DNA of 64,000 bases. It comes from Trueperaceae bacterium. GTDB lineage: Bacteria > Deinococcota > Deinococci > Deinococcales > Trueperaceae. Positions 1 to 64,000 of the stretch are shown here, in pieces. Numbering within the stretch: position 1 is the stretch's first letter; each line of letters opens with the position of its first letter. The notes beneath the pieces were generated by a model, which worked only from the letters and a program-made list of their open reading frames with translations, did not search any database and had not been told where the DNA came from. Both the position numbers and the translations under genes were made by a program. The stretch spans positions 3,424,001-3,488,000 of the forward strand of contig OZ243913.1 in the NCBI GenBank assembly GCA_965213705.1, written 5' to 3'.

Positions 1-1
1 G

Positions 2-805
2 ATAGACAATTACTTCCGGCACTTCGGGGACTTCCGCACGGATTATTTGCTGTTCGATACCGAAAATCCCCCGTTCGACAACCTGGACGTTCGCAAAGCC
101 TTCGCGATGGCGCTCGACCGCGACGCGATTGTGCAAAACGTCTACGGTGAAATCAAAGCCATGCCCGCCCACTCGATGCTGATGCCCGGCTTTCCCGCTT
201 CGGATACCGAGGGTAACTTGGCAGAGTATCAGACGTTCAACTGTGACGCGGCAAACGAACACCTGACGGCGGCGGGCTATCCCGGCGGCAAGGGCTTTCC
301 GGCGCTCGAGATGTGGCTGCGCGGCGAAGGTCCGGCGATGGCAGCGGTTTATCAGGCGTCTGCGGCGTCCATTGCCCAGTGCCTCAACATCGACATTCAG
401 GTGTCCAACAAAGACGGCAAGGTCTACACCGACGCCATGAACGCGCACGAGCTTCAGTTTGGCGCGGTGTCTTACGGCATGGACTTTCTCGACCCCTCGA
501 ACCTGCTGGGTATTTGGGTATCGGCGGGTCGCCACGCCTGGAAAAACGAGGCCTTCGACGCCCTGGTAGCCGAAGCGAGCGCCCTGATCGGGGACGACGC
601 CAAACGCACCCAAATGTTCAAAGACGCCGAGCGCATTTTGGTGGATGACGTGGGCGGCGTGTTTATCGCCCACCGCTGGCAGGGCGACCTGTTTAAGCCC
701 TACGTTTTGGGCGACAGCTTCCGCGTGCCCGACACAAACGGGATTAGCGGGGTTCACTGGGGCAACGATTACTTCTGGGGCGACGTTTACATCGGGCAGC
801 GCTAG
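2..805 (+). CDS. Peptide ABC transporter substrate-binding protein (family 5), 5' end outside window
   Basis: PPFDNLDVRKAFAMALDRDAI motif typical of OppA/DppA; followed by oppB/oppC-like permeases. Confidence 0.85.
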   Translation: MDNYFRHFGDFRTDYLLFDTENPPFDNLDVRKAFAMALDRDAIVQNVYGEIKAMPAHSMLMPGFPASDTEGNLAEYQTFNCDAANEHLTAAGYPGGKGFPALEMWLRGEGPAMAAVYQASAASIAQCLNIDIQVSNKDGKVYTDAMNAHELQFGAVSYGMDFLDPSNLLGIWVSAGRHAWKNEAFDALVAEASALIGDDAKRTQMFKDAERILVDDVGGVFIAHRWQGDLFKPYVLGDSFRVPDTNGISGVHWGNDYFWGDVYIGQR

Positions 806-922
806 GCTTATCGCCTGAGGCGTAATTGAGTCTTGACAAGGAAATCTTGCCCAACGCTTTTGAGGAGCAAGATTTCCTTACCTTTTTTTGAAACCCTTTT
901 CTACCGCTGTGGAGATGCCCAA

Positions 923-1891
923 ATGACGCGCTACATTTTAGGCCGCATCCTCTCACTCATTTTTGTGCTGTTCGCCGTTTCTGTGATTGTCTTCTCGGTG
1001 ATGCACGCGGTACCGGGGGGGCCGTTTGACGAGACGGACAGCAAGTTACCGCCCGCAGCGAAGGAAAACATCATGCGTAAGTATGGGTTGGACAAACCCG
1101 TCTGGCAGCAGTATGTCAACTACATGGGCAACGCGCTTAAGTTCGACTTTGGGATTCCTTACCAGCAACCCCAAACGACGGTAGCCGCGCTGATAGCTAA
1201 AACCTGGGGCGTCACCCTGCAAGTGGGCGTGATGACGCTGCTGGTGGCGTTCGGCGTCGGCATAAGCGCCGGGATGTTTGCGGCTTACCGTCAGAACTCA
1301 TGGGTGGACAACCTGGTGACCTTTACGACCACCCTCGGCTTTACAGTGCCCAACTTTGTGGTTGCCATGTGGTTTATTTTGTTTTTCGCCGTAGCGCGGC
1401 AGTGGTTGCCGATGGGCGGCTGGAGTTCTTCGGAGGCGGCTTGTCTGGTGGGCCGCTATTTTTGCACCGACTGGATTTTGCCCGTGATTGCCTATGCGCT
1501 TGCGCCGATGGCCGTGGTAGCGCGCTACACGCGGGCGAGCATCGTCGATGTCAAACGCGCCGACTATGTCCGCACGGCCAGGGCGAAAGGGGTGAGCGAA
1601 CGAAAGGTCATGAGCAAACACGTCTTCCGCAACGCTCAAATCCCGATGGTGACGGCCCTGGGTACCGAAATTCCTAACCTTATCACCGGCAGTATTTTTA
1701 TCGAGTCTATCTTTCGCATCAACGGCTTAGGTAAGTTTTTCGTGACCAGCACCCTCAACCGGGACTATCCCATGATTATGGCGACCTTTTTACTGATAGC
1801 GCTGCTTTGGGGGATAACCTATTTGCTTACCGATGTCGCGTACACGCTGATTGACCCGAGGGTTCGCCTGGGTGGGGCGAAAGAAGCTTAG
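923..1891 (+). CDS. oppB: Peptide ABC transporter permease (OppB-like)
   Basis: ATG 923 after [29 protein letters not shown] and IDPRVR motifs. Confidence 0.9.
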
Positions 1892-1892
1892 G

Positions 1893-2810
1893 ATGATGGC
1901 GTTTTTGAACCCTAGACGCTCGAGCGAATCCTTGGTCGTAGACCCGGCCCTGGTTGGGAGCCGCACTTTCTGGCAGGACGCCCGCAAACGCTTTTTTCGC
2001 AACCGTCTGGCGGTTGTCGGTCTCGTCATCGTGTCGTTTATTGTTTTCCTGGCTGTTTTTGCCGATGTGTTGGCCCCGTTCGAGTACGACCATGCTTACT
2101 TCGACCGTGTTTTACAAAAACCCTTCCAACACCCGGAGCACCCTCTGGGTACGGACGAGGTCGGACGTGACTACTTGACCCGGCTTATTTACGGGGCCAG
2201 AACCTCTTTAATCGTGGCTTTGTCCGTCCAAGGCATCGCGGTTCTCATCGGGGTGCCGCTCGGGGTGTTAGCCGGTTATCTGGGCGGGCGGGTCGATTTC
2301 GTTTTTTCACGCGTCGTCGAGGTGATGACCGCTTTTCCGTCGCTTCTGTTTGCCATCCTGATTATTTCGGTTTTGGGCGGGGGTCTTAAAACCATCATCG
2401 TGGCGCTCAGCATCACCAGCTGGATCGGCGTTGCCCGCCTGACCAGGGCGCAGATTCTTACCCTGCGTGAACAGGACTACGCCCTGGCCGCCCGAGCCCT
2501 CGGGGTGTCCGGGGGGCGCATCATGATGAGACACCTGTTGCCCAACGCCCTCACGCCCATTTTGGTGTCGGTCAGTTTCGGGATTCCCGCAGCCATTTTT
2601 GCGGAGGCGGGTTTGAGCTTTTTGGGCTTGGGTGTGAACGACCCCGTTGCGAGTTGGGGGAAAATGGTCGGGGTCAGCAACGCTTACGTGAGGGTCTACT
2701 GGCACCTCGCCTTGTTCCCGACCTTGGCGATTGCCTTGACGATGCTCGGGTTTACCTTTTTGGGCGACGGGCTTCAGGACGCGCTCGACCCCAAGCAAGG
2801 TGAGGCGTGA
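1893..2810 (+). CDS. oppC: Peptide ABC transporter permease (OppC-like)
   Basis: HPLGTDEVGRD, YGARTSL, EAGLSFLGLG and GDGLQDALDP motifs. Confidence 0.9.
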   Translation: MMAFLNPRRSSESLVVDPALVGSRTFWQDARKRFFRNRLAVVGLVIVSFIVFLAVFADVLAPFEYDHAYFDRVLQKPFQHPEHPLGTDEVGRDYLTRLIYGARTSLIVALSVQGIAVLIGVPLGVLAGYLGGRVDFVFSRVVEVMTAFPSLLFAILIISVLGGGLKTIIVALSITSWIGVARLTRAQILTLREQDYALAARALGVSGGRIMMRHLLPNALTPILVSVSFGIPAAIFAEAGLSFLGLGVNDPVASWGKMVGVSNAYVRVYWHLALFPTLAIALTMLGFTFLGDGLQDALDPKQGEA

Positions 2811-3109
2811 GGGGGAAAATCACAGGTTTTCCCATTTCTTCTGAAAAGGTGCATGAGTTGAGACCGGACGCGCTCCGAAGCGACCCCACGAAACCTGTTT
2901 GTCACGTCAGACACGGCTTCTCTAATGCCAAAGCGTGAGCTCGCCGGTAGGTATTGAAACGTGTGCCTGAGACGTAATCTCCAAGGATTTTTCGCTCTTC
3001 TTGAACCGTTTACTCTTCGACCACTGAAAGCTCACGAAACCCTTTGGTCAGAGGTTCACTACCGTCCGGCCGCGCCATGACCACGTCTTCGACGCGGCAG
3101 AAAAAGGTG

Positions 3110-3480
3110 TCGAAGTATGTCTGCGTCGTGTGCGGGATGCCGTTGTCGCGGAAGAACTTGGGTTTGTAGTAGTCGACGACCGCCGCCAGTCCGGCAATGT
3201 GGTCGGCGTCCTGGTGCGAAGCGATGACGAGGTCGACCTGGGTGATGCTGAGGGATTTCAGATACTCCAATGGCACCTGACTCTTCCTACCCCCGTCGTA
3301 GAGGACGCCCTGACCGGTCGGGGCTTGGATGAACACGCTGTCGCCCTGGCCCACGTCGATGAAGTGGGTTGCTAGGTCTCGGCTCGAGGGGTTTTGGCCC
3401 GGAGAAGTCTGGGCACAACCCACGGTGACCAGCCCGAAGAACATCACGCTGAAGAGGAGTAGGGCGAGGCGGTTGAGTGC
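3110..3480 (-). pseudogene. Fragment of ComEC/Rec2-type metallo-beta-lactamase-fold protein
   Basis: FIDVGQGDS, YDGG and SHQDADHIAGL motifs; truncated, next to the IS3 remnant. Confidence 0.7.
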
Positions 3481-3559
3481 TGGGTGAAGGGTTTCTTTGG
3501 CGAGGTCGTTTGGGCTGGCGAGGTGGCTTCGGAAGGTGGGTGAGTGTTCGCAGGGCTCG

Positions 3560-4410
3560 AGCCCCTGTCCAAAGGCTAAAGAGGTGTATTGGCTGCCGTG
3601 GTCCGAGTGGTGAATCACTCCCTTTGCGGGCTGCCGCTTTCATAACGCCATCTCCAGCGCGTTTAGGACGAGTTCGGCAGTGAATCGCTCCGCAAACGAC
3701 CACCCCACCACCAAGCGGGAGTAGACATCTATAACGACGGCTAAGTAAAGCCAGCCCTCGTCGGTTTCATGCTGTGTCACGTCGGCGACCCAAACTCTGT
3801 TGGGGCTGTCGGCGCTGAGCCGCCGCTCGACCAGGTCCGGGTACGCCTCCCGCTTTGGGTTCCGCGTTCGTGAATTGTTTTGATACGCACCATTAATTCG
3901 GCGTCCGCCACGCTTCGTGCCGAGGGTGGGCGGTTTCGGCAAGCGAATACCCGCTCTTGGAGACCTCCAGAACGCGGCACATCCGCTCGACACTGTGGTT
4001 GACCTTCTCTTGGTCGCTAAACCGGCACACCGCTACCGGCTCCGGTCAGTCTCCTTGGCAAAGACGGTGGCGGCTTTTTTGAGAATCTTGCGCTCTTCAC
4101 GCAGGATGTAATTCTCTCGTCGGAGTCGCCTGAGTTCCTCACTTTCGTCTTGGTCAAGAGCTGCGCTGTTCGCACTTCTGGGAGCGCCGCCATTCTCGGC
4201 GCGCCGGACCCAGTCTCTTAGCAAATTGGTAGATACGCCTAAGTTGGAGGCAATCTCTTGCAAGCTCTTGCCGCTCTGCTGATAGAGCCTGACCGCTTCG
4301 GTTTTAAACTCTGGTGGATATGGAGGTCTGGATACGGGCATCTGAACACTTTCTTCCTGAGGATGTTAAACCTCAAGCGTTTATGTGTCCACCAAACCGA
4401 GGCAGCTCCA
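3560..4410 (-). mobile_element. IS3-family remnant (orfA 4033-4341; orfB internally deleted and truncated)
   Basis: YPPEFKTEAVRL orfA; WVADVT, WLYLAVVIDVYSR and HHSDHGSQYTS; left end TGGAGCTGCCTCGGTTTGGTGGACAC on minus strand ending at 4410. Confidence 0.85.
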
Positions 4411-4470
4411 TTCGTTGTCCACTGAAGGGTTTGTGCCACAGTTGCGCGCGTTTGTTGCACAAAAACATAA

Positions 4471-5076
4471 CTACCGCGTCGCCACCACGATTCCCACCCC
4501 TAACATAATCGTTTCAGCAGCTCTGTCTGTCACGCGCCGTGCCCGCTTTAAGCTAAACAAGCTTCGCATCCGGTCGGCTGAGAAAGCGTAAGTAGAAGCG
4601 ATGATTAACATAGCGACCACCAGCATGGTGCAGAGCGACAGGTAAACGGCAAAGTCGATGTTCCGCATGTCAATTAGCGTAGGCAAGAGCGCGACATAGA
4701 AGACGATAGCGTGTGGATTGCTCATGCCGAGGGCCAAACCTGTTACAGCGTCACCCCAGCGGGTGTTCGTCTCGACTGTAGCCACACGCGTGTCAAGCTT
4801 TTTTAGCCAACGCCTCACTCCCATCCAGACTAGGTAGGCCGCGCCGGCAAACTTGACGAGGGCGAAAACCGGTTTGAACGAGTCGGCCACGGCAGCAAGA
4901 CCGAAGACCACGAGCGTGAGCAAAATCAGCTTGCCCAAGATGGCACCGAGGGTGAAGGGGGCGGCCGCCAGTCCCCCACGTGCGAGCGCCTTGCTTAAGA
5001 CGGTCAGCGTGTCCGGGCCGGGCGTGGCCGCGGAGGCGGTGAACGCCAGCGCGAAGAGAACGAGACCTTCGGTCAC
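4471..5076 (-). CDS. LysE/RhtB family translocator
   Basis: TPGPD, KFAGAAYLVWMG and SNPHAIVFY motifs; hydrophobic, 201 aa. Confidence 0.85.
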   Translation of the reverse strand: MTEGLVLFALAFTASAATPGPDTLTVLSKALARGGLAAAPFTLGAILGKLILLTLVVFGLAAVADSFKPVFALVKFAGAAYLVWMGVRRWLKKLDTRVATVETNTRWGDAVTGLALGMSNPHAIVFYVALLPTLIDMRNIDFAVYLSLCTMLVVAMLIIASTYAFSADRMRSLFSLKRARRVTDRAAETIMLGVGIVVATR

Positions 5077-5086
5077 AGCGCCGACC

Positions 5087-5350
5087 TCATCTTTCGCCTA
5101 GAGCGGCAAGACGCTGTCGCATATCGGTTCCCGTGGCTGCGGCGTCCGGGTCGTCGCTCATGAGGATCTCGGCGATTCGCTCTTGCTCCACGCGGCCTTT
5201 GTTCTGGCTCAGTTTAGCCGCGCCCTCTAAACAAGTGACGCGCAGCTCGAAGGCGACGACGCCCCGAATCATGCCCGCCTTGTAGCGCTTGGGCAGGTCG
5301 TCCCACTGCGTTTGATAGTCGGGCTCGTGTTGCGCGATGAGGCCTCCCGA
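5087..5350 (-). pseudogene. 3' fragment of FMN-binding negative transcriptional regulator (PaiB-like)
   Basis: MIRGVVAFELRVTCLEGAAKLSQNK motif; N-terminal half missing. Confidence 0.65.
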
Positions 5351-5384
5351 CGTGCGGTAACCGTTGGAAAAAACTGGTTTCTCT

Positions 5385-6278
5385 TTAACAGGCAAAACAT
5401 TTCAAAGCTTTAGCCCTGGCAAAAATACTCTTTTTTGAAATTTTCGCGCCGCCCCCGCGAGCAGCATTTTCCGCTCCGGCAGCCACCCCGAGTTGCATTG
5501 CTCGTTCCAAAGACCAACCCTCGGCTCTTGCCCACAAAAAGGCGGCCAATAAGCTGTCGCCTGAGGCGACCGGGTTGAGCACACGCACCTTGGGAGCCGG
5601 GCAAACCAGGGTTTTTTCACCGACGTAGGCGGCTCCTTCATCTCCGAGCGTCAGGAGTATGGGCACACCGTAGCTTTCATATAGGGTCTGGGCTTCGCTG
5701 AGACCGTTACTCTCAACTTGCAAAAGACTTGCTAGTTCTGAGCGGTTGGGTTTGACAAGGGATACACCCGCCTCGAGCGCCGCCCGAAGTCCCTTGCCGC
5801 TCGAGTCCACCACGGGTTTGTTAGCGAATTCTTTGAGAACTTCACGAAAATCGGCAGGCGTGATTCCCGCGGGAAGGCTGCCAGAAATGATGAGTCGACC
5901 CTCCGGCAAGCGCCTCAACAAGTTGCGCCATTCGCCAATAGAAACGACCGGACCTTTCTCGTATACCTCGGTCGGATGGGCGCGTCCGTCCAGCAGGATG
6001 TGGCACTCGCGCGTTTCGCCCCCGACCTCCTCAAAAGTACCCTTTAACCCTTCTCGCTCAAGCAAGTGGCGAAACTTCCGGCCGTTAAAACCGCCTAAGA
6101 ACCCTGCTACTGTAGCCTCGGCTCCCAGCGTCTTGAGCACCCGCGCTACGTTGACGCCCTTGCCGCCTGCAACTTCGCGCACGCTTCCTACGCGGTGGAG
6201 CGTTTGGGGTGTGAGGATTTGGCCCAACTCAAGTGTACGGTCGAGCGCCAAGTTGGGCGTCAAGCTGACAAAGGACAC
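5385..6278 (-). CDS. 1-phosphofructokinase / tagatose-6-phosphate kinase family (PfkB/LacC)
   Basis: TPNLALD, GGKGVNVARVL, KPNRSEL and NPVASGDS motifs; GTG start 6278 right after the DeoR stop. Confidence 0.85.
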   Translation of the reverse strand: MSFVSLTPNLALDRTLELGQILTPQTLHRVGSVREVAGGKGVNVARVLKTLGAEATVAGFLGGFNGRKFRHLLEREGLKGTFEEVGGETRECHILLDGRAHPTEVYEKGPVVSIGEWRNLLRRLPEGRLIISGSLPAGITPADFREVLKEFANKPVVDSSGKGLRAALEAGVSLVKPNRSELASLLQVESNGLSEAQTLYESYGVPILLTLGDEGAAYVGEKTLVCPAPKVRVLNPVASGDSLLAAFLWARAEGWSLERAMQLGVAAGAENAARGGGAKISKKSIFARAKALKCFAC

Positions 6279-6279
6279 G

Positions 6280-7107
6280 TCAGCCGCGGGGGGTACTGTG
6301 CTTGATCTCGGCAGGAGTGAGTCCGGAAGCCAATTCGACGGCGAGTCCCGTTTGCTCAAGGAAGCGGAGCCAGTCCCGGCTCAGCCCCTCGTCGGTAATT
6401 AGGCGCTCGATGGCGGCAAGTGGCGCGAACTTAGCGAGCGTCTTCTGCCCAACCTTGCTGTGGTCGGCAATCACGATGGCGCGCTCGGAAACGCTCAAAA
6501 AAGCTCGAGCAACGGCGCTTTCCAGGGGGTCGCGCATCGAAAAGCCGAAGTCCGGCGTGACCCCGCTGCAGCCGACAAAGCTGAGGTCGAGCCGGTACTC
6601 CTGCAACGCGAACTCCACCATCTCGCCGACGAGTTCGTAAGAATAAGTGTTCAGTGCGCCCCCGGTGACGATAACTTTGGTGAGGCTGTGGTTGTACAGT
6701 TCGGTAGCCACGTTGATGGCGTTGGTGATGACCGTAATCGGTCTGCCACGCAGCCAACGTGCCAGTTCGGTGCAGGTGGTTCCGCCAGAGAGGCCTACCA
6801 GCATACCGTCTTCGATGTGCGCGGTCGCCGCCGCTGCAATAGCACGTTTGGCCGTTGCTCCACGCGCCGCGACCGTTTTGAAGTCGTCTAAATAGTCGAT
6901 GGGCGAGCGCACCCGCGCCCCGCCCCAGGTGCGCTCAACCAGCCCGCGCCGCTCAAGAGCCGACAGGTCGCGCCGCACCGTCGCGATGGAAATGCCGAGT
7001 AGCTCGGCGATGCCGGTCGCTTTCAGTACACCATTATGCAAGATGAGGTCGTGAACCCGGTGTTGGCGCTCGCGACTGTTCGAGGTGGCGTTGGCGGTCA
7101 TGTTCAT
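6280..7107 (-). CDS. DeoR/GlpR family regulator (AgaR-like)
   Basis: SIATVRRDLSALE HTH; GGTT, ITNA and ADHSK motifs. Confidence 0.9.
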   Translation of the reverse strand: MNMTANATSNSRERQHRVHDLILHNGVLKATGIAELLGISIATVRRDLSALERRGLVERTWGGARVRSPIDYLDDFKTVAARGATAKRAIAAAATAHIEDGMLVGLSGGTTCTELARWLRGRPITVITNAINVATELYNHSLTKVIVTGGALNTYSYELVGEMVEFALQEYRLDLSFVGCSGVTPDFGFSMRDPLESAVARAFLSVSERAIVIADHSKVGQKTLAKFAPLAAIERLITDEGLSRDWLRFLEQTGLAVELASGLTPAEIKHSTPRG

Positions 7108-7224
7108 AAGCTTGCTCTGAGTCTAAAGCCTACGACCGGGTTATTCAGGTCGACGGTGACCGATTTTGGCTCTTTCGCTCAGTGAGCTGTTGGAGCTGTC
7201 CCCAACTGCGCCTTAAAGTGGTTT

Positions 7225-8058
7225 ATGAACCTTCCCGACCCCGCCTCCCGTCTCCGTGCGGCGCGTGAACAGGGCTACGCGCTGGCCGCCTTCAACGCAG
7301 TCAACTTAGAAACCGCTCAGGCGATCGTCGGTGCGGCGGAAGCGGAGCGCGCGCCCATCATTCTGCAAATTTCGGAAAATGCTGCCCGTTACGGTGGCCT
7401 GAAAGCCCTATTCGGCATTTCCAAAACGTTGCAAGCAGCGGCGGGCGTGCCGGTCATCGTGCATTTTGACCACGCTGAAACCTTCGAGAGCGCACTTCAA
7501 GCTTTGAAGCTCGGCTTCGATTCGGTGATGTTTGAGGGTGCCGACCTCGGCTCGGCGGCGAATGCCCGGCAACTCAAGCTGCTGAGCCGAGCCGCCCATG
7601 ACCGGGGCGCAGCCGTCGAGGGCGAGTTTGAAATTGTCAACAAAGAAGGTCGTGAGGGCAACACGCTCGAGCTTGAACGATTCTCGGAGCTGGCCGCCTC
7701 CTCCGGCTGCGACGTGGTCGCCGTCAACATCGGCAGCGACCATAAGCAGACCGAGAAAGTCGCCCGGCTCGACTTGGCAAGACTCGAGACCATCGCCGCG
7801 CTGGTTCCGCATCCGCTTGTGTTGCACGGCTCGTCGGGCGTTTCAGAAGTCGAATTGTCCCACGCGGTCGAGCGAGGCGTTGCAAAGGTCAACATAGCGA
7901 CCGAGTTGATGGCGGTGTTTACCGACAGCGTGAGAAACAGCCTTTTGGACGTAAACCTGCACGACCCGCGCATTTATTTGGGTGCGGCGCGAGTCGCTTT
8001 TCAGGCGCGAGCGCAGGCACTCATCCGGCTGTTGGGAAGCGCAGGCAAGGCCGGATAA
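7225..8058 (+). CDS. Class II fructose/tagatose-bisphosphate aldolase
   Basis: AFN, HFDH, VEGE, IGSDH, LVLHGSSG and KVNIAT motifs. Confidence 0.9.
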   Translation: MNLPDPASRLRAAREQGYALAAFNAVNLETAQAIVGAAEAERAPIILQISENAARYGGLKALFGISKTLQAAAGVPVIVHFDHAETFESALQALKLGFDSVMFEGADLGSAANARQLKLLSRAAHDRGAAVEGEFEIVNKEGREGNTLELERFSELAASSGCDVVAVNIGSDHKQTEKVARLDLARLETIAALVPHPLVLHGSSGVSEVELSHAVERGVAKVNIATELMAVFTDSVRNSLLDVNLHDPRIYLGAARVAFQARAQALIRLLGSAGKAG

Positions 8059-8059
8059 C

Positions 8060-9787
8060 GAGGGTTTTGCTCGAGTTCGCACTTTCCGGTCGAGGCCAGT
8101 TTTATAGACCGGTCTGCGGCTTCTACCCTGTCCGGCAAGCCATAGGCCCGATTACGCTGTCATGCGACGCGCCTATATCGACACCGTCAAAGAATTACGT
8201 GCACTCGGTCAGGACGCTGTACTCGTTCAAAACGGTGGCTTCGACTTGCTCCTAAACCGCGAAAATGTGGGCAACGGCAGCGAGTGTTACGTCGACGCGG
8301 TGATGCACGAAGTGGCCACGACCCGCGACTGGCAGTGTTTTGCCAGTCCTGCGCCCGCGCTCGACCCCACCAACTACTCAAGCTGGCGCAACTATTACAG
8401 GACGCTGGAAAGCCAGGGTCAAACGGCTTAGGCGCAAGCCGACCGCACTTTTAGAGAAAACCGCGACGCGCACGCCCGCGAGTACCGAGCTGACGGGAGC
8501 GTCGTACTGGCGCAAGATTTCCCCCTACCGGAACGGTCCGACCTCAGCTGTTTGGCGCACGTACAGGCCAAAGCGGAGGGGTAGATTCCGGCCTATTCGG
8601 ACGCTTGCTTTGCCAAACTCTACAGTTTTCCAGAAACGAGCGCCAGCACCCGCGCCTACGAAGGCTGTGCCGACTACGACTACACGGTCGCACCAAACTT
8701 CAGCGTTACCTTCGCGCCACGCGTGGTTTATGTTCCGCAGGGCGACAGCCGCACCATCACCCTGAACGTCGGAGCAGTGAACGGTTACGACGGCCCGGTC
8801 AAGCTGCGCCTCGGCAAATTGCCACCGGGGGTTACGGGTTTGCTTTCCTAAACCGAAGTCACACCCGGCCCGACCACGACGGTCACCCTGACGCTGAACG
8901 TCGGCGCGGGCGTGCCGCTCGGCGAAGAAATTGTCAAGGTTCGGGCGAGCAGCTGGGGCGAGACGATGGTGTATGACTACCGGCTGGTGGTTTACAACCT
9001 GAACGTGCAAACCCTGTGGGTAACCAATGCGGGCAACGGCACCGTTCTCGCTTTTGACGACATAGCCAGCTTGCCAAATTCGAGTTCCCCGCGCAGTATA
9101 GGAGGCGTTCAGCAGCCCTACCCAGATTGTAGCAGCGGCCTCAATTATCCTACCAGCCTCGCGCTGGACGCCTCTGACAATCTGTAGGTCGCCAACTCGG
9201 CGCTCGACTGGAGTGGCGCGCCGCGCCATCGCTCAACTATTTCGCGCCTGGAGCAGCTTCCCCCACAGGCGGTTTTGACTTTCCCACCGTTTACGGCTAC
9301 CCACGGCGAATTGCCTTCGACACTGTTGGTCGCGTGTGGGTCAGCACGACCTTCGGCCTCCTCGTCGCTTATGAGAACCTAACCGGCACGCCGCAAGTTC
9401 ATACGGTTCTGTCGCTGTCCTCGAGCTTGAACCCCATTCGCGGAGTTGCTTTCGACACGGCGGCAACTTATGGCTGAGCGGCAGTTATCAAGGCTCCAGT
9501 CGCGTCGTCAGGCTGGCGGCGGGGAGTTGGCCCACGGGCAGCGCGTTCGCTGTGACAGCCGACAATTCAGTGAACCTGACGCTCAACCAGGGCGTCTACG
9601 ACCCCGACGGTTTGGCCTTCGACGCGACCGGCAACGTGTGGATTGTCAACCAAACGGACGCCACGGGAACAGGTCCTGGAAGTGTGGTCAAGTCGCTGGC
9701 TCGAGTCTCGGCTCCACAAGCTTCCCCGAAGTCAGGCTGAACTCGCCCACACGCTACGCGATAGGTTTGGCCGTCGGTCGGCCTTAA
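8060..9787 (+). pseudogene. Decayed GH114-like glycoside hydrolase with Ig-like and NHL/beta-propeller repeats
   Basis: VLVQNGGF and VDAVMHE; one frame continues through stops at 8429, 8582, 8849 and 9185; NHL-like LALDASDNL*VAN and GLAFDATGNVWIVN; 5' end missing. Confidence 0.65.
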
Positions 9788-10060
9788 GACCTGTTTAAAC
9801 GAGGAGCAAGACATAGATAGGCCTATTAGAAACGCCTATGTATACACTATCCGAGTAGCAAAAAAGGAGGAGCGAAGAGTCCAGAAGGGAAGTCAACTCT
9901 TCCGAACTCTTTTTCAGGTTGTACCTGAACATAGATGTTGGAAAAAGACAGCACAAGCCGGTTCAGAAAGCGAGTCGAGACGTAGTTTGTAGGTCTTTCA
10001 AGCTCCACCGACTCGCTCGAGCATTGTCAAGGCTCTCGATGAACAATAAAGACAATTCAA

Positions 10061-10089
10061 CTTGAGCGATTGAGTCAAATTCGCTCAAG
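10061..10089. promoter_or_regulatory. Candidate operator: inverted repeat CTTGAGCGA-N11-TCGCTCAAG
   Basis: Perfect 9-bp arms just upstream of the putative promoter of the sugar operon; a half-site TTCGCTCA also lies between deoR and the aldolase. Confidence 0.55.
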
Positions 10090-10096
10090 AACCCCC

Positions 10097-10125
10097 TTGT
10101 CTTGCCAAACCGCCCCGCTTAGGAT
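10097..10125 (+). promoter_or_regulatory. Putative sigma70-type promoter TTGTCT-N17-TAGGAT
   Basis: Spacing and position about 55 bp before the first operon gene. Confidence 0.45.
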
Positions 10126-10181
10126 AGTAACAGCGAAATAAATATTACCTGCGAATAACACCACCTCGAGCACGAGAGGAT

Positions 10182-11264
10182 TTGGAGCTTGTGACTGGAC
10201 TGTCTTCACAACGAAACATTTTCTTGGACGAGTTCAAACCGAAAGCGCAGCTCGTCGTCAAAGGGACGCGCGTGGAAGCGCCGCGCTTTCCCGCCATTGA
10301 CGCGCACATCCACTTGGGTCCACCGTTTGGAGGAAGCTGGGCGGATGAGCCTGTCGAAAAGCTGTTGGACGCGCTTGACGCTGCACATGTCGAGGCAGTC
10401 GTGGATTTGGATGGCGGTTGGGGCGAGGATGTTTTGGATAAACACCTGAAGCGTTTCAAAGAACATGCTCCCGAGCGCTTCGTTCATTTTGGCGGGGTGA
10501 ACTGGGCGCAGTGGCCGGAGCGGGGCAACAGCTTCGGCGAGTGGGCGGCGGAGCGTTTTCGTCAGCAAGTCGCGCGAGGGGCGCAAGGGCTCAAAGTTTG
10601 GAAGCCCTTCGGCCTGCATGTTAAAGACCAGCGCGGTGATTTAGTTGCGGTGAATGACGAACGGCTCGAGCCCCTCTGGGACACAGTGGGTGAGTTGGGT
10701 GTTCCCGTCATCATCCACGTCGCCGACCCCGCCGCCTTTTTCGCTCCGGTAGGCGCTCATAACGAGCGCTGGGAAGAATTACACGCCCATCCCAACTGGC
10801 AGTTTACAAGCCCGCCCTTTCCGAGCTTCAAGACAATTATGGAAGACTTCGCCAGTTTGGTCAGGCGTCACGAGAACACGACGTTTATCGGCGCGCACGT
10901 GGGCTGTTACGCGGAAAATTTGGGCTGGGTCGGGTCGCTGCTCGACGAATGCCCCAACTTTTATGTGGACATCAGCGCCCGAATCGGTGAACTCGGGCGG
11001 CAGCCGTACACGGCGCGCAAGTTTTTTATTCGGTACGCCGACCGAATTTTATTCGGCACCGACGCAGACGCTGCGCTCGAGACCTACCAGCTTTACTACC
11101 GCTTTTTGGAAAGCGACGACGAATATTTTAACTACAACCTGAGCGAGGTGCCGCAGCAAGGCCGCTGGTACGCTTACGGACTTTATTTACCGGACGAGGT
11201 TCTTAAACAGGTTTACCACCAGAACGCATCGCGCCTGATACTGCGCGCCGGAGAGGAAGCGTAA
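10182..11264 (+). CDS. Amidohydrolase family protein (candidate de-N-acetylase)
   Basis: IDAHIH, IHVADP, AHVG and ILFGTD metal-site motifs. Confidence 0.8.
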   Translation: MELVTGLSSQRNIFLDEFKPKAQLVVKGTRVEAPRFPAIDAHIHLGPPFGGSWADEPVEKLLDALDAAHVEAVVDLDGGWGEDVLDKHLKRFKEHAPERFVHFGGVNWAQWPERGNSFGEWAAERFRQQVARGAQGLKVWKPFGLHVKDQRGDLVAVNDERLEPLWDTVGELGVPVIIHVADPAAFFAPVGAHNERWEELHAHPNWQFTSPPFPSFKTIMEDFASLVRRHENTTFIGAHVGCYAENLGWVGSLLDECPNFYVDISARIGELGRQPYTARKFFIRYADRILFGTDADAALETYQLYYRFLESDDEYFNYNLSEVPQQGRWYAYGLYLPDEVLKQVYHQNASRLILRAGEEA

Positions 11265-12283
11265 TGCCGGGAGAACACACCTATGAAGAAATCATGTCGC
11301 AGCCCGAAGCCTGGACGGCGGCGCTCGAGCTTCTACGCACGCACTCGGATGAGATTGAGGATGTCAACCCACACGACTACGACGAGGTGATTTTCACAGG
11401 CTGCGGCTCGACCTATTACCTGGCGGTTGCAGCGGCGGCGCTCTTTCAAGAACTCGACGGCGTGTGCGCGCGCGGGCTGCCCGCGTCTGAAATCTGGCTC
11501 TATCCCAAAGGCGCGTACAGCGCGAAGCGCAAGACCTTGCTCGTCGCCGTGAGCCGCTCGGGTACGACCACCGAAACGGTCCGGGCTGTGGAAAGTTTCA
11601 GAAAAAAAGCTGCCGGCAAGGTCGTCACCCTCACCTGCTACCCGCAGAGCGTATTGGCGCGGTTGGGTGACGTCAACCTGGTCTTCGAGTCCGGTCAAGA
11701 AAAGAGCATTGCACAAACGCGGGCATTTAGCGTGCTCTACTTAGCAACCACATATTTAGGACATGTTTGGGCGGGGGCGTCGCTCGAGTCCATAGACTTT
11801 TTGCCTAACGTGTGCAGGCGGCTGCTCGAGACCCACCCGGCCCTCGCCGAACGTTTTGGACGCAACAGCCGCTTCGACCGCTTTTACTTTTTGGGCTCCG
11901 GGCCGCGCTACGGCCTGGCCTGCGAACTCAGCCTCAAGATGAAAGAAATGACCCTGAGCCACAGCGAACCCTTTCACTTTCTGGAGTTCCGGCACGGCCC
12001 GCAGTCGATGGTGAGCGACACGACCCTCATCATCGGCTTGGTCTCGGAGGTCAACGGGATGTACGAGCGCTCCGTACTGCGGGAGATGAAAGAACGCGGC
12101 GCGCACGTGTTAAGCCTCGCTGACAAAAACGCCGATGTCGCTTTTGGGTCGGGCGTGCAGGAGCCTTTACGCAACCCTCTGTACTTGCCCGTCGTTCAAC
12201 TTCTAGCTTTTGAACGTTCCCTTTTCAAGGGGCTCGAGCCCGACCGGCCTCACAACCTGGAGGCGGTCGTCATGCTTGAGTAG
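11264..12283 (+). CDS. Double-SIS sugar-phosphate deaminase/isomerase (AgaS/NagB-II-like)
   Basis: GCGSTYY, SRSGTTTE, LKMKEM and EFRHGP motifs; no glutaminase domain. Confidence 0.85.
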   Translation: MPGEHTYEEIMSQPEAWTAALELLRTHSDEIEDVNPHDYDEVIFTGCGSTYYLAVAAAALFQELDGVCARGLPASEIWLYPKGAYSAKRKTLLVAVSRSGTTTETVRAVESFRKKAAGKVVTLTCYPQSVLARLGDVNLVFESGQEKSIAQTRAFSVLYLATTYLGHVWAGASLESIDFLPNVCRRLLETHPALAERFGRNSRFDRFYFLGSGPRYGLACELSLKMKEMTLSHSEPFHFLEFRHGPQSMVSDTTLIIGLVSEVNGMYERSVLREMKERGAHVLSLADKNADVAFGSGVQEPLRNPLYLPVVQLLAFERSLFKGLEPDRPHNLEAVVMLE

Positions 12284-12337
12284 CCGCTTCCTCAGCCCGT
12301 CGGCCTTCAGCACCCCACACTTCTTAGGAGGTAACAA

Positions 12338-13543
12338 GTGAAACGGTTTCTCGCACTCTGCATTTTATTAAACTGTCTCTCGGCTGCTTTTGCGCAGACC
12401 ACCATCAGCTACGCCATTTGGGACAACAACCAGCTCCCGGCGCACGAGCAAATCGTCGCCGCATTCGAAGAGGAGCAGCCCGACATCAATGTCGATGTTC
12501 AAGTGGTGCCCTGGGGCAACTATTGGGACAAGCTCCAGACCGCCGTCGCGGGCGGCGAAGCTTATGATGTGTTCTGGATGAACGGCCCGAACTTTCCTGT
12601 GTACGCGTCCAAGGGCGTTTTGATGGATTTACAAGACCGCGTGTCGGCGGACAGCCTGGACACGAGCGTCTACCCCCAAGCCCTGGTCGATTTGTACAGC
12701 TTTGAAGGCGACGTGTACGGCCTGCCCAAAGATTTCGACACCATTGGGCTGTACTATAACAAAGATATGTTCGACGCGGCGGGTGTAGAGTACCCCAACG
12801 CCGACTGGACTTGGGATGACCTCAAAACCGCCGCGCAAGCCCTGACCAAAGACGGCAACTGGGGCTTCGCCTCGACCACGGCGGACCAGGCGGGCTACTG
12901 GAACTTCATCTATGAAAATGGCGGTCAGGTCATCAGTGAAGACGGTACGCAAGTTTTAATTGGCGAACCCGCTGCCTGCGCAGCCATCGACTACCTGTAC
13001 AGCTTCGTGCAAGACGGCCTCTCGCCCGACGGCGCGACCATGTCCTCGGTTGATCCCTGGACGCAGCTTTTCCCCGGTGGCCGGGTCGCTATGGTTGTGG
13101 GCGGCTCGTGGTTGGCGCGAACCTACGCCGACGCCGAGCCGACTATCGACGTTGCGCCCTTGCCGCAAGAGGCGCAGCGCGCCACCATCATTCACGGGCT
13201 CGCCAACGTTATGTGGTCCAAAACCGAACACCCCGACGCAGCCTGGGAGTTCGTCAAGTTTTTGGGTAGCGACAAAGCGGCGACCATTTTGGCCCAGTCC
13301 GGCACGGTCATCCCGGCCTACAACGGCTTTCAAGACGCTTGGGTCGAGTCGATTCCCGACATGAACCTGCGCTCCTTTATGGACGCCACCGACTACGCCG
13401 TGCCCTACCCGACAGCGGCGCAAGGTATGGAATGGAACACCAAAGTTGCCGAAGTGCTGGGCGAGGTATGGAACGGCAATCAGCCCATAGAGGGCGCGTG
13501 TCAAGAAGCCGCCAACGCTGCCAACGCTGTATTAAGTCAATAG
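12338..13543 (+). CDS. Sugar ABC transporter substrate-binding protein
   Basis: AGGAGG RBS; signal peptide AFA/Q; LYYNKDMFDAAGV and WTWDD motifs. Confidence 0.9.
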   Translation: MKRFLALCILLNCLSAAFAQTTISYAIWDNNQLPAHEQIVAAFEEEQPDINVDVQVVPWGNYWDKLQTAVAGGEAYDVFWMNGPNFPVYASKGVLMDLQDRVSADSLDTSVYPQALVDLYSFEGDVYGLPKDFDTIGLYYNKDMFDAAGVEYPNADWTWDDLKTAAQALTKDGNWGFASTTADQAGYWNFIYENGGQVISEDGTQVLIGEPAACAAIDYLYSFVQDGLSPDGATMSSVDPWTQLFPGGRVAMVVGGSWLARTYADAEPTIDVAPLPQEAQRATIIHGLANVMWSKTEHPDAAWEFVKFLGSDKAATILAQSGTVIPAYNGFQDAWVESIPDMNLRSFMDATDYAVPYPTAAQGMEWNTKVAEVLGEVWNGNQPIEGACQEAANAANAVLSQ

Positions 13544-13556
13544 GGCAGGAAAATAT

Positions 13557-13594
13557 GGTGAGAGGGGTTAACAAAGGTTGTTACCCCTCTCACC
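13557..13594 (+). terminator. Strong stem-loop after the SBP gene (attenuator or mRNA stabiliser)
   Basis: GGTGAGAGGGGTTAACAA-AGG-TTGTTACCCCTCTCACC. Confidence 0.6.
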
Positions 13595-13634
13595 TCGGTC
13601 CTCAGCTTTTCTAGGTCTTTTCTAAGGGAGTTAC

Positions 13635-14534
13635 GTGATGGCGCTCAACGTCAGAAGAAGTAAAAAGGCCCGTAACGAGGCCCTATGGGGCTATCTGATG
13701 ATTGCCCCGATGGTAGTGGGTCTCGGCGTGTTTTTTTATCTGGCCTTGGGTGCGTCTTTCTTCGTCAGTTTGACGAAGTGGGACGTGTTGAGCGCACCCG
13801 AGTGGGTGGGGTTGGGCAATTTCCGCACTCTTTTCGGCGATACGACCTTTCGGCGAGCGCTGTGGAACACTACCTATTACACTCTACTAAGCGTTCCCAT
13901 CGGTGTGTTCGTGTCGCTCACACTGGCGGTCGCGTTGAACACGGACCTGCGCTTTCGTAACCTCTACCGACTTATTTTCTTTTTGCCCGTCTTGACTATG
14001 CCGGTCGCCATCGGGGTGGTGTGGAACTGGATTTACAACCCGGACTTCGGGCTTTTCAACCAGGTGTTGCGACTTTTCGACGGTCCGCGCATCAAGTGGC
14101 TCACCGACCCAAGTTTCGCCATGCCCGCGCTCGTGATTTTGGCGGTTTGGCAGGGCTCGGGCTACGGCATGATTATCTTTTTGGCAGGCCTACAAAACAT
14201 TCCCAAAGAGTATTACGAGGCGGCAGAAATCGACGGAGCGAATCCCTGGCACCGCTTTCGCTACGTGACGCTGCCGCTGCTCAGTCCGACGATGTTCTTC
14301 GTGACGGTCACTTCTCTTATCGGTGCCTTTCAAGTGTTCGACGTCGTTTACGCTATGACCGCCGGGCGTGCCTCGGACACGCTGCGCACTGTCGTATACA
14401 TGATTTACGAGGAAGGATTCAGGTTTTTCCGCATGGGTCAAGCCACCGCCATCGCATGGATACTTTTCATCATTATTTTGGTCGTTACTGCGGTGCAACT
14501 GTGGTTGCAGCGGCGCTGGGTTCACTATGAATGA
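13635..14534 (+). CDS. Carbohydrate ABC permease (MalF/UgpA-like)
   Basis: EAA loop YYEAAEIDGA. Confidence 0.9.
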   Translation: MMALNVRRSKKARNEALWGYLMIAPMVVGLGVFFYLALGASFFVSLTKWDVLSAPEWVGLGNFRTLFGDTTFRRALWNTTYYTLLSVPIGVFVSLTLAVALNTDLRFRNLYRLIFFLPVLTMPVAIGVVWNWIYNPDFGLFNQVLRLFDGPRIKWLTDPSFAMPALVILAVWQGSGYGMIIFLAGLQNIPKEYYEAAEIDGANPWHRFRYVTLPLLSPTMFFVTVTSLIGAFQVFDVVYAMTAGRASDTLRTVVYMIYEEGFRFFRMGQATAIAWILFIIILVVTAVQLWLQRRWVHYE

Positions 14535-14574
14535 GTTCGGAATAAACAAGCGCGTGACGGGTAGGAGGTAAAGC

Positions 14575-15459
14575 GTGCAGAAATCTGCTCGGACCGCCAC
14601 GGTCAAACCCAAAGTTGACCCGGATGTGCGGCGTCATCTTGGTAACCACGCACGTTTCGGCCTGTTGCACCTCGCTTTGATCCTGGCGGGCATCACCGCG
14701 CTCATTCCGTTTATCTGGATGATTTCGACCTCGCTCAAGGGGCAGATGGAAGTCTTGAGCGCGACCCCGACCTTTTGGCCCGAAGCGTGGCGCTGGCAAA
14801 ATTACAAAGAGGTGTTCGAGCAAGTTCCCTTCGGACGCTTTTACCTCAACACCATCATCGTGACGGTGGCGAGGGTGGTGGGCCAAGTCTTTTTCGCCTC
14901 GCTGGCAGCCTTTGCATTTGCGCGGCTGAAATTTCCCGGCCGCAACGTCCTCTTTTTGGGTGTGCTCGCGGTGATGATGGTGCCGGGTCAGGTCACGCTG
15001 GTGCCCAACTACATCATCTTGAAGTATCTGGGCTGGCTCGACAGTTATCAGGGGCTGATCGTGCCAAGTTTGTTCAGCGCCTTTGGGACTTTTTTACTGC
15101 GGCAGTTTTACATGTCGCTGCCGCAAAACCTCATCGACGCGGCGGTCTTGGAAGGCTGCAACCCGCTGCAAGTCTTTTGGCACGTGGCCTTGCCGCTGTC
15201 GCGCTCCATTATGGTGGCCTTCGGCGTGCTGGTCACGCTGTGGTCGTGGAACGATTTCTTATGGCCGCTGATTATTACCAACAGTACCAAAATGCAGATG
15301 CTCTCGGTCGGTATCGCTTTCTTTCAAGGGCAGTTTGTCAGCAACTTCGCGGTAATGATGGCGGCGGCGACGCTCGCAACCCTGCCGATGGTGATTGTGT
15401 TCATCTTCGCGCAGCGTTATCTCATCGAGGGCATCACCATGAGCGGGATGAAATTGTGA
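14575..15459 (+). CDS. Carbohydrate ABC permease (MalG/UgpE-like)
   Basis: AGGAGG RBS; FLLRQF, DAAVLEGC and WNDFLWPL motifs. Confidence 0.9.
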   Translation: MQKSARTATVKPKVDPDVRRHLGNHARFGLLHLALILAGITALIPFIWMISTSLKGQMEVLSATPTFWPEAWRWQNYKEVFEQVPFGRFYLNTIIVTVARVVGQVFFASLAAFAFARLKFPGRNVLFLGVLAVMMVPGQVTLVPNYIILKYLGWLDSYQGLIVPSLFSAFGTFLLRQFYMSLPQNLIDAAVLEGCNPLQVFWHVALPLSRSIMVAFGVLVTLWSWNDFLWPLIITNSTKMQMLSVGIAFFQGQFVSNFAVMMAAATLATLPMVIVFIFAQRYLIEGITMSGMKL

Positions 15460-15588
15460 GTCAGTAGTTGGTGGGAGGCGGCGGTAGTCGGCAGTCAGAA
15501 TTCAGTCGTCGGAAGGTGTGAGGTGGTCTGAGGTGAAGCAAGCAGCAACCGGCAAAACGTCCAAACCCTGTTTCCTAAGGAGGAAAGC

Positions 15589-16830
15589 ATGAAAAAAGCC
15601 CTGATTGCACTCGCGCCCTTCCTGCTCAGCGTGTCGCTGGCACAGACCGACATCACCTTTATGGCCTGGGGCTCGCCGGAGGAACTGGCCGTCTGGCAAA
15701 CCATCGCCGACGAGTTTAGCGAGACCCACCCCGACATCACCGTCAACGTAGACGTGAGCGATTGGGACGCTTACTTTAACAAGCTCCAAACGCTCTTCGC
15801 GGGCGGTACCCCGCCCGACGTATTCGCGATGGACGCCCCACTCTACCCGGACTGGCAGTCGCGGGGCGTGTTGAAAAACCTACAGCCCTACCTGGTCACC
15901 GAGCCGGATGTGCTGGACGGCTTTTACCCGGTGACGCTACGAGCTTACGAAACTGAAGACGGTTACTACGGTTTGCCCAGGGACTTTCAAACCATTGTGC
16001 TGTACTACAACAAAGACATGTTCGACGCGGCGGGCGTGGACTACCCTACCGACGACTGGACGCTTGAAGATTTGCGTGACGCCGCCAAAGCTTTAACCCA
16101 AGACACCGACGGCGACGGCACTACCGACCAGTGGGGCTTCTGGGCGGACTTTTACGACCTCGAGCTGTTTTGGGGTGGCGCGATTTTAGGCTCGGGCGGA
16201 CAAATTTTGAGTGGCGACCACACCACGACGCTGCTCGACAAAGAACCCGCCAGAGACGTGTTCCACCTGATCAGCGACATGATGTTCGAGGACGGCTCGG
16301 TGCCGGACACGGGCGAGGCCGAACAGTACGGCTACGACATCTTTTTGGCCGAGCGTGCCGCCATGACTACCATCGGCCACTGGTCGGTGCCCGAGTACAC
16401 CGCGCAGGGCATCAACTTCGATGTAGCCGCCTTCCCGGCAGGACCAAAAGAGCGCGCAACGATTGTGAACAGCGCGGGCTTCGTCATCGCCGACGCTTCA
16501 CCGAACGCCGACGCCGCCTGGGAGTTCGTCAAGTACGCGGTCGGCCCGAGTGGGCAAACACGCCTGGCCGAACTCGGTTTCGCTTTACCCGTGTTGCAGT
16601 CGGTCGCGGAGAGCCCGGTGTTTTTAGAGCAGGGCTCGAACATCAACCAGCAGGTTTATTTGGACGCGCTTCAATACGCCGTGCCCAAACCGTCGTTCAA
16701 AGGCTACGGCGAGTGGTCGGCGGCGGTCGGTGATACCTTAGCACTCGTCTGGTCGGGGGATTTGACGATTGACGAGGCGCTCGACGAACTCGTGCCATTA
16801 GCTAACGACGTTTTGGACGCGAATCAGTAA
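15589..16830 (+). CDS. Second sugar ABC transporter substrate-binding protein
   Basis: Signal peptide SLA/Q; LYYNKDMFDAAGV motif; paralogous to 12338-13543. Confidence 0.9.
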   Translation: MKKALIALAPFLLSVSLAQTDITFMAWGSPEELAVWQTIADEFSETHPDITVNVDVSDWDAYFNKLQTLFAGGTPPDVFAMDAPLYPDWQSRGVLKNLQPYLVTEPDVLDGFYPVTLRAYETEDGYYGLPRDFQTIVLYYNKDMFDAAGVDYPTDDWTLEDLRDAAKALTQDTDGDGTTDQWGFWADFYDLELFWGGAILGSGGQILSGDHTTTLLDKEPARDVFHLISDMMFEDGSVPDTGEAEQYGYDIFLAERAAMTTIGHWSVPEYTAQGINFDVAAFPAGPKERATIVNSAGFVIADASPNADAAWEFVKYAVGPSGQTRLAELGFALPVLQSVAESPVFLEQGSNINQQVYLDALQYAVPKPSFKGYGEWSAAVGDTLALVWSGDLTIDEALDELVPLANDVLDANQ

Positions 16831-17029
16831 GAGGCGCTTGAGGGGTGGTGGAGACTGCTGCTCGAGTTCCCAAACATCTTCATAGGCTATTGAGGGGGAT
16901 TTACTTGCGACCACGTCTTAAATCCCCCGCCCCGAAGGGCCACCCCCTTTTTAAGGGGGCAAGGTCAAAAGCTGTTCGTCTCAAAGCGTTCTCAAAGCCA
17001 ACTCACCCACTTAGGACGGGTTTTATCCT

Positions 17030-17911
17030 ATGGAAACCGGCATCAAACCCTTAGGACGCGAGCGCATTTGGCTCTTCTTGCTCCTCGCGCCAACACTGCT
17101 GGGTCTTCTCTTCGGCGCGTTCGGCTCGGTGCTGGCGAGCGTGTTTATCAGCCTGACGAGTTGGGACTTGCTGACGCCGCCCGAGTGGGTCGGGATTAAG
17201 AATTATCTCGATTTGGTCAGCGACCGGATGTTTCTCAAGTCACTGCGCATCACCACGCAGTTCGCGGCAATGTACGTGCCGGGGGTCATCATCTTGTCGC
17301 TCATCGTGGCGCTCTTGCTCAACCGCAAGATTCGTGGCGTGAGCTTTTTTCGGGTGCTGTTTTTCTTGCCGGTGATTTCGTCGTCGGTCGCGGTCGGCCT
17401 CTTATGGACTTGGATTTACGCGCAAAACAACGGGCTCTTAAACTACATTATCACCTTCTTAGGCGGCGAGCCGGTGCGCTGGCTGAGCCGCGATTTAGCG
17501 CTCTATTCGGTCACGGTCGTGAACATCTGGGGCGCGGTGGGCGAGGGCATGATTATCTTTTTGGCGGGGCTGCAAGCGGTGCCGCGCGACTATTACGAGG
17601 CGGCCAAGCTGGACGGCGCGAACGGGTTTCAGCTTCTTACCAACATCACCCTGCCTTTAATCGTGCCGAGTATCTTTTTTCAGGGGGTCATCTCGACCAT
17701 CAATGCGTTTCAGGTGTTCGAGTACATTTATATTTTGACGCGGACCTCGAGCGGCGGCTCCACCACCCCGACCCTGGTCTTTACCATCTACCGTAACGGG
17801 TTCAACTACTTCCGCATGGGCCAGGCGAGCGCGCAGGCTATCGTGCTAGCGGTGATTATCTTCTTTTTGACGCTGATTTACTTCCGCATTCAGAAACGTT
17901 GGGTGGTGTGA
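17030..17911 (+). CDS. Carbohydrate ABC permease
   Basis: YYEAAKLDGA motif. Confidence 0.9.
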   Translation: METGIKPLGRERIWLFLLLAPTLLGLLFGAFGSVLASVFISLTSWDLLTPPEWVGIKNYLDLVSDRMFLKSLRITTQFAAMYVPGVIILSLIVALLLNRKIRGVSFFRVLFFLPVISSSVAVGLLWTWIYAQNNGLLNYIITFLGGEPVRWLSRDLALYSVTVVNIWGAVGEGMIIFLAGLQAVPRDYYEAAKLDGANGFQLLTNITLPLIVPSIFFQGVISTINAFQVFEYIYILTRTSSGGSTTPTLVFTIYRNGFNYFRMGQASAQAIVLAVIIFFLTLIYFRIQKRWVV

Positions 17912-17912
17912 C

Positions 17913-18743
17913 GTGGGCGTCAAGACTCGAGACCGCCTCCTCGACGGACTGGCCTACGCGCTGCTGATTCTCGGCGCGCTCGTGATGGTCGGGCCGTTCG
18001 TGTGGATGGTATCGACCTCGCTCAAAGAGCCCGCCGACCAGTTCACGCGCGCCCTCATCCCCAACCCTGTGACGTTTGAAAATTACACGCGGCTGTGGGA
18101 CATCCTCCCTTTTTCACGCCTCATCTGGAACAGCTTCAAAATCGCTTCGATTGCCACCGTCGGACAACTGCTGACCTGTTCGATGGCCGGGTTCGCCTTT
18201 GCAGCGGTCAGGTTCCGGGGGCGAAACGTGCTATTCGTGATGCTCCTGGTCACGCTGATGATTCCCTTTCAGGTGACGCTGATTCCCAACTTTATCGTTT
18301 ACCGCTGGCTGGGATTGTACGGCACGCAGATTCCCCTGTACCTGCCGTCGTTTTTGGGCGGCGCGTTCGGCACGTTCTTGCTCAGGCAATATTTCCTGAC
18401 CATCCCCACCGAACTCGCCGAGGCTGCCCGCATCGACGGGGCCTCGCTGTGGACGATTTACTGGCGTATCTACCTGCCGTTGGCTCGGCCCGCGCTGGCC
18501 GCCCTGGCGATTTTCACCTTTTTGTTTTCGTGGAATGACTTGTTCGGCCCGCTGATCTACTTGCCGAGCGACTTAGAGAAAACGACCCTACCCGTCGGCC
18601 TGGCCCTCTTCCAAGCGCAGTACAGCGGCCGTTGGACGGTGATGATGGCGGGGGTGTTGGTCAGCATCGCGCCGATTATCGTGGTGTTTTTCTTCGCGCA
18701 AAAGCAGTTTATCGAGGGCATTGCGCTGTCGGGGGGGAAGTAA
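17913..18743 (+). CDS. Carbohydrate ABC permease
   Basis: ELAEAARIDGA and WNDLFGPL motifs. Confidence 0.9.
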   Translation: MGVKTRDRLLDGLAYALLILGALVMVGPFVWMVSTSLKEPADQFTRALIPNPVTFENYTRLWDILPFSRLIWNSFKIASIATVGQLLTCSMAGFAFAAVRFRGRNVLFVMLLVTLMIPFQVTLIPNFIVYRWLGLYGTQIPLYLPSFLGGAFGTFLLRQYFLTIPTELAEAARIDGASLWTIYWRIYLPLARPALAALAIFTFLFSWNDLFGPLIYLPSDLEKTTLPVGLALFQAQYSGRWTVMMAGVLVSIAPIIVVFFFAQKQFIEGIALSGGK

Positions 18744-18811
18744 GAAGCGAGGAATTAACTGTTAGCTAAAGGCTAAAAGCCAAAAGCTAAAAGTTCATAA
18801 AGGAGTAGTCA

Positions 18812-20659
18812 ATGAAACGTTGGTTTACAGTCATCTTCATCCTAGCTCTGGCAGGCGTCGCCGTGGCGCAGGAGAGTCCGCGAGAGCGGATTCGGAATCT
18901 CGAGGATTACGTGGTGTACTACGGGAAGGGGAAGCTCGAGGCCCTGTCCACCCATGACCTCGCCATCGTGCAACCGCTCAAGCTGTCTGCGGCGGACGTT
19001 GCGTACTTGCACGAGCGGGGGACGCTCGTCGTCGCTTACTTGAGCCTGGGCGAGGCGGAACCCAGCCGCCCCTGGTACGCGGACGGGCGGGTCGACCCGC
19101 GCTGGCTGTTGCGCAAAAATCAGGACTGGGGCTCGTACCTGGTGGACGTTCGGCAAGCGGGCTGGCGGAAACTCATGGTCGAGCTGACCGGCGAGTTTTT
19201 GGACAAGGGCTTCGACGGGGTTTTTATGGACACCGTTGACACCGTCGTCAGCTATCCCGAAACCACCTCGAGCATGGTTGAGCTGATTAGAACTTTACGC
19301 GCAACCTACCCGGACGCCCTGCTCGTCCAAAACCGCGGTTTTACCGTGATTGACGAGGTCGCAGAGGTCATCGACGCACTCATGTTTGAAAGCCTGACGG
19401 GGTCTTATGATTTCAGCGACGACAGCTACGTCTACGCCGACAACAGCTTTACCGCCGAGCAGATGGTGGATTTGAAAGAGCGCACTGGCCTGGTGATTCT
19501 GGCGCTCGACTACGCCGACACGCCTGCAATGGCCTACCGCGCGGTGGCGGCGGCGAAGGGTTACGGTTTCGTACCCGCCGTCTCGACGATTTTGTTAGAT
19601 GAGATTCCTGAATATGGGTTGGCGGCGGGTGGCCCCGACGACATTCGCGTTACCGACATTTCGGTGCAGAGCGCCGGGACGCAGACGGCGATTGTGGTGA
19701 AGCTCGAGAACGTTGGCCTGAGCCCCTCGGGGCGTGTGCCGGTGAGTCTGACGGTGGACGGCGAGCAGATTGCCACCGAAACGTACGAAAGCTTAGGCAT
19801 CGGCGAGCAAAAAAGCTGGCGCGCGCCTTGGGAGAGTGCGACCGAAACGGCCTCGATACGCGCGACGGCGTTTTCTTTGAGCGATAAAAAAGCGGGGAAC
19901 AACAGCCTCAGTCTCAATCATTTGGCTGAAACGGTTGCCGAAGAACCTATTTTGCCCCCCGACCAGCAAAAGCGTCGCCCCGCGCATAACGGCCCCGACC
20001 TGGTGGCGAAGGCGTTAACTGAGCCGTTGACCATCGACGGCGACCTTTCAGACTGGGACGACATGCCTTGTACTGAGGTGAATACGCTCGAGCAGCTTAC
20101 CCTAGGCGACCCGGACGACTGGACCGGGCCGGACGACCTCGGAAGCCACGTTTGCTACGCCTGGGATGCGGACAATCTCTATGTGGGCTTTGAGGTGATG
20201 GATGACACCTTTGTGCAAACTCACACCGGCTCGTTGCTGTGGCGCGGCGACCACGTGGAACTGTGGTTTGACACGCAACTTCAACTCGACTTTGCTTCGG
20301 CGAAAGCGGGTAGCGACGACTTTCAACTCGGCCTCAGTCCAGGTGACTGCGCGGGCGGGGCCGAGCCGGACATCTTCATCTGGACACCATCGCGCTTGCG
20401 CGAGGAGTATGACGGCGTCATCGAATACGCTGTGCAATGCTCCAACACGGGCTACCGCGCCGAGATGCGTTTGCCCGCCACCGTTTTGACCGGCCTCAAG
20501 CTCGTCACCGGCCACGCCCTCGGTGCAAGTTTCGACCCAAGCGACACCGACACGCTCGGCAGTAGCGAGCAGGAGATGATGCTGTCGACCGCACCCGATA
20601 CGCAATGGGGTACGCCGACACTGTGGAACAACCTCGTGCTCGAGGGCGACCTGCCGTGA
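18812..20659 (+). CDS. Secreted GH114/GH166-type endo-alpha-1,4-polygalactosaminidase with CARDB-like and CBM9-like domains
   Basis: Signal peptide; YLSLGEAE, GFDGVFMDTVD, LVQNRGF and MFES; ENVG Ig-like segment; IDGDLSDW, WDADNLY and GDHVELWFD sugar-binding domain. Confidence 0.75.
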   Translation: MKRWFTVIFILALAGVAVAQESPRERIRNLEDYVVYYGKGKLEALSTHDLAIVQPLKLSAADVAYLHERGTLVVAYLSLGEAEPSRPWYADGRVDPRWLLRKNQDWGSYLVDVRQAGWRKLMVELTGEFLDKGFDGVFMDTVDTVVSYPETTSSMVELIRTLRATYPDALLVQNRGFTVIDEVAEVIDALMFESLTGSYDFSDDSYVYADNSFTAEQMVDLKERTGLVILALDYADTPAMAYRAVAAAKGYGFVPAVSTILLDEIPEYGLAAGGPDDIRVTDISVQSAGTQTAIVVKLENVGLSPSGRVPVSLTVDGEQIATETYESLGIGEQKSWRAPWESATETASIRATAFSLSDKKAGNNSLSLNHLAETVAEEPILPPDQQKRRPAHNGPDLVAKALTEPLTIDGDLSDWDDMPCTEVNTLEQLTLGDPDDWTGPDDLGSHVCYAWDADNLYVGFEVMDDTFVQTHTGSLLWRGDHVELWFDTQLQLDFASAKAGSDDFQLGLSPGDCAGGAEPDIFIWTPSRLREEYDGVIEYAVQCSNTGYRAEMRLPATVLTGLKLVTGHALGASFDPSDTDTLGSSEQEMMLSTAPDTQWGTPTLWNNLVLEGDLP

Positions 20660-20699
20660 CAGCTTGAAAAACGAAAACCAATCCGAAAGGAATTCCGAC

Positions 20700-22040
20700 A
20701 TGCCCAAAGTAACCCTTATCGGCGCAGGCAGCGCGGTCTTCGCGGCCGAAATCATGAAAGACATTCTCGTCACACCCGGCTTAGAGTCTGGCACCTTTGC
20801 CCTGGTCGACATCGACGAACGGCGGCTCGAGGTCGCCCACCAAATGGCCGAATGGTTGGTCGAGAAAAGTGCCCGCGACTGGTCGGTAGAGGCTTCGACG
20901 GACAGAGCGAAGGTGCTCAGCGGCACCGACTACCTCGTTAACTCGATTGAGGTTGCGGGACTCGCCAACGTGCGGCACGACTACGACATCCCCATGAAAT
21001 ACGGGGTCGACCAAGCCATCGGCGACACCATCGGGCCGGGTGGTCTGTTCAAGGCGCTGCGAACGCTGCCCGCTTGGCTGGAGATTCTCGCCGACACCGA
21101 ACGCCTCGCGCCGAAGGCGCTGGTGTTGAACTACACCAACCCCATGTCCCTGACGGTGCTGACGGGCGTACGCGCCTCGAGTTTGCCCATCGTCGGGTTG
21201 TGTCACTCGATTCAGCACACGACGCAGCAGTTGGCAGAATACCTGGACGTTCCTTACGACAACATCGACTGGCAAGGCGCGGGCATCAATCACCTCGCTT
21301 GGATTACCAAGCTCGAGCAAGATGGGCAAGACCTCTACCCGGTGCTGCGCAAACGCCTCGAAGAACAGCCCGTGCTTTTTGAGCGCGACCCTGTGCGTTT
21401 CGAGATGATGAAGCATTTGGGCGCGTTTGTCACCGAGTCAAGCGGGCACACGTCCGAGTACACGGCGTATTTTCGCAAGCGCCCCGACCTGATTAAAAAG
21501 TATATGCGGAGCGGTTACTTGGGCGAGAGTGGTTATTACGCTAATAACTGGCCCAAATGGCGCGAAAATCATTTGCAAGAACTGCGAGACATTAGGGTGG
21601 GCAAAGAAAAATACGAACTGAAACGCGGCCCCGAGTACGCCTCGCGCATCATTGAGGCAGTGGAGACGGGCACGCCCCAAGTCATCTACGGCAACGTACC
21701 CAACACCGGACTTATCGACAACCTGCCGCAAAACGGGGTGGTCGAAGTCGCTTGCCTGGTGGACCGAAAAGGCGTGCAGCCGACCCACTTCGGGGCGCTG
21801 CCGACGCAGTTGGCGAACCTAGACCGGCAACACATGGCCTTTCACGACCTGGTCGCGACCGCCGTTTTGGAACAAGACCGCACCGCCGCCGTCCACGCGC
21901 TGATGTGCGACCCGCTGACGGCGGCGGTGTGTTCGCTATCCGAAATACGGCAACTGTTCGATGAGATGGCGGTGGCGGAGAAAGCGTACCTGCCTGCGTT
22001 CGTAAATCTCGGCGCTGAGAAGGAAACGGTGAGGGTTTGA
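20700..22040 (+). CDS. GH4 NAD-dependent glycosidase (alpha-galactosidase MelA-like)
   Basis: IGAGS, GDTIGPGG, NYTNP, GLCHS and GINH motifs. Confidence 0.9.
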   Translation: MPKVTLIGAGSAVFAAEIMKDILVTPGLESGTFALVDIDERRLEVAHQMAEWLVEKSARDWSVEASTDRAKVLSGTDYLVNSIEVAGLANVRHDYDIPMKYGVDQAIGDTIGPGGLFKALRTLPAWLEILADTERLAPKALVLNYTNPMSLTVLTGVRASSLPIVGLCHSIQHTTQQLAEYLDVPYDNIDWQGAGINHLAWITKLEQDGQDLYPVLRKRLEEQPVLFERDPVRFEMMKHLGAFVTESSGHTSEYTAYFRKRPDLIKKYMRSGYLGESGYYANNWPKWRENHLQELRDIRVGKEKYELKRGPEYASRIIEAVETGTPQVIYGNVPNTGLIDNLPQNGVVEVACLVDRKGVQPTHFGALPTQLANLDRQHMAFHDLVATAVLEQDRTAAVHALMCDPLTAAVCSLSEIRQLFDEMAVAEKAYLPAFVNLGAEKETVRV

Positions 22041-22114
22041 GGATTGAGTTCCAAGGCCGTTTAGGCTTGCGGCCAAGGGTATGCTGAGGGCTGAACTTTG
22101 TTGAGGCTTAGATC

Positions 22115-23260
22115 GTGCTGAAACCCAAACTGCTCTACTTTCTTTACTACGCCGCTGCCGCCTCGCTGCTGCCTTTTCTAGTGCTTTACTACGAACGTCT
22201 GAGCTTGTCCGGGCAACAGGTCGGCGTGTTGTGCGCGCTTTTACCGCTGGCAACGCTGCTTGGGGTACCGTTGTGGAGCACGGCCGCCGACCTGTTGCAG
22301 CGTCACAAAACCTTGATTTTGGTGGCGGTCGGAGGTGCCCTCGCTGCTACGCTGTTGCCCCTTCTGACGACGAGCTACCTGGGTTTGCTGGTGGTAGTAG
22401 GGGCACTGTCACTGTTTACCGCGCCCATTATGCCACTCGTTGACCACCTGACCCTGACGCTACTTCAAGACCAAAAGAGTCGCTACGGTGCCTTGCGCCT
22501 CTGGGGCGCAGTCGGTTGGGGAGTGGCGGCCCCCATCACGGGTTTTCTGACCGAGCAAAGTGGGCTGCGCTGGGCCTTTTTCGTCGCTTTCGGCTTGCTG
22601 GGCTTGCTCTGGAGCGTGAGCTACACCCTGCCCAAAATCGGGGACGGGCGAGCTACGGAACACGCTCGAGACTTGCGCGGGTTCCTGACGCCTACCTGGA
22701 CGAACTTTCTGCTGGCGGCCTTTACGGGAGGCGTCTGCTTGGCGGTGAGCAGCAACTTTTTATACCTCCACATGGCCGCTTTGGGTATCAGTCCGACCCT
22801 CGTCGGCCTCGCGCTGACGGTCGCCACGGTGAGCGAGCTGCCGGTTTTTTGGTTCTCCGGCCGACTGTTGAAGCGCTATCCTGCCTCGGCGCTGCTCGCG
22901 CTCGCGCTGTTCGTTTTTTCGGTGAGGTCGCTGCTGTATGCGTTCGTGCTCGAACCTTGGCTTCTTTTGGCCGTTCAATTGCTCCACGGCGCGACCTTTT
23001 CGCTGCTGTGGGTCGCGGGAGTAGCTTACGCGGATGAGTTGGCCCCCGGTGGGATGGGCGCGACGGCGCAGGGTTTGTTTACCGCCACGGTTTTGGGGCT
23101 GGGCAGCGCTGTCGGCGCGCTGGTCGGCGGCCTGCTTTACGACGCGCTCGGGGCCGCCGCTATGTTTAAGTGGACGGCCGCTGGCGTACTGGCCGTCTGC
23201 GCCTACACCGTACTTATCCTCTCCAACCGTGCCCCGGTGGGGAAAAGGAAGGTTTACTGA
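22115..23260 (+). CDS. MFS transporter (MFS_1-like)
   Basis: YGALRLWGAVGW and QLLHGATF motifs; many hydrophobic segments. Confidence 0.85.
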   Translation: MLKPKLLYFLYYAAAASLLPFLVLYYERLSLSGQQVGVLCALLPLATLLGVPLWSTAADLLQRHKTLILVAVGGALAATLLPLLTTSYLGLLVVVGALSLFTAPIMPLVDHLTLTLLQDQKSRYGALRLWGAVGWGVAAPITGFLTEQSGLRWAFFVAFGLLGLLWSVSYTLPKIGDGRATEHARDLRGFLTPTWTNFLLAAFTGGVCLAVSSNFLYLHMAALGISPTLVGLALTVATVSELPVFWFSGRLLKRYPASALLALALFVFSVRSLLYAFVLEPWLLLAVQLLHGATFSLLWVAGVAYADELAPGGMGATAQGLFTATVLGLGSAVGALVGGLLYDALGAAAMFKWTAAGVLAVCAYTVLILSNRAPVGKRKVY

Positions 23261-23262
23261 GC

Positions 23263-24186
23263 ATGGCTTCCGAATACGACCTGCTCGTCGTCGGTGAAAT
23301 CAATCCCGACCTCGTCTTGCAGGGCGAAGACGTGACACCCACATTTGGACAGGCGGAAAAACTCGTCGACAAGGCGAGTCTGACCATCGGCTCCTCGGCG
23401 GCCATCGCCGCTTGTGGCGCAGCTAGATTGGGGCTTGGCGTGGCGTTCATCGGTTTGGTCGGGGACGACCTGTTCGGCCACTTTATGCTTGAAGCGTTGC
23501 AGGCTCGAGGTGTCGATACGTCCGGCTGCACCGTTACCGCTGCACGCGCCACCGGCTTCAGCGTGATTCTGTCCGAACCCCATGACCGCGCTATCTTGAC
23601 CTTCCCCGGCACCATTACCGAATTGTGCATAACCGATATTGACCTGACTCTGTTGGAGCGAGCCAAACACCTGCACCTGAGCAGCTTTTTCTTGCTCGAT
23701 AAGCTGCGCCCTGACGTGCCCGAGCTGTTCGCACACGCCAAACGCCAGGGCCTGACGACCTCGCTCGACACCAACTGGGACCCGGCAAACAGGTGGCGCG
23801 GCCTAGCGGCAACACTTCGGCACACCGACGTTCTATTTCCTAACCAGCAAGAAGCCTTGCGTATCGCCGGGCGAGACGAACTCGGCCTCGCCCTCGACCT
23901 TCTTGCCGAGCAAGTACCGACGCTGGCGGTCAAATTGGGGCTCGAGGGGGGCGTTGCCCGGCAAGGCGGTCACGAAGTGCGGGCTCCGGTCGTCCCGGTC
24001 GAAGTCGTCGACACGACCGGGGCCGGAGACTCGTTCGACGCCGGCTTTCTCTACGGCTATTTGCAGGGTTGGTCTTTAGAAACAAACTTGCGTTTCGCCT
24101 GCGCTTGTGGTTCGCTCTCGACAAGAGGGATGGGTGGCACAGATCGGCAGGCAACGCTTGAAGAGACTTTAGGTGTTCTAGCATAG
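23263..24186 (+). CDS. PfkB/ribokinase family sugar kinase
   Basis: VVGEINPD and VVDTTGAGDSF motifs. Confidence 0.9.
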   Translation: MASEYDLLVVGEINPDLVLQGEDVTPTFGQAEKLVDKASLTIGSSAAIAACGAARLGLGVAFIGLVGDDLFGHFMLEALQARGVDTSGCTVTAARATGFSVILSEPHDRAILTFPGTITELCITDIDLTLLERAKHLHLSSFFLLDKLRPDVPELFAHAKRQGLTTSLDTNWDPANRWRGLAATLRHTDVLFPNQQEALRIAGRDELGLALDLLAEQVPTLAVKLGLEGGVARQGGHEVRAPVVPVEVVDTTGAGDSFDAGFLYGYLQGWSLETNLRFACACGSLSTRGMGGTDRQATLEETLGVLA

Positions 24187-24379
24187 ATTGTGATAGCGAC
24201 TTGCAACAAGGAGGCTAGCTCAAAGTTAGTGAGTACTTCCAATAGTTCGTAAATCTGTCGACGGAAGCCAAGTTTATCTTTGTGAAGTTTGAGCTGCTAA
24301 AAGCCCTAATTCAATCTGATTTTAAGGTTGGACTACGGCCCGTCTGCCGCGCAATCGAAGCTTCGAACGTTTTAGTTCA

Positions 24380-25229
24380 GAGACTGTTTTAGAATTAGCC
24401 AGTCGCCTCTGATTTAGCTGCCAACCTCCGCACCATCAGGCGAATCATGGCGACGTGGATGAAGGATTCGCCTGTCTGCGGCTTCTGCTCGTAATCAATA
24501 ACCAACCTACGACACTTCAACCACCACGCCAGCGTCCTTTTTACAATCCAGCGTTTGGGCTGGACCTCAAACTTTTCTCTTGGGCGTTTGACAATCTCCA
24601 GCTCCCAGCCATCACGAGCACAGGTCTGAGCGAGGTCTTCACCCGTATAATTCGCATCCGCCCAGATCTTCTCAGGCTTCGGTAGAGAGAGCTTCTTGCC
24701 ACCCAGGCAGGCTTTTGCACCCCAACGTTCACCCACGTTGGCAGGCGTGGTGTAAACAGATAAAAGTAGGCCCAGCGTATCGACCAGAACATGCCGCTTG
24801 CGTCCTTTGGCCTTCTTATTGCCATCGAAGCCACGAAACCGCGCCCCCTCTGCGGTAGTCTTGACACTTTGGCTGTCCAGCACCGCAGCGGATGGGTCAG
24901 GGTGACGGCCCGCTTTCTGGCGCGTTGCTTTGCGCAACGCTTCGTGTACTTTGAACCACATACCTCGTCGTTGTCACTGACGAAAGTGGTAAAAAGCTGT
25001 CTGCCAAGGCGGAAAGTCGGCGGGTAGATAGCGCCATTGGCAACCGGTCTTGAGAACATAGAAGATACCGTTGAGAACGGTTCGGACAGGCCATTTGCGT
25101 CTTCGACCACGTCGCGGTGGGTAGTGGAAGAGGGGCTCGAGAACTCGCCATTCTCGGTCACTCAAATTACTCGGATAGGTATGCTTTTCCATCCGAACAG
25201 GATACACGCTTTATTTACCAAACAGTCTC
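24380..25229 (-). mobile_element. IS5-family (IS1031-like) element, transposase with in-frame TGA at 24974
   Basis: TIRs GAGACTGTTT...[38 protein letters not shown] and PKRWIV motifs. Confidence 0.9.
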
Positions 25230-25230
25230 T

Positions 25231-25573
25231 AATCGAGTGGGTCGCTTTATTGGAGGGTAGAGGCATTGGCTTTATGAGCCTGCAGGAGTCGATTGACACG
25301 ACCACCTCGACAAGCAAGCTCATTTTCCATATCTTCGGCGCGCTGGCTGAGTTCGAACGTAACCTCATCCGGGAGCGCATCAACGCTTGACTCGCGGCGG
25401 CCAGGGCGCGCGGTCGCAAAGGAGGACGCTCGAAAGCCCTTACCCCCAAGCAGCGGAAACGGGTGGTCGAACTCTACGAGAACAAAGAGGTGTCGGTCAA
25501 AGAACTCTGCACCATGTTCGCCATCTCTAAACCGACGCTTTACAGTTATGTCAGGGAGAGTCAGCATGGCTAA
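25231..25573 (+). pseudogene. Serine resolvase/invertase, 5'-truncated with an internal stop
   Basis: SLQESIDTT, FHIFGALAEFERNLIRER, *LAAARARGRKGGR and C-terminal HTH ISKPTLYSY. Confidence 0.85.
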
Positions 25574-26447
25574 CTTGTATCCAGGGTGTGAAGACTGTAA
25601 GGCGAGTACAGACGATGAGCACTACCTCGTTCACGACGCCGTCTGGTACAAAGCCTGCCCCAACCCTAGCGCGTGGTTGTGCCTTGGCTGTCTGGAAATA
25701 AGGCTGGAAAGGCGGCTGGTCCCGAGCGACTTTCAGCCCATCAACCTCAACTTCAACCCGCTCATCGAGGACAGGTCCGAACGCTTTCAGAACCGGGTGG
25801 GCTTGGACGAATTTCCGGTTCAAAACGACCCCGAGGTGTTCGACGCGATCTACGCCCACTTCCCCTTTCTCAAGAACCATCCCCTGGACTTGAACGGCGG
25901 CTTCATCGACGAGGCGCGCAGCCTGGGGAAGTTGCAACGTCCCGACCTGCTGGGTTTCGTCATGGCCTATGAACTGGAACGCGAACCCTACCCCGGAGAC
26001 TTTCCTTTTCTCACCCCAGAGCAAAACCGGCAGCTCTGCTGTTACCGAGAACTACGACCGGTCATCCCCTGGCCGCAACCCCTCATGGCCCTGGTCCAGC
26101 GAGCAGACGGGCAACTGGTGACGGGGGACATCCAGAAGGTGACGGTGGTGCTTAAAAACGCCGGCAACACCCAGGTGTGGTTTGGAGGTGACACGGCCGT
26201 GCTCTGGGAAGCGTTCTTCGACCGGCAGCTCAAGGCTCGGGATGACCACGCGATACTGATGACGCGACTCTGGGACGTGCTCGAGGCCTACCTTCAGAAA
26301 CAGGGCGTAACGTAGGTCTACACCTACGCGAGTGCCCCTGAGTTTTCAGACGACTGGTATCAACCCTGGTTGGAGGCCAGGGGGTACAGGGTGGCGGGTG
26401 ACAGCCCCAGACCTGCGTTGAGGAAAGAGTTGAGAATTTATGGGTAG
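25566..26447 (+). pseudogene. Hypothetical protein with N-terminal Cys-rich Zn-finger-like domain; in-frame TAG at 26313
   Basis: CEDC...HDAVW...LCLGCLEIRLERRL; the frame continues about 43 codons past the TAG. Confidence 0.45.
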
Positions 26448-26514
26448 GCGTAACCGTAGGTTTCTGTTTAAATGCGCCCGCTGGTCCGGCTACCGCAGTT
26501 TTCGTTCCAATTCT

Positions 26515-26720
26515 AGGGATACCCCAAAGTCATCTACCGCCTCATGGAAAAAGGGCTTGCCCTGTTGCCCATCTTGATGCACATTAGCAACTGGAGCCAC
26601 AAGTACCAGCCTGTTGGCGAGGCGTACGCGCCCGGCAACGCGTCGCCTGAATAGAGGGGCCCCGCTCGTTGGGAGAAGCTGATGGCGGAGCTTCGTAGAA
26701 CACATCTGGGTGCGGCTTGA
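26515..26720 (+). pseudogene. HxlR-like winged-HTH regulator fragment
   Basis: KVIYRLMEKG followed, after a frameshift, by LLPILMHISNWSHKY. Confidence 0.4.
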
Positions 26721-27040
26721 CCGGCGTCTGTAAAGGGTGACATCGCTCTCTCAGACACTTCATAGGCCCGCCGAAGCTCGAGGCGGCGAGCGCTGAAAGT
26801 GGCAAGCAGTGCGCCGACAAAACCTGTCAAGCAGGGTGGCTTGAAGATGTCGAAAGCTTGTGCGCTAACCCAACCGCGTCTTAAGCCCACAGCTACCAAC
26901 CTTTGCTCTGAGATAGAGTTTTGGGCAGTCGACGGCGCACTTTCCTTGAGTCAGCGGTGCCGGCTTGTACGCCCCTTCGATTTCTTGGCGTTCAACAAAA
27001 GACACGCGCGTATTACACTCTACCTACTCGCTGTCGACGG

Positions 27041-28030
27041 TTAAGCGCTCAGTTGTGCCACGACAGCACTGTCGCGTGCGGGGTTACCGCTCGAGCGTTT
27101 CCGGCTGTACATCAGGGTGTCAGCGCGGCGTAGCAAGCTTTCAAGGTCGCTGCCGGGCTCAAAGCGCACACAGCCCACATCGGCCCAGATTTGAACCTGC
27201 CCCACCGTCGCCGCGACGGGCGCGGCGAAAAGGGCTTCGAGGCGGTCCCTAGAAAAGTCCGTCTCAGTGGCAACGATAAACTCGTCACCCCCGTAGCGCA
27301 ACACGATGTCCGAGGCGCGCACCGAGCCGCGCAACCGTTCGGCAACCGTCCGCAAGACCTCGTCCCCGACGCGGTGTCCGTGCGTGTCGTTGACTGCCTT
27401 GAAACCGCCCAAGTCGATAAACGACAAGGTGAAGGCTTTTTCGTCCCTGACCCAGTCTTCAAGTCGCTCGAGCCCGGCGCTGCGGTTGAGGATCATCGGC
27501 AAAAGGCTGTCGGTCCGGGCCGCGCGGCGCTCTAGGTTAAAGGTTAGCAGGGCGGCGACCATGCTCGCGAGCGAAACGGCGTTGACAACAGCAAAGAATC
27601 CGAAGCCGCCGGTGCCCCAACCGCCCGCGGCGAGCGTGAACGCCGTTAACAAGGCGAGCCAAGTCACCACGGCGGGGCGCAAACCGTCGAGCAAGAGCAC
27701 GAGTGCCGAACCGAACATCCAGGGGTAGGTGAGTACTTGTAAAGGGCTCGTTGCCCCACCTGTTGCGCGGATGAAAAGTGCGAGGGCCACGCACTCACAG
27801 AGGTAAAGTGACCAAGCGATGAAGTCGCGCCCGTCTTTAGACCAAAGTGCCACAAGGTAGACGACCGGCAGCGCGACCAAAACAAGTCGCTGCGCTCCTT
27901 GTAAGGGCAGTAGACCCGAAAAGTAAAGAGCCAAGTAAACAGGAGAGGCGAGCAAGCTACCGACCACACGTTGCCGCCAGATAGTACGGTGAGACGAACC
28001 GAGTTGCATGAGACTCAGTGTAACGGACAT
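27041..28030 (-). CDS. Membrane-anchored diguanylate cyclase
   Basis: N-terminal TM helices; FKAVNDTHGHRVGD, RASD I-site and RYGGDEF. Confidence 0.9.
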   Translation of the reverse strand: MSVTLSLMQLGSSHRTIWRQRVVGSLLASPVYLALYFSGLLPLQGAQRLVLVALPVVYLVALWSKDGRDFIAWSLYLCECVALALFIRATGGATSPLQVLTYPWMFGSALVLLLDGLRPAVVTWLALLTAFTLAAGGWGTGGFGFFAVVNAVSLASMVAALLTFNLERRAARTDSLLPMILNRSAGLERLEDWVRDEKAFTLSFIDLGGFKAVNDTHGHRVGDEVLRTVAERLRGSVRASDIVLRYGGDEFIVATETDFSRDRLEALFAAPVAATVGQVQIWADVGCVRFEPGSDLESLLRRADTLMYSRKRSSGNPARDSAVVAQLSA

Positions 28031-28274
28031 CTTGGCACAAACAACTTACAACAAAGCAGAACGTTAGGTTTCTCGAGCCGCTCGAGCCTGTTCGTTGCGC
28101 GGCAGTCATAAACTCCGGTTTTGGTAGAACGTTTATACAACGCCAAAGAGATGGGTTTGAACGACTTTTCTCGTCTGCCAGCGCGTATCGTGGTCTATGA
28201 ACGCCACACTTTGGCCCATCGGTTGCACAAGCCCACAGCCCTAACCTCTGATAAAATGAATCAACGACACCTTT

Positions 28275-28606
28275 TTGCACCAGACCGGCGACGAGGTATT
28301 GTGGACCGTGGCGCAACTTCTCAAAAAACAGGTGCGTGAAGTCGACACTGTTGCCCGTTACGGTGGTGAAGAGTTCTTGTTGGTCTTACCCGAAACGCCC
28401 GCGCGAAGCGCCCTGAACATGTGCGAGAAACTTCGCCGCGCAGTGGCGGCCCACCCTTGGGACGCGCTCGCGCGCGGTCTCTAAGGTGACGCTCAGTATC
28501 GGACTTTCAAATGATATAAGCGTGCCCAATTGTGAAAAGCTCGTGGGTGCGGCCAACGCAAACTCTACGACGTCAAACGTTCGGGTAAGAACCAAGTGCA
28601 GGGTTA
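28275..28606 (+). pseudogene. GGDEF-domain fragment
   Basis: HQTGDEVL, ARYGGEEF and frameshifted VTLSIG. Confidence 0.75.
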
Positions 28607-28641
28607 GGCGGACGAGTCAAGCTCAGGTGTGGGTTTGTTTG

Positions 28642-28749
28642 AACTCATACCAAAATGATGTCGTGTCACAGTCTGAACTTGTTCAAGGCAATTTGCTCCA
28701 CGTAGATTTATTGATGTTATGATGTTAGTAGATCACTTTGGTATGAGTT
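28642..28749. repeat. 108-bp AT-rich segment with 18-bp terminal inverted repeats (MITE-like)
   Basis: AACTCATACCAAAATGAT ... ATCACTTTGGTATGAGTT, 17/18 match. Confidence 0.55.
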
Positions 28750-28879
28750 TGTGGAGTTTCCCAAACGCTCAGACACCCAAAAACAAGTCAGGCAACAAAA
28801 GTGATGAAGTCTGTAACCTTCTTGTCGTGTTCGAAGAATGTATCTTGAATTTTAGCGACAATTCGGAGTGCTTGTCGCG

Positions 28880-29149
28880 CGGCGCGTTGAGAAGCTGCTC
28901 GCGGCTAACAAGGACATAGACACGACGCGCATTGCCAATGGCTGTCACCGTTTGCACCCCGGCGAGTGGAACGTCGGTGAGGTGGCGGGAACGCTAGCAG
29001 TGTACTACTTGCAGTACGGCGTCGCGCCGGGGCAGGTCAGAAATGACCAAACAAGGCCCAAGGACTTCCAACGCGTCCTCGTTGAAAGTTTGGACGTTAA
29101 ACTTGCTTGGCTGGATGATGAGCCTGAACCCTCGGATGGAGCTTTTTAG
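28880..29149 (+). pseudogene. C-terminal fragment of FAD-dependent oxidoreductase
   Basis: LLAANKDIDTTRIANGCHRLHPGEWNVGEVAG. Confidence 0.65.
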
Positions 29150-29175
29150 TAGCGCTGATTAAAGAAGAGGAGTTT

Positions 29176-30084
29176 GTGATGCGCAAAATGTCAGCAAGAT
29201 GGTTACTGCAGACCCCGCCTGTGCGGCTGGTCCTCGCCTTAGTGTTTGTGGGTGGCGCGCTTACCCTCGTCGGCTGGGTGTTAGGCGTTATGCAACGAGC
29301 GCTCGCGGCGAACGCCGGGCGCGGCTCACCCCTGCAACTTCTGTTCGCCCTCGTGTCAGCCGCGACCGCCCTGGGCGCTTACTACGCTTACGTCCGCCTT
29401 GTAGAACGGCGGCCGGTGGTTGAGCTATCACGACCAGGGGCGGTCCGGGAATTGGGGCTGGGTGTGTTGCTGGGCGCGGGCCTCTTTACCTTTACGGTCG
29501 CGGTGCTGGCGCTTCTCGGGGTCTACCGCGCCACCGGTGTGGGGACGGGGGCAGGCGTTTTGACGGTGTTGGTGGCGTCGGTCAACGCGGGCGTCGTTGA
29601 GGAGATTCTTTTTCGCGGCATCTTTTTCCGCATCGTCGAGGAGGGCTTGGGCAGTTGGCTGGCCCTGCTGTTATCGGCGTTATTTTTTGGGGTTGCACAC
29701 TTAGGCAATCCTAACGCGACCCCGGTCGGCGCGCTAGCCATCGCGCTCGAGGCCGGGATTCTGTTGGCTGCGGTGTACATGCTCACCCGGCGTTTGTGGT
29801 TTGCCGTCGGCCTTCACGTGGCTTGGAACTTTACCCAGGGCGGCATCTTCGGTAGTCCCATTTCCGGCTTCGCCTTCGACGGGCTTTTACAGGGTGAGCT
29901 GACAGGCCCTGCGCTTCTTTCGGGTGGCGCTTTCGGGGTGGAAGCCTCGGTGGTGGCTACGCTCGTCTGTTTGACGGCCGGGTCTTTCCTGATTCTGCGC
30001 GCGCGTCGAAAGGGCAGGGTGGTCGCGCCTTTCTGGAGGCGGGGGCGCAGCGAGACCCTTTTGACTGAACCCACGGGCTTGTGA
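29176..30084 (+). CDS. CPBP (CAAX/Abi) intramembrane metalloprotease
   Basis: EEILFRG, FGVAH and HVAWN motifs. Confidence 0.9.
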   Translation: MMRKMSARWLLQTPPVRLVLALVFVGGALTLVGWVLGVMQRALAANAGRGSPLQLLFALVSAATALGAYYAYVRLVERRPVVELSRPGAVRELGLGVLLGAGLFTFTVAVLALLGVYRATGVGTGAGVLTVLVASVNAGVVEEILFRGIFFRIVEEGLGSWLALLLSALFFGVAHLGNPNATPVGALAIALEAGILLAAVYMLTRRLWFAVGLHVAWNFTQGGIFGSPISGFAFDGLLQGELTGPALLSGGAFGVEASVVATLVCLTAGSFLILRARRKGRVVAPFWRRGRSETLLTEPTGL

Positions 30085-30478
30085 GCAACCTGAACCGTCA
30101 CGTCCGGTCAACGGGCCTTGAGGGGCCGAAGGTCGAAATTTCGGCTGGGTAGCTTCCATTATGCCCTCCGTGAATTTCTCTTGTCGAGGAGGAAGAGCTT
30201 TTTACAGGTCCAACAACTTAACCGCTTTGATACGCACTTTCGACCGCGTCGAGCGGCAGGTGCTGGCTTGCTGGCAGACGTAGCCAAATTGGGGTTTTTC
30301 GCCCAACCCCTCGAAAAGGTACATTTCATCAATATTGCTACAATACGAGATCCGTCAACACCAAGCCTCGAACGGGTTTAACGTATTGTAGAAGGAAAAA
30401 CATGTCACCAAAAACTTCTACAGATTGTCTTTAGTCTTTTTGGAGTTCGGGTATTAGAATTACTTTAGGAGGCCACGC

Positions 30479-30814
30479 GTGAGGATCTTGACAGGTTGCC
30501 TGGTTATGTTAATCCTTAACACGACGCTGGCACAGTCATTTCTTGTTGAAGAACGTCAACAGAACATCAACGCAGCGTTTAGCGGCTACGCCACGTTGCC
30601 AGGCGTGTCACCCAATTGTGGAACGTTGATGAGTGAAAGTAAAACCACATTTGTTATCTTCCCTGCAGGGAGAGCGTCTCCGTTCCTGCTGTTTGATGGG
30701 GCTGTGCTCAGCGCTTTTGAAATGCAAAATGAGGTGCTGGTGCGGGTGTTCTCGGCAGGGCTTGGGAACGGCGAGGAGAGCTTAGGGCTTGATAGGTCCT
30801 TTATGAGACGTTAA
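30479..30814 (+). CDS. Hypothetical exported protein, possibly truncated
   Basis: AGGAGG RBS; signal-peptide-like N-terminus. Confidence 0.35.
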   Translation: MRILTGCLVMLILNTTLAQSFLVEERQQNINAAFSGYATLPGVSPNCGTLMSESKTTFVIFPAGRASPFLLFDGAVLSAFEMQNEVLVRVFSAGLGNGEESLGLDRSFMRR

Positions 30815-30842
30815 CAAGCGGCTGAAGGGTTGGAGTGAAAGT

Positions 30843-31058
30843 TCAGCGTTTGGTCCACTTCACCTCAATCTCGATTTCTTCCTCGTCGCCCTCTCGCTCA
30901 TACTCGAATTCGACCGTGGCGTGCGCTGGCATATAAACACGGTGGCCCGCAATTTGAATCTCGAAGGCTTTGCCTTGCTCAATGGCGTCAGCGAGGCGGC
31001 GTAGTTTAGCGACAACATCATTTTTGTTGTACTGCTTTTCAACATTGGCGTTCTCCAT
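30843..31058 (-). CDS. Amphi-Trp domain protein
   Basis: VAKLRRLADAIEQG...EEIEIEVKW. Confidence 0.8.
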   Translation of the reverse strand: MENANVEKQYNKNDVVAKLRRLADAIEQGKAFEIQIAGHRVYMPAHATVEFEYEREGDEEEIEIEVKWTKR

Positions 31059-31180
31059 AGTTCTAATCCTTTCTGATAAATGTGGCTTGGCAGCTTTTGA
31101 CACTATGGCCAGCTCGAGCCTTTGCCGACTCCTCTGGGCCGTGCCGCTTAGCTTGTGCCTACTGGTGTTTGTCCCTAACG

Positions 31181-31751
31181 GACACTGTTGGCGAAGTCCT
31201 AAGCAGCAAGCCTGGCAAAGCCAGACACCCTCGTCGGCGCAATGGGAAAGCCACCCAACCAGTCCGTCACCCGCTGTACATTGATTGCTGAAGCCGTAGC
31301 AACGTGTTGGAGCGCGGTTTTTCTCAACCCTCGGTAACGTGACCTGCGTAAGCTGTTCGTGCGTACCCCTTAAGACATCGTACTTTCGATACCCGAACGC
31401 GCTTTATACCGTTCTCGCCATGCGGGTTGCTTTTGGTTCACTCTAGCTTCCTCTAAGGCTTTGTATGCTTCGAAGGACTTGAGGGTGAAAGCTTTAGAAC
31501 CCTTCTTACTACGGGTACATAGGTATCGCGTTTCGCAGTAAGTGCAATCGGCATACTTGAACTTTACAGCGATCTTCGTGTCTCCCGCCGAATCTTGTTT
31601 CGGCGTCTAGGAACTACTTTGTTTGCCTTGCGGACAGCTCATCGTCTCAGCCTCCCAATTGATGGTAAAGCAGGAGATGTCGTAAGCCTCAGGCGTTTTA
31701 GCCTGCCAACCTCGGTTGCGCCGCACGGGTCCCAGGAGTTCGATCCCGTAC
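31181..31751 (-). mobile_element. IS1182-family 3' remnant
   Basis: Minus strand reads YGIELLGPV..WQAK..FTINWE..CPQGK..CTYC..CTRS; end-like GACTTCGCCAACAGTGTC. Confidence 0.7.
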
Positions 31752-31753
31752 TA

Positions 31754-32641
31754 GACCTGCGGCGAAAGTCACACCTACCCTTGATCATGGTTGTAAAGAG
31801 CGGCGATGAGGTTAAGCCTGAGCCCAAAGCGCCTTCTGCGATGGCGATAGGTTTCTTTGAGCACACGAAAGACCTTGAGCTTACGAATGACATGTTCGGC
31901 CAAGATACGCTCTTTAGCAAGCTGACGGTTGTGGCTGCTTTGCTCTTGAGTCAGCGTTTTGCCACGCCAGCGTTTGAAAGGGGTTCGGCATTCAGGGTGA
32001 ACCTTAGCAACACCTTGATAGCCGCTGTCAGCTAGTAGCTTAGTTGCGGGCGCTAAACTCACAGCGCAACCACTGCGTTTTAGCAGCTTGAAGTCATGTT
32101 CTCGACCTTTGCCACAGGCTGTACTCAAAATGCGTTTGCTAGCCTGATCTACGAAGAGCTGACTTTTCTGGCTATGACGCTTTTTCTTACCGGAGTAGTA
32201 ACGTCGCTGCTTTTTTTGGGTCGTTCAACAGGGCTCTCTGCTACATCCACAATCACCACCTCTAGCTCGTGGTCATCGCGCAAAGCTTTACGACCTGGTA
32301 AAGAAAACTGACCCGACTTGATAAGCGCATTCTCAACTCGTTGGTGCGTCTAACGGTGCTCTCGTCTACTTCCCAGTCTTCAGCTAAATGAAACTGCGTT
32401 CGGTACTCTCGCCAAAACGACAGCGTGAGTACCAGTTGATCGTCCAAACACAGCGCGGGCGGTCTGCCGCTCCTCTTCTTAGCCCTTTCTCGCGTCTCCA
32501 ACACCTCTTTCATCAACTCGTAAGTGGCTCGCTTTACGCCTAGTTTGCGCTTGAACTTCTCTGCTGACAACTCTAAGCTTCGCTCTGTTTGCTTTCGCAT
32601 TCCTATACTTTGGCAGGTTTAGCCTACTTTTGCCGGGGGTC
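31754..32641 (-). mobile_element. IS5-family (ISL2/IS702-like) element, frameshifted transposase
   Basis: TIRs GACCTGCGGCGAAAGT / ACTTTTGCCGGGGGTC flanked by TA; FWREYRT, ADSGYQG and EHVIRKLKVFR motifs. Confidence 0.85.
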
Positions 32642-32643
32642 TA

Positions 32644-33095
32644 TTAACTTTTTCTATTTCGACAGACCTGAAAACTAAGTCAACATCGGCTTTCGAGAGT
32701 TTTACTTCCTCACCTTCATTTTTTGGTTTAAAAGGCCGAGAAAGCTTTGCTCTCACCTTGTCTCTATCTTTACCTTCTTTTTGCCAAGCGTTATTGAGTT
32801 CGGGTCCGACTATTCCAAAGCTTACGACTTTGTTCTTAACATCGGAGTCGGAGCGTAAACGGAGAGCAGCACGGTGAAAGAAATCTTGCAAAATAGAAAA
32901 GCCCAAATCGTCGCTATAGTCTTTAACTTGTACTACTTCAAGAGCCGTACCTGATGGTTCTATGACTGCAAAATCCTCGTGCAGCTCGAGCTGAAAAATA
33001 GCTTTGTCATCCTGCACTTCAACTATTTTCGAAAGAGCGTACAGTGTTTGTCGTCTGTAGCCCCGTAAAGCCGACGTTGCGCCAGAGTGGTTCAT
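32644..33095 (-). pseudogene. Truncated defence-type nuclease (Cap4/DUF4297-like PD-(D/E)xK N-terminal domain)
   Basis: GATSALRGYRRQ...ELHED...VQVKD; cut by the IS. Confidence 0.55.
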
Positions 33096-33671
33096 TCGCC
33101 ATACATCATAACTTTCTGATTGTTTAATTTGACGCTCGTGTTGCCGCCACCGTGCAAAACGAGATCGGGCTCGCTACCGAGGAGCCTCGAGCTGTAGACC
33201 CGCAGGTCGAGGGGGTCGTCCGTAGAGTCTCAACTCCCCTGGACAGGCTAGTTTTGTCGCCAGCATCTGACGCTCCCTCCGGGATGAGTATCCCTGATTA
33301 GCGAGTATCAGCCAAAACAGGGTAAGTTCATCTGGAAGAATCGAGCACCTCCGTATAATATCTCAAGCTGGTCCTATTAGCGACGTAAGCATCAAACAAT
33401 GACAAGACGCTTACACTACAGACGGCCAAGGTATCAAGTGCAACAGTATAATTAGGAGGGTAGTAATGAACGAGAGGATAAGGCGTGGGAAAGATCTTTG
33501 TGTGTTGACTCTACATGTGGGTGAGATGATGCACATCGAGCCGGTTGCCGTCATAGATAAAAACCACGACTTACCATAGCTGTAGACATCCACACGCGCG
33601 TTATAGTCGACTTCAGCTTGGAATACAGTTGTTCAGACAGCGATTAGCTTTAGGTTTTCGTGCGTCCAAAG

Positions 33672-34110
33672 CTAGGGGCCGACGCGCGCAAAACTCATGC
33701 TGGCTTGGTGGAGCGGCGTCAGCCCTACAACCCAGACAAAATCTAAATCTCTTTGAATAAGCTTGATGACCCACCTTGAAGAGGCTGGAAAGCTTTTTAG
33801 AATGTCCACCTCGAGCGTTTTCGCTCCAAGTAGCTTTTCTAACTGTTCGTTCTCAGCTTGGAGCGCTTTGTCTGGCGTTTTGGCGTTGCCATGCTTTAAA
33901 GACTGAGCATTCCACTTGTGAATCAAGCTTTCTGCTGCGCCATGCTGCCGCGATACTTCGCCTACGCTCGCCTGCTCTTTGAGTACGGTGAGTACAATGG
34001 TGAGCTTTTGCTCAGCGCTCCAACTTCGTTTCTGTTTCCCCATCGTTTAGCCTCCATTATTATCCTCTCAAACTCCTGAGTGGATTTGGGCTAATTTCTC
34101 AGGGCATTAC
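33672..34110 (-). mobile_element. IS3-family orfA remnant
   Basis: WSAEQKLTIV HTH and ENEQLEKLLG coiled coil; orfB absent. Confidence 0.7.
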
Positions 34111-34290
34111 CACTACTCCGATTGGATAAAGTTACACCTTGTCACAGGGGTTAAAACCAACATCGTGACTTCGGTAGAAATAAGCGGCAGACACGACCAT
34201 GACAGCACTTTTTTCAAGTCCTTGATAGACGCGACAGCGAGCAACTTCACCATGCAAGAAATCAGCGCAGACAAGGCGTACACGAGCCCA
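34111..34290 (+). pseudogene. DDE transposase internal fragment
   Basis: WIKLHLVTGVKTNIVT...HD...ISADKAY. Confidence 0.6.
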
Positions 34291-34345
34291 TTTCTAGTAA
34301 GTAGGACAGCAAACTCCTTAGTCATCTCAGCAAACTTTGTCCAGC

Positions 34346-35113
34346 CTACTTGCCCTTCGCCACCCCAGCCTCACCTGTTCCACCCTCGTCCGCCGCGTCC
34401 GGTGCTGCTTGGTTCGCCTTGGCAGCCTCCGGCGTCGGCACCCATTCGAGTGGCTCGGTATCGAAGAAGGTCTCGTCCAAAAACAGCTTCAACCAAACGT
34501 AGCGCTGGTTAAGCGTCACGTTCTGCGTGAAGGCGTCCATGTCCAGGCCAGGCATCGCCAGGCTCGGGCCGAACGGCGGCAACCCTCGCGAGCGGTTCTC
34601 GATGATCTGTTCGCTCACCAGCAATAGATAGTTGAGGTACACCTGCAAGCTGCCGAAGCCGCCCTCGTCAGCGCGCTGGTGTAAGTAGGCGTAGTCGCGC
34701 TCGGTCAGCCGCAGAATGACGTCACGGGTCGCTTGCTCCCGGTAGAGTTCGACGACTTCAGCCGGGGTGTCGCGAACGCTTCTGGGCGTTGGGGTCGGCA
34801 GGGGGGGTGACTTGGGGGTAGTCGTTGGCTCAGAGGCTGTCTTTGGTTCAGAGGTGGTCTTTGATCCAGACCTACTTGCGCCTGGATTGCGTCGTTCAAC
34901 ATCGACAGCCATACGCTCGTAGAGCAGCTCCAGCGCCTCGGCCAGCTTGGCCGTCGCCTGCTCGCGACGCACGCTCGGAAAGTCTTTGAGAAACGCGTCG
35001 AGGCTTTTCCCCTGGTCAAGATAGTCGAAAAACGTGCTGACCTTGGTGTAGTCTGAGCCGGGGAAAACCATCGTAAAAGCCTTGCCTTTGTCAAACGACC
35101 TCAACCTAGCCAT
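34346..35113 (-). CDS. DUF433-like domain protein with a C-terminal extension
   Basis: FDYLDQGKSLDAFLKDFPSVRREQA; Pro/Thr linker. Confidence 0.55.
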   Translation of the reverse strand: MARLRSFDKGKAFTMVFPGSDYTKVSTFFDYLDQGKSLDAFLKDFPSVRREQATAKLAEALELLYERMAVDVERRNPGASRSGSKTTSEPKTASEPTTTPKSPPLPTPTPRSVRDTPAEVVELYREQATRDVILRLTERDYAYLHQRADEGGFGSLQVYLNYLLLVSEQIIENRSRGLPPFGPSLAMPGLDMDAFTQNVTLNQRYVWLKLFLDETFFDTEPLEWVPTPEAAKANQAAPDAADEGGTGEAGVAKGK

Positions 35114-35244
35114 AACGCCTTCTTTCCGCTGTCTTGTTCACTGCTCGGTTTGGTTAGTGGCGGCAAAGGCCGCGTTGCGGCCAGCCTTGCTTAGCCGACC
35201 GGCAGGTGAGTCGTGGACGCCGGCTGCTAGTCACTCACTGCTAG

Positions 35245-36009
35245 TCACTCACTGCCAAAGGCTACCGGCCGCTGCGACAGGTCGAAGCTCGGGACCGTCT
35301 CTATCACAACGTAAACCGAGGTCAGGTTCCCGCCGCCCCTGGCCTGCAGCAACTTGGGACCTTCGTCCAGCACAAGATCGAACCTGACGTTCGTGCCGTC
35401 CGGGCAGGTCCCTCCGCCCGTGACTTTCACAGGTTGGCGAGCGTACAAAACACCTGCAATCATCCGCAGCTCTGCCTCGAACACACCTGTCTGAATTTGC
35501 TCGTCCATCTCGACCGTTCCCCACGGTTCACCGTCGGCGTAGACGAGAAAAACGAGCTCGGCGACCCTCACGCTGCTGGGTGACACGACCGGTGCCAGGC
35601 TTTGACAGAAAGCCAGGTCAGCAGGCCTGAACGGCGTGAAGACCTCGTCGGGTAAGGTGTCGGGTAACGTTGCAGGCAAGCTGTAGGTGATGCTGCCGTC
35701 GTCCTCGACGGGGAAGGTAAAAACGCTGATGAAGTTGCTCGGGTCGTCGCCGCCGACCAGGCGCACCTCCCCCTTAGCTCCAGCAGGCCAGCCCGGCGGC
35801 GGCCAGGGGGACAGCAGGGTGGCGGCTTCGATGGCCTGGGCGTGGGCGGGCGTGAAGAGGAGAGGAATGAAAAGAACAAACGCCAACAGTGTCAAGCGGA
35901 CGCAAACACAATTCCGTTGTGCAACTGACTTAGCTCCTACGCCCGGCCTTCTGAAAGGGTTGATTTCTACCCTGCTCGGTTCGAAGGTTTGGGCTCGAGT
36001 CGTGTCCAC
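35245..36009 (-). CDS. Hypothetical secreted protein (true start probably downstream, near the signal peptide)
   Basis: LLAFVLFIPLLFTPAHA/Q signal peptide. Confidence 0.55.
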   Translation of the reverse strand: MDTTRAQTFEPSRVEINPFRRPGVGAKSVAQRNCVCVRLTLLAFVLFIPLLFTPAHAQAIEAATLLSPWPPPGWPAGAKGEVRLVGGDDPSNFISVFTFPVEDDGSITYSLPATLPDTLPDEVFTPFRPADLAFCQSLAPVVSPSSVRVAELVFLVYADGEPWGTVEMDEQIQTGVFEAELRMIAGVLYARQPVKVTGGGTCPDGTNVRFDLVLDEGPKLLQARGGGNLTSVYVVIETVPSFDLSQRPVAFGSE

Positions 36010-36014
36010 CTGGG

Positions 36015-37070
36015 TTACTCGACGCCCCGGAAGGTGAAGCTGTACTGAATGACCCCCGTCAGCCCCACCAGCCGCAACTCGTAGTCGCCGTCGGTTTCGG
36101 GTGTGAAACCGTAGGCGTCGACCCGGTAGTTGGCCTGGTATCTGGGGGAAATAGCTAGCGGCTCACTACCTCCTGCGGCGTAGACCTCAACCTGGAAACT
36201 GCCGCTGAAAGGCATCGGGTCCTCAAGTTCACCGAAAGCCGCCACCACCGATTGGCCGGCCGTGCCCTTGAACCTGTACGTGTCGACCGAGTCTTTCGTC
36301 ACCCCGCCTTCGACCTCGTCGCCGAGCTCGAGCACTCGTGGCGTCGCCCGCTCCGCGGGTGAGCCGCTGAGGTACGAAGCTGTTACCTTGTAAACGACTG
36401 TGCCGACACGTCCGCGGACGCGCAGCAGGTAGTCGCCGTCTGTTTGTGGGGCGAGGCCCAGGACCTGGTCGCGTCTAAAGTCGTTGGTGTCGTAGTTTCC
36501 AGAAAACAGCGGGGTGCTGAGGTCGTCGGCCTTGTAAAACTCGACCGTGTACTGCGCGATGCCCGAGACGGCTTCTGTGCCGCCGAAGTCGAACAGCAGC
36601 GGGACGTTGCGGATTCCCTTGATTTGGTAGTCCTTCAGCGCGCCTTGTGGTACTTGGCCGGTTCTAATGACGCCCGGGGCGATTTCGTTCGGCCCTACCT
36701 GGCCGACCGTGGTGTAAGTGGCGGTCACAGAGGCGGTTTGGGACAAGGCCACGTCGACGCTTTCTACGTCAAGCTTCCCGGCGTAGGTGATGCCTGCTGC
36801 GGTCACAGAGGCGATGCTCACCGTGTAGGTGCCGGTGGGGAGTTGCAGGGTTTGGCTGCGGGTAACGGTTTGCTGATAGTCTTCCGGGCCGGTCACTGCG
36901 ACCGCAGCGTCGACGTTTGTGGGCAGGCCGATGACGGTGACTTGCAACGAGCCGGTGTCGACGCCGGGTGGGATGACGGGGTCGGGGTCGGTAGGAGTAG
37001 AACAGGCCGAGATAAATAAGCTGAGAATAAGGAGGATGATCCCAGTTCTGGTAACTGTTAATTTACGCAT
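36015..37070 (-). CDS. Lipoprotein with beta-sandwich (PPC/Ig-like) repeats
   Basis: Lipobox ISAC; two repeats containing DGDY(L/E)LR. Confidence 0.7.
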   Translation of the reverse strand: MRKLTVTRTGIILLILSLFISACSTPTDPDPVIPPGVDTGSLQVTVIGLPTNVDAAVAVTGPEDYQQTVTRSQTLQLPTGTYTVSIASVTAAGITYAGKLDVESVDVALSQTASVTATYTTVGQVGPNEIAPGVIRTGQVPQGALKDYQIKGIRNVPLLFDFGGTEAVSGIAQYTVEFYKADDLSTPLFSGNYDTNDFRRDQVLGLAPQTDGDYLLRVRGRVGTVVYKVTASYLSGSPAERATPRVLELGDEVEGGVTKDSVDTYRFKGTAGQSVVAAFGELEDPMPFSGSFQVEVYAAGGSEPLAISPRYQANYRVDAYGFTPETDGDYELRLVGLTGVIQYSFTFRGVE

Positions 37071-37259
37071 AATAGTCCTTTCGAACTTCTCTAAACTGAG
37101 TTTTCCAATACCTATATAAGAGCGTCAGCCACTTCTTAGGACTTCCGACAGCACTTTTCGACGCTCCTCTTAGCTTCTCAGCTCGAGCAAGTTTAGCTCT
37201 CGATTGGAAGTCTGTCAATCGGAAGTCGCGTTTTGACAAGCTTATAGCGAAGATAAACC

Positions 37260-37568
37260 GTGACAACCAAGCTAACGAAAGAGCAGCGCGCGCTGGAGCA
37301 AGCTACCAAGCGGGCTGTGGCAGAGCGCATCAAAGGGTTACGTCGTGGCACAGGCCTGAATCAAGAAGAGTTCGCTTCGCAGGCGCAGCTGTACCGCTCT
37401 CATTACGGATTTGTGGAAAGCGAGCGGCGTGAGCCCAAGTTGGGAACGCTCATCAGAATTGCCAACGGTTTGGGAATAAGTCTCTCAGACCTGGTCGCGG
37501 TAAGTCCGGAGCAAGTTGAGAAGTATAAACAGGAGCTGTTAGAGGAGTTGAAAAAGTCAGAACCTTAA
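37260..37568 (+). CDS. XRE-family HTH regulator (RM C-protein-like)
   Basis: LNQEEFASQAQLYRSHYGFVESERREPKLGTLIRIANGL. Confidence 0.8.
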   Translation: MTTKLTKEQRALEQATKRAVAERIKGLRRGTGLNQEEFASQAQLYRSHYGFVESERREPKLGTLIRIANGLGISLSDLVAVSPEQVEKYKQELLEELKKSEP

Positions 37569-37713
37569 AGCTCTGAGCGTTCTGCGCAAGTCCACCACAC
37601 TCGCCAAGACCAATCCGTTGCCTGGCGATGGAACAGGGCCTTGGACGGTGTGTGGGTTGGAGAGAGTGCTGTTCATGGATACTAGGGTTATCTACGGACC
37701 AATAAACTGGCCT

Positions 37714-40434
37714 CTAACCGCTTTCTGCTGTGTAAGCAAAACGAGCTGCAAGTCCTGCTACGGTTGCATTTGTAGAGATGGAATCATGAGGAATAAGTAG
37801 GTAAGCCCACGGCTTGGTGCCGTGCTCCTCAGCATGTGCGCTCGCATGTACACACCAAGCTGACGCCGCCGCCGCTTTTTGCAAAACTTCATCATTTGTC
37901 ATCTGGTCGGCACGTTTGGGTTCACATAGATAATGCGTAGTAGCTGTTTCGACCACAAAGTCCGGTTCATAGGAACTATCCTGACGGTAGTAAATCTGCA
38001 GTTGGGTACGTGCGGGCTTGAACCACTTTTGCACGCTCATATCATCCTCGAGCAACACCGCAAAACGCCGTTCCGAGTCCGAATCAAATTTCTGCACCGG
38101 GTATAGTGACTTGGCGAAGCCGCCAAACAGCATGTTTCTTATGTCCGCCCGGTTTTGAATGGTTGCTCGGAAGTCGCTTATAGCCACACCTTCAGGTGCG
38201 TTGAAGCTTGTCTCGTCGAGCGTTAGGAACCCACGGCTGACTTGCGCTTCGTAGCCCGTCGCCTGTTGCCAAAAATGTTCCTGCATCTGTGCGTGGATAA
38301 GCTCGGCCAGCCGCTGTTCGTGGTATTGCAACACGTTGCGCACATCGTCAGGATCATGAAGATACGACTGAAGGTACCCGACGACCTGACCTGCCAGCTT
38401 GTAAAGCAATTCGGCGTTGTTCTCGTAGGACACATCGTCGTAGTCAATGAGACGCCGCACGATATAGTTTTCCGGGCGTTCCTCCCCTGCAACGGGACTA
38501 CTCTCTAAGCGCTCCCGTTCGTGCGTGCGCAGGTGCTGAATCAGAATGTCTTGAGAAACAGGCTGAAGTCTAAACCCAAGCTCGAGGTCGAAGTCTCGAA
38601 ATCCCGAGGTCACTTCCCCTGTTGGCACCACGATGATCCTGGGGATGTCGATGGTTCGCTCGACGACAAGATTGGTTACCTGCGCAATGACCTCCTCGAA
38701 GTTCGGCGTTTCGACCACATCCAAAGTGCCCTGGACGGGCAGCATTTCTTCCTTGACCGCCGCGATAATCTGCAATCTGACTTCCGGCATTTGTAAATCC
38801 TCGGCGCGAGGCAGCCGCGTGAATCTGCGCTGAATCACATCTAGCGTGGTACGGGCAACCTGGCGCGCTTCAGGCGTGTGAAAGGGTGATGCTATCTCGG
38901 ACCTGGGAGGAGCTAAAACTGTTGCTGTGCCCGTGGAACGAACGTCCGACGCCAAGGGCGTCGCTTGAGCACCGGTGGGTTCCGCGAACGCCGCGCCCAA
39001 CATCGACGGTACGGTAACAACTTGTCGACGCTCTTCTGGAATATCTCGCCCAATGACGACGCCCGTGCGGATAATCGAATCGGGGTTGTTGGCCTCGTCC
39101 ACGATTTGCTGAAAGCGGTCGTGGGCGACGATGGTGAGGCGGTCCACGGCGGATACCCCCACCTTGCGTCCGTAGGGCAAGCGCAAGCCGCGGCCAATCG
39201 ACTGCTCGACGAGCGTTCGGGAGTTCGCGGCGCGCAAAGGAACTATAGTGTAAAGGTTGGTTACGTCCCAACCCTCTTTAAGCATGTTGACATGTACTAC
39301 GATTTCCGTCGGCTCGTCGGGGTGCTCGACCGCCATAAGCCGCTCGATGGTCTCATCTTTCTCTTTGCCACGCTGATTGGAGTGAACTGTGATCACGCGA
39401 TTTTTGTAACGGCCCCCGTAAAAATCGTCTTCCTGAATCGTGGCAACGAGGTCGCTCGCGTGGTCCGTGTCTTGCGCCACGACCAACATAAAAGGCTTCA
39501 CCCTACCTACACCGTTCTACCGCGCATAGGTCTCGAGTTCGACCTTGGTATTCTCATGGACGATTACCGCGTCCTCGAGCTTGAGCCGTTCCAACTGCGC
39601 GTCGGAGTAGGTGCGCGGGTCGAAGTTCTCTCGCGTTGCCACAGCGGGTTCTTTGACGAAGCCGTCCTCTAAAGCCTTAAACAGTGGGTAGCTATAAATC
39701 ACGTTTCTGAACGGTGTCGAGTTACTGCCCGTTTCGACCTGCGGGGTGGCGGTAAGCTCGAGCCCCAGAATCGGCTTGAGGTCGTTGATGGCCCGCACCC
39801 CGGCGCTGGCGCGGTAGCGGTGCGACTCATCCATAAGCATCACCAGGTCATCCAGGCCCGCCAAGTAGTCGAAGTAGCTCTGTCCGATGTACTCCGACAA
39901 GCGCCGGATGCGCGAAGTCGCCCCACCGCGCACGTCGCTGTTGAGTTTCGAGATGTTGAAGATGTTGATATGCACATCGCTGAAAAGCGCCTGCTCGCGC
40001 ACGCCCCGCCCCGACTCGTAGTTGTCGCCTGTAATAAGCGTCGGCGGGTTGGTCGAGAACTCGGCGATTCCTTGGAACACGTACTTGGCTGTGTTGGGCG
40101 TAAAGTCGGCGATGAGTTTGTTGTAGATGGTTAGGTTGGGGGCCAGTACAAAAAAGTGCTTAATGCTGTGCTGCAAATAAAGGTAGCTGATAAACGCGCC
40201 CATCAGTCGGGTTTTGCCCACACCCGTCGCCAGCGCAAAACATAGAGAGGGAAAGTTACGCTCGAAGTCTTCTACCGACGGGAACTCGGACCGGATAACG
40301 TTGAGCGCTTCCGTCAAGTCGATAGTTTTGTCCAAACGCACAATTTCCATTACGCGGTCAAGGATTTCCAACGACTCGCGCTGCGGCGGACGCAGGCTGA
40401 GCCGCCCGCTGAGGGTGTTGACAATCCGGTTCAC
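37714..40434 (-). pseudogene. res: Type III restriction helicase-nuclease Res, split by one in-frame TAG (39517-39519)
   Basis: ATGVGKT, DESH, TATP, MLKEGWD, IGRGLR and YEPDF...EPK; both halves in the same frame. Confidence 0.85.
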
Positions 40435-42188
40435 GCCTTGCTCGCTGAAAAGAGCGTGGGTTGAGCAGATTCGGGTTCGTTTTCCAAGTCTGGCTCGGCG
40501 AGCACCTCCGGTTCCGGTGGGGGCGCGGGCTCCAAGTTTTCGACCTGCAAGCTGTAGTCGTCCTTGCCGAACTCGCAGCGGCCCAACACCGCGTTGGGAA
40601 TCTTCTTGAGCGTCAGGTTGTCAAAAGCGTTCGCGCTCGCCCGGAAGGCCGCGCAACAAATCAGCAGTGAGCGCCCCGGTCCAACCTCGTCGCTGAGCTG
40701 CGCCAATTGCTCGCGGGACAGCGTCTGCGTGGTCACGTAGATAAAATCCTGCTCGGTGGACTTGCCGTGCTGCCAGTACACCGTTTCGGACGGCGCGTAG
40801 CGAAAGCCCTCGTGCTTGCACATTGCCTCGGCCAGCATTTCGGCGTTGTATTCGCGGCTGATGATCCAGTTGCCCCACTTGTCCTTTTCGAGCAGCGACG
40901 GCGCGAGTTTGTAGTAACGAAAGCCGCCGCCGCCTTTCCACTTGACATCTTTGGTGACTCCACCCTCGTCAGTACCATCAACTACTTGCTTGAGACGCGG
41001 AACGATGTGAGTATGGGCATGTTCGCCAAGCTCAACCATAATCCAACGGCGACCCATCTTTTGAGCCACTGCGCCTGTTGTACCCGAACCAGCAAAAGAA
41101 TCAATAATTATGTCTCCTTCATTGGATGCCAAATAAAGGATGCGTTCAATAAGCTTTTCTGGCTTTGGGGTAGTAAATGGATCACCGGGATTAAATTTCT
41201 TAACCTCTTGCGCTGCAATTCGGTTTTCTCCAACTTCGCTGTAATGCCAAGTTGTCATCGCTACAACACCGTTGTCTTGAAGTTCTGATAAGAAACGCTT
41301 TATGGTTGGCTTGCTACTTCCATTTTTACCAAAGTGGATTCTGTTGTCCAGAATCAAGTCGTCATATGATGACTTGATGTAGGACCATGCTCTACCTTTT
41401 GCTGGCAGAACCTTTCTTCCCGAAGGTGTCACTATCTCGTAAATATTGACGCTTTCACCCGTACGTGAATATTGTTTACCTCGTTGTCCAGAGGCCAAGC
41501 TCAAAGTGAAGTTGTCTGGATACCAGGGACCTCGGCCGTACCAGTTTCCGTCTTTGTCGATCCCATCAAACTCATCTGAATGTTTGTATGTTGAGTTTTG
41601 CTTTGCTGTTCGGGGTAATCTTTTGGGTCGCCAAACTTCTTTGTTTTTTGCATACACCAAAATATGATCATGGCTGTCAGATAACCAAGTGGCGTTACTT
41701 TGAGGTGATGACTTTTTCTGCCAAACGACGTTTGACACAAAATTGCTACGACCAAATACTTCGTCACAAAGAACCTTAAGATAGTGTGCCTCGTTATCGT
41801 CGATACTTATCCAGATAGAACCGTCATTGGATAACCAGATAGAACCGTCATTGGATAAAAGGTGTCTCAGAAGCTCCAACCGCGGTCTTATCAAAGATAG
41901 CCATAAAGAATGCTCTACACCATCGTCATACTGAGCAAATGCCGACCCCGTGTTATAAGGCGGGTCAATAAATACGCACTTAACCTTACCCGTAAAATCC
42001 TGTTCCAACGCCTTGAGCGCCAGCAGATTGTCCCCGTGAATCAACATATTGTCGAAGATGTCGTCTTCACTCACGCGGTGTTTGGCGTGGTAGCTCTTGT
42101 CGGGGTCGTGCAGCAGGATGCGGGGCTCTAGCTGCGGGCGTTTTTCCTTGCCAATCCAGGTGAGTTCCAGTTTAGTTCTTTTGCTCAT
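40431..42188 (-). CDS. mod: Type III DNA adenine methyltransferase Mod
   Basis: MSKRTKLELTWIGK start; GDNL, IDPPYNTG, TPKPE and DSFAGSGTT; overlaps the res start. Confidence 0.9.
   Translation of the reverse strand: MSKRTKLELTWIGKEKRPQLEPRILLHDPDKSYHAKHRVSEDDIFDNMLIHGDNLLALKALEQDFTGKVKCVFIDPPYNTGSAFAQYDDGVEHSLWLSLIRPRLELLRHLLSNDGSIWLSNDGSIWISIDDNEAHYLKVLCDEVFGRSNFVSNVVWQKKSSPQSNATWLSDSHDHILVYAKNKEVWRPKRLPRTAKQNSTYKHSDEFDGIDKDGNWYGRGPWYPDNFTLSLASGQRGKQYSRTGESVNIYEIVTPSGRKVLPAKGRAWSYIKSSYDDLILDNRIHFGKNGSSKPTIKRFLSELQDNGVVAMTTWHYSEVGENRIAAQEVKKFNPGDPFTTPKPEKLIERILYLASNEGDIIIDSFAGSGTTGAVAQKMGRRWIMVELGEHAHTHIVPRLKQVVDGTDEGGVTKDVKWKGGGGFRYYKLAPSLLEKDKWGNWIISREYNAEMLAEAMCKHEGFRYAPSETVYWQHGKSTEQDFIYVTTQTLSREQLAQLSDEVGPGRSLLICCAAFRASANAFDNLTLKKIPNAVLGRCEFGKDDYSLQVENLEPAPPPEPEVLAEPDLENEPESAQPTLFSASKA
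41811..41858. repeat. Exact 24-bp tandem duplication inside mod (LSNDGSIW x2)
   Basis: CCAGATAGAACCGTCATTGGATAA twice. Confidence 0.95.
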
Positions 42189-43514
42189 GTCTCCCTTAAT
42201 TCTTGTGTACGGTCGTCGGCGCTTTGCAACGGCAGCGATGAGTTTCCGTTTTGCTATCGTATTTTGGCAGATTGCCACAGCTCTGACAAACAAGCAAACG
42301 GGCCAAACTCACCGTTCTTGTGCCGAAGTCTTCCACGTCGTCATCCGACACGCTGGCATTGTTTGGGTTGAAATGCGCGCCAACCTGGTTGCGAATGAAA
42401 GCGAGTTCTTTTATGGCCTCGAAATATTCTTTGAGAGCCACGCGCTCAACGGTGCCGTCCGGCTGAGGCCGCTCAATTTCAGCCTTGCTTGCGAAGCTAG
42501 CGGTGGAACTTAGCAACTCGCCTAGCGTGTAGTCGTTGTTGGGTTTTCTCTCCAGCTTCAATCTATGGTCTATCGTCAAATGGTCGAGAAGGGCTTCCAA
42601 AAGTATCCCGGCTTTGGCTGCGACCACTTGGCGGTCAAAAGGTAGACTTTGCAAAGCTTGCTCGAGTTCTTCCACAGCAGGTTTACTCTTGCTCGTAGTA
42701 ATGCCACGGTTGAGCGACCACTTGTTTAGTTGAATCAGGTCGATACCCGCAGAAATTTTTGACTGTCGGTGGTAATCGAGCCACACGCGGTTGTGAGTGG
42801 TAATGATAATTTGACCGAAACGCTCGCTTTCCTCTTCGATAAGCTCGAGAATTCGCCGCAGGTGCGGCGCGTCCACGGAGGTAAACACGTCGTCCAGAAT
42901 GATGATTGCGTTGCCGCCGGTAGCGCGGTGGGCGATGGCGAGCCAAAAGCAGAACCCGAGCGTGTCAAGGTGGGATTCGCTGAAATAGGCTTGGGGAGGT
43001 ATGTCGGTGTACGTCCCGAAGGTCGCCGACTGTTTTAACGAAGCGCGTCTTTCCTCGTAAAGGGCAAGGCCGGAAAACTCGACCGGCTCGCCCGGGTGAA
43101 TCGCGTTGTAGAGGCGTTTGCACTCGTCGGCCACAGCGTCCAGAATGGCTTGGGTGAAGGCGTGCCGTTTCGCCCTGACGAGGGCGTGAGTTTTCTCCAG
43201 ATGCTTGAGAATGATGTCATTCTCGACGACTTCTTGCTCGTTTTCCTGAATCTTGTTCCAGTTGACGCTTAAGGCGTTGTAAAGGTGCAAGTGCTGAGAT
43301 TTGCTTTCCACGAGTGCAGAGAGTTCGTTGCAGCAAGAGCGAATATGTTGGGCGTATGAGGCGGCTTGGTTCAGTGTTGCCGGGATGCCGTCTTCGCTTG
43401 CTCGGACGGAGTTTACAAAAATCAGGTGCGGTCGTAGCGTCGTCGCAACTGTTCTTGCCAATAGGTCGGCGACTTGCTGAGCGCTCTCGAGAAGGTTGTG
43501 TTGGGCGCGCTCTA

Positions 43515-44368
43515 GAGGGTGTTATGAACTCAATCGCTAAACTAAAGAATGACAAGGAAAGGTTATCCGAGTGATGTCGGCGATGAAGAATGGGCTTTTG
43601 TAGCACCGTACTTGAGCTTAATCAGAGAAGACGCCCCACAACGAAGTTATGACCTACGAGAGGTGTTTGATGCTTTGAGATGGATGGTTCGCTCAGGCTC
43701 ACCTTGGCGCTATTTACCTGGTGACTTCCCACCTTGGGAAGCGGTATATCAGCAAAGCCAAAGGTGGTTAAAAGCAGGCGTGTTCGAGGAGATGACCCAC
43801 GACCTACGAAGCCTGCTGAGACGGCTGAAAGGACGAGGAGAAAACCCAACAGCGACGGTGTTTGATGGACGCACCTTACAAAGTACGCCTGAGAGTGGCG
43901 AACGTGCGGGCTATGACGGACACAAGCGTAAGAAAGGCTCTAAAGTCCATCTGGCAGTCGATACCTTGGGTCTACTCTTAGCCCTTGTCGTTACACCTGC
44001 AAACGAACAAGAACGCCATCAGGTTGAAGCGCTTGCCGAGCAAGTTCAAACCATAACTGGAGAATCCGTCGAGGTTGCGTTTGTAGACCAGGGCTACACA
44101 GGTGACGACGCAGCCGAGGCGGCTAAAAGCCAAGGCATTCGGCTCTTCGTTGTTAAACACGAAGAAGCTAAGAAAGGCTTCGTTTTGCTACCCAGACGCT
44201 GGGTCGTAGAGCGTTCCTTTGCCTGGACATCCCGACTCAGGCGCTTAGCCCGTGACTATGAACGACTGCCTGAAACCCTTGCTGGGCTGCATTTCTTAGC
44301 TTTCTCTATGCTCATGCTTAAACGCTTAGCCCCTTTTTTAACTCTTCCGGCTAGTTCATAACACGCTC
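43515..44368 (+). mobile_element. Intact IS5-family (IS1031-like) element
   Basis: 16-bp TIRs GAGGGTGTTATGAACT / AGTTCATAACACGCTC, flanked by TA on both sides. Confidence 0.95.
43549..44361 (+). CDS. IS5-family transposase
   Basis: YPSD, VDTLG, VDQGY and [11 protein letters not shown] motifs. Confidence 0.95.
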
Positions 44369-45347
44369 TAAGCTGGTGCGGGCGTGGTCCCGGGTGCGTT
44401 CCGCAGCAGTAAAGTCGTCGCTTAACCGCTGCGACTCCTCCATTTGCCTTAGGCGCTCATCAATCTCGCGGCGCAAACCATCGGCACTGACGGACTGGTC
44501 ACAAATTGAGCAGGTGTCAAACTCCCTGGGCAAGGCGATGAACGCCTTGACCTGATTTAACAACCGGGTTAACTCGAGGGAAGCATCCTCGCCGGTTGCA
44601 GCGAGCTGTGCGAGCGCCGACTCCAACTCCTTGACCCGCATTTCGCCTTGGTGAAGGTTTTCTCGGGCTATTGTTACGGCGTCTTCTGCCACCCCAAGCT
44701 CTGTGAACGCGGCTTTTAGCACGTTGAGCCGCTCGAGCTCGAGCTTCAAAACCGAGGTGTCGGCGCTCGCCCGTTCCTGCGCCCAAGCCCTTGCGTTCGC
44801 TCCAGGACTGCCCTCGGCTTGCCACAACCTGTCTAGGCTTTCTTCGGCCCCTTGTTTGACGCGGATAGCTTCAGCGAGCCTGTCATTGGCGCTCCGAGCC
44901 GCCCTTGCAAGTGTAGCTTCGCACCGCTCTATTGCGGCTACATTGATAAAGCGGCTTATTTCTTTGTACCGGTCGGCAGGTCGCGCCTCGACAAGGCGCA
45001 AAAGCTGGCTCCGCCGCAGAATAAGGGCCGCAGGCGGGGTACCGGGTCCGGTGGCGACAGGCCTAGTACGGTTAAGCGTGCCGGTCCAGGTATCCTTGTC
45101 GAACCTTATCTCAATGTTGACGTCGCCGTAATCTTTTCCGAGGGCGGGTAAGTGGCTGCGATTGCTCGAGCCGCGCTCGTCGAGCGAACCTGCCTGTTGG
45201 TTGCAAATCATGTCGATGGCATCGATGATGCTCGATTTGCCCGTGCCGTTCTCGCCGAACAACATGACAACCGGTTTCTTATCAAAATTGATTTCTGAAC
45301 GAGTGGTGGCTCCACGAAAGGCTTCTAAGTGAATACTGCGAATGCGT

Positions 45348-45530
45348 TTATTCACTGCCAACCTCATCAAGGGCGAGTTCGGCGTAAAGCCGCCAATCTT
45401 CTTCTTTGAGCCTTCCGGCTGCAAGTTGCTCGCGAAATTCGTCTACCCTACCTTCCGAAATGAGGTTATTCTCCTTCAAGGCTGAGGCTATAATTTCGGC
45501 TAGCGCGTCGGCTGGATTTTGTTCGGGCAC
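45348..45530 (-). CDS. 60-aa acidic helical protein coupled to the ATPase
   Basis: GGGGAG RBS; stop overlaps the ATPase GTG. Confidence 0.65.
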   Translation of the reverse strand: MPEQNPADALAEIIASALKENNLISEGRVDEFREQLAAGRLKEEDWRLYAELALDEVGSE

Positions 45531-45539
45531 ATTCTCCCC

Positions 45540-48365
45540 TTAAGACACAATCCATCTAACTAGAAAGAGTGATTCTACCTTATGCTCGAGCTGTAGTTGC
45601 CGCTCTAGCTGTGAAATTAGAGAATCGCGTTGCTGCTCGACCTCGTCCTGGGCGTTATATAGTTCGCGGCGCTTGCGGTTACGGCTTTGCTCCAAACTAC
45701 GCAGCGTCTTCTGCGCTTCAAGTTTCTCGGCAAGGGTGACGACTGCCTTCGCATGCTTCTTTGCTTCTCTAATTTGCCGGTCTATGTCTTTGATTTCCTG
45801 CTCGAGGCCGAACTTTAAGTCTTCGGCCCAGCGGTCGAGTTTGGTTTCTTCCTCTTCGAAATAACTTGCGTTGCGAGCATTAACCTCGGCGAGGCAGCGT
45901 TGGAACTCAGCAGCACGCACGTCGGCGAGTTGAATGGGGGCTTTGGTGAGTGAAACCTGCGTCTCCGAGGCAGCTACACTGAAAAGGCGCTGACACTGTT
46001 CTTGGTCGAGTGGCTGACCCGCATCGGTAAGGGCTGCAAAAACGAGAAACTCCTCCGCCTGAACTGAATTCACAGTGAGCTTACTCAGCTCTAGCCAACC
46101 GCTCTGCTCGACCAACGACTCGAGAATGGCAATGCGGGTGGGGTGGGCGGAGTATGCGAAGGTTAGATCTGCCGTTCCGAGCGGTCTGTTGAGTGCCTGG
46201 GCCACGATTTTCTGTGCCAGGGGATGCTCCAGCCGGTAGAACACGGCGTTCATCGCCTCAGCCGTTTTCCAGTCAAAGTGATAAGTTGCGTGCTGCGGGG
46301 AATCGTAGGTAAATGCAGGCGTGTTTGGAACGAATGCGGCCTGACCTTTGAGTTCATTTCTGGTAAGTTCTAAAAGCCAGCGTTGGCGCTCGGATAAGGT
46401 TGCCTGTGCCTTATCCTTATGAATTTTGAGGCGATCGTGAACCTCTTCATCAAAGTGTTCAAACAGAACCTGTCGAGTTTGGTCCATACGGGTTTGAATC
46501 GTTTCTTCAAGTTCACTTTGAAGCGTATCGAACGCGGCTTGGATCTCACCTGCCGTACGACAGGTTTGATAGGCGCTAGCTATCCGTTTTTCTAGGTCGA
46601 CTCCAGATTCAAGCGCACCCAGCACTTCATCACTTGCCCCGAACACACCATCAAACAGTTTGAATTTTTCGGAAAGAAGCTCGAACACCCGCTGGTCGGC
46701 GGCGTTACGTCTATTAAGGAAGTTAACCACCACCACGTCGTGTTGTTGCCCGTAGCGGTGACAGCGTCCGATGCGCTGCTCAATGCGCTGTGGGTTCCAG
46801 GGTAGGTCATAGTTCACCACAAGCGAACAGAACTGAAGGTTGACACCTTCCGCCGCCGACTCGGTTGCGATGAGGAGAGTAGCGCGATCACGGAACTCTT
46901 CTACGATTGCGGCCTTCATATCAGCAGAACGTGACCCTGACAATTGGGCCGAGTTCTGGTGCCGCTCTGCATACGACTCGTAGATTTGTTTCGAGGTGAG
47001 ATCGTTGTTTGAGCCGTTCATAAGGACGATCTCACCTTGGTAGCCATGCTCGCTAAGGTAGTTGAACAGGTACTGCTGGGTGCGTCGTGACTCCGTGAAA
47101 ATGACGGCCTTGCGAGAAGCGCCGAGTACTCGGATTCGTTCAAACGCCGTACCTAAGACTTCCAAAAGTGCTGCTCCCTTAGCATTATGGCTGATCTTTT
47201 CGGCAAGCTCAGCGTAACGTTTTAGGTTTGAAAGCTCGTTTTGAAGCAACTCTCGCTCGGGCGGGCTCATTGGCTCGGGCGACTCGTCCCATTCCTCCAG
47301 AAGTTCATCAAGGGCTTCAAAATCGTCATCAAGCGCATCCTGCAGGCGCTGCTGCTCCCCTTCTTTCGTTTCCAACCGAGTGACGAGCCGGCGCAGTGTA
47401 CCCGCAATAGCATAGGTGGATGACGCCAAAAGTTTCCTCAGCACGAGGGTCATGAGCTGGCGCTGGCTGGCAGGAAGCGCAATTAGAACGTCCTTTTGCA
47501 AATAATCAGATACAAGTTGGTAAAGCGTATGCTCCTCATCAGTGGGCAAAAAATTTTGCGTAATTGAAGTGCGCTGCGTGAAACGCACGTATTCGAGCAC
47601 CTGCTGGCGCAGCGTGCGCCGACAGATTGGCTCAAGCCGCGCCTTAAGCACTGCATTACGCTTTCGTTCGTTATCAACTCGTACAAACTGTTCCCGGAAA
47701 GAGGTGATGTCTCCGAATACATGCGGGTCAATGACGCTCACTAAACCGTAGAGCTCGAGCAGTGAATTTTGTAAGGGCGTGGCGGTGAGCAACAATTTGT
47801 TGGCGTGGGAGGTCGCTTCCGCAATCGCCTTGGCGAGCTTGTTGTCTGACCTATAAACATTTCTCATGCGGTGAGCCTCGTCGATAACAACGAGATCCCA
47901 CTTTATCTTTTTTATTTCTGCCGCTTTCGCCTTGACAAAGTGGTAGGAGCAAATAACCACTTTGCCTTCTTGTTCGAACGGGTTATTCACACCTTCACGC
48001 TTACACTGGTTGAACGACTTGGCCTCCAGAATAACTGAGGGTAGTGCAAACTTATCAGCGAGTTCCTGCTGCCACTGTTTTCGCAACGTAGCCGGGAGCA
48101 CGAGTAGGATTGCGCGTTTGCGCTCGGCCCAGCGTTGGGCCAAGACTATACCTGCCTCGATTGTCTTGCCAAGGCCAACCTCGTCCGCCAAGATGACGCC
48201 CTTTGAGAAAGGTGAACGTGAGGCGAATAGGGCAGCATCAACTTGGTGGGGATTGAGATCAACTTTAGCGCTTGCAATAGAGCGGGACAACCCACTCATG
48301 GTGCCACGAGCACTCTGGAGCGTTAAGGCTTGTGCCCAGTAAAGACTGTGGTAGTGCGTGCTCAT
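45540..48365 (-). CDS. SNF2-family helicase
   Basis: ADEVGLGKT, DEAH, TATP, EGVNLQ and WNPQRIEQRIGR; C-terminal coiled coil. Confidence 0.9.
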   Translation of the reverse strand: MSTHYHSLYWAQALTLQSARGTMSGLSRSIASAKVDLNPHQVDAALFASRSPFSKGVILADEVGLGKTIEAGIVLAQRWAERKRAILLVLPATLRKQWQQELADKFALPSVILEAKSFNQCKREGVNNPFEQEGKVVICSYHFVKAKAAEIKKIKWDLVVIDEAHRMRNVYRSDNKLAKAIAEATSHANKLLLTATPLQNSLLELYGLVSVIDPHVFGDITSFREQFVRVDNERKRNAVLKARLEPICRRTLRQQVLEYVRFTQRTSITQNFLPTDEEHTLYQLVSDYLQKDVLIALPASQRQLMTLVLRKLLASSTYAIAGTLRRLVTRLETKEGEQQRLQDALDDDFEALDELLEEWDESPEPMSPPERELLQNELSNLKRYAELAEKISHNAKGAALLEVLGTAFERIRVLGASRKAVIFTESRRTQQYLFNYLSEHGYQGEIVLMNGSNNDLTSKQIYESYAERHQNSAQLSGSRSADMKAAIVEEFRDRATLLIATESAAEGVNLQFCSLVVNYDLPWNPQRIEQRIGRCHRYGQQHDVVVVNFLNRRNAADQRVFELLSEKFKLFDGVFGASDEVLGALESGVDLEKRIASAYQTCRTAGEIQAAFDTLQSELEETIQTRMDQTRQVLFEHFDEEVHDRLKIHKDKAQATLSERQRWLLELTRNELKGQAAFVPNTPAFTYDSPQHATYHFDWKTAEAMNAVFYRLEHPLAQKIVAQALNRPLGTADLTFAYSAHPTRIAILESLVEQSGWLELSKLTVNSVQAEEFLVFAALTDAGQPLDQEQCQRLFSVAASETQVSLTKAPIQLADVRAAEFQRCLAEVNARNASYFEEEETKLDRWAEDLKFGLEQEIKDIDRQIREAKKHAKAVVTLAEKLEAQKTLRSLEQSRNRKRRELYNAQDEVEQQRDSLISQLERQLQLEHKVESLFLVRWIVS

Positions 48366-50311
48366 CAATCCGCAGCTTCACCAAGGACCAACACGTCCTT
48401 CTCGACATACGCCCGAAAGTCGTCTACTGCTGTAAAGAACATATAACCCGCCTGATTTGCAGCTTCCTCAGTCTCTTGAGGCTCCCCTAACAAAAGTGTC
48501 ACCGGCTGGCTGAGGCCCTCCTGCAATCCGTTCGGCCAGGCGAGGTCAAGAACAGCCTTAAGGTTTCCCTGCTCATCAACTAGCTCGTACATGAACTCAC
48601 CCTCGGGCAACCCTTGCTCGGTTACCCAGGTATTGACATCCAGTAGTTGTTGTTCTTCCTCCTGGGTGTCCACATTGCCAGGAATGATTGTGATGGGCTC
48701 TCCCCGCACTGGTGCAACGTCGCGCTGCGGAACAGAGCCGTGATAAAGCTTATCCAGAAACGCGTTTGCCGCCTCGGCCAAAAGCTCTTTTCGAGCCGCC
48801 AGGAAGTCTGAATAGTTCTCAAGTCGCCACAGTTCACGATCCATCGGAATCCAGTGGGACTCGAGCACGCCAGGATGTTTGTTGGCATACTCGGCCAGAT
48901 ATTCCTCGGGTAGGCGGTCGGACACCTTCAGGTTGGTGTCTTGCGTCAGGAAGGTGAAGTTAGCGAGCGTGTTCACTTCGGCCCTGCCATAACCCTGCTT
49001 GTAGAGCTGCGCTTTGGGGAAGATGTGATGCACTTGCAGGTTGCTTAACCTGCCGAGTAGATGGTTGGTAAGCTCGACGCCCGTTTCCCAGTCGCGTGAG
49101 TGCCACACACGGGTCATCATGTAAAGCAGCGGGTAGAAGCGTGCGCCCATGCTCCAGCCCCCTAAGTCACTTGGGTTGACGCGTAGGTCGCCACGGTTGC
49201 GCCTTAGCCCCTCGATGAGTCGATCGAGTGCACCTTCGTTGTCCTCGATCAGGTTCAAATCCTTATTTAAGACGCTCTCGGTCGAGCCTGCATAACGGCC
49301 CCATAGGAAGGTGTGGACGTACCAGTAGAGGAGCCGGTCGCGCTCGGTAGCATCGCTCAGGTCGCCACCGCGCTGCTGCCAGTAGCGGACCAACAACGGA
49401 AACGAATAGCGGCTGCCCAAAACGCGGTCGTGGTCCAGCCCCAACCGTGAGGCGATCAGGTTGAGGAAGGTGTCAATCCCCTTCTCGGCGCGCTGCAGAC
49501 CTTCTTTGAAGGTTGGAGTATCCACATCCTTGAGGGCGGTGAACAGGGCTTCTCCAGTGAGGAGCGTGTTGATGTTGCGCAACAGCCAGTCGAGTTTGAA
49601 GTGGTACCCGGCACGGCCCCATTTCTCGAGCCTGACTTTCATCTCATCCCGAGCGTCAGGCCACTCGGCGCAAATCTTAGCTAGAGCGAGGTCGCCCTTG
49701 GAGAGCTTGGTGCCGCCGCTGTTTACCACATTGAAGATGTCGACCACTACGTCAACGGTCTTGTCTTCGCCGGTGACCTTCTCGATGTGCATATCTATGT
49801 CTTTGATACCGTGTACGTGGTTTACACGCTCAATGTAGGTGCTGAACTTGGGTTGCAGGTCTGGGTTGCCGTAGAGCCGCTGCATCACCCCCGCCATGCC
49901 CTCTTGCATAAGTGCTGTAACGCCCACCCACAGCGGGTTATCCTTCATCTTAAGCGGCGCGTAGAACTCGAAGTTCTCATCCTCTAAGTTGAAGTAGAGG
50001 CCAGTAAATACGTCAGGGTTACCATCGAAGAACTTGGGTGGCTTGCCCCGCATCACCCCATATAAGCTCGTCATGCGCTGCTGCCCATCCAGGATCAGTT
50101 CGACCGAACCGGGCGTAAGCTGCCCGTCACCTCTCGAGGGTGCGCCCTCGGTCTTGGTGACCCATACGAGCAGGCTGCCTACTGGATAGCGCTGGTAGAG
50201 GGAGTGCATCAGCTTGCGAACCTGGTCGCGGTTCCACACGTAGCCGCGCTGGAATTCAGGCAGCGCCATCGCGCCGAGGTCAATCTGGTTGAGGATGGTG
50301 CTGATGTGCAT
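48365..50311 (-). CDS. GmrSD-like (DUF262 plus DUF1524/HNH) modification-dependent nuclease
   Basis: PEFQRGYVW, DGQQR, FNVVNSGG and HHIFP...NFTFL; extra C-terminal DLAWP domain. Confidence 0.8.
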   Translation of the reverse strand: MHISTILNQIDLGAMALPEFQRGYVWNRDQVRKLMHSLYQRYPVGSLLVWVTKTEGAPSRGDGQLTPGSVELILDGQQRMTSLYGVMRGKPPKFFDGNPDVFTGLYFNLEDENFEFYAPLKMKDNPLWVGVTALMQEGMAGVMQRLYGNPDLQPKFSTYIERVNHVHGIKDIDMHIEKVTGEDKTVDVVVDIFNVVNSGGTKLSKGDLALAKICAEWPDARDEMKVRLEKWGRAGYHFKLDWLLRNINTLLTGEALFTALKDVDTPTFKEGLQRAEKGIDTFLNLIASRLGLDHDRVLGSRYSFPLLVRYWQQRGGDLSDATERDRLLYWYVHTFLWGRYAGSTESVLNKDLNLIEDNEGALDRLIEGLRRNRGDLRVNPSDLGGWSMGARFYPLLYMMTRVWHSRDWETGVELTNHLLGRLSNLQVHHIFPKAQLYKQGYGRAEVNTLANFTFLTQDTNLKVSDRLPEEYLAEYANKHPGVLESHWIPMDRELWRLENYSDFLAARKELLAEAANAFLDKLYHGSVPQRDVAPVRGEPITIIPGNVDTQEEEQQLLDVNTWVTEQGLPEGEFMYELVDEQGNLKAVLDLAWPNGLQEGLSQPVTLLLGEPQETEEAANQAGYMFFTAVDDFRAYVEKDVLVLGEAAD

Positions 50312-50497
50312 GTCGGCGACGACTCCTTAGCTGTTTTCCCGTTTAAGAGCCTAGTGTAACTCGCTTGGAGGCATGAAGGGGTTCACTTCCGGGTCGGATA
50401 GAGGTAGTTGAGGTGTCCAACAGGCTCCTTCCCTGCCAGGCTTGTTGGAGAACTTTCTGTACAAGGAGACAGAAAAGGCTGCTACCCTGAATACACT

Positions 50498-50725
50498 TTG
50501 CTGCCCTCCCACGTCATCAGCACCATCCTGAAGCACGACTCAAAACAGACGAGCTACAAAATCGCCCTGCTCAGAGCCATCAACGATGTCGTGCTGTCTT
50601 ACCCAGACCTCCGGCACGAACATAAAGACGTAGCTGTGCCACTGAGGTTGCTAGCAGATACTGGCTCGCCTACTACTGGCCCTTTGCCAATCCTGCCGCT
50701 TCTATCCTGCAAGGGGCCAGATCCT
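50498..50725 (+). pseudogene. N-terminal fragment of a probable HNH nuclease
   Basis: KQTSYKIALLRAIND...WLAYYWP; frameshifted and cut by IS701. Confidence 0.45.
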
Positions 50726-51540
50726 ATGTTCTTAAACAGCGTAGCGATGTGAGGCTGTTGCACACCGTCTTCGCTGATGAAACAAACCATGAAGTTCGAA
50801 GGAACGGCCAGCGCGTAAGGCTGCTTCTGCTTTTCTAAGAAGATGCGCACTTTCCAGGAGGAGTACACCGTGTCCGCTGCCACCCAGGACGCTTTGACCC
50901 CAGCCTCAAAGGCGCGCTCGAGCATCCGCTGCGCCAGCTGTAGCGGGTGCGACCACGCCTGACGCGGTTTGCTCAAGAATTTACGCTCGTTAGGAACACC
51001 TGCCTCCTCTCGCCGAGCTTTATCCTGTGCCCACTCTTCAGCAGAAACAGCTCACGGTCGATGAACGCAGTGCCCTTTTCGCTCGCGTGGGCCAGAAACA
51101 CGCCGACCTGACAGTTCTCGATTCTCCCGGCGGTGCCCGAATACTGCCGTTTGACCCCGACCGAGTGCTCACCCTTCTTCAGAAAGCCCGTTTCGTCGAC
51201 GACCAGCACTGGGCCGTCAGAGCCGAGCTGTTCCAGAACGTAAGTTCGAAGTTCATCCCGCACGCCGTCTACCTCCTAGTGCGCAGCCTTCAGCAAGCGC
51301 TGAGTACCGTGAGGCGTGGCTTCACCAGCTTGTTCGGCCAATGGTCAGCCGTTTTTACGCTCTACCGAGCCGAGCAAGCCTTGAGGGTAAGAAAGTGCCC
51401 GTCGCCGAGGCTCGGCACGAGCGAAGTGTGAACCGATGCGGCTGTGAAGGGTTATAAGTTCTTCTGCCCAGCCTTCGACTTGTTCTAGTGAGGGTGTGCT
51501 CATCCCTCCAGTTTAATCCGCTTAAGTGCAGCTGTAGGAC
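50725..51540 (-). mobile_element. IS701-family remnant
   Basis: [32 protein letters not shown] and ADTVY; several stops. Confidence 0.9.
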
Positions 51541-51573
51541 TAATAACAGGCTAGCAAGTTATCAGTGTAACTC

Positions 51574-53205
51574 TTAGGACTGCCAACCTCCGTCTCCCTC
51601 TACCATCTTTGGTTTCACTCTCATAGGCACAAGCTTTTGCTCCACACGCAAAGTCCATTCCTTGGGCGTCCCCACGTGTAGTAGACGGTGGACATGAACA
51701 ATCCAGGGATATAAAACATGTACTAGCTCGAGCCTAGTCTTACTCCAGTTAACCTGCGGCGTAATAGTTTCCGCAAACATCTCGCCTAACCGCTCTATAT
51801 CGTCATCCTGGTCTTTGCGCCCGCTAGCAGTAACGAGCAGCGTCGCCGCTTTGCGCGCGCTTAAAGCCTCTAATTCTATGAGGTAGGCGGGCAGGCAAGA
51901 TGGCTCCTGAATCACAGCAATCACCACGCCGACGTCGCGGTCCGGCCCAAGCATAAGTGTGATCTGGAAAATCTCTAGCGGCTTCACCAAACGTGTACTG
52001 AGTTCGTTTAGGTAAACAGCGAAATCATTGTAATAGCTTACCAACACGGGGTCATTTAACTTTAACTGCTCATCACTGCTGTCATTGGACTTCGACACTG
52101 CGCCAGGTGTCTCAAATTCTCCGGGACGCAAACTTCCTTCACGCCTTCCGCGCGTTAAACCTACCTTTTCGGTTTCATCTTTTGGGTTAACAACTATTTT
52201 AGGAACTTCTATAGCCTCTTCGTCCGATAGTTTGGGTTGCAGTCGGGTGGGCTTGGGGTCACTGAGAGGCGGCGCGGGATGTGGCAGCTTACGCGAAATC
52301 TTCTTTTTTGTAACCCCTGCCCCCGTTGTGTCGATCGTCACTGTCCCCTTCGGCCGCAAGTGAACAACCTTCTTACTATCCTGCGAGGCAATCGTGCGCT
52401 GTTTCAGCTGTCCTATAACCCCGTAGCTTATAAGCTGGACGGGTAAAGCTTCTACCAGGGTGATGGCAGTAATCTCGAGCACGAGCAGCGTCTGTTCATA
52501 CTTAATGCCTCTCAGTCGCCACGTGGACTGCAGCGGAGGCACTGCCTCGGCTGACCAAGCCTGCTTCTGTTGTGTCAAGGCGCGCGACGTATGCTCCCAG
52601 GCAGCTGCAAACCGGGGCAAACATAGTATGCGGGCGACTTGTCTAACAAACGTTTTGGTTAAGTAATTGCGCGGAACATCTTTGTGAAACCACAGCTCGA
52701 GTTCATGGCCGTCCACCTTGTAGCTGTGGACGATTTCCCTCACCGCGTTAGGCCTGAGCAAGACCTCGGCCAGCGCACGGTTGTGAGCGAAGCAGGCACG
52801 CACTAGCTCGGAGACGGGAACGACCATGCGTTCGCCTTCTGAAAGTTTAAATCCAAAACAATGTTCCAGATAGTTTGCGCGGTCAAAAAGTCGGTAGTGC
52901 TTAGCGCTGATAAGCTCTCGTGCTGAGCGCACCAATGTGTCTTCGACCAGTTTACTAACTTCGAAATCGTGACCAACAAAATCATTCTTGGGCTGACCGT
53001 CCTGGTACGCCTGCCCGAGCCGCAACATCGGTACAGAACCCCACGGTAACCGCACTTCTTGTGGAGAACCGTCGACTGCTTTAAAAGACGCCGTAAGGTG
53101 CCACTGCTTGGTGACTGCATCTTGTGTAGGACTTTGCAACCAGTACAAATACACCCGCTCTGCCTTAAGAAATGGAAAGGGGGCAAAGCGGACTTGCCTA
53201 GACAT
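51574..53205 (-). CDS. tnsE: Tn7 TnsE-like target selector
   Basis: Fifth gene after tnsD; PFPF..LYW..SP..PWGSVP N-terminus and PVSELVRACF, which resembles the TnsE clamp-binding motif. Confidence 0.7.
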   Translation of the reverse strand: MSRQVRFAPFPFLKAERVYLYWLQSPTQDAVTKQWHLTASFKAVDGSPQEVRLPWGSVPMLRLGQAYQDGQPKNDFVGHDFEVSKLVEDTLVRSARELISAKHYRLFDRANYLEHCFGFKLSEGERMVVPVSELVRACFAHNRALAEVLLRPNAVREIVHSYKVDGHELELWFHKDVPRNYLTKTFVRQVARILCLPRFAAAWEHTSRALTQQKQAWSAEAVPPLQSTWRLRGIKYEQTLLVLEITAITLVEALPVQLISYGVIGQLKQRTIASQDSKKVVHLRPKGTVTIDTTGAGVTKKKISRKLPHPAPPLSDPKPTRLQPKLSDEEAIEVPKIVVNPKDETEKVGLTRGRREGSLRPGEFETPGAVSKSNDSSDEQLKLNDPVLVSYYNDFAVYLNELSTRLVKPLEIFQITLMLGPDRDVGVVIAVIQEPSCLPAYLIELEALSARKAATLLVTASGRKDQDDDIERLGEMFAETITPQVNWSKTRLELVHVLYPWIVHVHRLLHVGTPKEWTLRVEQKLVPMRVKPKMVEGDGGWQS

Positions 53206-55078
53206 TGCTACGTTCCAGCGTCGGGACAACCAACTTAGCTAGGGCTTCGTTCAGGGCTTGCTGCACGTTGGGCAGTGCAACAAGATCGGGTCGAAGCCCT
53301 GCCATGCGCTCTAGCTGCCAACGCTTTGGACACTGTTTCTTTTGCCAGCCCCTGGCAGCCCAGCTGATGCGCCGTAGTGCAAAATCCTCTCTGGTTTCGA
53401 CGTTCACTCCTATAGCTTCAAGCGTTTTGGGTAATTTGCGCGCATGTTTTTGGATAAGTGCAACTTGGCCCAACTCACGTGCCAGCGATGTGACTGTCAA
53501 CCTAATCTGCTTGCCCTTGCCGCTACGCAAACGTTCAACAGCAGCATTCACCTGGAGTGATAAGTGCTCGTCCCGTTCCTGCCAATCAATGCGGTGATAG
53601 CGGCTGGCTTTGGTGTGAGCCGGATGCTTTTTTGCAAAGTCTCTGAGCCAGGTACGGTCGTGTCGGTAAAGCCGTGTATAGAGGTGTGGGGAGAGTGCCC
53701 TCAACTCAGTAGTGCCTGCACTAGGGTGAACCTGGTGTAGCGCTATCCACGCAGCTTGCATCTCTTCTCTTGTGGAATTTGAGGTTTCGACACTTCCGTC
53801 CACCTCCACCTTCATGCCCGCTTCATACCGCGTTACGGTGCGGGTTGTAACACCCAAACAGCGCGCCTTCTCCCGCAGTCCCATGCCAGCACATTTGTAC
53901 CTTGACAGTGTATCTTTCCACACAGGGCCGAAGTCAATCATTCGGTCAATCCGGTGACGGTCTTTTGCATCTCGGTCAGGTCCCGTGCGTTGGTAGGTGA
54001 ATCCGCATAGCAGACATTCAAAGGTGCCAACAGGTCGTCCTTTGTCTTTCGTGTGATGCACGACGATACTCTTAACTGTATCCTTCTGAAAATGATCACT
54101 GGTGCAGTTTAGACAGGGCCAGGGTTCGGCTCCGAAAAGTTCTTGTGGCGTATAGCTGAAAAAGTTCTGCGGGCTGTATTCCAGAAACCTCATAAGCAGA
54201 AGGTGACGCAGTGGATGGTGCGAAGACTTTGGATGGCGAACGATGCGGTGGAGCCAGGTGTGTTGTGTGGCCTCCGGCAAGGGGCACTCGAGCAACCCGA
54301 GAAGCTCGTCGCCGTAGAAGTTCCTGAAAGCTTCTATAAGCTTGCTCACCCGCACTCTACCTGCATAGGTCGCGTACCCCTTTTCCGCCAGCGCCCAACG
54401 GTACTTTTTTCGGAACTCTGTTAGGTCTACAGTCTTTATCGTCTGTCTGAGCAACCATGAGGCGTCTTTGGCGAGCCCCACGAGGAGGTTATGACTGCGT
54501 GGGTCAAACCGACTCGGGGAAAAGGCTTTCCTTTCGACAACCTCTCGCGCCGCCCAGAAAACGTGCCGGTTGCGCCGGTTGGAAGTTATTACCCGACTGT
54601 CTTGCAACACGACTTCATGAGTTGGACAAATGTTTATGCCAGGCAGTTGGTGCGCACGTCGCCAATAAGGTTCACCCAGCTTAAGAATGTCCTCTTCGGT
54701 GCAGTGAGGGCAGTGGCGAAGCCGCGCAGGTGTTTTGACAGAACTCGCCATGACGCCGCTGCTGAAATGAACGTAGTCGCTGCCCAACATTGCGGCCGCG
54801 AGTTTCTCTGCGTGCTCAGCTGCCATAAAAGGTCTATAAAAAGGCAGGAGAGTGTGGTTGTTGATAATGTCTCGGGCGCTGGCAAAAAGTCCGCTAGGCA
54901 CCGTGTCATGCACGTGCGCTAAATGGTTGGGTAGGTCCACGACTGCCAGAGCGTTACGACTCCCCAAAACGTTTAGCGTAAAGGTTTTAGCGTCTGGATA
55001 CCCTATCCGAAGGCTATAGCGTGCGCACAGGCTGTAGAAAAGCTCGTCAGGGTAGGGTATGGGGAAATTGTGCAACAC
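53198..55078 (-). CDS. tnsD: Tn7 TnsD (TniQ domain) target selector
   Basis: FPIPYPDELFYS, CPHC and WRRAHQLPG..CPTH Zn finger; 626 aa. Confidence 0.9.
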   Translation of the reverse strand: MLHNFPIPYPDELFYSLCARYSLRIGYPDAKTFTLNVLGSRNALAVVDLPNHLAHVHDTVPSGLFASARDIINNHTLLPFYRPFMAAEHAEKLAAAMLGSDYVHFSSGVMASSVKTPARLRHCPHCTEEDILKLGEPYWRRAHQLPGINICPTHEVVLQDSRVITSNRRNRHVFWAAREVVERKAFSPSRFDPRSHNLLVGLAKDASWLLRQTIKTVDLTEFRKKYRWALAEKGYATYAGRVRVSKLIEAFRNFYGDELLGLLECPLPEATQHTWLHRIVRHPKSSHHPLRHLLLMRFLEYSPQNFFSYTPQELFGAEPWPCLNCTSDHFQKDTVKSIVVHHTKDKGRPVGTFECLLCGFTYQRTGPDRDAKDRHRIDRMIDFGPVWKDTLSRYKCAGMGLREKARCLGVTTRTVTRYEAGMKVEVDGSVETSNSTREEMQAAWIALHQVHPSAGTTELRALSPHLYTRLYRHDRTWLRDFAKKHPAHTKASRYHRIDWQERDEHLSLQVNAAVERLRSGKGKQIRLTVTSLARELGQVALIQKHARKLPKTLEAIGVNVETREDFALRRISWAARGWQKKQCPKRWQLERMAGLRPDLVALPNVQQALNEALAKLVVPTLERSNV

Positions 55079-56586
55079 TAGGCGTCCTGGAACTCGCCTT
55101 TAGATGCAATGTAGCCTCCGGCTACGAGCGCATCATAGGTGGATATGTTTTCCTCACCGGCCTGCTCGGCGGCAAGAAGTAGGCCTGTCGTCCGACGAGC
55201 TTTCTTTTTTTGGCTTTTGCCGGTGACTCTTCCCGGCTGTTTTGGGTTGCCAGCTTCTGGTGGACTTGGTAGAGTACCTGCTTGACTCGCCCTTGGCTCG
55301 CTAAACTCTCGTTTTGGCTTTCGGTTGTTCATTTCTCGCATAAGCTCATTTAGCTCTTCTTGTGCGCCCGGTTTGTCGCTTCTAAAGGCGGCGAGCGCAG
55401 CTTGAGCAGGTGCAAAAATGGTGCTTGCCACTTCTATGATGAGGTCTAACGTAATTTTTTCGGTTTCGTTTTCTATCGCCTGCTGCTGCACGCCAATAAA
55501 AAGCTTGACAACCAAATCGGGGATGCCCACTGTTTCGTGATGAAAGCGACTGCTAATTTCTGGTGTCAGCTCAACCTTTTGAGCCGTATATTGGTAGTCC
55601 CAAAACGACTCCAGGAACTTGTCCCAAATTAAGTGGTCGCTTTCGGTCCTCGAGAAGGGTTTCCAGTGGAAGGGACGTGATGTGATATTTCGTCTGACCT
55701 GCCAAAACTCCTGCTCGAGAACTTCCTGCGCTCGCTCTGTCCCTACCATCAGCACGCCGCAGCCGCTGGTGTTGATAAGTTCGGTGAAAAAAGCTAACAT
55801 CTGCTTCGCGCCGCTCGACTTTACCAAGCTCAAATTTTGAATCTCGTCGATTACGATTAGTCCGATGTTGAATAGGCCAGCAATCCTGCCGACATCGGGT
55901 ATCATTTGGGGACCGGTACGCCCGCCAAAATCTTCGGCAAAGGTGGTGTTGCCAATAACGCGGTCAACCTCTAAAAAGAATTTGTCACACAAACCGCGTA
56001 TAGAACTGTTATGAGGACAGTCGAGCTTGAGCCACACAATCTGTGTAAATGGAAAGGTCTGTCCGCGGTACTGACTGTGGAAGATTGCTTGTGGGTAAAG
56101 AGCGAGTATTCGAGACAAGGCAATCGTTTTACCCAGCCCGCTCATGCCGCAAAGAAAAAAACTTCCTTTAAAGCCGCCCGGATGGTAGCGCATCTGGCCT
56201 GCCTTAGTGGCAACGAGCCTTTCTTTGAGCCTATCAACTTTTTCAGAAAGGTGATTCCAGTAGGTTTTGTCAGCAAAGTTGTTGCGGTCTATGTAGCTCA
56301 GGCGTAGCAACGTCGAGATTTCTGACTCGAGTGTGTAGTGGCGATGCAGCGGCACGAACATGCGCTCTAAGCCACGAACAAGCTGCACCCGCACTTCACT
56401 TGGATAATCTAAGGCTTCTTTTTTGAAGTTGGGGAAGTAAGCGATACGCTCCAAAACCTCTTTTTTTGACATAATAGCTGGTAGCGCTTCGATCAAGGGG
56501 TTACCCTCGTGCTCTTCGATAAGCACGTCTCGGTACGCCCCATCTTTGACTGTTCCATCAACAAATTTTGCCTTAAAATCACTCAT
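55078..56586 (-). CDS. tnsC: Tn7 TnsC AAA+ ATPase
   Basis: GNPLIEALP, GMSGLGKT, WLKLDCP and IDEIQ motifs. Confidence 0.92.
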   Translation of the reverse strand: MSDFKAKFVDGTVKDGAYRDVLIEEHEGNPLIEALPAIMSKKEVLERIAYFPNFKKEALDYPSEVRVQLVRGLERMFVPLHRHYTLESEISTLLRLSYIDRNNFADKTYWNHLSEKVDRLKERLVATKAGQMRYHPGGFKGSFFLCGMSGLGKTIALSRILALYPQAIFHSQYRGQTFPFTQIVWLKLDCPHNSSIRGLCDKFFLEVDRVIGNTTFAEDFGGRTGPQMIPDVGRIAGLFNIGLIVIDEIQNLSLVKSSGAKQMLAFFTELINTSGCGVLMVGTERAQEVLEQEFWQVRRNITSRPFHWKPFSRTESDHLIWDKFLESFWDYQYTAQKVELTPEISSRFHHETVGIPDLVVKLFIGVQQQAIENETEKITLDLIIEVASTIFAPAQAALAAFRSDKPGAQEELNELMREMNNRKPKREFSEPRASQAGTLPSPPEAGNPKQPGRVTGKSQKKKARRTTGLLLAAEQAGEENISTYDALVAGGYIASKGEFQDA

Positions 56587-58765
56587 CGCCGTCACCTAAA
56601 GCCCGCCGCCGTAATTGGTCGATTATATCGAGGTCTTTTTCCTCCAGGGTTTTGTGAATTTGCTCTGAGCTGGCGGGGGCACTCAGGATGTCGTCTAAGT
56701 CGGCGGAGGTTTCCGGCTCAGGCAGGCCTACTGCGGATGACGTTTCTGGCAGCTCCTCAGGCTGCCATGATTCTTCGGTGCGCAGCTGCTGGCGCATCTC
56801 CTCCCGCCCCTCCTTAAGTGGAATTTTTTCGGAACGAGCCTGGTCCCCCTCCGTTAGGCGCTCGGCTTCACTGACAATCGCCGCGATGTTGCGGCGCAGC
56901 TCACTTCTTGCAGCACGCTCTTCCGGCAGCGACTCCTCCTTGTCGAGCTTCTTATTTTCAGTATAGTCCTCCACTTCATACCAGTCACGCCCTTTGAAAC
57001 CCTCATAGTTGTGCCTGAGCGTGGCAACCTCAAATACCCCGTCTTGTATTATGTAAATCCAGTTCGTTGTGCGCTTGTCGTAAGCGATTTTTGCGCGAAA
57101 AGTCCCGTCTATGCGGGCACGCGACGTCCACCTTTCGCGGCGCTCACGAAGACTGGTGTAAGCGAGCGTTTGAAACATAACTCCGTCGCGGGTCACCGAC
57201 GCCTCAGCCTGAGGCAGAAGGCGTGCACGCACCATATCTCGCGGCTGATGATGCAGTTTACCACTGCGGTGCTGGATACCCCAGCGCCAAAGCTGCATGG
57301 GGATAGGCTTCACTTGCTGTTCAAGCATCTCGCCACTGAGTGGATACTTCTCGAGCTCGTGGCTTGAGTTGTAATAGCTGAACATATGCGCGAGAATCAT
57401 CCGGAACTCATGGATGTCTAGCTTTGCATCGTCGGGATTACCCTTTTTATTGCGGTCCTTGGGTAGTTTTCTGACAGCGCCGGGGAGCCAAACGATAACT
57501 TCATCATCGATCAACTTGAAACGCCTCTCGACGATGGGCTTCCATTCGGGGCGATAGGGTGCTGTATTGGCTACGGAGACGTCAAGCTCTTGAATCAACC
57601 CCACAGCTTGATTAGACAAAAGTTCTCCGCGGTCAGCCAGTAAAGCCTGTGGCAGTAAGGAACCTACATAGCTGCTCCTTAGTTCCAGAAGGTTGTACTG
57701 TGCTAGAAAGTCTTCCTTATCATTGAAGGCGTGTTCTAACGCCAACATTGCACCCACCCAACTAGGGCCTTCTAAGCCCACGTAGAAACCTATTACCAAC
57801 CGGGAAAAAGTATCAATAACAACATAAATCACCGGTCGCCCTATGATGACGGACCTATTCAGTGAACTAACCAGGTAAACGTCGCCTATAGTGGCGTCAA
57901 TTTGAAAAAGGGAACCGGGGCCAAAGGCGATGTCTGTCGATATACCCGACAGCTCGCGGTATTTCAAATTGAACAGAGTTTTTCCAATGCGTCCGGCTTT
58001 TCTCTCTATGGGTGAGCGCTCCTTGCGATACCAATAGTAGGCCTGACCTAAAGTGGGCTGTTGCCCAACGATAGGAAAAGACGCGTCCAGCATTAGTTCA
58101 AACGCCGTTTTAAACGAAAAATTTTGTTTCTCGTAATACTTTATGAGACCATCCAATATTTTCTTTTTACGCTCGTCATCAATGTTTACGCCAATTTGTG
58201 CACCGACGATTTTACTTTTGCTAGTAGGCCGCCCTCGTTTTTTGGCAGATGAATTTCGTGACTTTCCTTTTCCACCAGAAAAAAAATAAAAAGGAAGCAG
58301 CGCGTCCTTATGACCGAAGCGCCAGTACAGACGTAGATAGTTCAGGATTGTATCTCTATGTGTATCCTCAGCAGAGGCGACGCTTCTAATGAGTTTTCCC
58401 CGGTAGCTACTCTGAAAAATATGACCAGAGGGATCTTCAACAAGAGGCTGAATTATTGCCCAGGCGCGGTCGCGGCGCTCTTTGAAACTAAGGTTTCCCT
58501 CCTTCACTTCTTCCTCCACAGCTGCCTCTCTAGCTAAAAGCAGTTGATGGGAAAGCGGGTCTTCCTTGAGAAGTTGGGCTCGGTTCTCGTTCACTGCCAC
58601 CTCCAGCTCGAGCATTTCCATCCAGGAGGGTAGCGCTTTTTTTTCATTTATATTTAGAACATAGACTCCGAATCTATTTTTGTCTATCCAGAGTATTCTT
58701 AGAATTTCATCATCTTCTGCAGATATAGTATGGCGCAAAATAAGCTGGTTACGCAGCAGGTTCAT
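56579..58765 (-). CDS. tnsB: Tn7 TnsB DDE transposase
   Basis: FQIDAT, ADRGE and KPIVERRF motifs. Confidence 0.93.
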   Translation of the reverse strand: MNLLRNQLILRHTISAEDDEILRILWIDKNRFGVYVLNINEKKALPSWMEMLELEVAVNENRAQLLKEDPLSHQLLLAREAAVEEEVKEGNLSFKERRDRAWAIIQPLVEDPSGHIFQSSYRGKLIRSVASAEDTHRDTILNYLRLYWRFGHKDALLPFYFFSGGKGKSRNSSAKKRGRPTSKSKIVGAQIGVNIDDERKKKILDGLIKYYEKQNFSFKTAFELMLDASFPIVGQQPTLGQAYYWYRKERSPIERKAGRIGKTLFNLKYRELSGISTDIAFGPGSLFQIDATIGDVYLVSSLNRSVIIGRPVIYVVIDTFSRLVIGFYVGLEGPSWVGAMLALEHAFNDKEDFLAQYNLLELRSSYVGSLLPQALLADRGELLSNQAVGLIQELDVSVANTAPYRPEWKPIVERRFKLIDDEVIVWLPGAVRKLPKDRNKKGNPDDAKLDIHEFRMILAHMFSYYNSSHELEKYPLSGEMLEQQVKPIPMQLWRWGIQHRSGKLHHQPRDMVRARLLPQAEASVTRDGVMFQTLAYTSLRERRERWTSRARIDGTFRAKIAYDKRTTNWIYIIQDGVFEVATLRHNYEGFKGRDWYEVEDYTENKKLDKEESLPEERAARSELRRNIAAIVSEAERLTEGDQARSEKIPLKEGREEMRQQLRTEESWQPEELPETSSAVGLPEPETSADLDDILSAPASSEQIHKTLEEKDLDIIDQLRRRALGDGDE

Positions 58766-59594
58766 TAGCAACCTCCGTTAAATTAGTACCTATAAGAGGC
58801 ACCGGTCGGGTTGGCTCAAAGGGTAGTGACATGTCAATAACCCACTGCCGCGTCGCAATCAAGTGTTTAGCCACCGACAAACACTGACCTGCGTGTAAGC
58901 CTAGTGCTTCGTCAAGGCGTACTGCTACCTGCGCCAAAGACGAGTGAGGCCTTTGCACTTCTGCCGACAACATTTCTGTGATGGTGAGTAACGTATTTGC
59001 CGATACACCGAGCCCGCGGCTGTCCCGGTGGGTGTGTACCTGCTGTACGTTCGCTGCAAGAGTCTTGTCGACTTCGTTTTCTGTAACGAGCTTAAATTCT
59101 TTTCCTTGCAATAGCCAGGCTTGACGCTCCAGTTCTAGCTTCTCAAGAGTTCGCAAGTCATCAAGATCTTTTTCGTATTTGACCGAGCGCGGAAAATCAT
59201 CCGTCCTATCGACAAAAACAGCTGTAACCAAAAAGTCAGTCGTGGGGACAGTAGGCAAGTTCCTTTCTTTGTAAATGTTGTAAGCCTCGGGATGCTTTAT
59301 GCCTAACTGTTCTGCAACATTTAAAGTAATGATTGTGGTGCCGTCAAGCAGCGGAAATTGCTCCCTAATATCTGTTATGGCTAACGACCACTCGAGAGTA
59401 TAGAAGTAGGCAAGCTCGAGTCGGCTCAAAAAATGATGGACACGACCAGTTTTCCAGCCTTTTATCCGTGTAGTAAGACCTTGCGAAGGTATATCTTTAG
59501 CTTGAATGTATGGAATATAAGACGAGCCAACGCCTTGGCCTCGTCCTTCCTTCACCCTCAATAAGACGTTCTGTAAATCAACTCCCCTTGCCAT
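58749..59594 (-). CDS. tnsA: Tn7 TnsA endonuclease
   Basis: EGRGQG, HHFLSRLE, DIREQFPL and TTDFL motifs. Confidence 0.93.
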   Translation of the reverse strand: MARGVDLQNVLLRVKEGRGQGVGSSYIPYIQAKDIPSQGLTTRIKGWKTGRVHHFLSRLELAYFYTLEWSLAITDIREQFPLLDGTTIITLNVAEQLGIKHPEAYNIYKERNLPTVPTTDFLVTAVFVDRTDDFPRSVKYEKDLDDLRTLEKLELERQAWLLQGKEFKLVTENEVDKTLAANVQQVHTHRDSRGLGVSANTLLTITEMLSAEVQRPHSSLAQVAVRLDEALGLHAGQCLSVAKHLIATRQWVIDMSLPFEPTRPVPLIGTNLTEVANEPAA

Positions 59595-59659
59595 ACTTAC
59601 GACATTCTGACAAGGGGAATGTTTTGGGGAGCATCATAAAGAGGAGTTTACAACCTCCT

Positions 59660-59751
59660 TCTTTAGTTGGCAACTTTATTTTACAGCCAACAACTTTATT
59701 TTGTAGTTGGCAACTTTATTTTATAGCCAACAACTTTATTTTTATTTCACA
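59660..59751 (-). repeat. Tn7 right end with four TnsB-binding sites
   Basis: CAACTTTATT at 59671, 59691, 59711 and 59731; minus-strand terminus TGTGAAATAAAAATAAAGTTG. Confidence 0.9.
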
Positions 59752-59778
59752 ACAAGTTTTACTTCACCTTGTCACTCG

Positions 59779-61602
59779 CTACTCGACCGTTACGCTTTTC
59801 GCTAGGTTCCGCGGCTGGTCGACGTCCAGCTGCAAACGGTTTGCGGTTTCGTACGCGAGAAGTTGCAGCGCGACTACGTTGACCAAGGGCGACACCAGTT
59901 CGTGCGTTTTGGGTGCCGTGATGACGTAGTCGGCGTGCTGCTTGATGGTCTCGTCGTCTGGGTTGGCTAGGGCGATGACGACGCCGTCGCGGGCTTTCAC
60001 CTCTTGAATGTTCGACACGGTCTTTTCGTAGAGCGCGGACGCGGTCGCGATGGTGACGACCGGCATGTCCGAGTCGATAAGGGCGATGGGGCCGTGCTTC
60101 ATTTCGCCGGTCGCGTAAGCTTCGGCGTGGATGTAGCTGATTTCTTTAAGTTTGAGCGCGCCCTCCAACGCAGTTGGAAAGTTGATGCCGCGGCCCAAGA
60201 AGAGGTAGTCGGCGCAGCCCTTGAAGTTTTCCGCGATTTCGGCGATGTGGTCACGTTGGTGGAGCGCTTCTTCGACCAGTCCCGGTGTGGCGCGCAGCGC
60301 GGCTATGATTTCGGCAGCGTGTTCGTCGGCGAGGGTGCCGCGCGCCCGGCCCAACCACACGGCGAGTAGTTCAAAAGCCGCGACCATCGCCATGTACGCC
60401 TTGGTGCTGGCGACGCCGATTTCCGGTCCGGCGTGAATGTAGAGCACGTCGTCGACCTCGCGGCTGATGGACGAGCCTTTGACGTTGAGAACCGCCAGGG
60501 TTTTCGCGCCCTGGCGCTTGGCCTCGCGCAGCGCTTCTAAGGTGTCGATGGTTTCGCCCGACTGCGACACGACGACGCAGAGCGTGCGCTCATTCAGGAC
60601 TGGGTTGCGGTAGCGGAACTCGCTCGCCACTTCGATTTCGACCGGCAAGCGGGCCAAGTTTTCGATCAAGTATTCGCCGACCGCCCCCGAGTAGTAGGCC
60701 GTGCCCGCCGCCGTGATGACAACGCGGTCGATGCTTAGGGGGTCGAGGCCCAAGTCAAGCTGTACGTCCGTACCGTTGCCCGCAAAGCGGCCCCCGAAGG
60801 TGTTCTGCAAAACGGTCGGCTGCTCGTAAATTTCTTTCAACATGTAGTGCGGGTAGCCGCCTTTTTCGGCCGCCTCGGCGTCCCAGTCGATGGTGCTCGT
60901 CTCGCGCGTGATGACGTTGCCGCCGAAGTCGCTCAAGCTCACGCCGTCTTTGGTGATGAGCGCCATGTCGCCGTCGTGGAGGAAAATCACCTCGCGCGTG
61001 TAAGGCAGCAGCGCGGGCACGTCGCTGGCGACGAAGTTTTCGCCAGAACCCAGCCCTATGACCATCGGGCTGGTGGCGCGCGCGGCAACGATGACGTCGT
61101 GGTCGGCGTGGGACACCACAAGCGCGTAAGCGCCGTGGACGTCTTTTAAGGCGTTGCGAACGGCCTCGACCAAGTCCCCTGCGTAGTAGTCCTCGATAAG
61201 GTGGACGATAACTTCGGTGTCGGTTTCCGAGACGAACGCGTGCCCGGCCGCTTGCAACCGCTCTTTGAGGTGCAGGTAGTTTTCGATGATGCCGTTGTGA
61301 ATCACGGCGAGCTTGTTGTCTTCGGACAAGTGCGGGTGCGCGTTGACGTCGTTCGGTTTGCCGTGTGTGGCCCACCTTGTGTGGCCCAAACCGAGCGTGC
61401 CGGTTAAAGGTTGCGTGACGAGCGCTTCTTTCAGCACGCTCAGCTTACCCGCGCGTTTCAAGACGCTCAAAGGTTGCGAGCTGTCCCGCGGCGAGATGAC
61501 CACACCCGCCGAGTCATAGCCGCGGTATTCCAACCGCGTCAACCCGTCGACAATCACGTCCGCCGCTTGCCTGTGACCTACATAACCTACGATTCCGCAC
61601 AT
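59779..61602 (-). CDS. glmS: Glutamine--fructose-6-phosphate transaminase
   Basis: MCGIVG, GHTRWATHG and PRNLAKSVTVE motifs. Confidence 0.98.
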   Translation of the reverse strand: MCGIVGYVGHRQAADVIVDGLTRLEYRGYDSAGVVISPRDSSQPLSVLKRAGKLSVLKEALVTQPLTGTLGLGHTRWATHGKPNDVNAHPHLSEDNKLAVIHNGIIENYLHLKERLQAAGHAFVSETDTEVIVHLIEDYYAGDLVEAVRNALKDVHGAYALVVSHADHDVIVAARATSPMVIGLGSGENFVASDVPALLPYTREVIFLHDGDMALITKDGVSLSDFGGNVITRETSTIDWDAEAAEKGGYPHYMLKEIYEQPTVLQNTFGGRFAGNGTDVQLDLGLDPLSIDRVVITAAGTAYYSGAVGEYLIENLARLPVEIEVASEFRYRNPVLNERTLCVVVSQSGETIDTLEALREAKRQGAKTLAVLNVKGSSISREVDDVLYIHAGPEIGVASTKAYMAMVAAFELLAVWLGRARGTLADEHAAEIIAALRATPGLVEEALHQRDHIAEIAENFKGCADYLFLGRGINFPTALEGALKLKEISYIHAEAYATGEMKHGPIALIDSDMPVVTIATASALYEKTVSNIQEVKARDGVVIALANPDDETIKQHADYVITAPKTHELVSPLVNVVALQLLAYETANRLQLDVDQPRNLAKSVTVE

Positions 61603-61689
61603 AACGACTCCTTCTCTGAACGTACCTACACACGATTCGGTGGCGCAGGCGAGACAGTCGGCCCAAAGTGCGGCCGTGACTCGCTCCTT

Positions 61690-61925
61690 CGCTCCCTGCG
61701 TGTGGACGTTCCCGGTTTTGGCTGATTAGTTTGAACGGTCTGTAAACCCAGACTGGCTCGAGTGAGGGGTTTGACTCAGGAGGGGCCCGCAGACTTGTGT
61801 GGGTGTCAAACCCACGCTCGCATTTTCGGTCTTTCGACCTATCCTCCCGGCACGTGAAGTGCGGGAGGCCCTCCGCCTCGTCACCTCGGCTTGATTCCCG
61901 GTCAAGCTGAGGGCTTGCGCTTCTC
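61690..61925 (-). ncRNA. glmS ribozyme (GlcN6P-activated); 3' boundary approximate
   Basis: A^GCGCAAG (predicted cleavage 61921/61920), P1 CCTCAGCTTGA/TCAAGCCGAGG, GACGAGG, TCGA and GCGG..CCTCC in the glmS leader. Confidence 0.85.
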
Positions 61926-61935
61926 GAGTTTTAGC

Positions 61936-62463
61936 TTACGACCCCCTGTTCCACGGCTCGCCGACGACAAAAAACGAATGAAGGCCGCTTTTGACCCCGC
62001 TCGGTTCGATGACGCCGTCACGCACCAAGAGCGGATACAGCAGAATATCACGTCCCAAGGAAACAAGCTGCGAATTTGTCACTGCGCCGCGCATGTTGAA
62101 GGGCACGCTCCGCGGCGGGTAGACGAGCTGGTTGTTGAGGTTGCGCTCGATAGGCAAAGAGGTCACCGTGACCAAGGTGAACAGTGCGCCCAACAAGAAC
62201 CCGCCCACGCCGCCCAGCACTACGCTGGGCAGCGCCGAGCCGCGGCGGCGCTGGATGAGCGCGCGCCCTGCAAAGCCCAACAGCAAACCCGCCGAGAGCG
62301 CGAACAACAACCCCACGCCCGCGTTGCGCGTAAACACGACCAACAGCAGCCGCAACAGCGCGACACCGCCCACCCCGACGAGCAGGCCGGTCATCTTGCG
62401 CTGCGCACCGACGGCGGTGAGGGCGGCTACCCATATTAAGAGTACGATGTCGAGCCAGGTCAT
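61936..62463 (-). CDS. Hypothetical membrane protein (CvpA-like)
   Basis: MTWLDIVLL start; four hydrophobic segments; overlaps the pheT stop. Confidence 0.65.
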   Translation of the reverse strand: MTWLDIVLLIWVAALTAVGAQRKMTGLLVGVGGVALLRLLLVVFTRNAGVGLLFALSAGLLLGFAGRALIQRRRGSALPSVVLGGVGGFLLGALFTLVTVTSLPIERNLNNQLVYPPRSVPFNMRGAVTNSQLVSLGRDILLYPLLVRDGVIEPSGVKSGLHSFFVVGEPWNRGS

Positions 62464-64000
62464 CTGTCCCTGACAGCGTAGCCCTTAGCGGTCAGGACGG
62501 TGATGACATTTGCCATATAAGCGTCGACCTCCGCGTCTCGCAGCGCGCGGTCCGGATGCCGGAACTGTAGGCGCAACGCGACGCTTTGCTTGTCCTCGGG
62601 CACGGGCGGCCCCCGGTACACGTCGAAGGGGGTGACGGTCTCGAGTCTTTCCCCCGCCGCCCCGACGACGAGGCTTTCAAGCTCGGCGTAGGCCGTTGCG
62701 CGCGGGGTGACGACCGCTAGGTCGCGCTCGGCGTGCGGTTGGCGCACGACGTCGCGAAATGCCAACTCGGCTCCGACCAGGGGCAGCCCGAGTTCCGCCA
62801 CATAAACCTCGCCCAAGTCGTAGCGGGCGGCAACTTCGGGGTGCAGGCGGCCCGCGCTGCCAACGTCGCGCCCGTCCCACACTACCGTCGCCGAGACGCC
62901 GGGGTGCAGGTGCGGGTGGTCAGCACTTTCCAGCTGCAACGTCACCCCGAGCGTGGCGGCGAGCTTGTCCAGCAGGCCCTTCAGCACGTAGAAGTCCGTC
63001 GGCTGACTCGGCAGCCAGCCGCCCTGCGCCCAGGGGCCGCGCAGCAACAGGCCCAAACGCTCCTGTTCCGCAGCCAAAAATACCCGCCCGACTTCAAACA
63101 GCGCCAGCGACTCGGCCGCGTGGTTGGTGACGGCGGCGTTCAGCAAACTCGGGTAAAGCGCCGTGCGCAGCACGCTCCGCTCGGCACCCTGCGGGTTGAC
63201 GAGTCGCACCTGCGCCCCGGGCGCGGCGGCGCGCGCCAGCTCGGCGTCGCTGCTGAACACGTAACTCATCGTCTCTTGCAGCCCCAACCCGGCTAAAAGC
63301 AGGCGCAACTTGCGGTGGGTCGCGTCGGTCTCACTCGGGACGAAGTGCATGGCGGGCACGGTCTCAAGGATGTGCTCGTAGCCGTACAGGCGCGCGACCT
63401 CTTCGACGAAGTCTTCTTCGATGGCTAAGTCGAAGCGCCAGCTCGGCGGGGTGACGCGCCAGTCGTCTGCGGCTGAAACCTCGACCGTGCATCCGAGGGC
63501 CTCCAGGTAACGCCGCTGTTCGTCCAGGGGTACCTGCAAGGTTGTGAGAAAGGCAACGCGAGAGGGCCGGAAAGCGGTGGCTGCGCGCTCTAAAACGTCA
63601 CCGACGACGGTGATTCCTGGACGAACCGTCCCCCCACCCAGCTCGGCGATGAGGTGGGCGGCTCGAGCCGAGGCCGTGGGCGGCAAGTTCGGGTCGACAC
63701 CCCGCTCGAAGCGGGTGTGGGCGTCGGTTGAGAGGCCGTGGCGCTTCGCCGTCTTGCGCACCCCGACCGGTTCGAAGTGCGCGGCTTCCAGGGCGACGTT
63801 CGTCGTGTCCGCGCTGACGCTGTCGTGCAGCCCGCCCATCACCCCGGCCAGACCGATGGGTTTGGTAGCGCCTGCCGACGTCGCGCCGTCCGGAGTCGCG
63901 ATGACGAGGTCGTCTTCGCTCAGGTCGACGGTTTCTTCGTTCAAAAGCTCGAGCCTCTCCCCCGCTCGGGCCCGCCGCACCACAACCTTGTTCTCGTGTA
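62460..64000 (-). CDS. pheT: Phenylalanine--tRNA ligase beta subunit, 5' end outside window
   Basis: GLAGVMGG, RFERGVD, PSWRFD, EEVARLYGY and the FDVYRG anticodon-binding domain. Confidence 0.97.
   Translation of the reverse strand, partial: HENKVVVRRARAGERLELLNEETVDLSEDDLVIATPDGATSAGATKPIGLAGVMGGLHDSVSADTTNVALEAAHFEPVGVRKTAKRHGLSTDAHTRFERGVDPNLPPTASARAAHLIAELGGGTVRPGITVVGDVLERAATAFRPSRVAFLTTLQVPLDEQRRYLEALGCTVEVSAADDWRVTPPSWRFDLAIEEDFVEEVARLYGYEHILETVPAMHFVPSETDATHRKLRLLLAGLGLQETMSYVFSSDAELARAAAPGAQVRLVNPQGAERSVLRTALYPSLLNAAVTNHAAESLALFEVGRVFLAAEQERLGLLLRGPWAQGGWLPSQPTDFYVLKGLLDKLAATLGVTLQLESADHPHLHPGVSATVVWDGRDVGSAGRLHPEVAARYDLGEVYVAELGLPLVGAELAFRDVVRQPHAERDLAVVTPRATAYAELESLVVGAAGERLETVTPFDVYRGPPVPEDKQSVALRLQFRHPDRALRDAEVDAYMANVITVLTAKGYAVRDR

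Follow-up and report, generated by a model that had tools for sequence, protein, structure and literature searches.

Pel and galactosaminogalactan (GAG) are common galactosamine-rich polymers in the biofilms of many bacteria and fungi, of which the synthesis and the hydrolases are well studied; no paper on their consumption was found in the open-access literature. Their biosynthesis clusters encode hydrolases of the same superfamily as the enzyme of the locus described here. The closest solved sequences to this enzyme are PelA-h (GH166), the GH114 enzymes Ega3 and that of Pseudomonas sp. 881, and the GH191 enzymes Env-GH191 and TM1410, all sharing the positions of the catalytic Asp and Glu with it. 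The chitin pathway of Thermococcus kodakarensis proceeds through an endo-hydrolase, a deacetylase, an exo-hexosaminidase, and a GlmD-type SIS deaminase, in this order. Its genes ChiA, Dac, GlmA, and GlmD (PMC3512248) form one cluster, as do the corresponding candidates in the locus. The aga/gam pathway for N-acetylgalactosamine (GalNAc) and galactosamine of E. coli, streptococci, and Shewanella (AgaA, AgaS, LacC/KbaZ, KbaY/LacD, AgaR) converts galactosamine-6-phosphate (GalN-6-P) to tagatose-6-phosphate, TBP, and triose phosphates, according to PMC12118421. The same chemistry is proposed for the locus, which also possesses a DeoR-family repressor and a SIS-fold deaminase.

Gene content and proposed pathway

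The locus belongs to the 4.25 Mb genome of a Trueperaceae-like host and lies within a window of 64,000 nucleotides (the whole stretch of DNA that was analysed). With a probability of about 65%, it is predicted to be a DeoR-controlled catabolic locus for polymers of alpha-1,4-linked galactosamine/N-acetylgalactosamine (Pel, GAG). This reading draws on the genes observed and their families, on catalytic residues and synteny, and on the common operator motif, with every substrate predicted from gene context. The features are as follows.

5385..6359, minus strand: 1-PFK/LacC-family kinase, proposed tagatose-6-phosphate kinase (start probably near 6278)
6280..7107, minus strand: DeoR-family repressor (PF00455 and PF08220)
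7157..7181, no strand: predicted palindromic operator, TGAnCGA-N11-TCGnTCA, in the divergent deoR/aldolase gap
7225..8058, plus strand: class II aldolase (PF01116), proposed tagatose-1,6-bisphosphate aldolase
8138..9728, plus strand: decayed gene of a second PF03537-like hydrolase with an NHL-repeat tail, recognised by similarity to the intact L051:11364-13847 protein
10063..10087, no strand: predicted palindromic operator upstream of the main operon
10182..11264, plus strand: uncharacterised Amidohydro_2 metallohydrolase (PF04909), proposed GalNAc de-N-acetylase
11264..12283, plus strand: two-domain SIS protein, GlmD/TM0813-like by profile and PDB matches, proposed galactosamine-6-phosphate deaminase/isomerase
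12338..15459, plus strand: sugar ABC system 1 (SBP 12338-13543, permeases 13635-14534 and 14575-15459)
15589..18743, plus strand: sugar ABC system 2 (SBP 15589-16830, permeases 17030-17911 and 17913-18743)
18812..20659, plus strand: endo-alpha-1,4-galactosaminidase-like hydrolase, predicted exported (signal peptide, PF03537 barrel, CARDB-like linker, CBM9-like domain)
20664..22040, plus strand: GH4 NAD-dependent enzyme of the alpha-galactosidase subfamily, proposed exo-alpha-galactosaminidase (probable ATG at 20700)
22115..23260, plus strand: MFS transporter (PF12832)
23170..24186, plus strand: PfkB kinase (PF00294), proposed galactosamine 6-kinase (probable ATG at 23263)

All genes named in the original prediction are found where it placed them; the MFS gene was absent from its list, and the decayed second hydrolase gene was overlooked. 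Its report that the interval lacks a glycosyltransferase holds among the ORFs scanned there, and neither a PelF glycosyltransferase nor a PelG exporter is found among the scanned ORFs of the locus. In contrast to pel and GAG biosynthesis clusters, the locus harbors import and central-metabolism genes instead.

In the proposed pathway, the exported hydrolase would cut the polymer into oligomers, which the two ABC systems would import with the help of a shared ATPase. The amidohydrolase would strip the N-acetyl groups, the GH4 enzyme would free galactosamine (or galactose) from the non-reducing end, and the PfkB kinase would convert galactosamine to GalN-6-P. The GlmD-like SIS protein would turn the latter into tagatose-6-phosphate and ammonia, and the LacC-like kinase, followed by the aldolase, would yield triose phosphates. 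The amidohydrolase, GH4, and PfkB steps are the weakest assignments. Compared with the aga/gam pathway, ABC uptake of oligomers is proposed in place of a PTS or AgaP, a predicted exported endo-hydrolase and an intracellular GH4 enzyme are present, an Amidohydro_2 protein stands instead of AgaA/NagA, and the kinase is of the PfkB or BadF type. Compared with the T. kodakarensis cluster, the proposed polymer is alpha-galacto instead of beta-gluco, the hydrolytic enzymes are of PF03537 type and GH4, and a kinase and an aldolase are added for the C4 epimer.

A more far-reaching reading, put at slightly below even odds, is that this is the missing catabolic pathway for Pel and GAG, a mobile cassette found in at least three phyla that would enable bacteria to live on alpha-1,4-galactosamine biofilm matrix. 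Four families would then gain new activities: de-N-acetylation of GalNAc by Amidohydro_2 proteins, exo-alpha-galactosaminidase activity in GH4, GalN-6-P deamination by a SIS protein other than AgaS, and phosphorylation of galactosamine by PfkB, with DUF4832/DUF4874 and a GHL10-like domain as further candidate matrix-degrading enzymes.

The exported hydrolase and its counterparts in other cassettes

A secreted GH114/GH166-type enzyme with a CBM9-like domain had been predicted, and this architecture is present. PelA-h (5tcb) is the best PDB match (E-value of 4.8e-22, vs 1.8e-9 for 9ep5 and 5e-8 for TM1410); a profile search brings it to 1.7e-29 and keeps the order, PelA-h (GH166) being the nearest solved galactosaminidase by sequence search. 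In alignments, both catalytic residues, an Asp and a Glu at the C-terminal face of the barrel, are kept: D140 and E193 are invariant in 42/42 aligned homologs, and E193 aligns with the 5tcb Glu that is an Ala in the mutant entry 5tsy. The PF03537 score is 66 bits for a cut-off of 27, typical members reaching ~280, and TIGR01370 (TM1410/MJ1477, GH191-like) gives 54.6 bits, below its cut-off of 181.25. In the PF03537 tree, the enzyme sits in the other deep clade from these typical members, one that contains no CAZy reference row. Unlike the hydrolase domain of PelA, it is stand-alone, with no deacetylase fusion, predicted to be exported, supplemented by a CBM9-like domain, and encoded in a catabolic operon outside any pel or GAG biosynthesis cluster. 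Two points on the enzyme count against the best explanation. Membership in a PF03537-type family is no guarantee of activity: TmGH191 does not act on GAG, nor FsGH114 on Pel (PMC12054363). Moreover, in a cell with two membranes, the access of the polymer to an enzyme carrying a signal peptide is a difficulty.

The remnant of the second hydrolase gene has lost its 5' part and contains four in-frame stops as well as frameshifts, its product being 42-52% identical to residues 235-809 of the intact L051 protein. This region is also spanned by contigs from a second sample, in which the first listed indel comes no earlier than 9692.

In cassettes of other genomes, the hydrolase slot is occupied by several different PF03537 subfamilies. 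The tree requires 9 label changes for cassette hydrolases, 7 of them forced by starred branches, and one of their clades has as its sister group the enzymes encoded in pelF-pelG-agd3 loci. When cassettes are located by their amidohydrolase, a PF03537 gene is found in 5/6 Trueperaceae cassettes having at least 20 kb of context, and in these five genomes the cassette gene is the only PF03537 match. Any such match occurs in 27/121 sampled genomes, and 4/20 control PF03537 loci lie beside pelF and agd3-like genes, 3 of these with pelG. The cassette is also a possible source of new enzymes for dispersing biofilms.

The cassette can do without the hydrolase, which most of its Actinomycetota and several of its Chloroflexota versions lack: a PF03537 gene is present in 1/12 Actinomycetota loci and in 4/11 SIS-containing Chloroflexota loci, and 6 of the 11 genomes carrying the latter have no PF03537 match at all. 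A core of DeoR, amidohydrolase, SIS, GH4, ABC, and kinase genes thus stands without hydrolase in 11/12 and 7/11 of these loci, respectively, and GH27 and GH36 join the cassettes L040, L041, and L140. Both features would suit a broader role, the use of galactosamine or of small alpha-GalN(Ac)/alpha-Gal glycosides whatever their source (glycoproteins, other cell-surface glycans), with PF03537 as an accessory and Pel/GAG not the main food. This is unlikely in view of the recurrence of different PF03537 subfamilies in the cassette and of the operator motif, which precedes the GH114 gene of genome G065 and the second hydrolase remnant in G004. PF03537 is also found anywhere in the genome in 8/12 Actinomycetota cassette genomes vs 48/288 others, although the former are probably related to one another and so do not count as independent cases. 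Near five remote GH114 genes in Actinomycetota cassette genomes (L197-L201), neither cassette genes nor pelF are found.

Intracellular steps and the tagatose exit

Regarding transport, the best solved relative of ABC system 1 is Lmo0181, and the SBP of system 2 is 37% identical to SBP1. No ABC ATPase is encoded in the locus, and MalK-like ATPases occur elsewhere in the host genome. The MFS gene is present in 10/12 Actinomycetota loci.

The amidohydrolase matches PF04909 only, with no NCBIfam match at 1e-8 and none to NagA/AgaA (Amidohydro_1, TIGR00221). A PDB sequence search yields 0 matches, its nearest folds are uncharacterised (Z of 22.6 and 22.5), and NagA is not among the 50 folds listed. 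Foldseek and VIA-align return generic Amidohydro_2 folds only, and the ESM Atlas unnamed family clusters only, so that structure assigns no function. NagA takes its place in 3 loci devoid of it, and paralogs of the amidohydrolase sit in other gene contexts. The family is large (7247 matches among 8000 scored candidates), and the cassette suggests candidate functions for it, as well as for GH4 clades and for DUF4832/4874, a protein for which no meaningful PDB match was found.

The GH4 enzyme scores 508.5 bits with PRK15076, above the cut-off of 486, and displays the motif CHSI, vs CHSV in MelA and CHEV in LplD. Its clade includes neither E. coli MelA nor the MelA-type paralog of the host. Clade-iii and other GH4 relatives occur in unrelated contexts in G002, G021, G019, G003, and G036, and GH4 alone was therefore rejected as a cassette marker.

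The SIS protein had been called AgaS-like, which is wrong at the family level. It reaches 99.5 bits with TIGR02815 (AgaS) for a cut-off of 529.2, is 25% identical to E. coli AgaS, and is separated from it by a long branch in a tree whose rows left out TM0813 and GlmD; an AgaS ortholog was thus rejected. Its best matches are GlmD/TM0813/PH0510, and the GlmD model NF041128 is its best profile, at 164.5 bits, below the equivalog cut-off of 580, a difference from the T. kodakarensis cluster. It keeps the motifs ELSLKMKE and EFRHGP, aligned with EGALKLKE/EMKHGP in GlmS and ESALKVLE/GFRHGP in AgaS, which hold the catalytic Lys/Glu and His of SIS hexosamine-6-phosphate deaminases.

The PfkB kinase passes no equivalog model, and a BadF/NagK-type kinase replaces it in 5 Deinococcales-type loci. 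Compared with 14 E. coli reference proteins, it is closest to FrlD (27%), and SIS deglycases exist, which could point to a core in which a kinase and a deglycase of FrlD/FrlB type process sugar-amine (Amadori/Heyns) adducts derived from galactose. Such a role is barely credible: the SIS protein matches GlmD-type proteins at 1e-36 vs 4e-14 for FrlB-type ones, no row of the SIS tree is more distant than FrlB, and the PF03537 hydrolases would be left unexplained.

The LacC-family kinase, a single copy in the host genome, passes TIGR03168 (219.7 bits, cut-off 216.4) and falls below the cut-offs of TIGR01231 (LacC; 109.1 bits, cut-off 409.55) and of the FruK equivalog. Its PDB matches to FruK and LacC are about equal, FruK being slightly better. 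The aldolase scores below the cut-offs of TIGR01858 (150.7 of 443.55 bits) and of the fructose equivalogs. Its motif KVNIATE has Ala225, as in KbaY/GatY, where the housekeeping aldolase of the host has an Asp. This Ala of the K-x-N-x-(A/D)-T motif is found in 6/6 cassette class II aldolases (that of the window and 5/5 others), and the Ala/Asp residue reportedly decides C4 specificity, a finding attributed to Galkin in 2009. The N-terminal QISE, however, resembles the AISE of the host fructose enzyme and not the AGTP of KbaY/GatY. In other loci, LacD-type aldolases take the place of this aldolase (5/20 Chloroflexota loci, that of L041 passing PRK12858), or GatZ is added to it (L141).

The best profile and PDB matches of the SIS protein being glucosamine-6-phosphate deaminases, and the LacC-family kinase being as close to FruK as to LacC, the SIS protein might be a true GlmD in a locus degrading a glucosamine-containing alpha-glycan to fructose-6-phosphate. 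This is highly improbable: the host carries nagA-nagK-nagB, two PfkA, and another class II aldolase outside the locus, so that a glucosamine route would not need the kinase and aldolase of the latter, and the GH4 subfamily, the LacD and GatZ of related loci, and Ala225 also speak against it. The alpha-galactosamine polymer class and the tagatose exit of the original prediction, both of which we infer, are favored by the PF03537 subfamily swaps, the LacD/GatZ replacements, the aldolase Ala, the separate GlcNAc route of the host, and the common operator; elsewhere the prediction has to be corrected or toned down, namely on the SIS family, on the argument for scavenging, and on the hydrolase, which is optional.

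Regulation, distribution, and host biosynthesis genes

The GlpR and AgaR models are the best for the DeoR protein, both below cut-off, and it is 31% identical to E. coli AgaR. The operator motif precedes both transcription units. Site 7157-7181 is one of two exact copies in the host genome and has equivalents in G004 and G123. When the whole 4.25 Mb is scanned with a matrix derived from the sites of other genomes, site 10063-10087 ranks first, and equivalents are found in G004, G123, G087, G075, G081, G109, and G053. In Chloroflexota, Deinococcales, and Actinomycetota loci, no copy of the operator was detected in front of the cassette genes, and other high-scoring host sites indicate no further sugar operons. 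Generic promoter and terminator scans are at chance (4 vs 4.8 expected, and 23 vs 25.9, respectively).

The original prediction called for a check of synteny across Deinococcota and Chloroflexota; the cassette recurs in Trueperaceae, Anaerolineae, Deinococcales, and Actinomycetota. Among the first 20 loci listed, ABC genes are found in 19, SIS in 14, and a PelF-like glycosyltransferase in 0. Given this recurrence in four bacterial groups and an operator shared within Trueperaceae, the clustering is far beyond chance, and the cassette is a conserved, probably co-regulated gene set, most likely for the use of galactosamine-rich matrix.

The locus may serve to scavenge the matrix of other organisms and, in the host, possibly also to recycle its own. 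The original prediction derived scavenging from the missing glycosyltransferase; this argument was rejected, as the host possesses a pelF/agd3-like biosynthesis locus elsewhere (G000:C1:526.6-534.6 kb), ~2.9 Mb away, with an agd3-like deacetylase, pelF (PelF at 181.6 bits, cut-off 100), a membrane protein, a GH166-like gene, and GH114. Recycling is therefore possible, and PelF is also above cut-off in 4/15 other genomes tested. That the locus would mainly recycle a Pel-like matrix of the host, with little foreign scavenging, is nevertheless improbable: no PelG was detected in the host, no match to the amidohydrolase turned up in G001, a genome of the same genus, and 11/15 genomes have no PelF above cut-off. 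These include G004, G065, and G081 (96-100% complete), which carry the cassette, so that scavenging itself gains support. Variants of the cassette are found in cultured Meiothermus granaticius and Thermus tenuipuniceus, and the locus offers a complete, testable predicted route with cultured carriers.

Gene content and operator of the locus

The cassette is real and coherent, and with a probability of roughly two in three it is a catabolic locus for α-1,4-galactosamine polymers with a tagatose exit. Every gene named in the original prediction is present in the interval, arranged and flanked as follows.

3010-4341 (or 3640-4341), IS3-like transposase remnant, one side of the locus
minus strand, deoR and a 1-PFK/LacC-family kinase
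7225-8058, class II aldolase, divergent from the deoR/kinase pair
10182-24186, plus strand, amidohydrolase (10182-11264), SIS protein (11264-12283), two sugar ABC sets, exported PF03537-CBM9 protein (18812-20659, the "hydrolase"), GH4, MFS, PfkB
24395-24961, IS5-like transposase remnant, opposite flank

The two sugar ABC sets of the plus-strand run lack an ATPase. The seeming gap at 8060-10180 holds a decayed second hydrolase gene; an intact PF03537-like/NHL protein from the cassette of locus L051 matches it at 42-52% identity over residues 235-809. Contigs from a second sample cover it, and no indel precedes 9692 among the variants listed, which are the best-supported substitutions.

The pattern TGAnCGA-N11-TCGnTCA is found twice in the 4.25 Mb host genome, at 7157 and 10063, a circular count since the pattern was read from both copies. 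Equivalent sites lie 5' of the deoR, aldolase or amidohydrolase gene in relatives G004, G123, G087, G065, G063, and G075. With a matrix built from those nine sites, the two host copies come out first and fourth in rank; the matrix also picks up sites in corresponding positions in G081, G109, and G053, as well as 5' of the G065 GH114 gene. Outside Trueperaceae, the operator motif was not found. This shared operator, presumably bound by the DeoR protein, ties the kinase-aldolase unit to the hydrolase operon.

Elsewhere in the window (51574-61602), four big minus-strand ORFs adjoining glmS resemble, by eye, a Tn7-type transposition module; they are preceded by genes, also judged by eye, of restriction/defence-like type (37.7-50.3 kb).

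Recurrence and spread of the cassette

Synteny comparisons, suggested by the original prediction for Deinococcota and Chloroflexota, recover the cassette in both, with the hydrolase clearly an optional part. With the hydrolase as anchor, 80 loci were compared. The first 20 listed, at 41-79% identity (L031 and L034 counted once), harbor ABC (19), SIS (14), DeoR (13), GH4 (12), amidohydrolase (11), LacC (7), and NagA (3) genes, and none of these 20 has a PelF-like glycosyltransferase. SIS and amidohydrolase are absent from the remaining 60, 21 of which hold the catalytic domain; among the 60, L091 is, at 44% identity, as similar as the Deinococcales members. Parts of the cassette interchange: a BadF/NagK-type kinase occurs in five loci, and NagA is present only where the amidohydrolase is missing. 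Three loci (L041, L046, and L047) carry a second, typical GH114.

The amidohydrolase, used as an independent anchor, has matches in 15/121 Trueperaceae, 20/401 Chloroflexota, and 13/301 Actinomycetota genomes. Six Trueperaceae relatives offer at least 20 kb of context, the remaining stretches being mostly short contigs. Five of the six possess a cassette PF03537 gene, of typical GH114 type in G063, G065, and G081 and PelA-like in G004 and G087; G109 is without. In these five genomes the cassette copy is the sole PF03537 match, and any match is found in 27/121 genomes. The 20 Chloroflexota loci (19 genomes) include SIS (11), GH4 (11), LacD (5), and PF03537-like (4) genes and GT4 neighbours (5), and the 12 Actinomycetota loci GH4 (12), SIS (10), LacC (7), and PF03537 (1). 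PF03537 occurs anywhere in the genome in 5/11 Chloroflexota SIS genomes versus 51/389 others, and in 8/12 Actinomycetota cassette genomes versus 48/288 others, related genomes not being independent.

Horizontal spread is suggested by the patchy distribution, by same-genus G001 giving no match, and by trees in which Trueperaceae rows fall together with those of Anaerolineae. Locus L044 is titled Bacteroidetes, yet the proteins of its cassette cluster with rows from Anaerolineae, and it is possibly a mis-binned contig.

The hydrolase, its probable substrate and the possible sources of the polymer

Among solved structures, the PelA hydrolase domain comes closest to the hydrolase (E 4.8e-22), followed by 9ep5 and TM1410. 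D140 and E193 are unchanged in all 42 aligned homologs (of 77 matches); E193 aligns with a position that is Ala in entry 5tsy. On a FastTree phylogeny covering 82 PF03537-like domains, nine changes of the cassette label are required, and starred branches force seven of them; one cassette hydrolase clade has as its sister group a clade in which enzymes from pelF-pelG-agd3 loci are frequent. Differing members of one substrate-defined superfamily were thus recruited into the cassette time and again, the strongest argument for the substrate.

PMC12054363 characterises families GH114, GH135, GH166, and GH191 as endo-galactosaminidases. Activity of the window enzyme on the polymer is likely but not certain, since the same paper reports TmGH191 as inactive on galactosaminogalactan (GAG) and FsGH114 on Pel. 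Two of the enzymes it mentions have a native bacterial origin (Pseudomonas sp. 881 and Streptomyces griseus). Given such enzymes, bacterial degradation of the polymer is not in itself new. Both are said to have been isolated as degraders. In the mostly open-access literature searched (titles and abstract openings), no catabolic locus for these polymers is described. The end chemistry is already known. What appears not to have been described is the assembly leading from polymer to tagatose, together with the enzyme families put forward for four steps.

The proposal that the locus scavenges foreign matrix holds as the simpler reading in general, PelF not being over cut-off in G004, G065, and G081 (96-100% complete). 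However, the host itself has a pel-like biosynthetic locus (L116, G000:C1:526623-534556; similar in L180 of G140) and may recycle its own matrix. L116 encodes an Agd3-like CE18/CBM87 deacetylase, a PelF over cut-off, a small PelA-like hydrolase, a GH114, and a 442-residue membrane protein without Pfam match at the place expected for PelG, for which the host has no match. Chloroflexota versions (L184, L187, and L202) combine agd3-like, pelF, and true pelG genes. PelF is over cut-off in 4/15 other genomes tested.

Two further observations concern hydrolases. Those of L034 (9977-13675) and L036 (9935-13651) bear a third, GHL10-like domain of ~600 residues, akin to uncharacterised clusters common in Acidobacteriota and not found in the host genome. 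A DUF4874+DUF4832 protein, recurrent in or near the cassette (L122:2407-4071, L124, L128, L140, L049, and L052), adjoins the PF03537 gene or replaces it, and may be a new glycoside hydrolase acting on this polymer.

Proposed steps downstream of the hydrolase

The SIS protein had been called AgaS-like, a label that does not hold: it scores 99.5 of 529 bits for the AgaS family, with 25% identity to E. coli AgaS, and the models and structures closest to it are those of GlmD, TM0813, and PH0510. Genomic context points to the galacto epimer. Elsewhere, the host possesses nagA-nagK-nagB, two PfkA, a second class II aldolase, and a MelA-type GH4.

The locus aldolase motif, KVNIATE, has an Ala also found in KbaY, GatY, and 5/5 other cassette aldolases; the host housekeeping aldolase reads KINTDTD there. 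We take Asp288 of E. coli FbaA to occupy the position of this Ala, and an Asp-to-Ala change, in work by Galkin in 2009, reportedly opens tagatose cleavage. Asp288 is placed at the C4-OH of F6P in PMC5434028. Against the tagatose reading, the QISE motif at the aldolase N-terminus is fructose-like. Related loci have LacD-type aldolases, that of L041 passing PRK12858, and L141 has in addition a GatZ (48% to KbaZ). The proposed steps are the same as those of the aga pathway as summarised in PMC12118421, and the locus architecture is similar to that of the Thermococcus chitin cluster (PMC3512248). Near two Actinomycetota cassettes (L165 and L166) lies a PLP-dependent DSD1-like enzyme, accompanied in one case by a zinc dehydrogenase, which might provide another, oxidative route for the amino sugar.

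The amidohydrolase is proposed as the deacetylase from its replacement by NagA in other loci, its SIS-adjacent position, and its paralogs in glycan-biosynthesis loci. Its predicted model (pLDDT 85) has only uncharacterised top structural neighbours. Paralogs occur in glycosyltransferase-rich envelope loci or immediately 5' of a zinc dehydrogenase and a class III aminotransferase (L132, L154, L156, and L157; L144 and L149), the two beside the latter pair indicating a family broader in role. The PfkB kinase is likewise a proposed assignment, from pathway need and replacement by a NagK-like kinase elsewhere.

The window GH4 is over the α-galactosidase subfamily cut-off. Cassette GH4s fall into three clades separate from that of MelA (FastTree), except that of L143, which groups with MelA. 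Many (L036, L037, L038, L044, L141, L150, L151, L155, and L159-L170) have a Glu in a GAGS-x-E-F motif, which might recognise a free amine; the corresponding residue is neutral in MelA and in the window enzyme. In Deinococcales loci L047, L049, L050, L052, and L053, a Gfo/Idh/MocA protein of ~420 residues, which we presume may be an NAD-dependent, GH109-like glycosidase, lies near GH4 or the cassette end. Its 58% homolog is located 13 kb upstream of the window, within another ABC cluster.

Follow-up and report, generated by a model that had tools for sequence, protein, structure and literature searches.

The locus and its carrier element

Six genes follow one another on the minus strand of the window, the 64,000-nucleotide stretch of Trueperaceae DNA analysed here (Table 1). 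Their spacing is tight throughout: the GmrSD-like gene overlaps the SNF2 gene by TGATG, a 9-bp gap leads to a small ORF that overlaps the ATPase gene by 8 bp, and beyond a further 7-bp gap the genes for Mod and Res overlap at GTGA. An earlier sequence-only reading had described six minus-strand genes at this position with the same five junctions, all of which we found to be correct, and its gene identities agree with profile matches (Pfam, PADLOC). The GC3 of the operon genes is 0.48-0.71, versus 0.80 for glmS and 0.82 for pheT.

Table 1. Features of the locus and its carrier element, in window coordinates.
Feature	Position	Strand	Details
GmrSD/BrxU-like DUF262 protein	48365..50311	-	648 aa, intact
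SNF2 helicase-like ATPase	45540..48365	-	941 aa, intact; DrmD_b-like; core gene 1
Small helical protein	45348..45530	-	60 aa, GTG start
ATPase-HEPN, whole interrupted gene	45355-42196	-	
Rad50/SbcC-like ABC ATPase-HEPN, N-terminal part	44369..45355	-	329 codons: Walker A, coiled coil, CxxC hook
IS5-family element	43515..44368	+	854 bp, inside ATPase; transposase 43549-44361; TA target duplication
ATPase-HEPN, C-terminal part	42196..43512	-	438 codons: coiled coil, YFSESHLD signature, Walker B, H-loop, HEPN R-x5-H, Cys4 tail
Type III Mod	40431..42188	-	585 aa; DPPY and FAGSG motifs; in-frame 24-bp tandem duplication 41858-41811
Type III Res	37714..40434	-	906 codons; in-frame TAG 39519-39517 (codon 306)
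tnsA, tnsB, tnsC and tnsD of the Tn7-like carrier	53198..59594	-	
glmS-proximal transposon end	59733..59751	-	27 bp past glmS stop

A Tn7-like element located at glmS carries these genes. Its ends, identical over 19 bp, lie at contig positions 3483751 (window 59751) and 3395946, the latter outside the window, with an imperfect target duplication of 5 bp. Because these matching ends are 87.8 kb apart, the operon is inside the element; it is cargo, as the earlier reading had supposed, rather than merely a neighbour of the Tn7 core. No tns genes were found in the 73 loci retrieved with the ATPase (from the best 80 of 237).

Three of the genes form a layout that is already in print. The SNF2 protein matched NF038318 (DrmD_b) with 716 bits, below the cut-off of 950, and no DrmA, DrmB or DrmC was present among the neighbouring proteins scanned, which excludes DISARM class I, where DrmD accompanies DrmA, DrmB, DrmC and DrmMI. 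Mod matched PADLOC MTase_III with 722 bits and has the DPPY and motif I of the beta class, while the two halves of Res matched REase_III with 262 and 503 bits, and their Walker A/B and PD-(D/E)xK motifs were located. As described by Murray et al. 2021 (PMC8259958), >500 genomes have type III systems in which a further helicase-like ATPase is encoded 5' of mod, including Eco86II and BspHIV; this ATPase is dispensable for cleavage and its role is stated there as unknown. Silas et al. (bioRxiv 2023.04.06.535777) report that EcoR22I, which has a drmD-like SNF2, restricts phage and kills the cell on Ocr. SNF2, Mod and Res are the three-gene type III layout described in these two sources.

The closest comparison is with E. 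coli NCTC86, whose locus has the order SNF2-Mod-Res without embedded genes, and which we infer to be Eco86II since PMC8259958 gives that strain a single type III system. The window's SNF2 is homologous to that of NCTC86 from end to end (43.8% identity over 968 columns, E 0), whereas Mod and Res belong to another subfamily: Mod is 25% identical over 396 columns and Res gave no BLAST hit to its NCTC86 counterpart. The methyl mark (m4C or m6A) is therefore not transferable from NCTC86; DPPY itself is common to m4C and m6A Mod proteins (PMC8259958).

The window's copy is damaged in three of its six genes. The ATPase gene is interrupted by an IS5-family element that has inverted ends and is flanked by the TA duplication; seven identical copies of it within the genome suggest that the jump into the ATPase was recent. 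Read across the element, with an X at the break, the ATPase has 329 + 438 residues (767 aa) and is colinear with intact homologues, which are ~784 aa long and 38-43% identical to it. In Res, the alignment column of the TAG holds E or Q in 61 of 76 rows. Both the insertion and the TAG had been recognised in the earlier reading, and both are real. The lesion in Mod, absent from that reading, is an exact tandem duplication soon after the DPPY, opposite which 69 of 79 aligned rows have an 8-residue gap, two have no gap and eight have gaps of other lengths. Over 37500-50500, the contigs of two runs on a single sample that is probably the source have zero differing letters, so the lesions are not errors of this assembly. 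With lesions in three of six genes, this copy of the operon probably does not work today as the earlier reading described and, being decayed, makes a poor experimental model.

Genes that travel together

An alignment of 64 of 120 listed homologues of the ATPase led to 73 loci in species genomes (the best 80 of 237 confirmed). In this sample, from the best 80 of 237, 64 loci had 4 kb of flank or more, and 57 of them had SNF2 upstream of the ATPase; of 54 with 6 kb or more, 48 had Mod and Res downstream. Of the 49 loci evaluable on both sides, 45 had the small gene and the ATPase gene as a pair flanked by SNF2 and Mod/Res, and 21 of these 45 fully linked loci have no cargo other than the pair. 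The small gene directly preceded the ATPase in all 67 evaluable loci of the same best 80 of 237, once with a 754-bp spacer; the remaining six of the 73 are cut by contig ends, and 59 of the 67 had trained the small-gene profile while eight had not. A tree of 53 of the ATPase loci spans 16 phylum labels, and the family has 1652 representatives at E below 1e-30, a count that includes fragments and sister clades. Solo ATPase loci, free of RM genes, are scattered among RM-linked ones with at least four label changes in a quick tree, which suggests that the RM genes were lost repeatedly around solo pairs. In one Acidobacteriota set the RM genes are lost and two loci are without the HEPN domain.

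The same arrangement emerged from an even draw of 300 genomes from the window's phylum, in which the ATPase occurred in five genomes and this SNF2 in 14. All five ATPase loci read SNF2-small-ATPase-Mod, with Res in view in four, and the small gene was absent from the seven fetched of the other nine SNF2 loci. On the SNF2 side, 80 metagenome loci (the best 80 of 591) were surveyed: of 40 evaluable loci, 37 had Mod and 31 had Res following SNF2. The pair was present in 12 of the 80, the small gene never alone, and the slot between SNF2 and Mod was empty in 6 of 46 and held the pair in another 6 of 46. The ATPase cluster was the largest cargo cluster in these best 80 of 591 (12 loci, one a distant relative; the next cluster had 10 loci), and other cargo of the slot included SIR2-HerA, AIPR, AbiE, KilA-N and Bro-N genes. 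Among the sampled loci, the most frequent single cargo of SNF2-linked type III systems is an ATPase-HEPN family unnamed in the libraries searched.

The remaining gene encodes a GmrSD-like protein that matched PF03235 with 94 bits, PADLOC HEC-05 with 157 bits over residues 69-519 and the BrxU structure 7p9k at E 4e-12. It has the DUF262 N-terminal domain and HNH-type C-terminal domain of GmrSD/BrxU proteins (HEC-05), its HHIFP and N motifs were located, and in this it resembles BrxU/HEC-05. The sequence-only reading had made it an integral part of a fixed six-gene system, a view that we now regard as very improbable. Its attraction lies in the TGATG coupling to SNF2, in the precedent of BREX with BrxU, where modification-dependent is paired with modification-blocked restriction (bioRxiv 2024.01.29.577857), and in the recurrence of HEC-05-like genes within or near three related loci (L001, L037 and L083). 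However, in the best-match samples a GmrSD relative was found in one of 49 evaluable ATPase loci (from the best 80 of 237), there downstream of Res, and upstream of SNF2 in none of 32 evaluable SNF2 loci (from the best 80 of 591). Close relatives occurred in three of the 300 genomes sampled from the phylum; none of them adjoins this SNF2 clade, one has a distant SNF2 nearby, and plasmid relatives lie beside DISARM or other helicases.

Taken together, the neighbourhood counts resolve the locus into a three-gene core, a pair embedded in it and, as a third layer, a neighbour present by chance. The conserved part of the locus is the pair of the 60-aa protein and the Rad50-like ATPase-HEPN, and the GmrSD-like gene is an independent neighbour outside the conserved unit. 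As a conserved unit the six genes are largely refuted; co-expression and added protection at this one locus are possible.

The small protein and the ATPase-HEPN

The ATPase is a Rad50-like ABC ATPase bearing a coiled coil, a CxxC hook and a C-terminal HEPN domain, the last recognised by a predicted helical fold, the R-x4-6-H motif (here R-x5-H) and an upstream E. Its Rad50/SMC and HEPN folds are both predicted from structure models. It matched no named family in PADLOC, NCBIfam or Pfam; the best, though weak, PADLOC match was LmuB (best E 3e-28 among 64 members). The 60-aa protein matched no known family in the libraries searched.

A complex model of the homologous pair at one related locus (L011) scored 0.65, compared with 0.00 for the best control. 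In this model the small protein lies against the coiled coil, beside the ATPase head, and not on the HEPN active site, so that the 60-aa protein is predicted to bind the head-proximal coiled coil, and the interface of this putative regulator with the ATPase is now predicted residue by residue. The modelled position is like that of the SbcD C-terminal domain and of long LmuC in their complexes; the small protein showed no sequence match to either. The small gene is kept at two loci (L052 and L076) whose ATPase is without HEPN, and at two loci the small domain forms the in-frame C-terminal end of an AbiEii toxin.

The sequence-only reading had recognised no named system in the whole arrangement. 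For the SNF2-Mod-Res core this does not stand, as it is in print in PMC8259958 and bioRxiv 2023.04.06.535777. The two-gene module of small protein and ATPase-HEPN is unnamed in the libraries searched. The pair is without description in the literature searched (including PMC12839542, PMC10853773, bioRxiv 2026.07.06.735840 and 2026.07.10.737580), and Krishnan et al. 2020 may cover the clade.

A putative backup to restriction and its relatives

The explanation that we favour, and hold as a whole to be probable, is that the window carries a decayed SNF2-linked type III restriction system with an embedded two-gene module, and that the pair is a self-regulated sensor-RNase that would sense DNA ends or breaks in infection and cut host RNA to abort it. 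By analogy with Lamassu and RloC, the pair is likely an abortive backup to restriction. Mod2Res would restrict unmethylated DNA, again by analogy, and the ATPase would dimerise via its zinc hook and heads, as RloC, SbcCD and Lamassu suggest. The DNA ends or breaks sensed would most plausibly come from phage replication or from the neighbouring Res. The small protein, in place of an SbcD C-terminal domain or a long LmuC, may brace or restrain the ATPase, until ATP-driven head movement joins two HEPN domains and allows cleavage of host RNA, probably tRNA, whereupon the infected cell would stop. What links the module to the restriction locus would be gene position and probably shared expression, rather than a PrrC-type need for silencing by the restriction enzyme. 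Of the layered defence in the earlier reading, restriction with a likely abortive RNase survives, and the fixed six-gene unit does not.

Two other roles for the pair were weighed. The SNF2/Mod/Res complex could bind and silence the ATPase-HEPN, which would fire when a phage inhibitor disables restriction, as a PrrC-type guard. That 45 of 49 loci (from the best 80 of 237) have the pair inside the RM locus, a placement as tight as that of PrrC in type I loci (bioRxiv 2024.01.29.577857), fits such a guard, as do the scattered solo loci, whose label changes are expected of repeated losses, the breakage of both ATPase and Res in the window, and the Acidobacteriota set in which loss of the RM genes is accompanied by two loci without HEPN. 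However, a toxin silenced by RM should not tolerate RM absence or breakage, and intact ATPase-HEPN proteins with the catalytic motif kept occur without RM nearby at L007, L012, L014, L035, L049, L081 and L082, while others stand intact beside Mod/Res that appear broken in a crude frame-and-stop screen. The pair, moreover, has its own dedicated partner, and we consider the guard unlikely.

Still less probable is an addiction module resembling type II toxin-antitoxin systems, in which the small protein would be a labile antitoxin and the pair would stabilise the RM island without sensing infection. A small gene that comes first, overlaps and is always present (67/67 evaluable, from the best 80 of 237), the predicted direct binding of its product to the ATPase and the mobile setting in a Tn7-like element all suit an antitoxin. 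Against this, binding is predicted at the coiled coil, away from the HEPN active site, the small gene persists at L052 and L076 where HEPN is missing, and a full Rad50-like sensor would be costly for addiction alone.

If the module is indeed an RM-coupled abortive RNase, it would offer a direct test of the coupling between restriction and cell death in type III systems and would add a second example of immunity reusing a DNA-repair scaffold. A more specific version is tentative and, in our judgement, rather doubtful: a two-component immune sensor that spans 16 or more phyla and is dedicated to SNF2-linked type III systems, in which the Rad50-binding module of SbcD/Mre11, surviving as a free-standing remnant, restrains an SbcC/Rad50-derived ATPase-HEPN RNase that reads either Res-made DNA ends or failure of SNF2-Mod-Res. 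Were this true, type III systems would have in the pair their counterpart of PrrC, the origin of Lamassu from SbcCD would gain an independent parallel, and the AbiEii fusions would represent a Lamassu-like effector-adaptor fusion in the making.

Among named systems, RloC (PMC2610378) shares with the ATPase a similar length, the Rad50-like ABC ATPase, coiled coil, CxxC hook and C-terminal HEPN. Its triad R-x3-E-x36-52-H, however, is absent from the window's family, which has G-x3-E in 55 of 55, 68-88 residues from E to H, and R-x5-H instead. Two strong PF13166 members scored 15-19 bits against the profile of the family and did not match that of its HEPN; conversely, PF13166 scored 22-44 bits on the ATPase parts of four of the family's homologues, compared with 429-550 bits for true members. 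The missing triad and the weak PF13166 similarity rule out membership of RloC, which is also a single gene, RM-linked in 8 of 72; in the window's family the partner gene is constant and 45 of 49 loci (from the best 80 of 237) are RM-linked.

PrrC is likewise an ABC ATPase-HEPN nearly always embedded in an R-M locus, but it is found in type I loci and is without a long coiled coil or hook, whereas the window's family persists intact without nearby RM; a 767-aa read-through with a hook in a type III context rules out PrrC. The general habit of nesting is shared with the defence genes embedded within other systems described by Payne et al. (bioRxiv 2024.01.29.577857), where cargo also lies between core genes. 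Similar in design are long Lamassu and SbcCD (PMC12663957; bioRxiv 2025.03.14.643221), with an SbcC-like ATPase of ~800 aa, one hook, and a small gene before the ATPase whose product is modelled near the heads. Membership of Lamassu is ruled out by weak LmuB matches, the absence of an LmuA-like gene from the window and the fused effector; where Lamassu has LmuA and LmuC, the window's family carries its effector at the ATPase C-terminus and a small protein of ~60 aa that matches no LmuC model.

The Tn7-like element and the flanks of the operon

Nucleotides 1-59751 of the window lie entirely within the Tn7-like element, the sugar-utilisation cluster included. The 551-aa ORF that follows tnsD is present as a single copy in the genome and found no match in Pfam, PADLOC or NCBIfam; its position is a frequent place for TnsE in such elements.

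The transposase remnant near the GmrSD-like gene is presumably IS701-like, and the 114-aa ORF looks like a gene fragment. In other loci an HTH gene is found 5' of SNF2; in the window the Cro/C1-type HTH gene stands beside Res. The 158-aa ORF is surrounded by IS fragments and shares its Tn7-like element with the operon.

Coordinates of the features discussed (L-numbers denote loci of homologues; G000:C1, the contig of the window's own genome)
Feature	Location	Strand	Remark
Tn7-like element	G000:C1:3395946-3483751		87.8 kb; target duplication imperfect
158-aa ORF	window 32619-33095	-	partial match to Cap4 nuclease (PF14130)
Cro/C1-type HTH gene	window 37260-37568	+	convergent with Res
114-aa ORF of no family	window 50408-50752	+	strand opposite to transposase remnant
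Broken DDE_5 transposase remnant	window 50599-51500	-	upstream of GmrSD
551-aa ORF	window 51574-53229	-	overlaps end of tnsD
Sister ATPase clade	L083:7904-10524		816 aa
Sister ATPase clade	L097:14744-17307		~840 aa
AbiEii toxin, small-protein domain at C-terminus, in frame	L069:5654-6808		behind AbiEi
AbiEii toxin, small-protein domain at C-terminus, in frame	L075:8875-9999		behind AbiEi
Acidobacteriota series	L052:4506-6338
Acidobacteriota series	L076:9977-11788
Acidobacteriota series	L012
Acidobacteriota series	L013
SNF2 with Mod/Res	L223:8984-18401

Variants of the small protein-ATPase pair

Both sister ATPase clades carry a 57-69-aa gene directly 5' of the ATPase, as in the pair; the L083 locus is located after a HEC-05-like gene, and that of L097 occupies the slot between SNF2 and Mod. 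The AbiEii ORFs with the small-protein domain retain an internal ATG, and the in-frame arrangement is a candidate fusion only.

Two Hymenobacter loci (L014, L081) contain the pair without restriction-modification genes; downstream of the pair come a 642-aa protein that belongs to no known family and then an MBL-fold hydrolase. The Acidobacteriota loci form an apparent decay series, its states comprising SNF2 and the pair without Mod/Res, the pair solo, and pairs in which the ATPase stops just short of the HEPN domain, as do several ATPase-family representatives of ~610 aa.

Mod/Res partners of SNF2

A single SNF2 clade is accompanied by quite different Mod/Res subfamilies (L223, L003 and L001), which suggests that Mod/Res has been swapped behind a constant SNF2.

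Follow-up and report, generated by a model that had tools for sequence, protein, structure and literature searches.

A zinc-hook ATPase with a predicted HEPN tail and a 60-aa partner form a candidate defence module, broken in a Tn7-borne locus of a Trueperaceae bacterium

The window, a 64,000-nt stretch of a Trueperaceae genome, contains the remains of a two-gene module. With a probability of about 0.63, this module is a DNA-sensing, ATP-switched defence that halts the infected cell by cutting RNA. The large gene encodes a hook-bearing ATPase fused to the predicted RNase, and the small gene encodes a 60-aa partner. The features of the module and of the element that interrupts it are as follows.

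42196..43512, minus strand: 3' half of the ATPase-HEPN gene (438 codons and stop; return coil, C-lobe, HEPN domain, Cys tail)
42199..42294, minus strand: C-terminal CxxC...CxC tail, a likely zinc ribbon, optional in the family
42226-42234, minus strand: CRC
42277-42288, minus strand: CQSC
42295..42678, minus strand: HEPN-fold domain (predicted model and conserved residues)
42373-42393, minus strand: RNQVGAH
42595-42597, minus strand: conserved HEPN Glu
42631-42633, minus strand: conserved HEPN Arg
42793-42795, minus strand: H-loop His
42889-42900, minus strand: Walker B ILDD
42970-42984, minus strand: ABC signature FSESH
43513-43514 and 44369-44370: TA duplication bordering the IS
43515-44368, plus strand: IS5-family element (854 bp; 18-nt inverted arms)
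43549-44361, plus strand: IS5-family transposase (NF033580, 200 bits, cut-off 110)
44371..45355, minus strand: 5' half of the ATPase-HEPN gene (328 codons; ABC head N-lobe, coiled coil, zinc hook)
44501-44512, minus strand: zinc hook CSIC
45233-45256, minus strand: Walker A GENGTGKS
45348..45530, minus strand: gene for the 60-aa helical partner (GGGGAG RBS and GTG start; its stop codon overlaps the start of the ATPase gene)

The 767-codon ATPase-HEPN gene is on the minus strand and is interrupted by the 854-bp IS5-family element. Seven copies of this element are present in the host genome. Since they are 100% identical and TA...TA surrounds each of them, the ends of the element and the 2-bp duplication are fixed. 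Six boundary choices were tried. The three that remove 856 bp (the element and one TA) give 767 codons with a single terminal stop, which confirms the frame that a preliminary description had obtained by removing 43515-44368 and one TA. The other three were rejected, being out of frame with 12-15 stops. The rejoined frame does not arise by chance, because 114 of the best 150 matches are uninterrupted proteins of 730-820 aa that align over both gene halves. Contigs from two runs of one sample, which is probably the source of the assembly and not independent of it, match positions 37500-43540 and 44341-48186 with 0 differences. On the basis of these same-sample contigs, assembly error was rejected for the IS, the stop codon in res and the duplication in mod. 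No joint that skips the IS, and thus no IS-free allele, is found in the contigs of the two runs. A lower-depth contig in that sample matches just short pieces of the SNF2 and ATPase genes. The ATPase-HEPN copy in the window is a pseudogene, and the module in this genome is most likely dead, inside a decaying Tn7-borne locus.

The motifs read earlier from the sequence (Walker A, CSIC, FSESH, ILDD, H-loop, RNQVGAH and CQSC...CRC) are all present at the positions listed above. Across 114 full-length homologues, Walker A and B, the signature, the D-loop and the H-loop are near-invariant. The hook is CPxC in all 114, yet CSxC in the window copy. The full-length model is most similar in Foldseek to Smc, Rad50, cohesin/condensin and Lamassu LmuB (E 5e-14 to 1e-11), which bears out a Rad50/SMC-like head. 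The family is large, with 351 clusters at 50% identity (E<=1e-30, 3' half alone as query), and its existing annotation is only "AAA family ATPase" or transporter subunit.

The C-terminal domain has a HEPN fold by prediction, in agreement with the HEPN-like tail proposed in the preliminary description. Its model has a pLDDT of 92.9. In a wide structure search the best match is the HEPN protein 2hsb (rmsd 2.8, 118 residues aligned), with a Z of 10.6 that is below the ~13 that helical bundles can reach through common arrangement. HEPN is in the title of the top row and of four of the top 10. The other six are presumably HEPN-containing as well, and one of them, 5yep, is so described in a passage of the literature. 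In the Foldseek check that had been suggested, the tail alone has no match at E<=0.001 (E>0.1). Pfam and PADLOC profiles assign no family to the tail, and the ESM Atlas places it in just unnamed clusters (0.91 and 0.90; one 0.85 cluster has 13% AAA_13). The part of PMC3710099 that defines the HEPN superfamily gives Rx4-6H, a polar residue after the R and an upstream acidic residue. All three are found in the family: within RNxVGxH, R is conserved in 112, N in 110 and H in 112 of the 114 homologues, and the upstream E in 111. The preliminary description had named a non-HEPN fold or unconserved R and H as outcomes against its reading; neither occurred. The domain is a putative RNase, an activity that in the HEPN superfamily is metal-independent. 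The added Zn ribbon is present as a Cys tail in the window copy, but it is optional, with three of the four Cys kept in only 98 of the 114 homologues.

The module is in a restriction-modification (RM) locus next to glmS, and the genes around it are as follows.

37714..40434, minus strand: type III res, broken by a TAG in frame at 39517-39519, a position occupied by Glu in two homologues
40431..42188, minus strand: type III mod, in which 24 nt are duplicated in tandem and in frame at ~41811-41858
45540..48368, minus strand: DrmD-like SNF2 helicase, the usual upstream neighbour (NF038318, 716 bits, below the 950 cut-off)
48365..50311, minus strand: GmrSD-like (DUF262) gene, upstream cargo
51574..59594, minus strand: Tn7-like transposition genes (TnsA, TnsC and TnsD by Pfam; a 730-aa and a 551-aa gene are TnsB/TnsE-like by position only)
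59779-61602: glmS, with the Tn7-like genes directly downstream

In this genome the pair is Tn7 cargo in decay, with a nonsense codon in res and a duplication in mod. The SNF2 neighbour does not indicate DISARM or BREX, since it misses the DrmD cut-off (716 < 950) and its own neighbours are type III mod and res. Where the flank extends over 3 kb or more, SNF2 is upstream in 37/43 loci and mod is downstream in 25/33. The 30 well-flanked loci confirm the RM association that had been proposed: SNF2 and Mod flank the pair in 23, and Res is present too in 22. Seven of the 30 contain no Mod and six contain neither neighbour, intact plasmid copies included; the plasmid copies adjoin Mov34/ThiF, patatin and WYL genes. 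Other cargo is often inserted between the pair and mod or SNF2. Of 54 loci that no contig end truncates, nine are broken or partial. Two loci (L010 and L069) keep the partner and the ATPase with no HEPN domain. Viral loci match weakly (35 loci, mostly in the Walker A region; best E 5e-11), and no match is found in 50,697 phage records. The tight SNF2-type III RM link fits an RM-dependent guard equally.

Such a guard is the strongest of the alternatives. PrrC/EcoprrI combines an ABC ATPase with HEPN anticodon-nuclease logic in a gene inside an RM locus. By analogy, SNF2/Mod/Res would silence the RNase, which would fire upon phage anti-restriction, and the small protein would be an adaptor. SNF2 and Mod in 23/30 well-flanked loci are far over the 8/73 RM-linked rloC genes (PMC2610378). 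In the window all three genes (res, mod and the ATPase gene) carry lesions, as expected if the toxin has to be lost together with its silencer, though these lesions may have arisen in any order. However, the seven loci with no Mod, the six with neither neighbour and the intervening cargo count against this guard, and in a mirror-similarity comparison of 25 loci the ATPase-Mod correlation (rho) is 0.15 (partial 0.01) versus 0.46 for SNF2-Mod. PrrC also differs in form: at 341-416 aa it lacks both coil and hook, and its linkage to type Ic RM is constant (PMC2610378), whereas the protein in the window is 767 aa with a hook and the family is linked to SNF2-type III RM, but not always. The RM-guarding role in the PrrC sense is unproven, and this explanation is unlikely.

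The partner gene is found in 68/68 loci that contain the ATPase N-terminus (79 loci were examined, 11 of them without that N-terminus). Among 364 genomes of the phylum, six contain the partner, each time adjoining the ATPase gene, and seven contain the ATPase; in the seventh, the ATPase lacks the first 200 model positions. The single-gene, RloC-like unit of the preliminary description is thus correct in its ATPase-HEPN gene but not in its extent, as the unit has two genes. The partner protein has a conserved G-x5-DW motif and is slightly acidic (median net charge -2). It has no match at E<1 in 40 SbcC, LmuB, RloC-like and PDC-S06 loci. Searches against Pfam, NCBIfam, PADLOC and PDB sequences give nothing consistent (the best is SHOCT-like, in 6/63 members), and the ESM Atlas gives unnamed clusters alone (0.87 and below).

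The predicted docking site of the partner on the ATPase is the head-proximal coiled coil, the site of Mre11/SbcD on Rad50/SbcC. The predicted complex, modelled with one chain of each protein rather than a dimer and from alignments made for this analysis, scores 0.66 versus 0.00 for the best of three controls; the mark used is reached by 116/157 solved pairs and 2/215 mismatched pairs. At least 96% of the contacts recur between runs, and the partner pLDDT is at least 75. The pass may stem from resemblance to solved Rad50-Mre11 complexes. Confident contacts are at coil residues 136-156 and 433-456, and none is listed in the HEPN domain (unlisted residues are uncertain). In the model, a near-invariant Trp of the partner packs against a near-invariant Leu. 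Conservation is higher in the interface columns than in the remaining ones, for the coil (0.51 versus 0.31) as well as for the partner (0.56 versus 0.33), but this statistic is not independent, because the needs of folding could by themselves account for conserved coil columns near the head. Mirror-similarity gives the ATPase no clear lead as the partner of the small protein (small-ATPase 0.40, small-SNF2 0.35, small-Mod 0.39, ATPase-SNF2 0.30).

A small, slightly acidic gene directly upstream with a stop/start overlap, never seen without the ATPase in the 364 genomes and carried with it by Tn7 and plasmids, would also suit a toxin-antitoxin-like addiction pair. The partner would then be a labile antitoxin, and the pair would stabilise the island or sense host shut-off, not DNA. 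The predicted contacts on the coil rather than the HEPN domain, the near-invariant ATPase motifs and hook, which a simple toxin does not need, and the persistence of the partner in the two HEPN-less loci make this improbable.

The architecture is also similar to that of Lamassu LmuABC/ABC-3C, in which a small gene is directly upstream of an SbcC-like hook ATPase. LmuB/LmuC sense DNA ends, and long LmuC is related to the SbcD C-terminus and is predicted near the heads in the same placement (PMC12663957). The best PADLOC match of the ATPase is the LmuB profile (E 1e-17 to 2e-21); true LmuB matches score up to 464 bits. Unlike Lamassu, the family has no separate LmuA effector gene: the effector is fused to the ATPase C-terminus, and the gene upstream of the pair is SNF2 or variable cargo. 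The partner is ~60 aa versus ~170-190 aa for the genes upstream of LmuB matches. The PADLOC LmuC profile matches none of 63 partner members, and hhalign gives probabilities of <1% both for 5+5 genes that precede LmuB matches and for a set of 22 SbcD-tail rows (about 7 of them not SbcD). An SbcD or LmuC origin of the partner is thus not detected by sequence. SbcCD/Mre11-Rad50 shares the head fold, the hook, a small gene before the ATPase and the predicted coil site, which the Mre11 helix-loop-helix binds according to the relevant part of PMC7752040. The family differs in having no Mre11/SbcD nuclease, a shorter coil and a fused HEPN domain. PDC-S06, a PADLOC candidate (ABC-HEPN-like, two members), is of similar size and joins an ATPase to a C-terminal His-motif domain. 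Its profile matches the family weakly, over head motifs (best E 2.5e-11 versus 1e-57 to 1e-72 for its own members), and it groups with RloC-like rows and has no small-partner match.

RloC is the protein to which the broken gene product was likened in the preliminary description. RloC has a hook-ATPase switch and is activated by DNA breaks (PMC3458546, PMC3874168), and its size is 658-897 aa (PMC2610378). Like GkaRloC, family members are single chains of about 770-790 aa with a coil-split ABC head, a CxxC zinc hook and a C-terminal HEPN-type RNase domain, and the GTG start here is as reported for many rloC genes (PMC2610378, PMC3458546, PMC3874168). The earlier claim of this ATPase/hook/HEPN layout stands, but the putative catalytic residues are different. 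The published RloC triad is Arg-x3-Glu-x36-52-His (often Ser-His). The family instead has a canonical RNxVGxH and a conserved Arg 12 residues before the Glu, with Gly at -4 of the Glu in 108/108 rows scored and an E-to-H spacing of 69-88. The triad is absent in register: the loose pattern is found in 12/112 members and the strict pattern in 0/112, versus 113/113 and 110/113 in RloC-like controls (AAA_13 matches, some JGI-labelled "wobble nucleotide-excising tRNase"; GkaRloC itself is not among them). The optional Cys tail and the constant partner gene are further differences, as is RM linkage in 23/30 family loci. AAA_13 (PF13166) scores are 14-53 bits in the family, with no match into the tail, versus 429-550 bits in the controls; 3 of 16 members scanned pass the cut-off (38-53 bits). 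An hhalign comparison with the RloC-like profile, which is narrow, has a probability of 99.2 at 17% identity and covers the hook to the H-loop only, not the nuclease. In a rough head-domain tree, in which rows P0121, P0111 and L136 are mis-trimmed and 8 of 11 LmuB and weak-LmuB rows are dropped, the family branches apart from the RloC-like and PDC-S06 rows. The central branch does not resolve (63/6), so no origin is claimed. Because the triad test failed, the family is kept separate from RloC and unnamed; judged by its sequences, it is not RloC. A diverged ordinary RloC, that is, a wobble-excising anticodon nuclease beside an incidental small gene, shares the layout, the size range, the profile match and the three AAA_13 passes, but is very improbable given the missing triad, the nuclease outside the profile match, the control scores, the tree and the small gene in every testable locus.

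In the preferred reading, a DNA-sensing defence, RloC and Lamassu suggest the following course by analogy. The ATPase would dimerise, close its hook and stay silent. The trigger would be stalled forks or free DNA ends, produced either as the phage replicates or when the type III enzyme next to the module cleaves; the protein would thus probably sense DNA breaks. ATP turnover would follow, and two HEPN domains would form one composite active site that cuts cellular RNA. By analogy, tRNA would be the first guess for the substrate. The small protein would clamp the ATPase and regulate it, by setting the off state or by coupling the coil with the head; it would not plug the RNase site. Most copies of the module lie between SNF2 and type III mod, where they would be an exchangeable backup carried as cargo. 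A more tentative extension is that the family is a third independent "detect-and-kill" offshoot of SbcCD/Rad50. Here Mre11/SbcD would have been cut down to, or replaced by, the 60-aa clamp and a canonical HEPN RNase fused to the ATPase, giving SNF2-type III loci a second line that fires on restriction-made phage DNA ends.

No description of the pair was found in the papers searched, though Krishnan et al. 2020, an ABC ATPase classification, or the PMC3710099 supplement could list the family; no PADLOC defence model matches the effector and partner regions. An assay of the large gene alone would omit the partner found in 68/68 loci. If the preferred reading is true, the pair would offer a minimal system, of just two proteins, in which to study how an RNase is turned on by the Rad50-like hook and head to which it is fused, and how a protein at the Mre11-binding coil site affects that switch. 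Type III RM loci would then gain a backup comparable to that of PrrC for type I.

The segment at 43515-44368 is an 854-bp IS5-family element. The genome carrying the window contains seven identical copies, each with a TA dinucleotide on either side, which makes a recent insertion probable and fixes both element ends with certainty. When the element and one TA are taken out, the gene at 42196-45355 reads as 767 codons with no internal stop. This bears out the preliminary description of an IS-split 767-aa ATPase gene, and the motifs listed there are all found in place. The 3' half, searched against 1.84 billion cluster representatives, gives 1988 matches at E<=0.001, 1384 at 1e-10 and 351 at 1e-30. 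Among the best 150 of the 1988, 114 are 730-820 aa long; conservation counts for the large protein refer to these homologues. The split ATPase-HEPN gene is a genuine but broken member of a large family.

Across the 114 homologues there is almost no variation in the Walker A, signature (S-E/D-x-H), Walker B, D-loop or H-loop residues. The zinc hook is CPxC in all of them, with Ser replacing Pro in the window copy. P0002, an intact homologue, is modelled (pLDDT 93.5) with an ABC head, a long coiled coil tipped by the hook, and a helical domain at the C-terminus. Foldseek matches this model best to Smc, Rad50, cohesin, condensin and Lamassu LmuB. The last 166 residues of the window protein, modelled with 145 homologues (pLDDT 92.9), have no Foldseek match at E<=0.001. 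HEPN structures match this tail best in a wide structure search (2hsb, rmsd 2.8, 118 residues), at a Z of 10.6 that is below the level considered safe by the search tool for helical bundles. Much of the doubt over the fold is settled by the conservation of RNxVGxH (R 112, N 110, G 114 and H 112 of 114) and of an upstream Glu (111/114), which match the HEPN RNase motif definition (PMC3710099). The HEPN-like tail proposed earlier therefore stands, its fold by prediction, and its R and H are conserved. The Cys tail, read earlier as an added Zn ribbon, is common but optional: the first Cys is present in 114/114 and the remaining three in 98/114.

That account described one gene and overlooked the adjoining 60-codon ORF at 45348-45530, which has a ribosome-binding site and whose end runs across the ATPase start. 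Searching with the window small protein alone picks out 54 of the 280 upstream frames considered, at E<1e-3. After one profile round, a homologue is found in all 68 loci having the ATPase N-terminus (79 loci in the set), and its stop is never more than about 25 nt from where the ATPase begins. The Gly, Asp and Trp positions hardly vary. Among 364 genomes of the phylum, the small gene occurs in six and adjoins the ATPase in each; in the seventh ATPase match (genome G172), model positions 1-200 are missing. There is no match in 40 control loci (SbcC, LmuB, RloC-like and PDC-S06, an ABC-HEPN-like PADLOC candidate system), and no consistent family match in Pfam, NCBIfam, PADLOC or PDB. Sequence comparison detects no likeness that would mark a possible common origin with SbcD tails or LmuC.

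The complex prediction for the pair from homologous locus L006 scores 0.66, versus 0.00 for the best control, and passes a threshold that 116 of 157 solved pairs clear, compared with 2 of 215 mismatched ones. Runs share at least 96% of their contacts, and partner pLDDT is at least 75. The confident contacts involve ATPase residues 136-156 and 433-456, two coil strands adjoining the head, and the predicted interface columns are more conserved than the remaining coil or partner columns. This supports binding of the small protein at the coil base, short of demonstrating it. The predicted site coincides with that of the Mre11 helix-loop-helix on Rad50, at the coil next to the head (PMC7752040), and with the predicted position of long LmuC in Lamassu (PMC12663957). 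The pass may thus be partly owed to likeness with solved Rad50-Mre11 complexes.

In loci flanked by 3 kb or more of sequence, chosen by the ATPase only and including related, non-independent loci, SNF2 lies upstream of the pair in 37/43 and type III mod downstream in 25/33. Where both flanks are present, 23 of 30 have SNF2 and mod, and 22 have res as well. The exceptions include three Bacteroidota plasmid copies (L111-L113; Hymenobacter and Fibrella), in which the pair is convergent with adjoining Mov34/ThiF, patatin and WYL genes in place of RM genes. A guard that depends on RM is an unlikely reading of the mechanism. Similarity among the ATPases is poorly correlated with that among the Mod proteins (rho 0.15, partial 0.01; SNF2 versus Mod 0.46), so ATPase-HEPN fits better as exchangeable cargo than as a co-evolved RM subunit. 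In the same test, the ATPase is not singled out as the closest tracker of the small protein. An addiction module, with the small protein as antitoxin, is less likely still.

In L003, L004, L006 and L041, the cargo between SNF2 and the small gene varies, with the SNF2-to-mod interval carrying 0.3-4 kb of it. The interval resembles a defence hotspot and would merit a wider survey. Among loci uncut by a contig end, 45/54 are intact; the other nine, part of which may be assembly faults, include frameshifts or stops, two loci without HEPN and one SNF2 fusion without the N-terminal head. The two without HEPN (L010, 8873-10774; L069, 9986-11833) carry the small gene and ATPase without SNF2/RM neighbours, and are either truncated copies or an effector-less form. 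In the fusion (L005, 6632-11152), a 1506-aa frame joins SNF2 to ATPase-HEPN from about model position 200, and the small gene and Walker A are absent; it reflects either deletion or misassembly.

RloC is defined by Arg-x3-Glu-x36-52-His, with RM linkage in 8/73 (PMC2610378). The RloC-like controls are AAA_13 (PF13166) matches and relatives, some labelled 'wobble nucleotide-excising tRNase'. A loose version of the triad is present in 113/113 controls versus 12/112 family members, the strict pattern in 110/113 versus 0/112, and R[NDH]x3-5H in 1/113 versus 110/112. Profile alignment with the controls, whose profile is narrow, joins the two only from hook to H-loop. In a rough head tree, which does not give the placement of the family, its members stand apart from the RloC-like and PDC-S06 rows. 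The family is thus RloC-like in layout, as first described, yet separate from RloC. That the protein is plain RloC is very improbable given the missing strict triad, although 3 of 16 scanned members weakly pass the AAA_13 cut-off.

The window operon (GmrSD-like, SNF2, small gene, ATPase-HEPN, mod, res) comes after Tn7-like genes that are themselves downstream of glmS.

Features of the window locus
51574-61602, Tn7-like element immediately downstream of glmS, with TnsA, TnsC and TnsD identified by Pfam
39517-39519, in-frame TAG in type III res, where two homologues have Glu
41811-41858, 24-nt tandem duplication in type III mod

With the TAG and the duplication, both also present in contigs of a sample that is probably the source and so not independent of the assembly, the RM locus as a whole seems to be in decay. 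Between tnsA and glmS are short repeats containing CAACTTTATTTT, which may be transposase-binding sites. A 158-aa fragment at 32619-33095, with a Cap4/LmuA-like nuclease start and IS remnants on either side, may be a Lamassu or Avs-type gene that has been broken. Further transposase-like fragments in or around the Tn7 cargo, recognised from translations without a family scan, lie at 50408-51431, 31595-32600, 33672-34043 and 24395-24961. In the two sequencing runs of the sample, depth rises above 48159. A lower-depth contig of 4892 bp matches the SNF2 start (48121-48186) and short ATPase-gene pieces (42932-43129), about 820 bp nearer each other than in the window; it may come from a second strain or element whose diverged cassette is free of the IS. 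Because GkaRloC is activated by hook changes, the window gene might, speculatively, have become costly through its Pro-to-Ser change ahead of the IS insertion.

ABC-HEPN fusions in RM loci are already known as a kind (PMC3710099). No description of the pair was found in the literature searched, and published supplements may list the family. PMC12839542, PMC10853773 and bioRxiv 10.1101/2024.01.29.577857 concern other systems.

HEPN domains generally need dimerisation. In RloC, which break inducers activate (PMC3874168), the hook and a DNA-dependent ATPase gate the RNase (PMC3458546), and Lamassu senses DNA ends (PMC12663957). For the window family, anatomy, conservation, pairing and context are observed, and the HEPN fold and partner site are predicted. 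From RloC and Lamassu we infer a DNA-fired switch with a probability of roughly 0.63. ATPase-HEPN would rest as a silent dimer, with the small protein most likely tuning it from the coil base. Free DNA ends or stalled forks would fire the dimer, which would then cut RNA and stop the infected cell.
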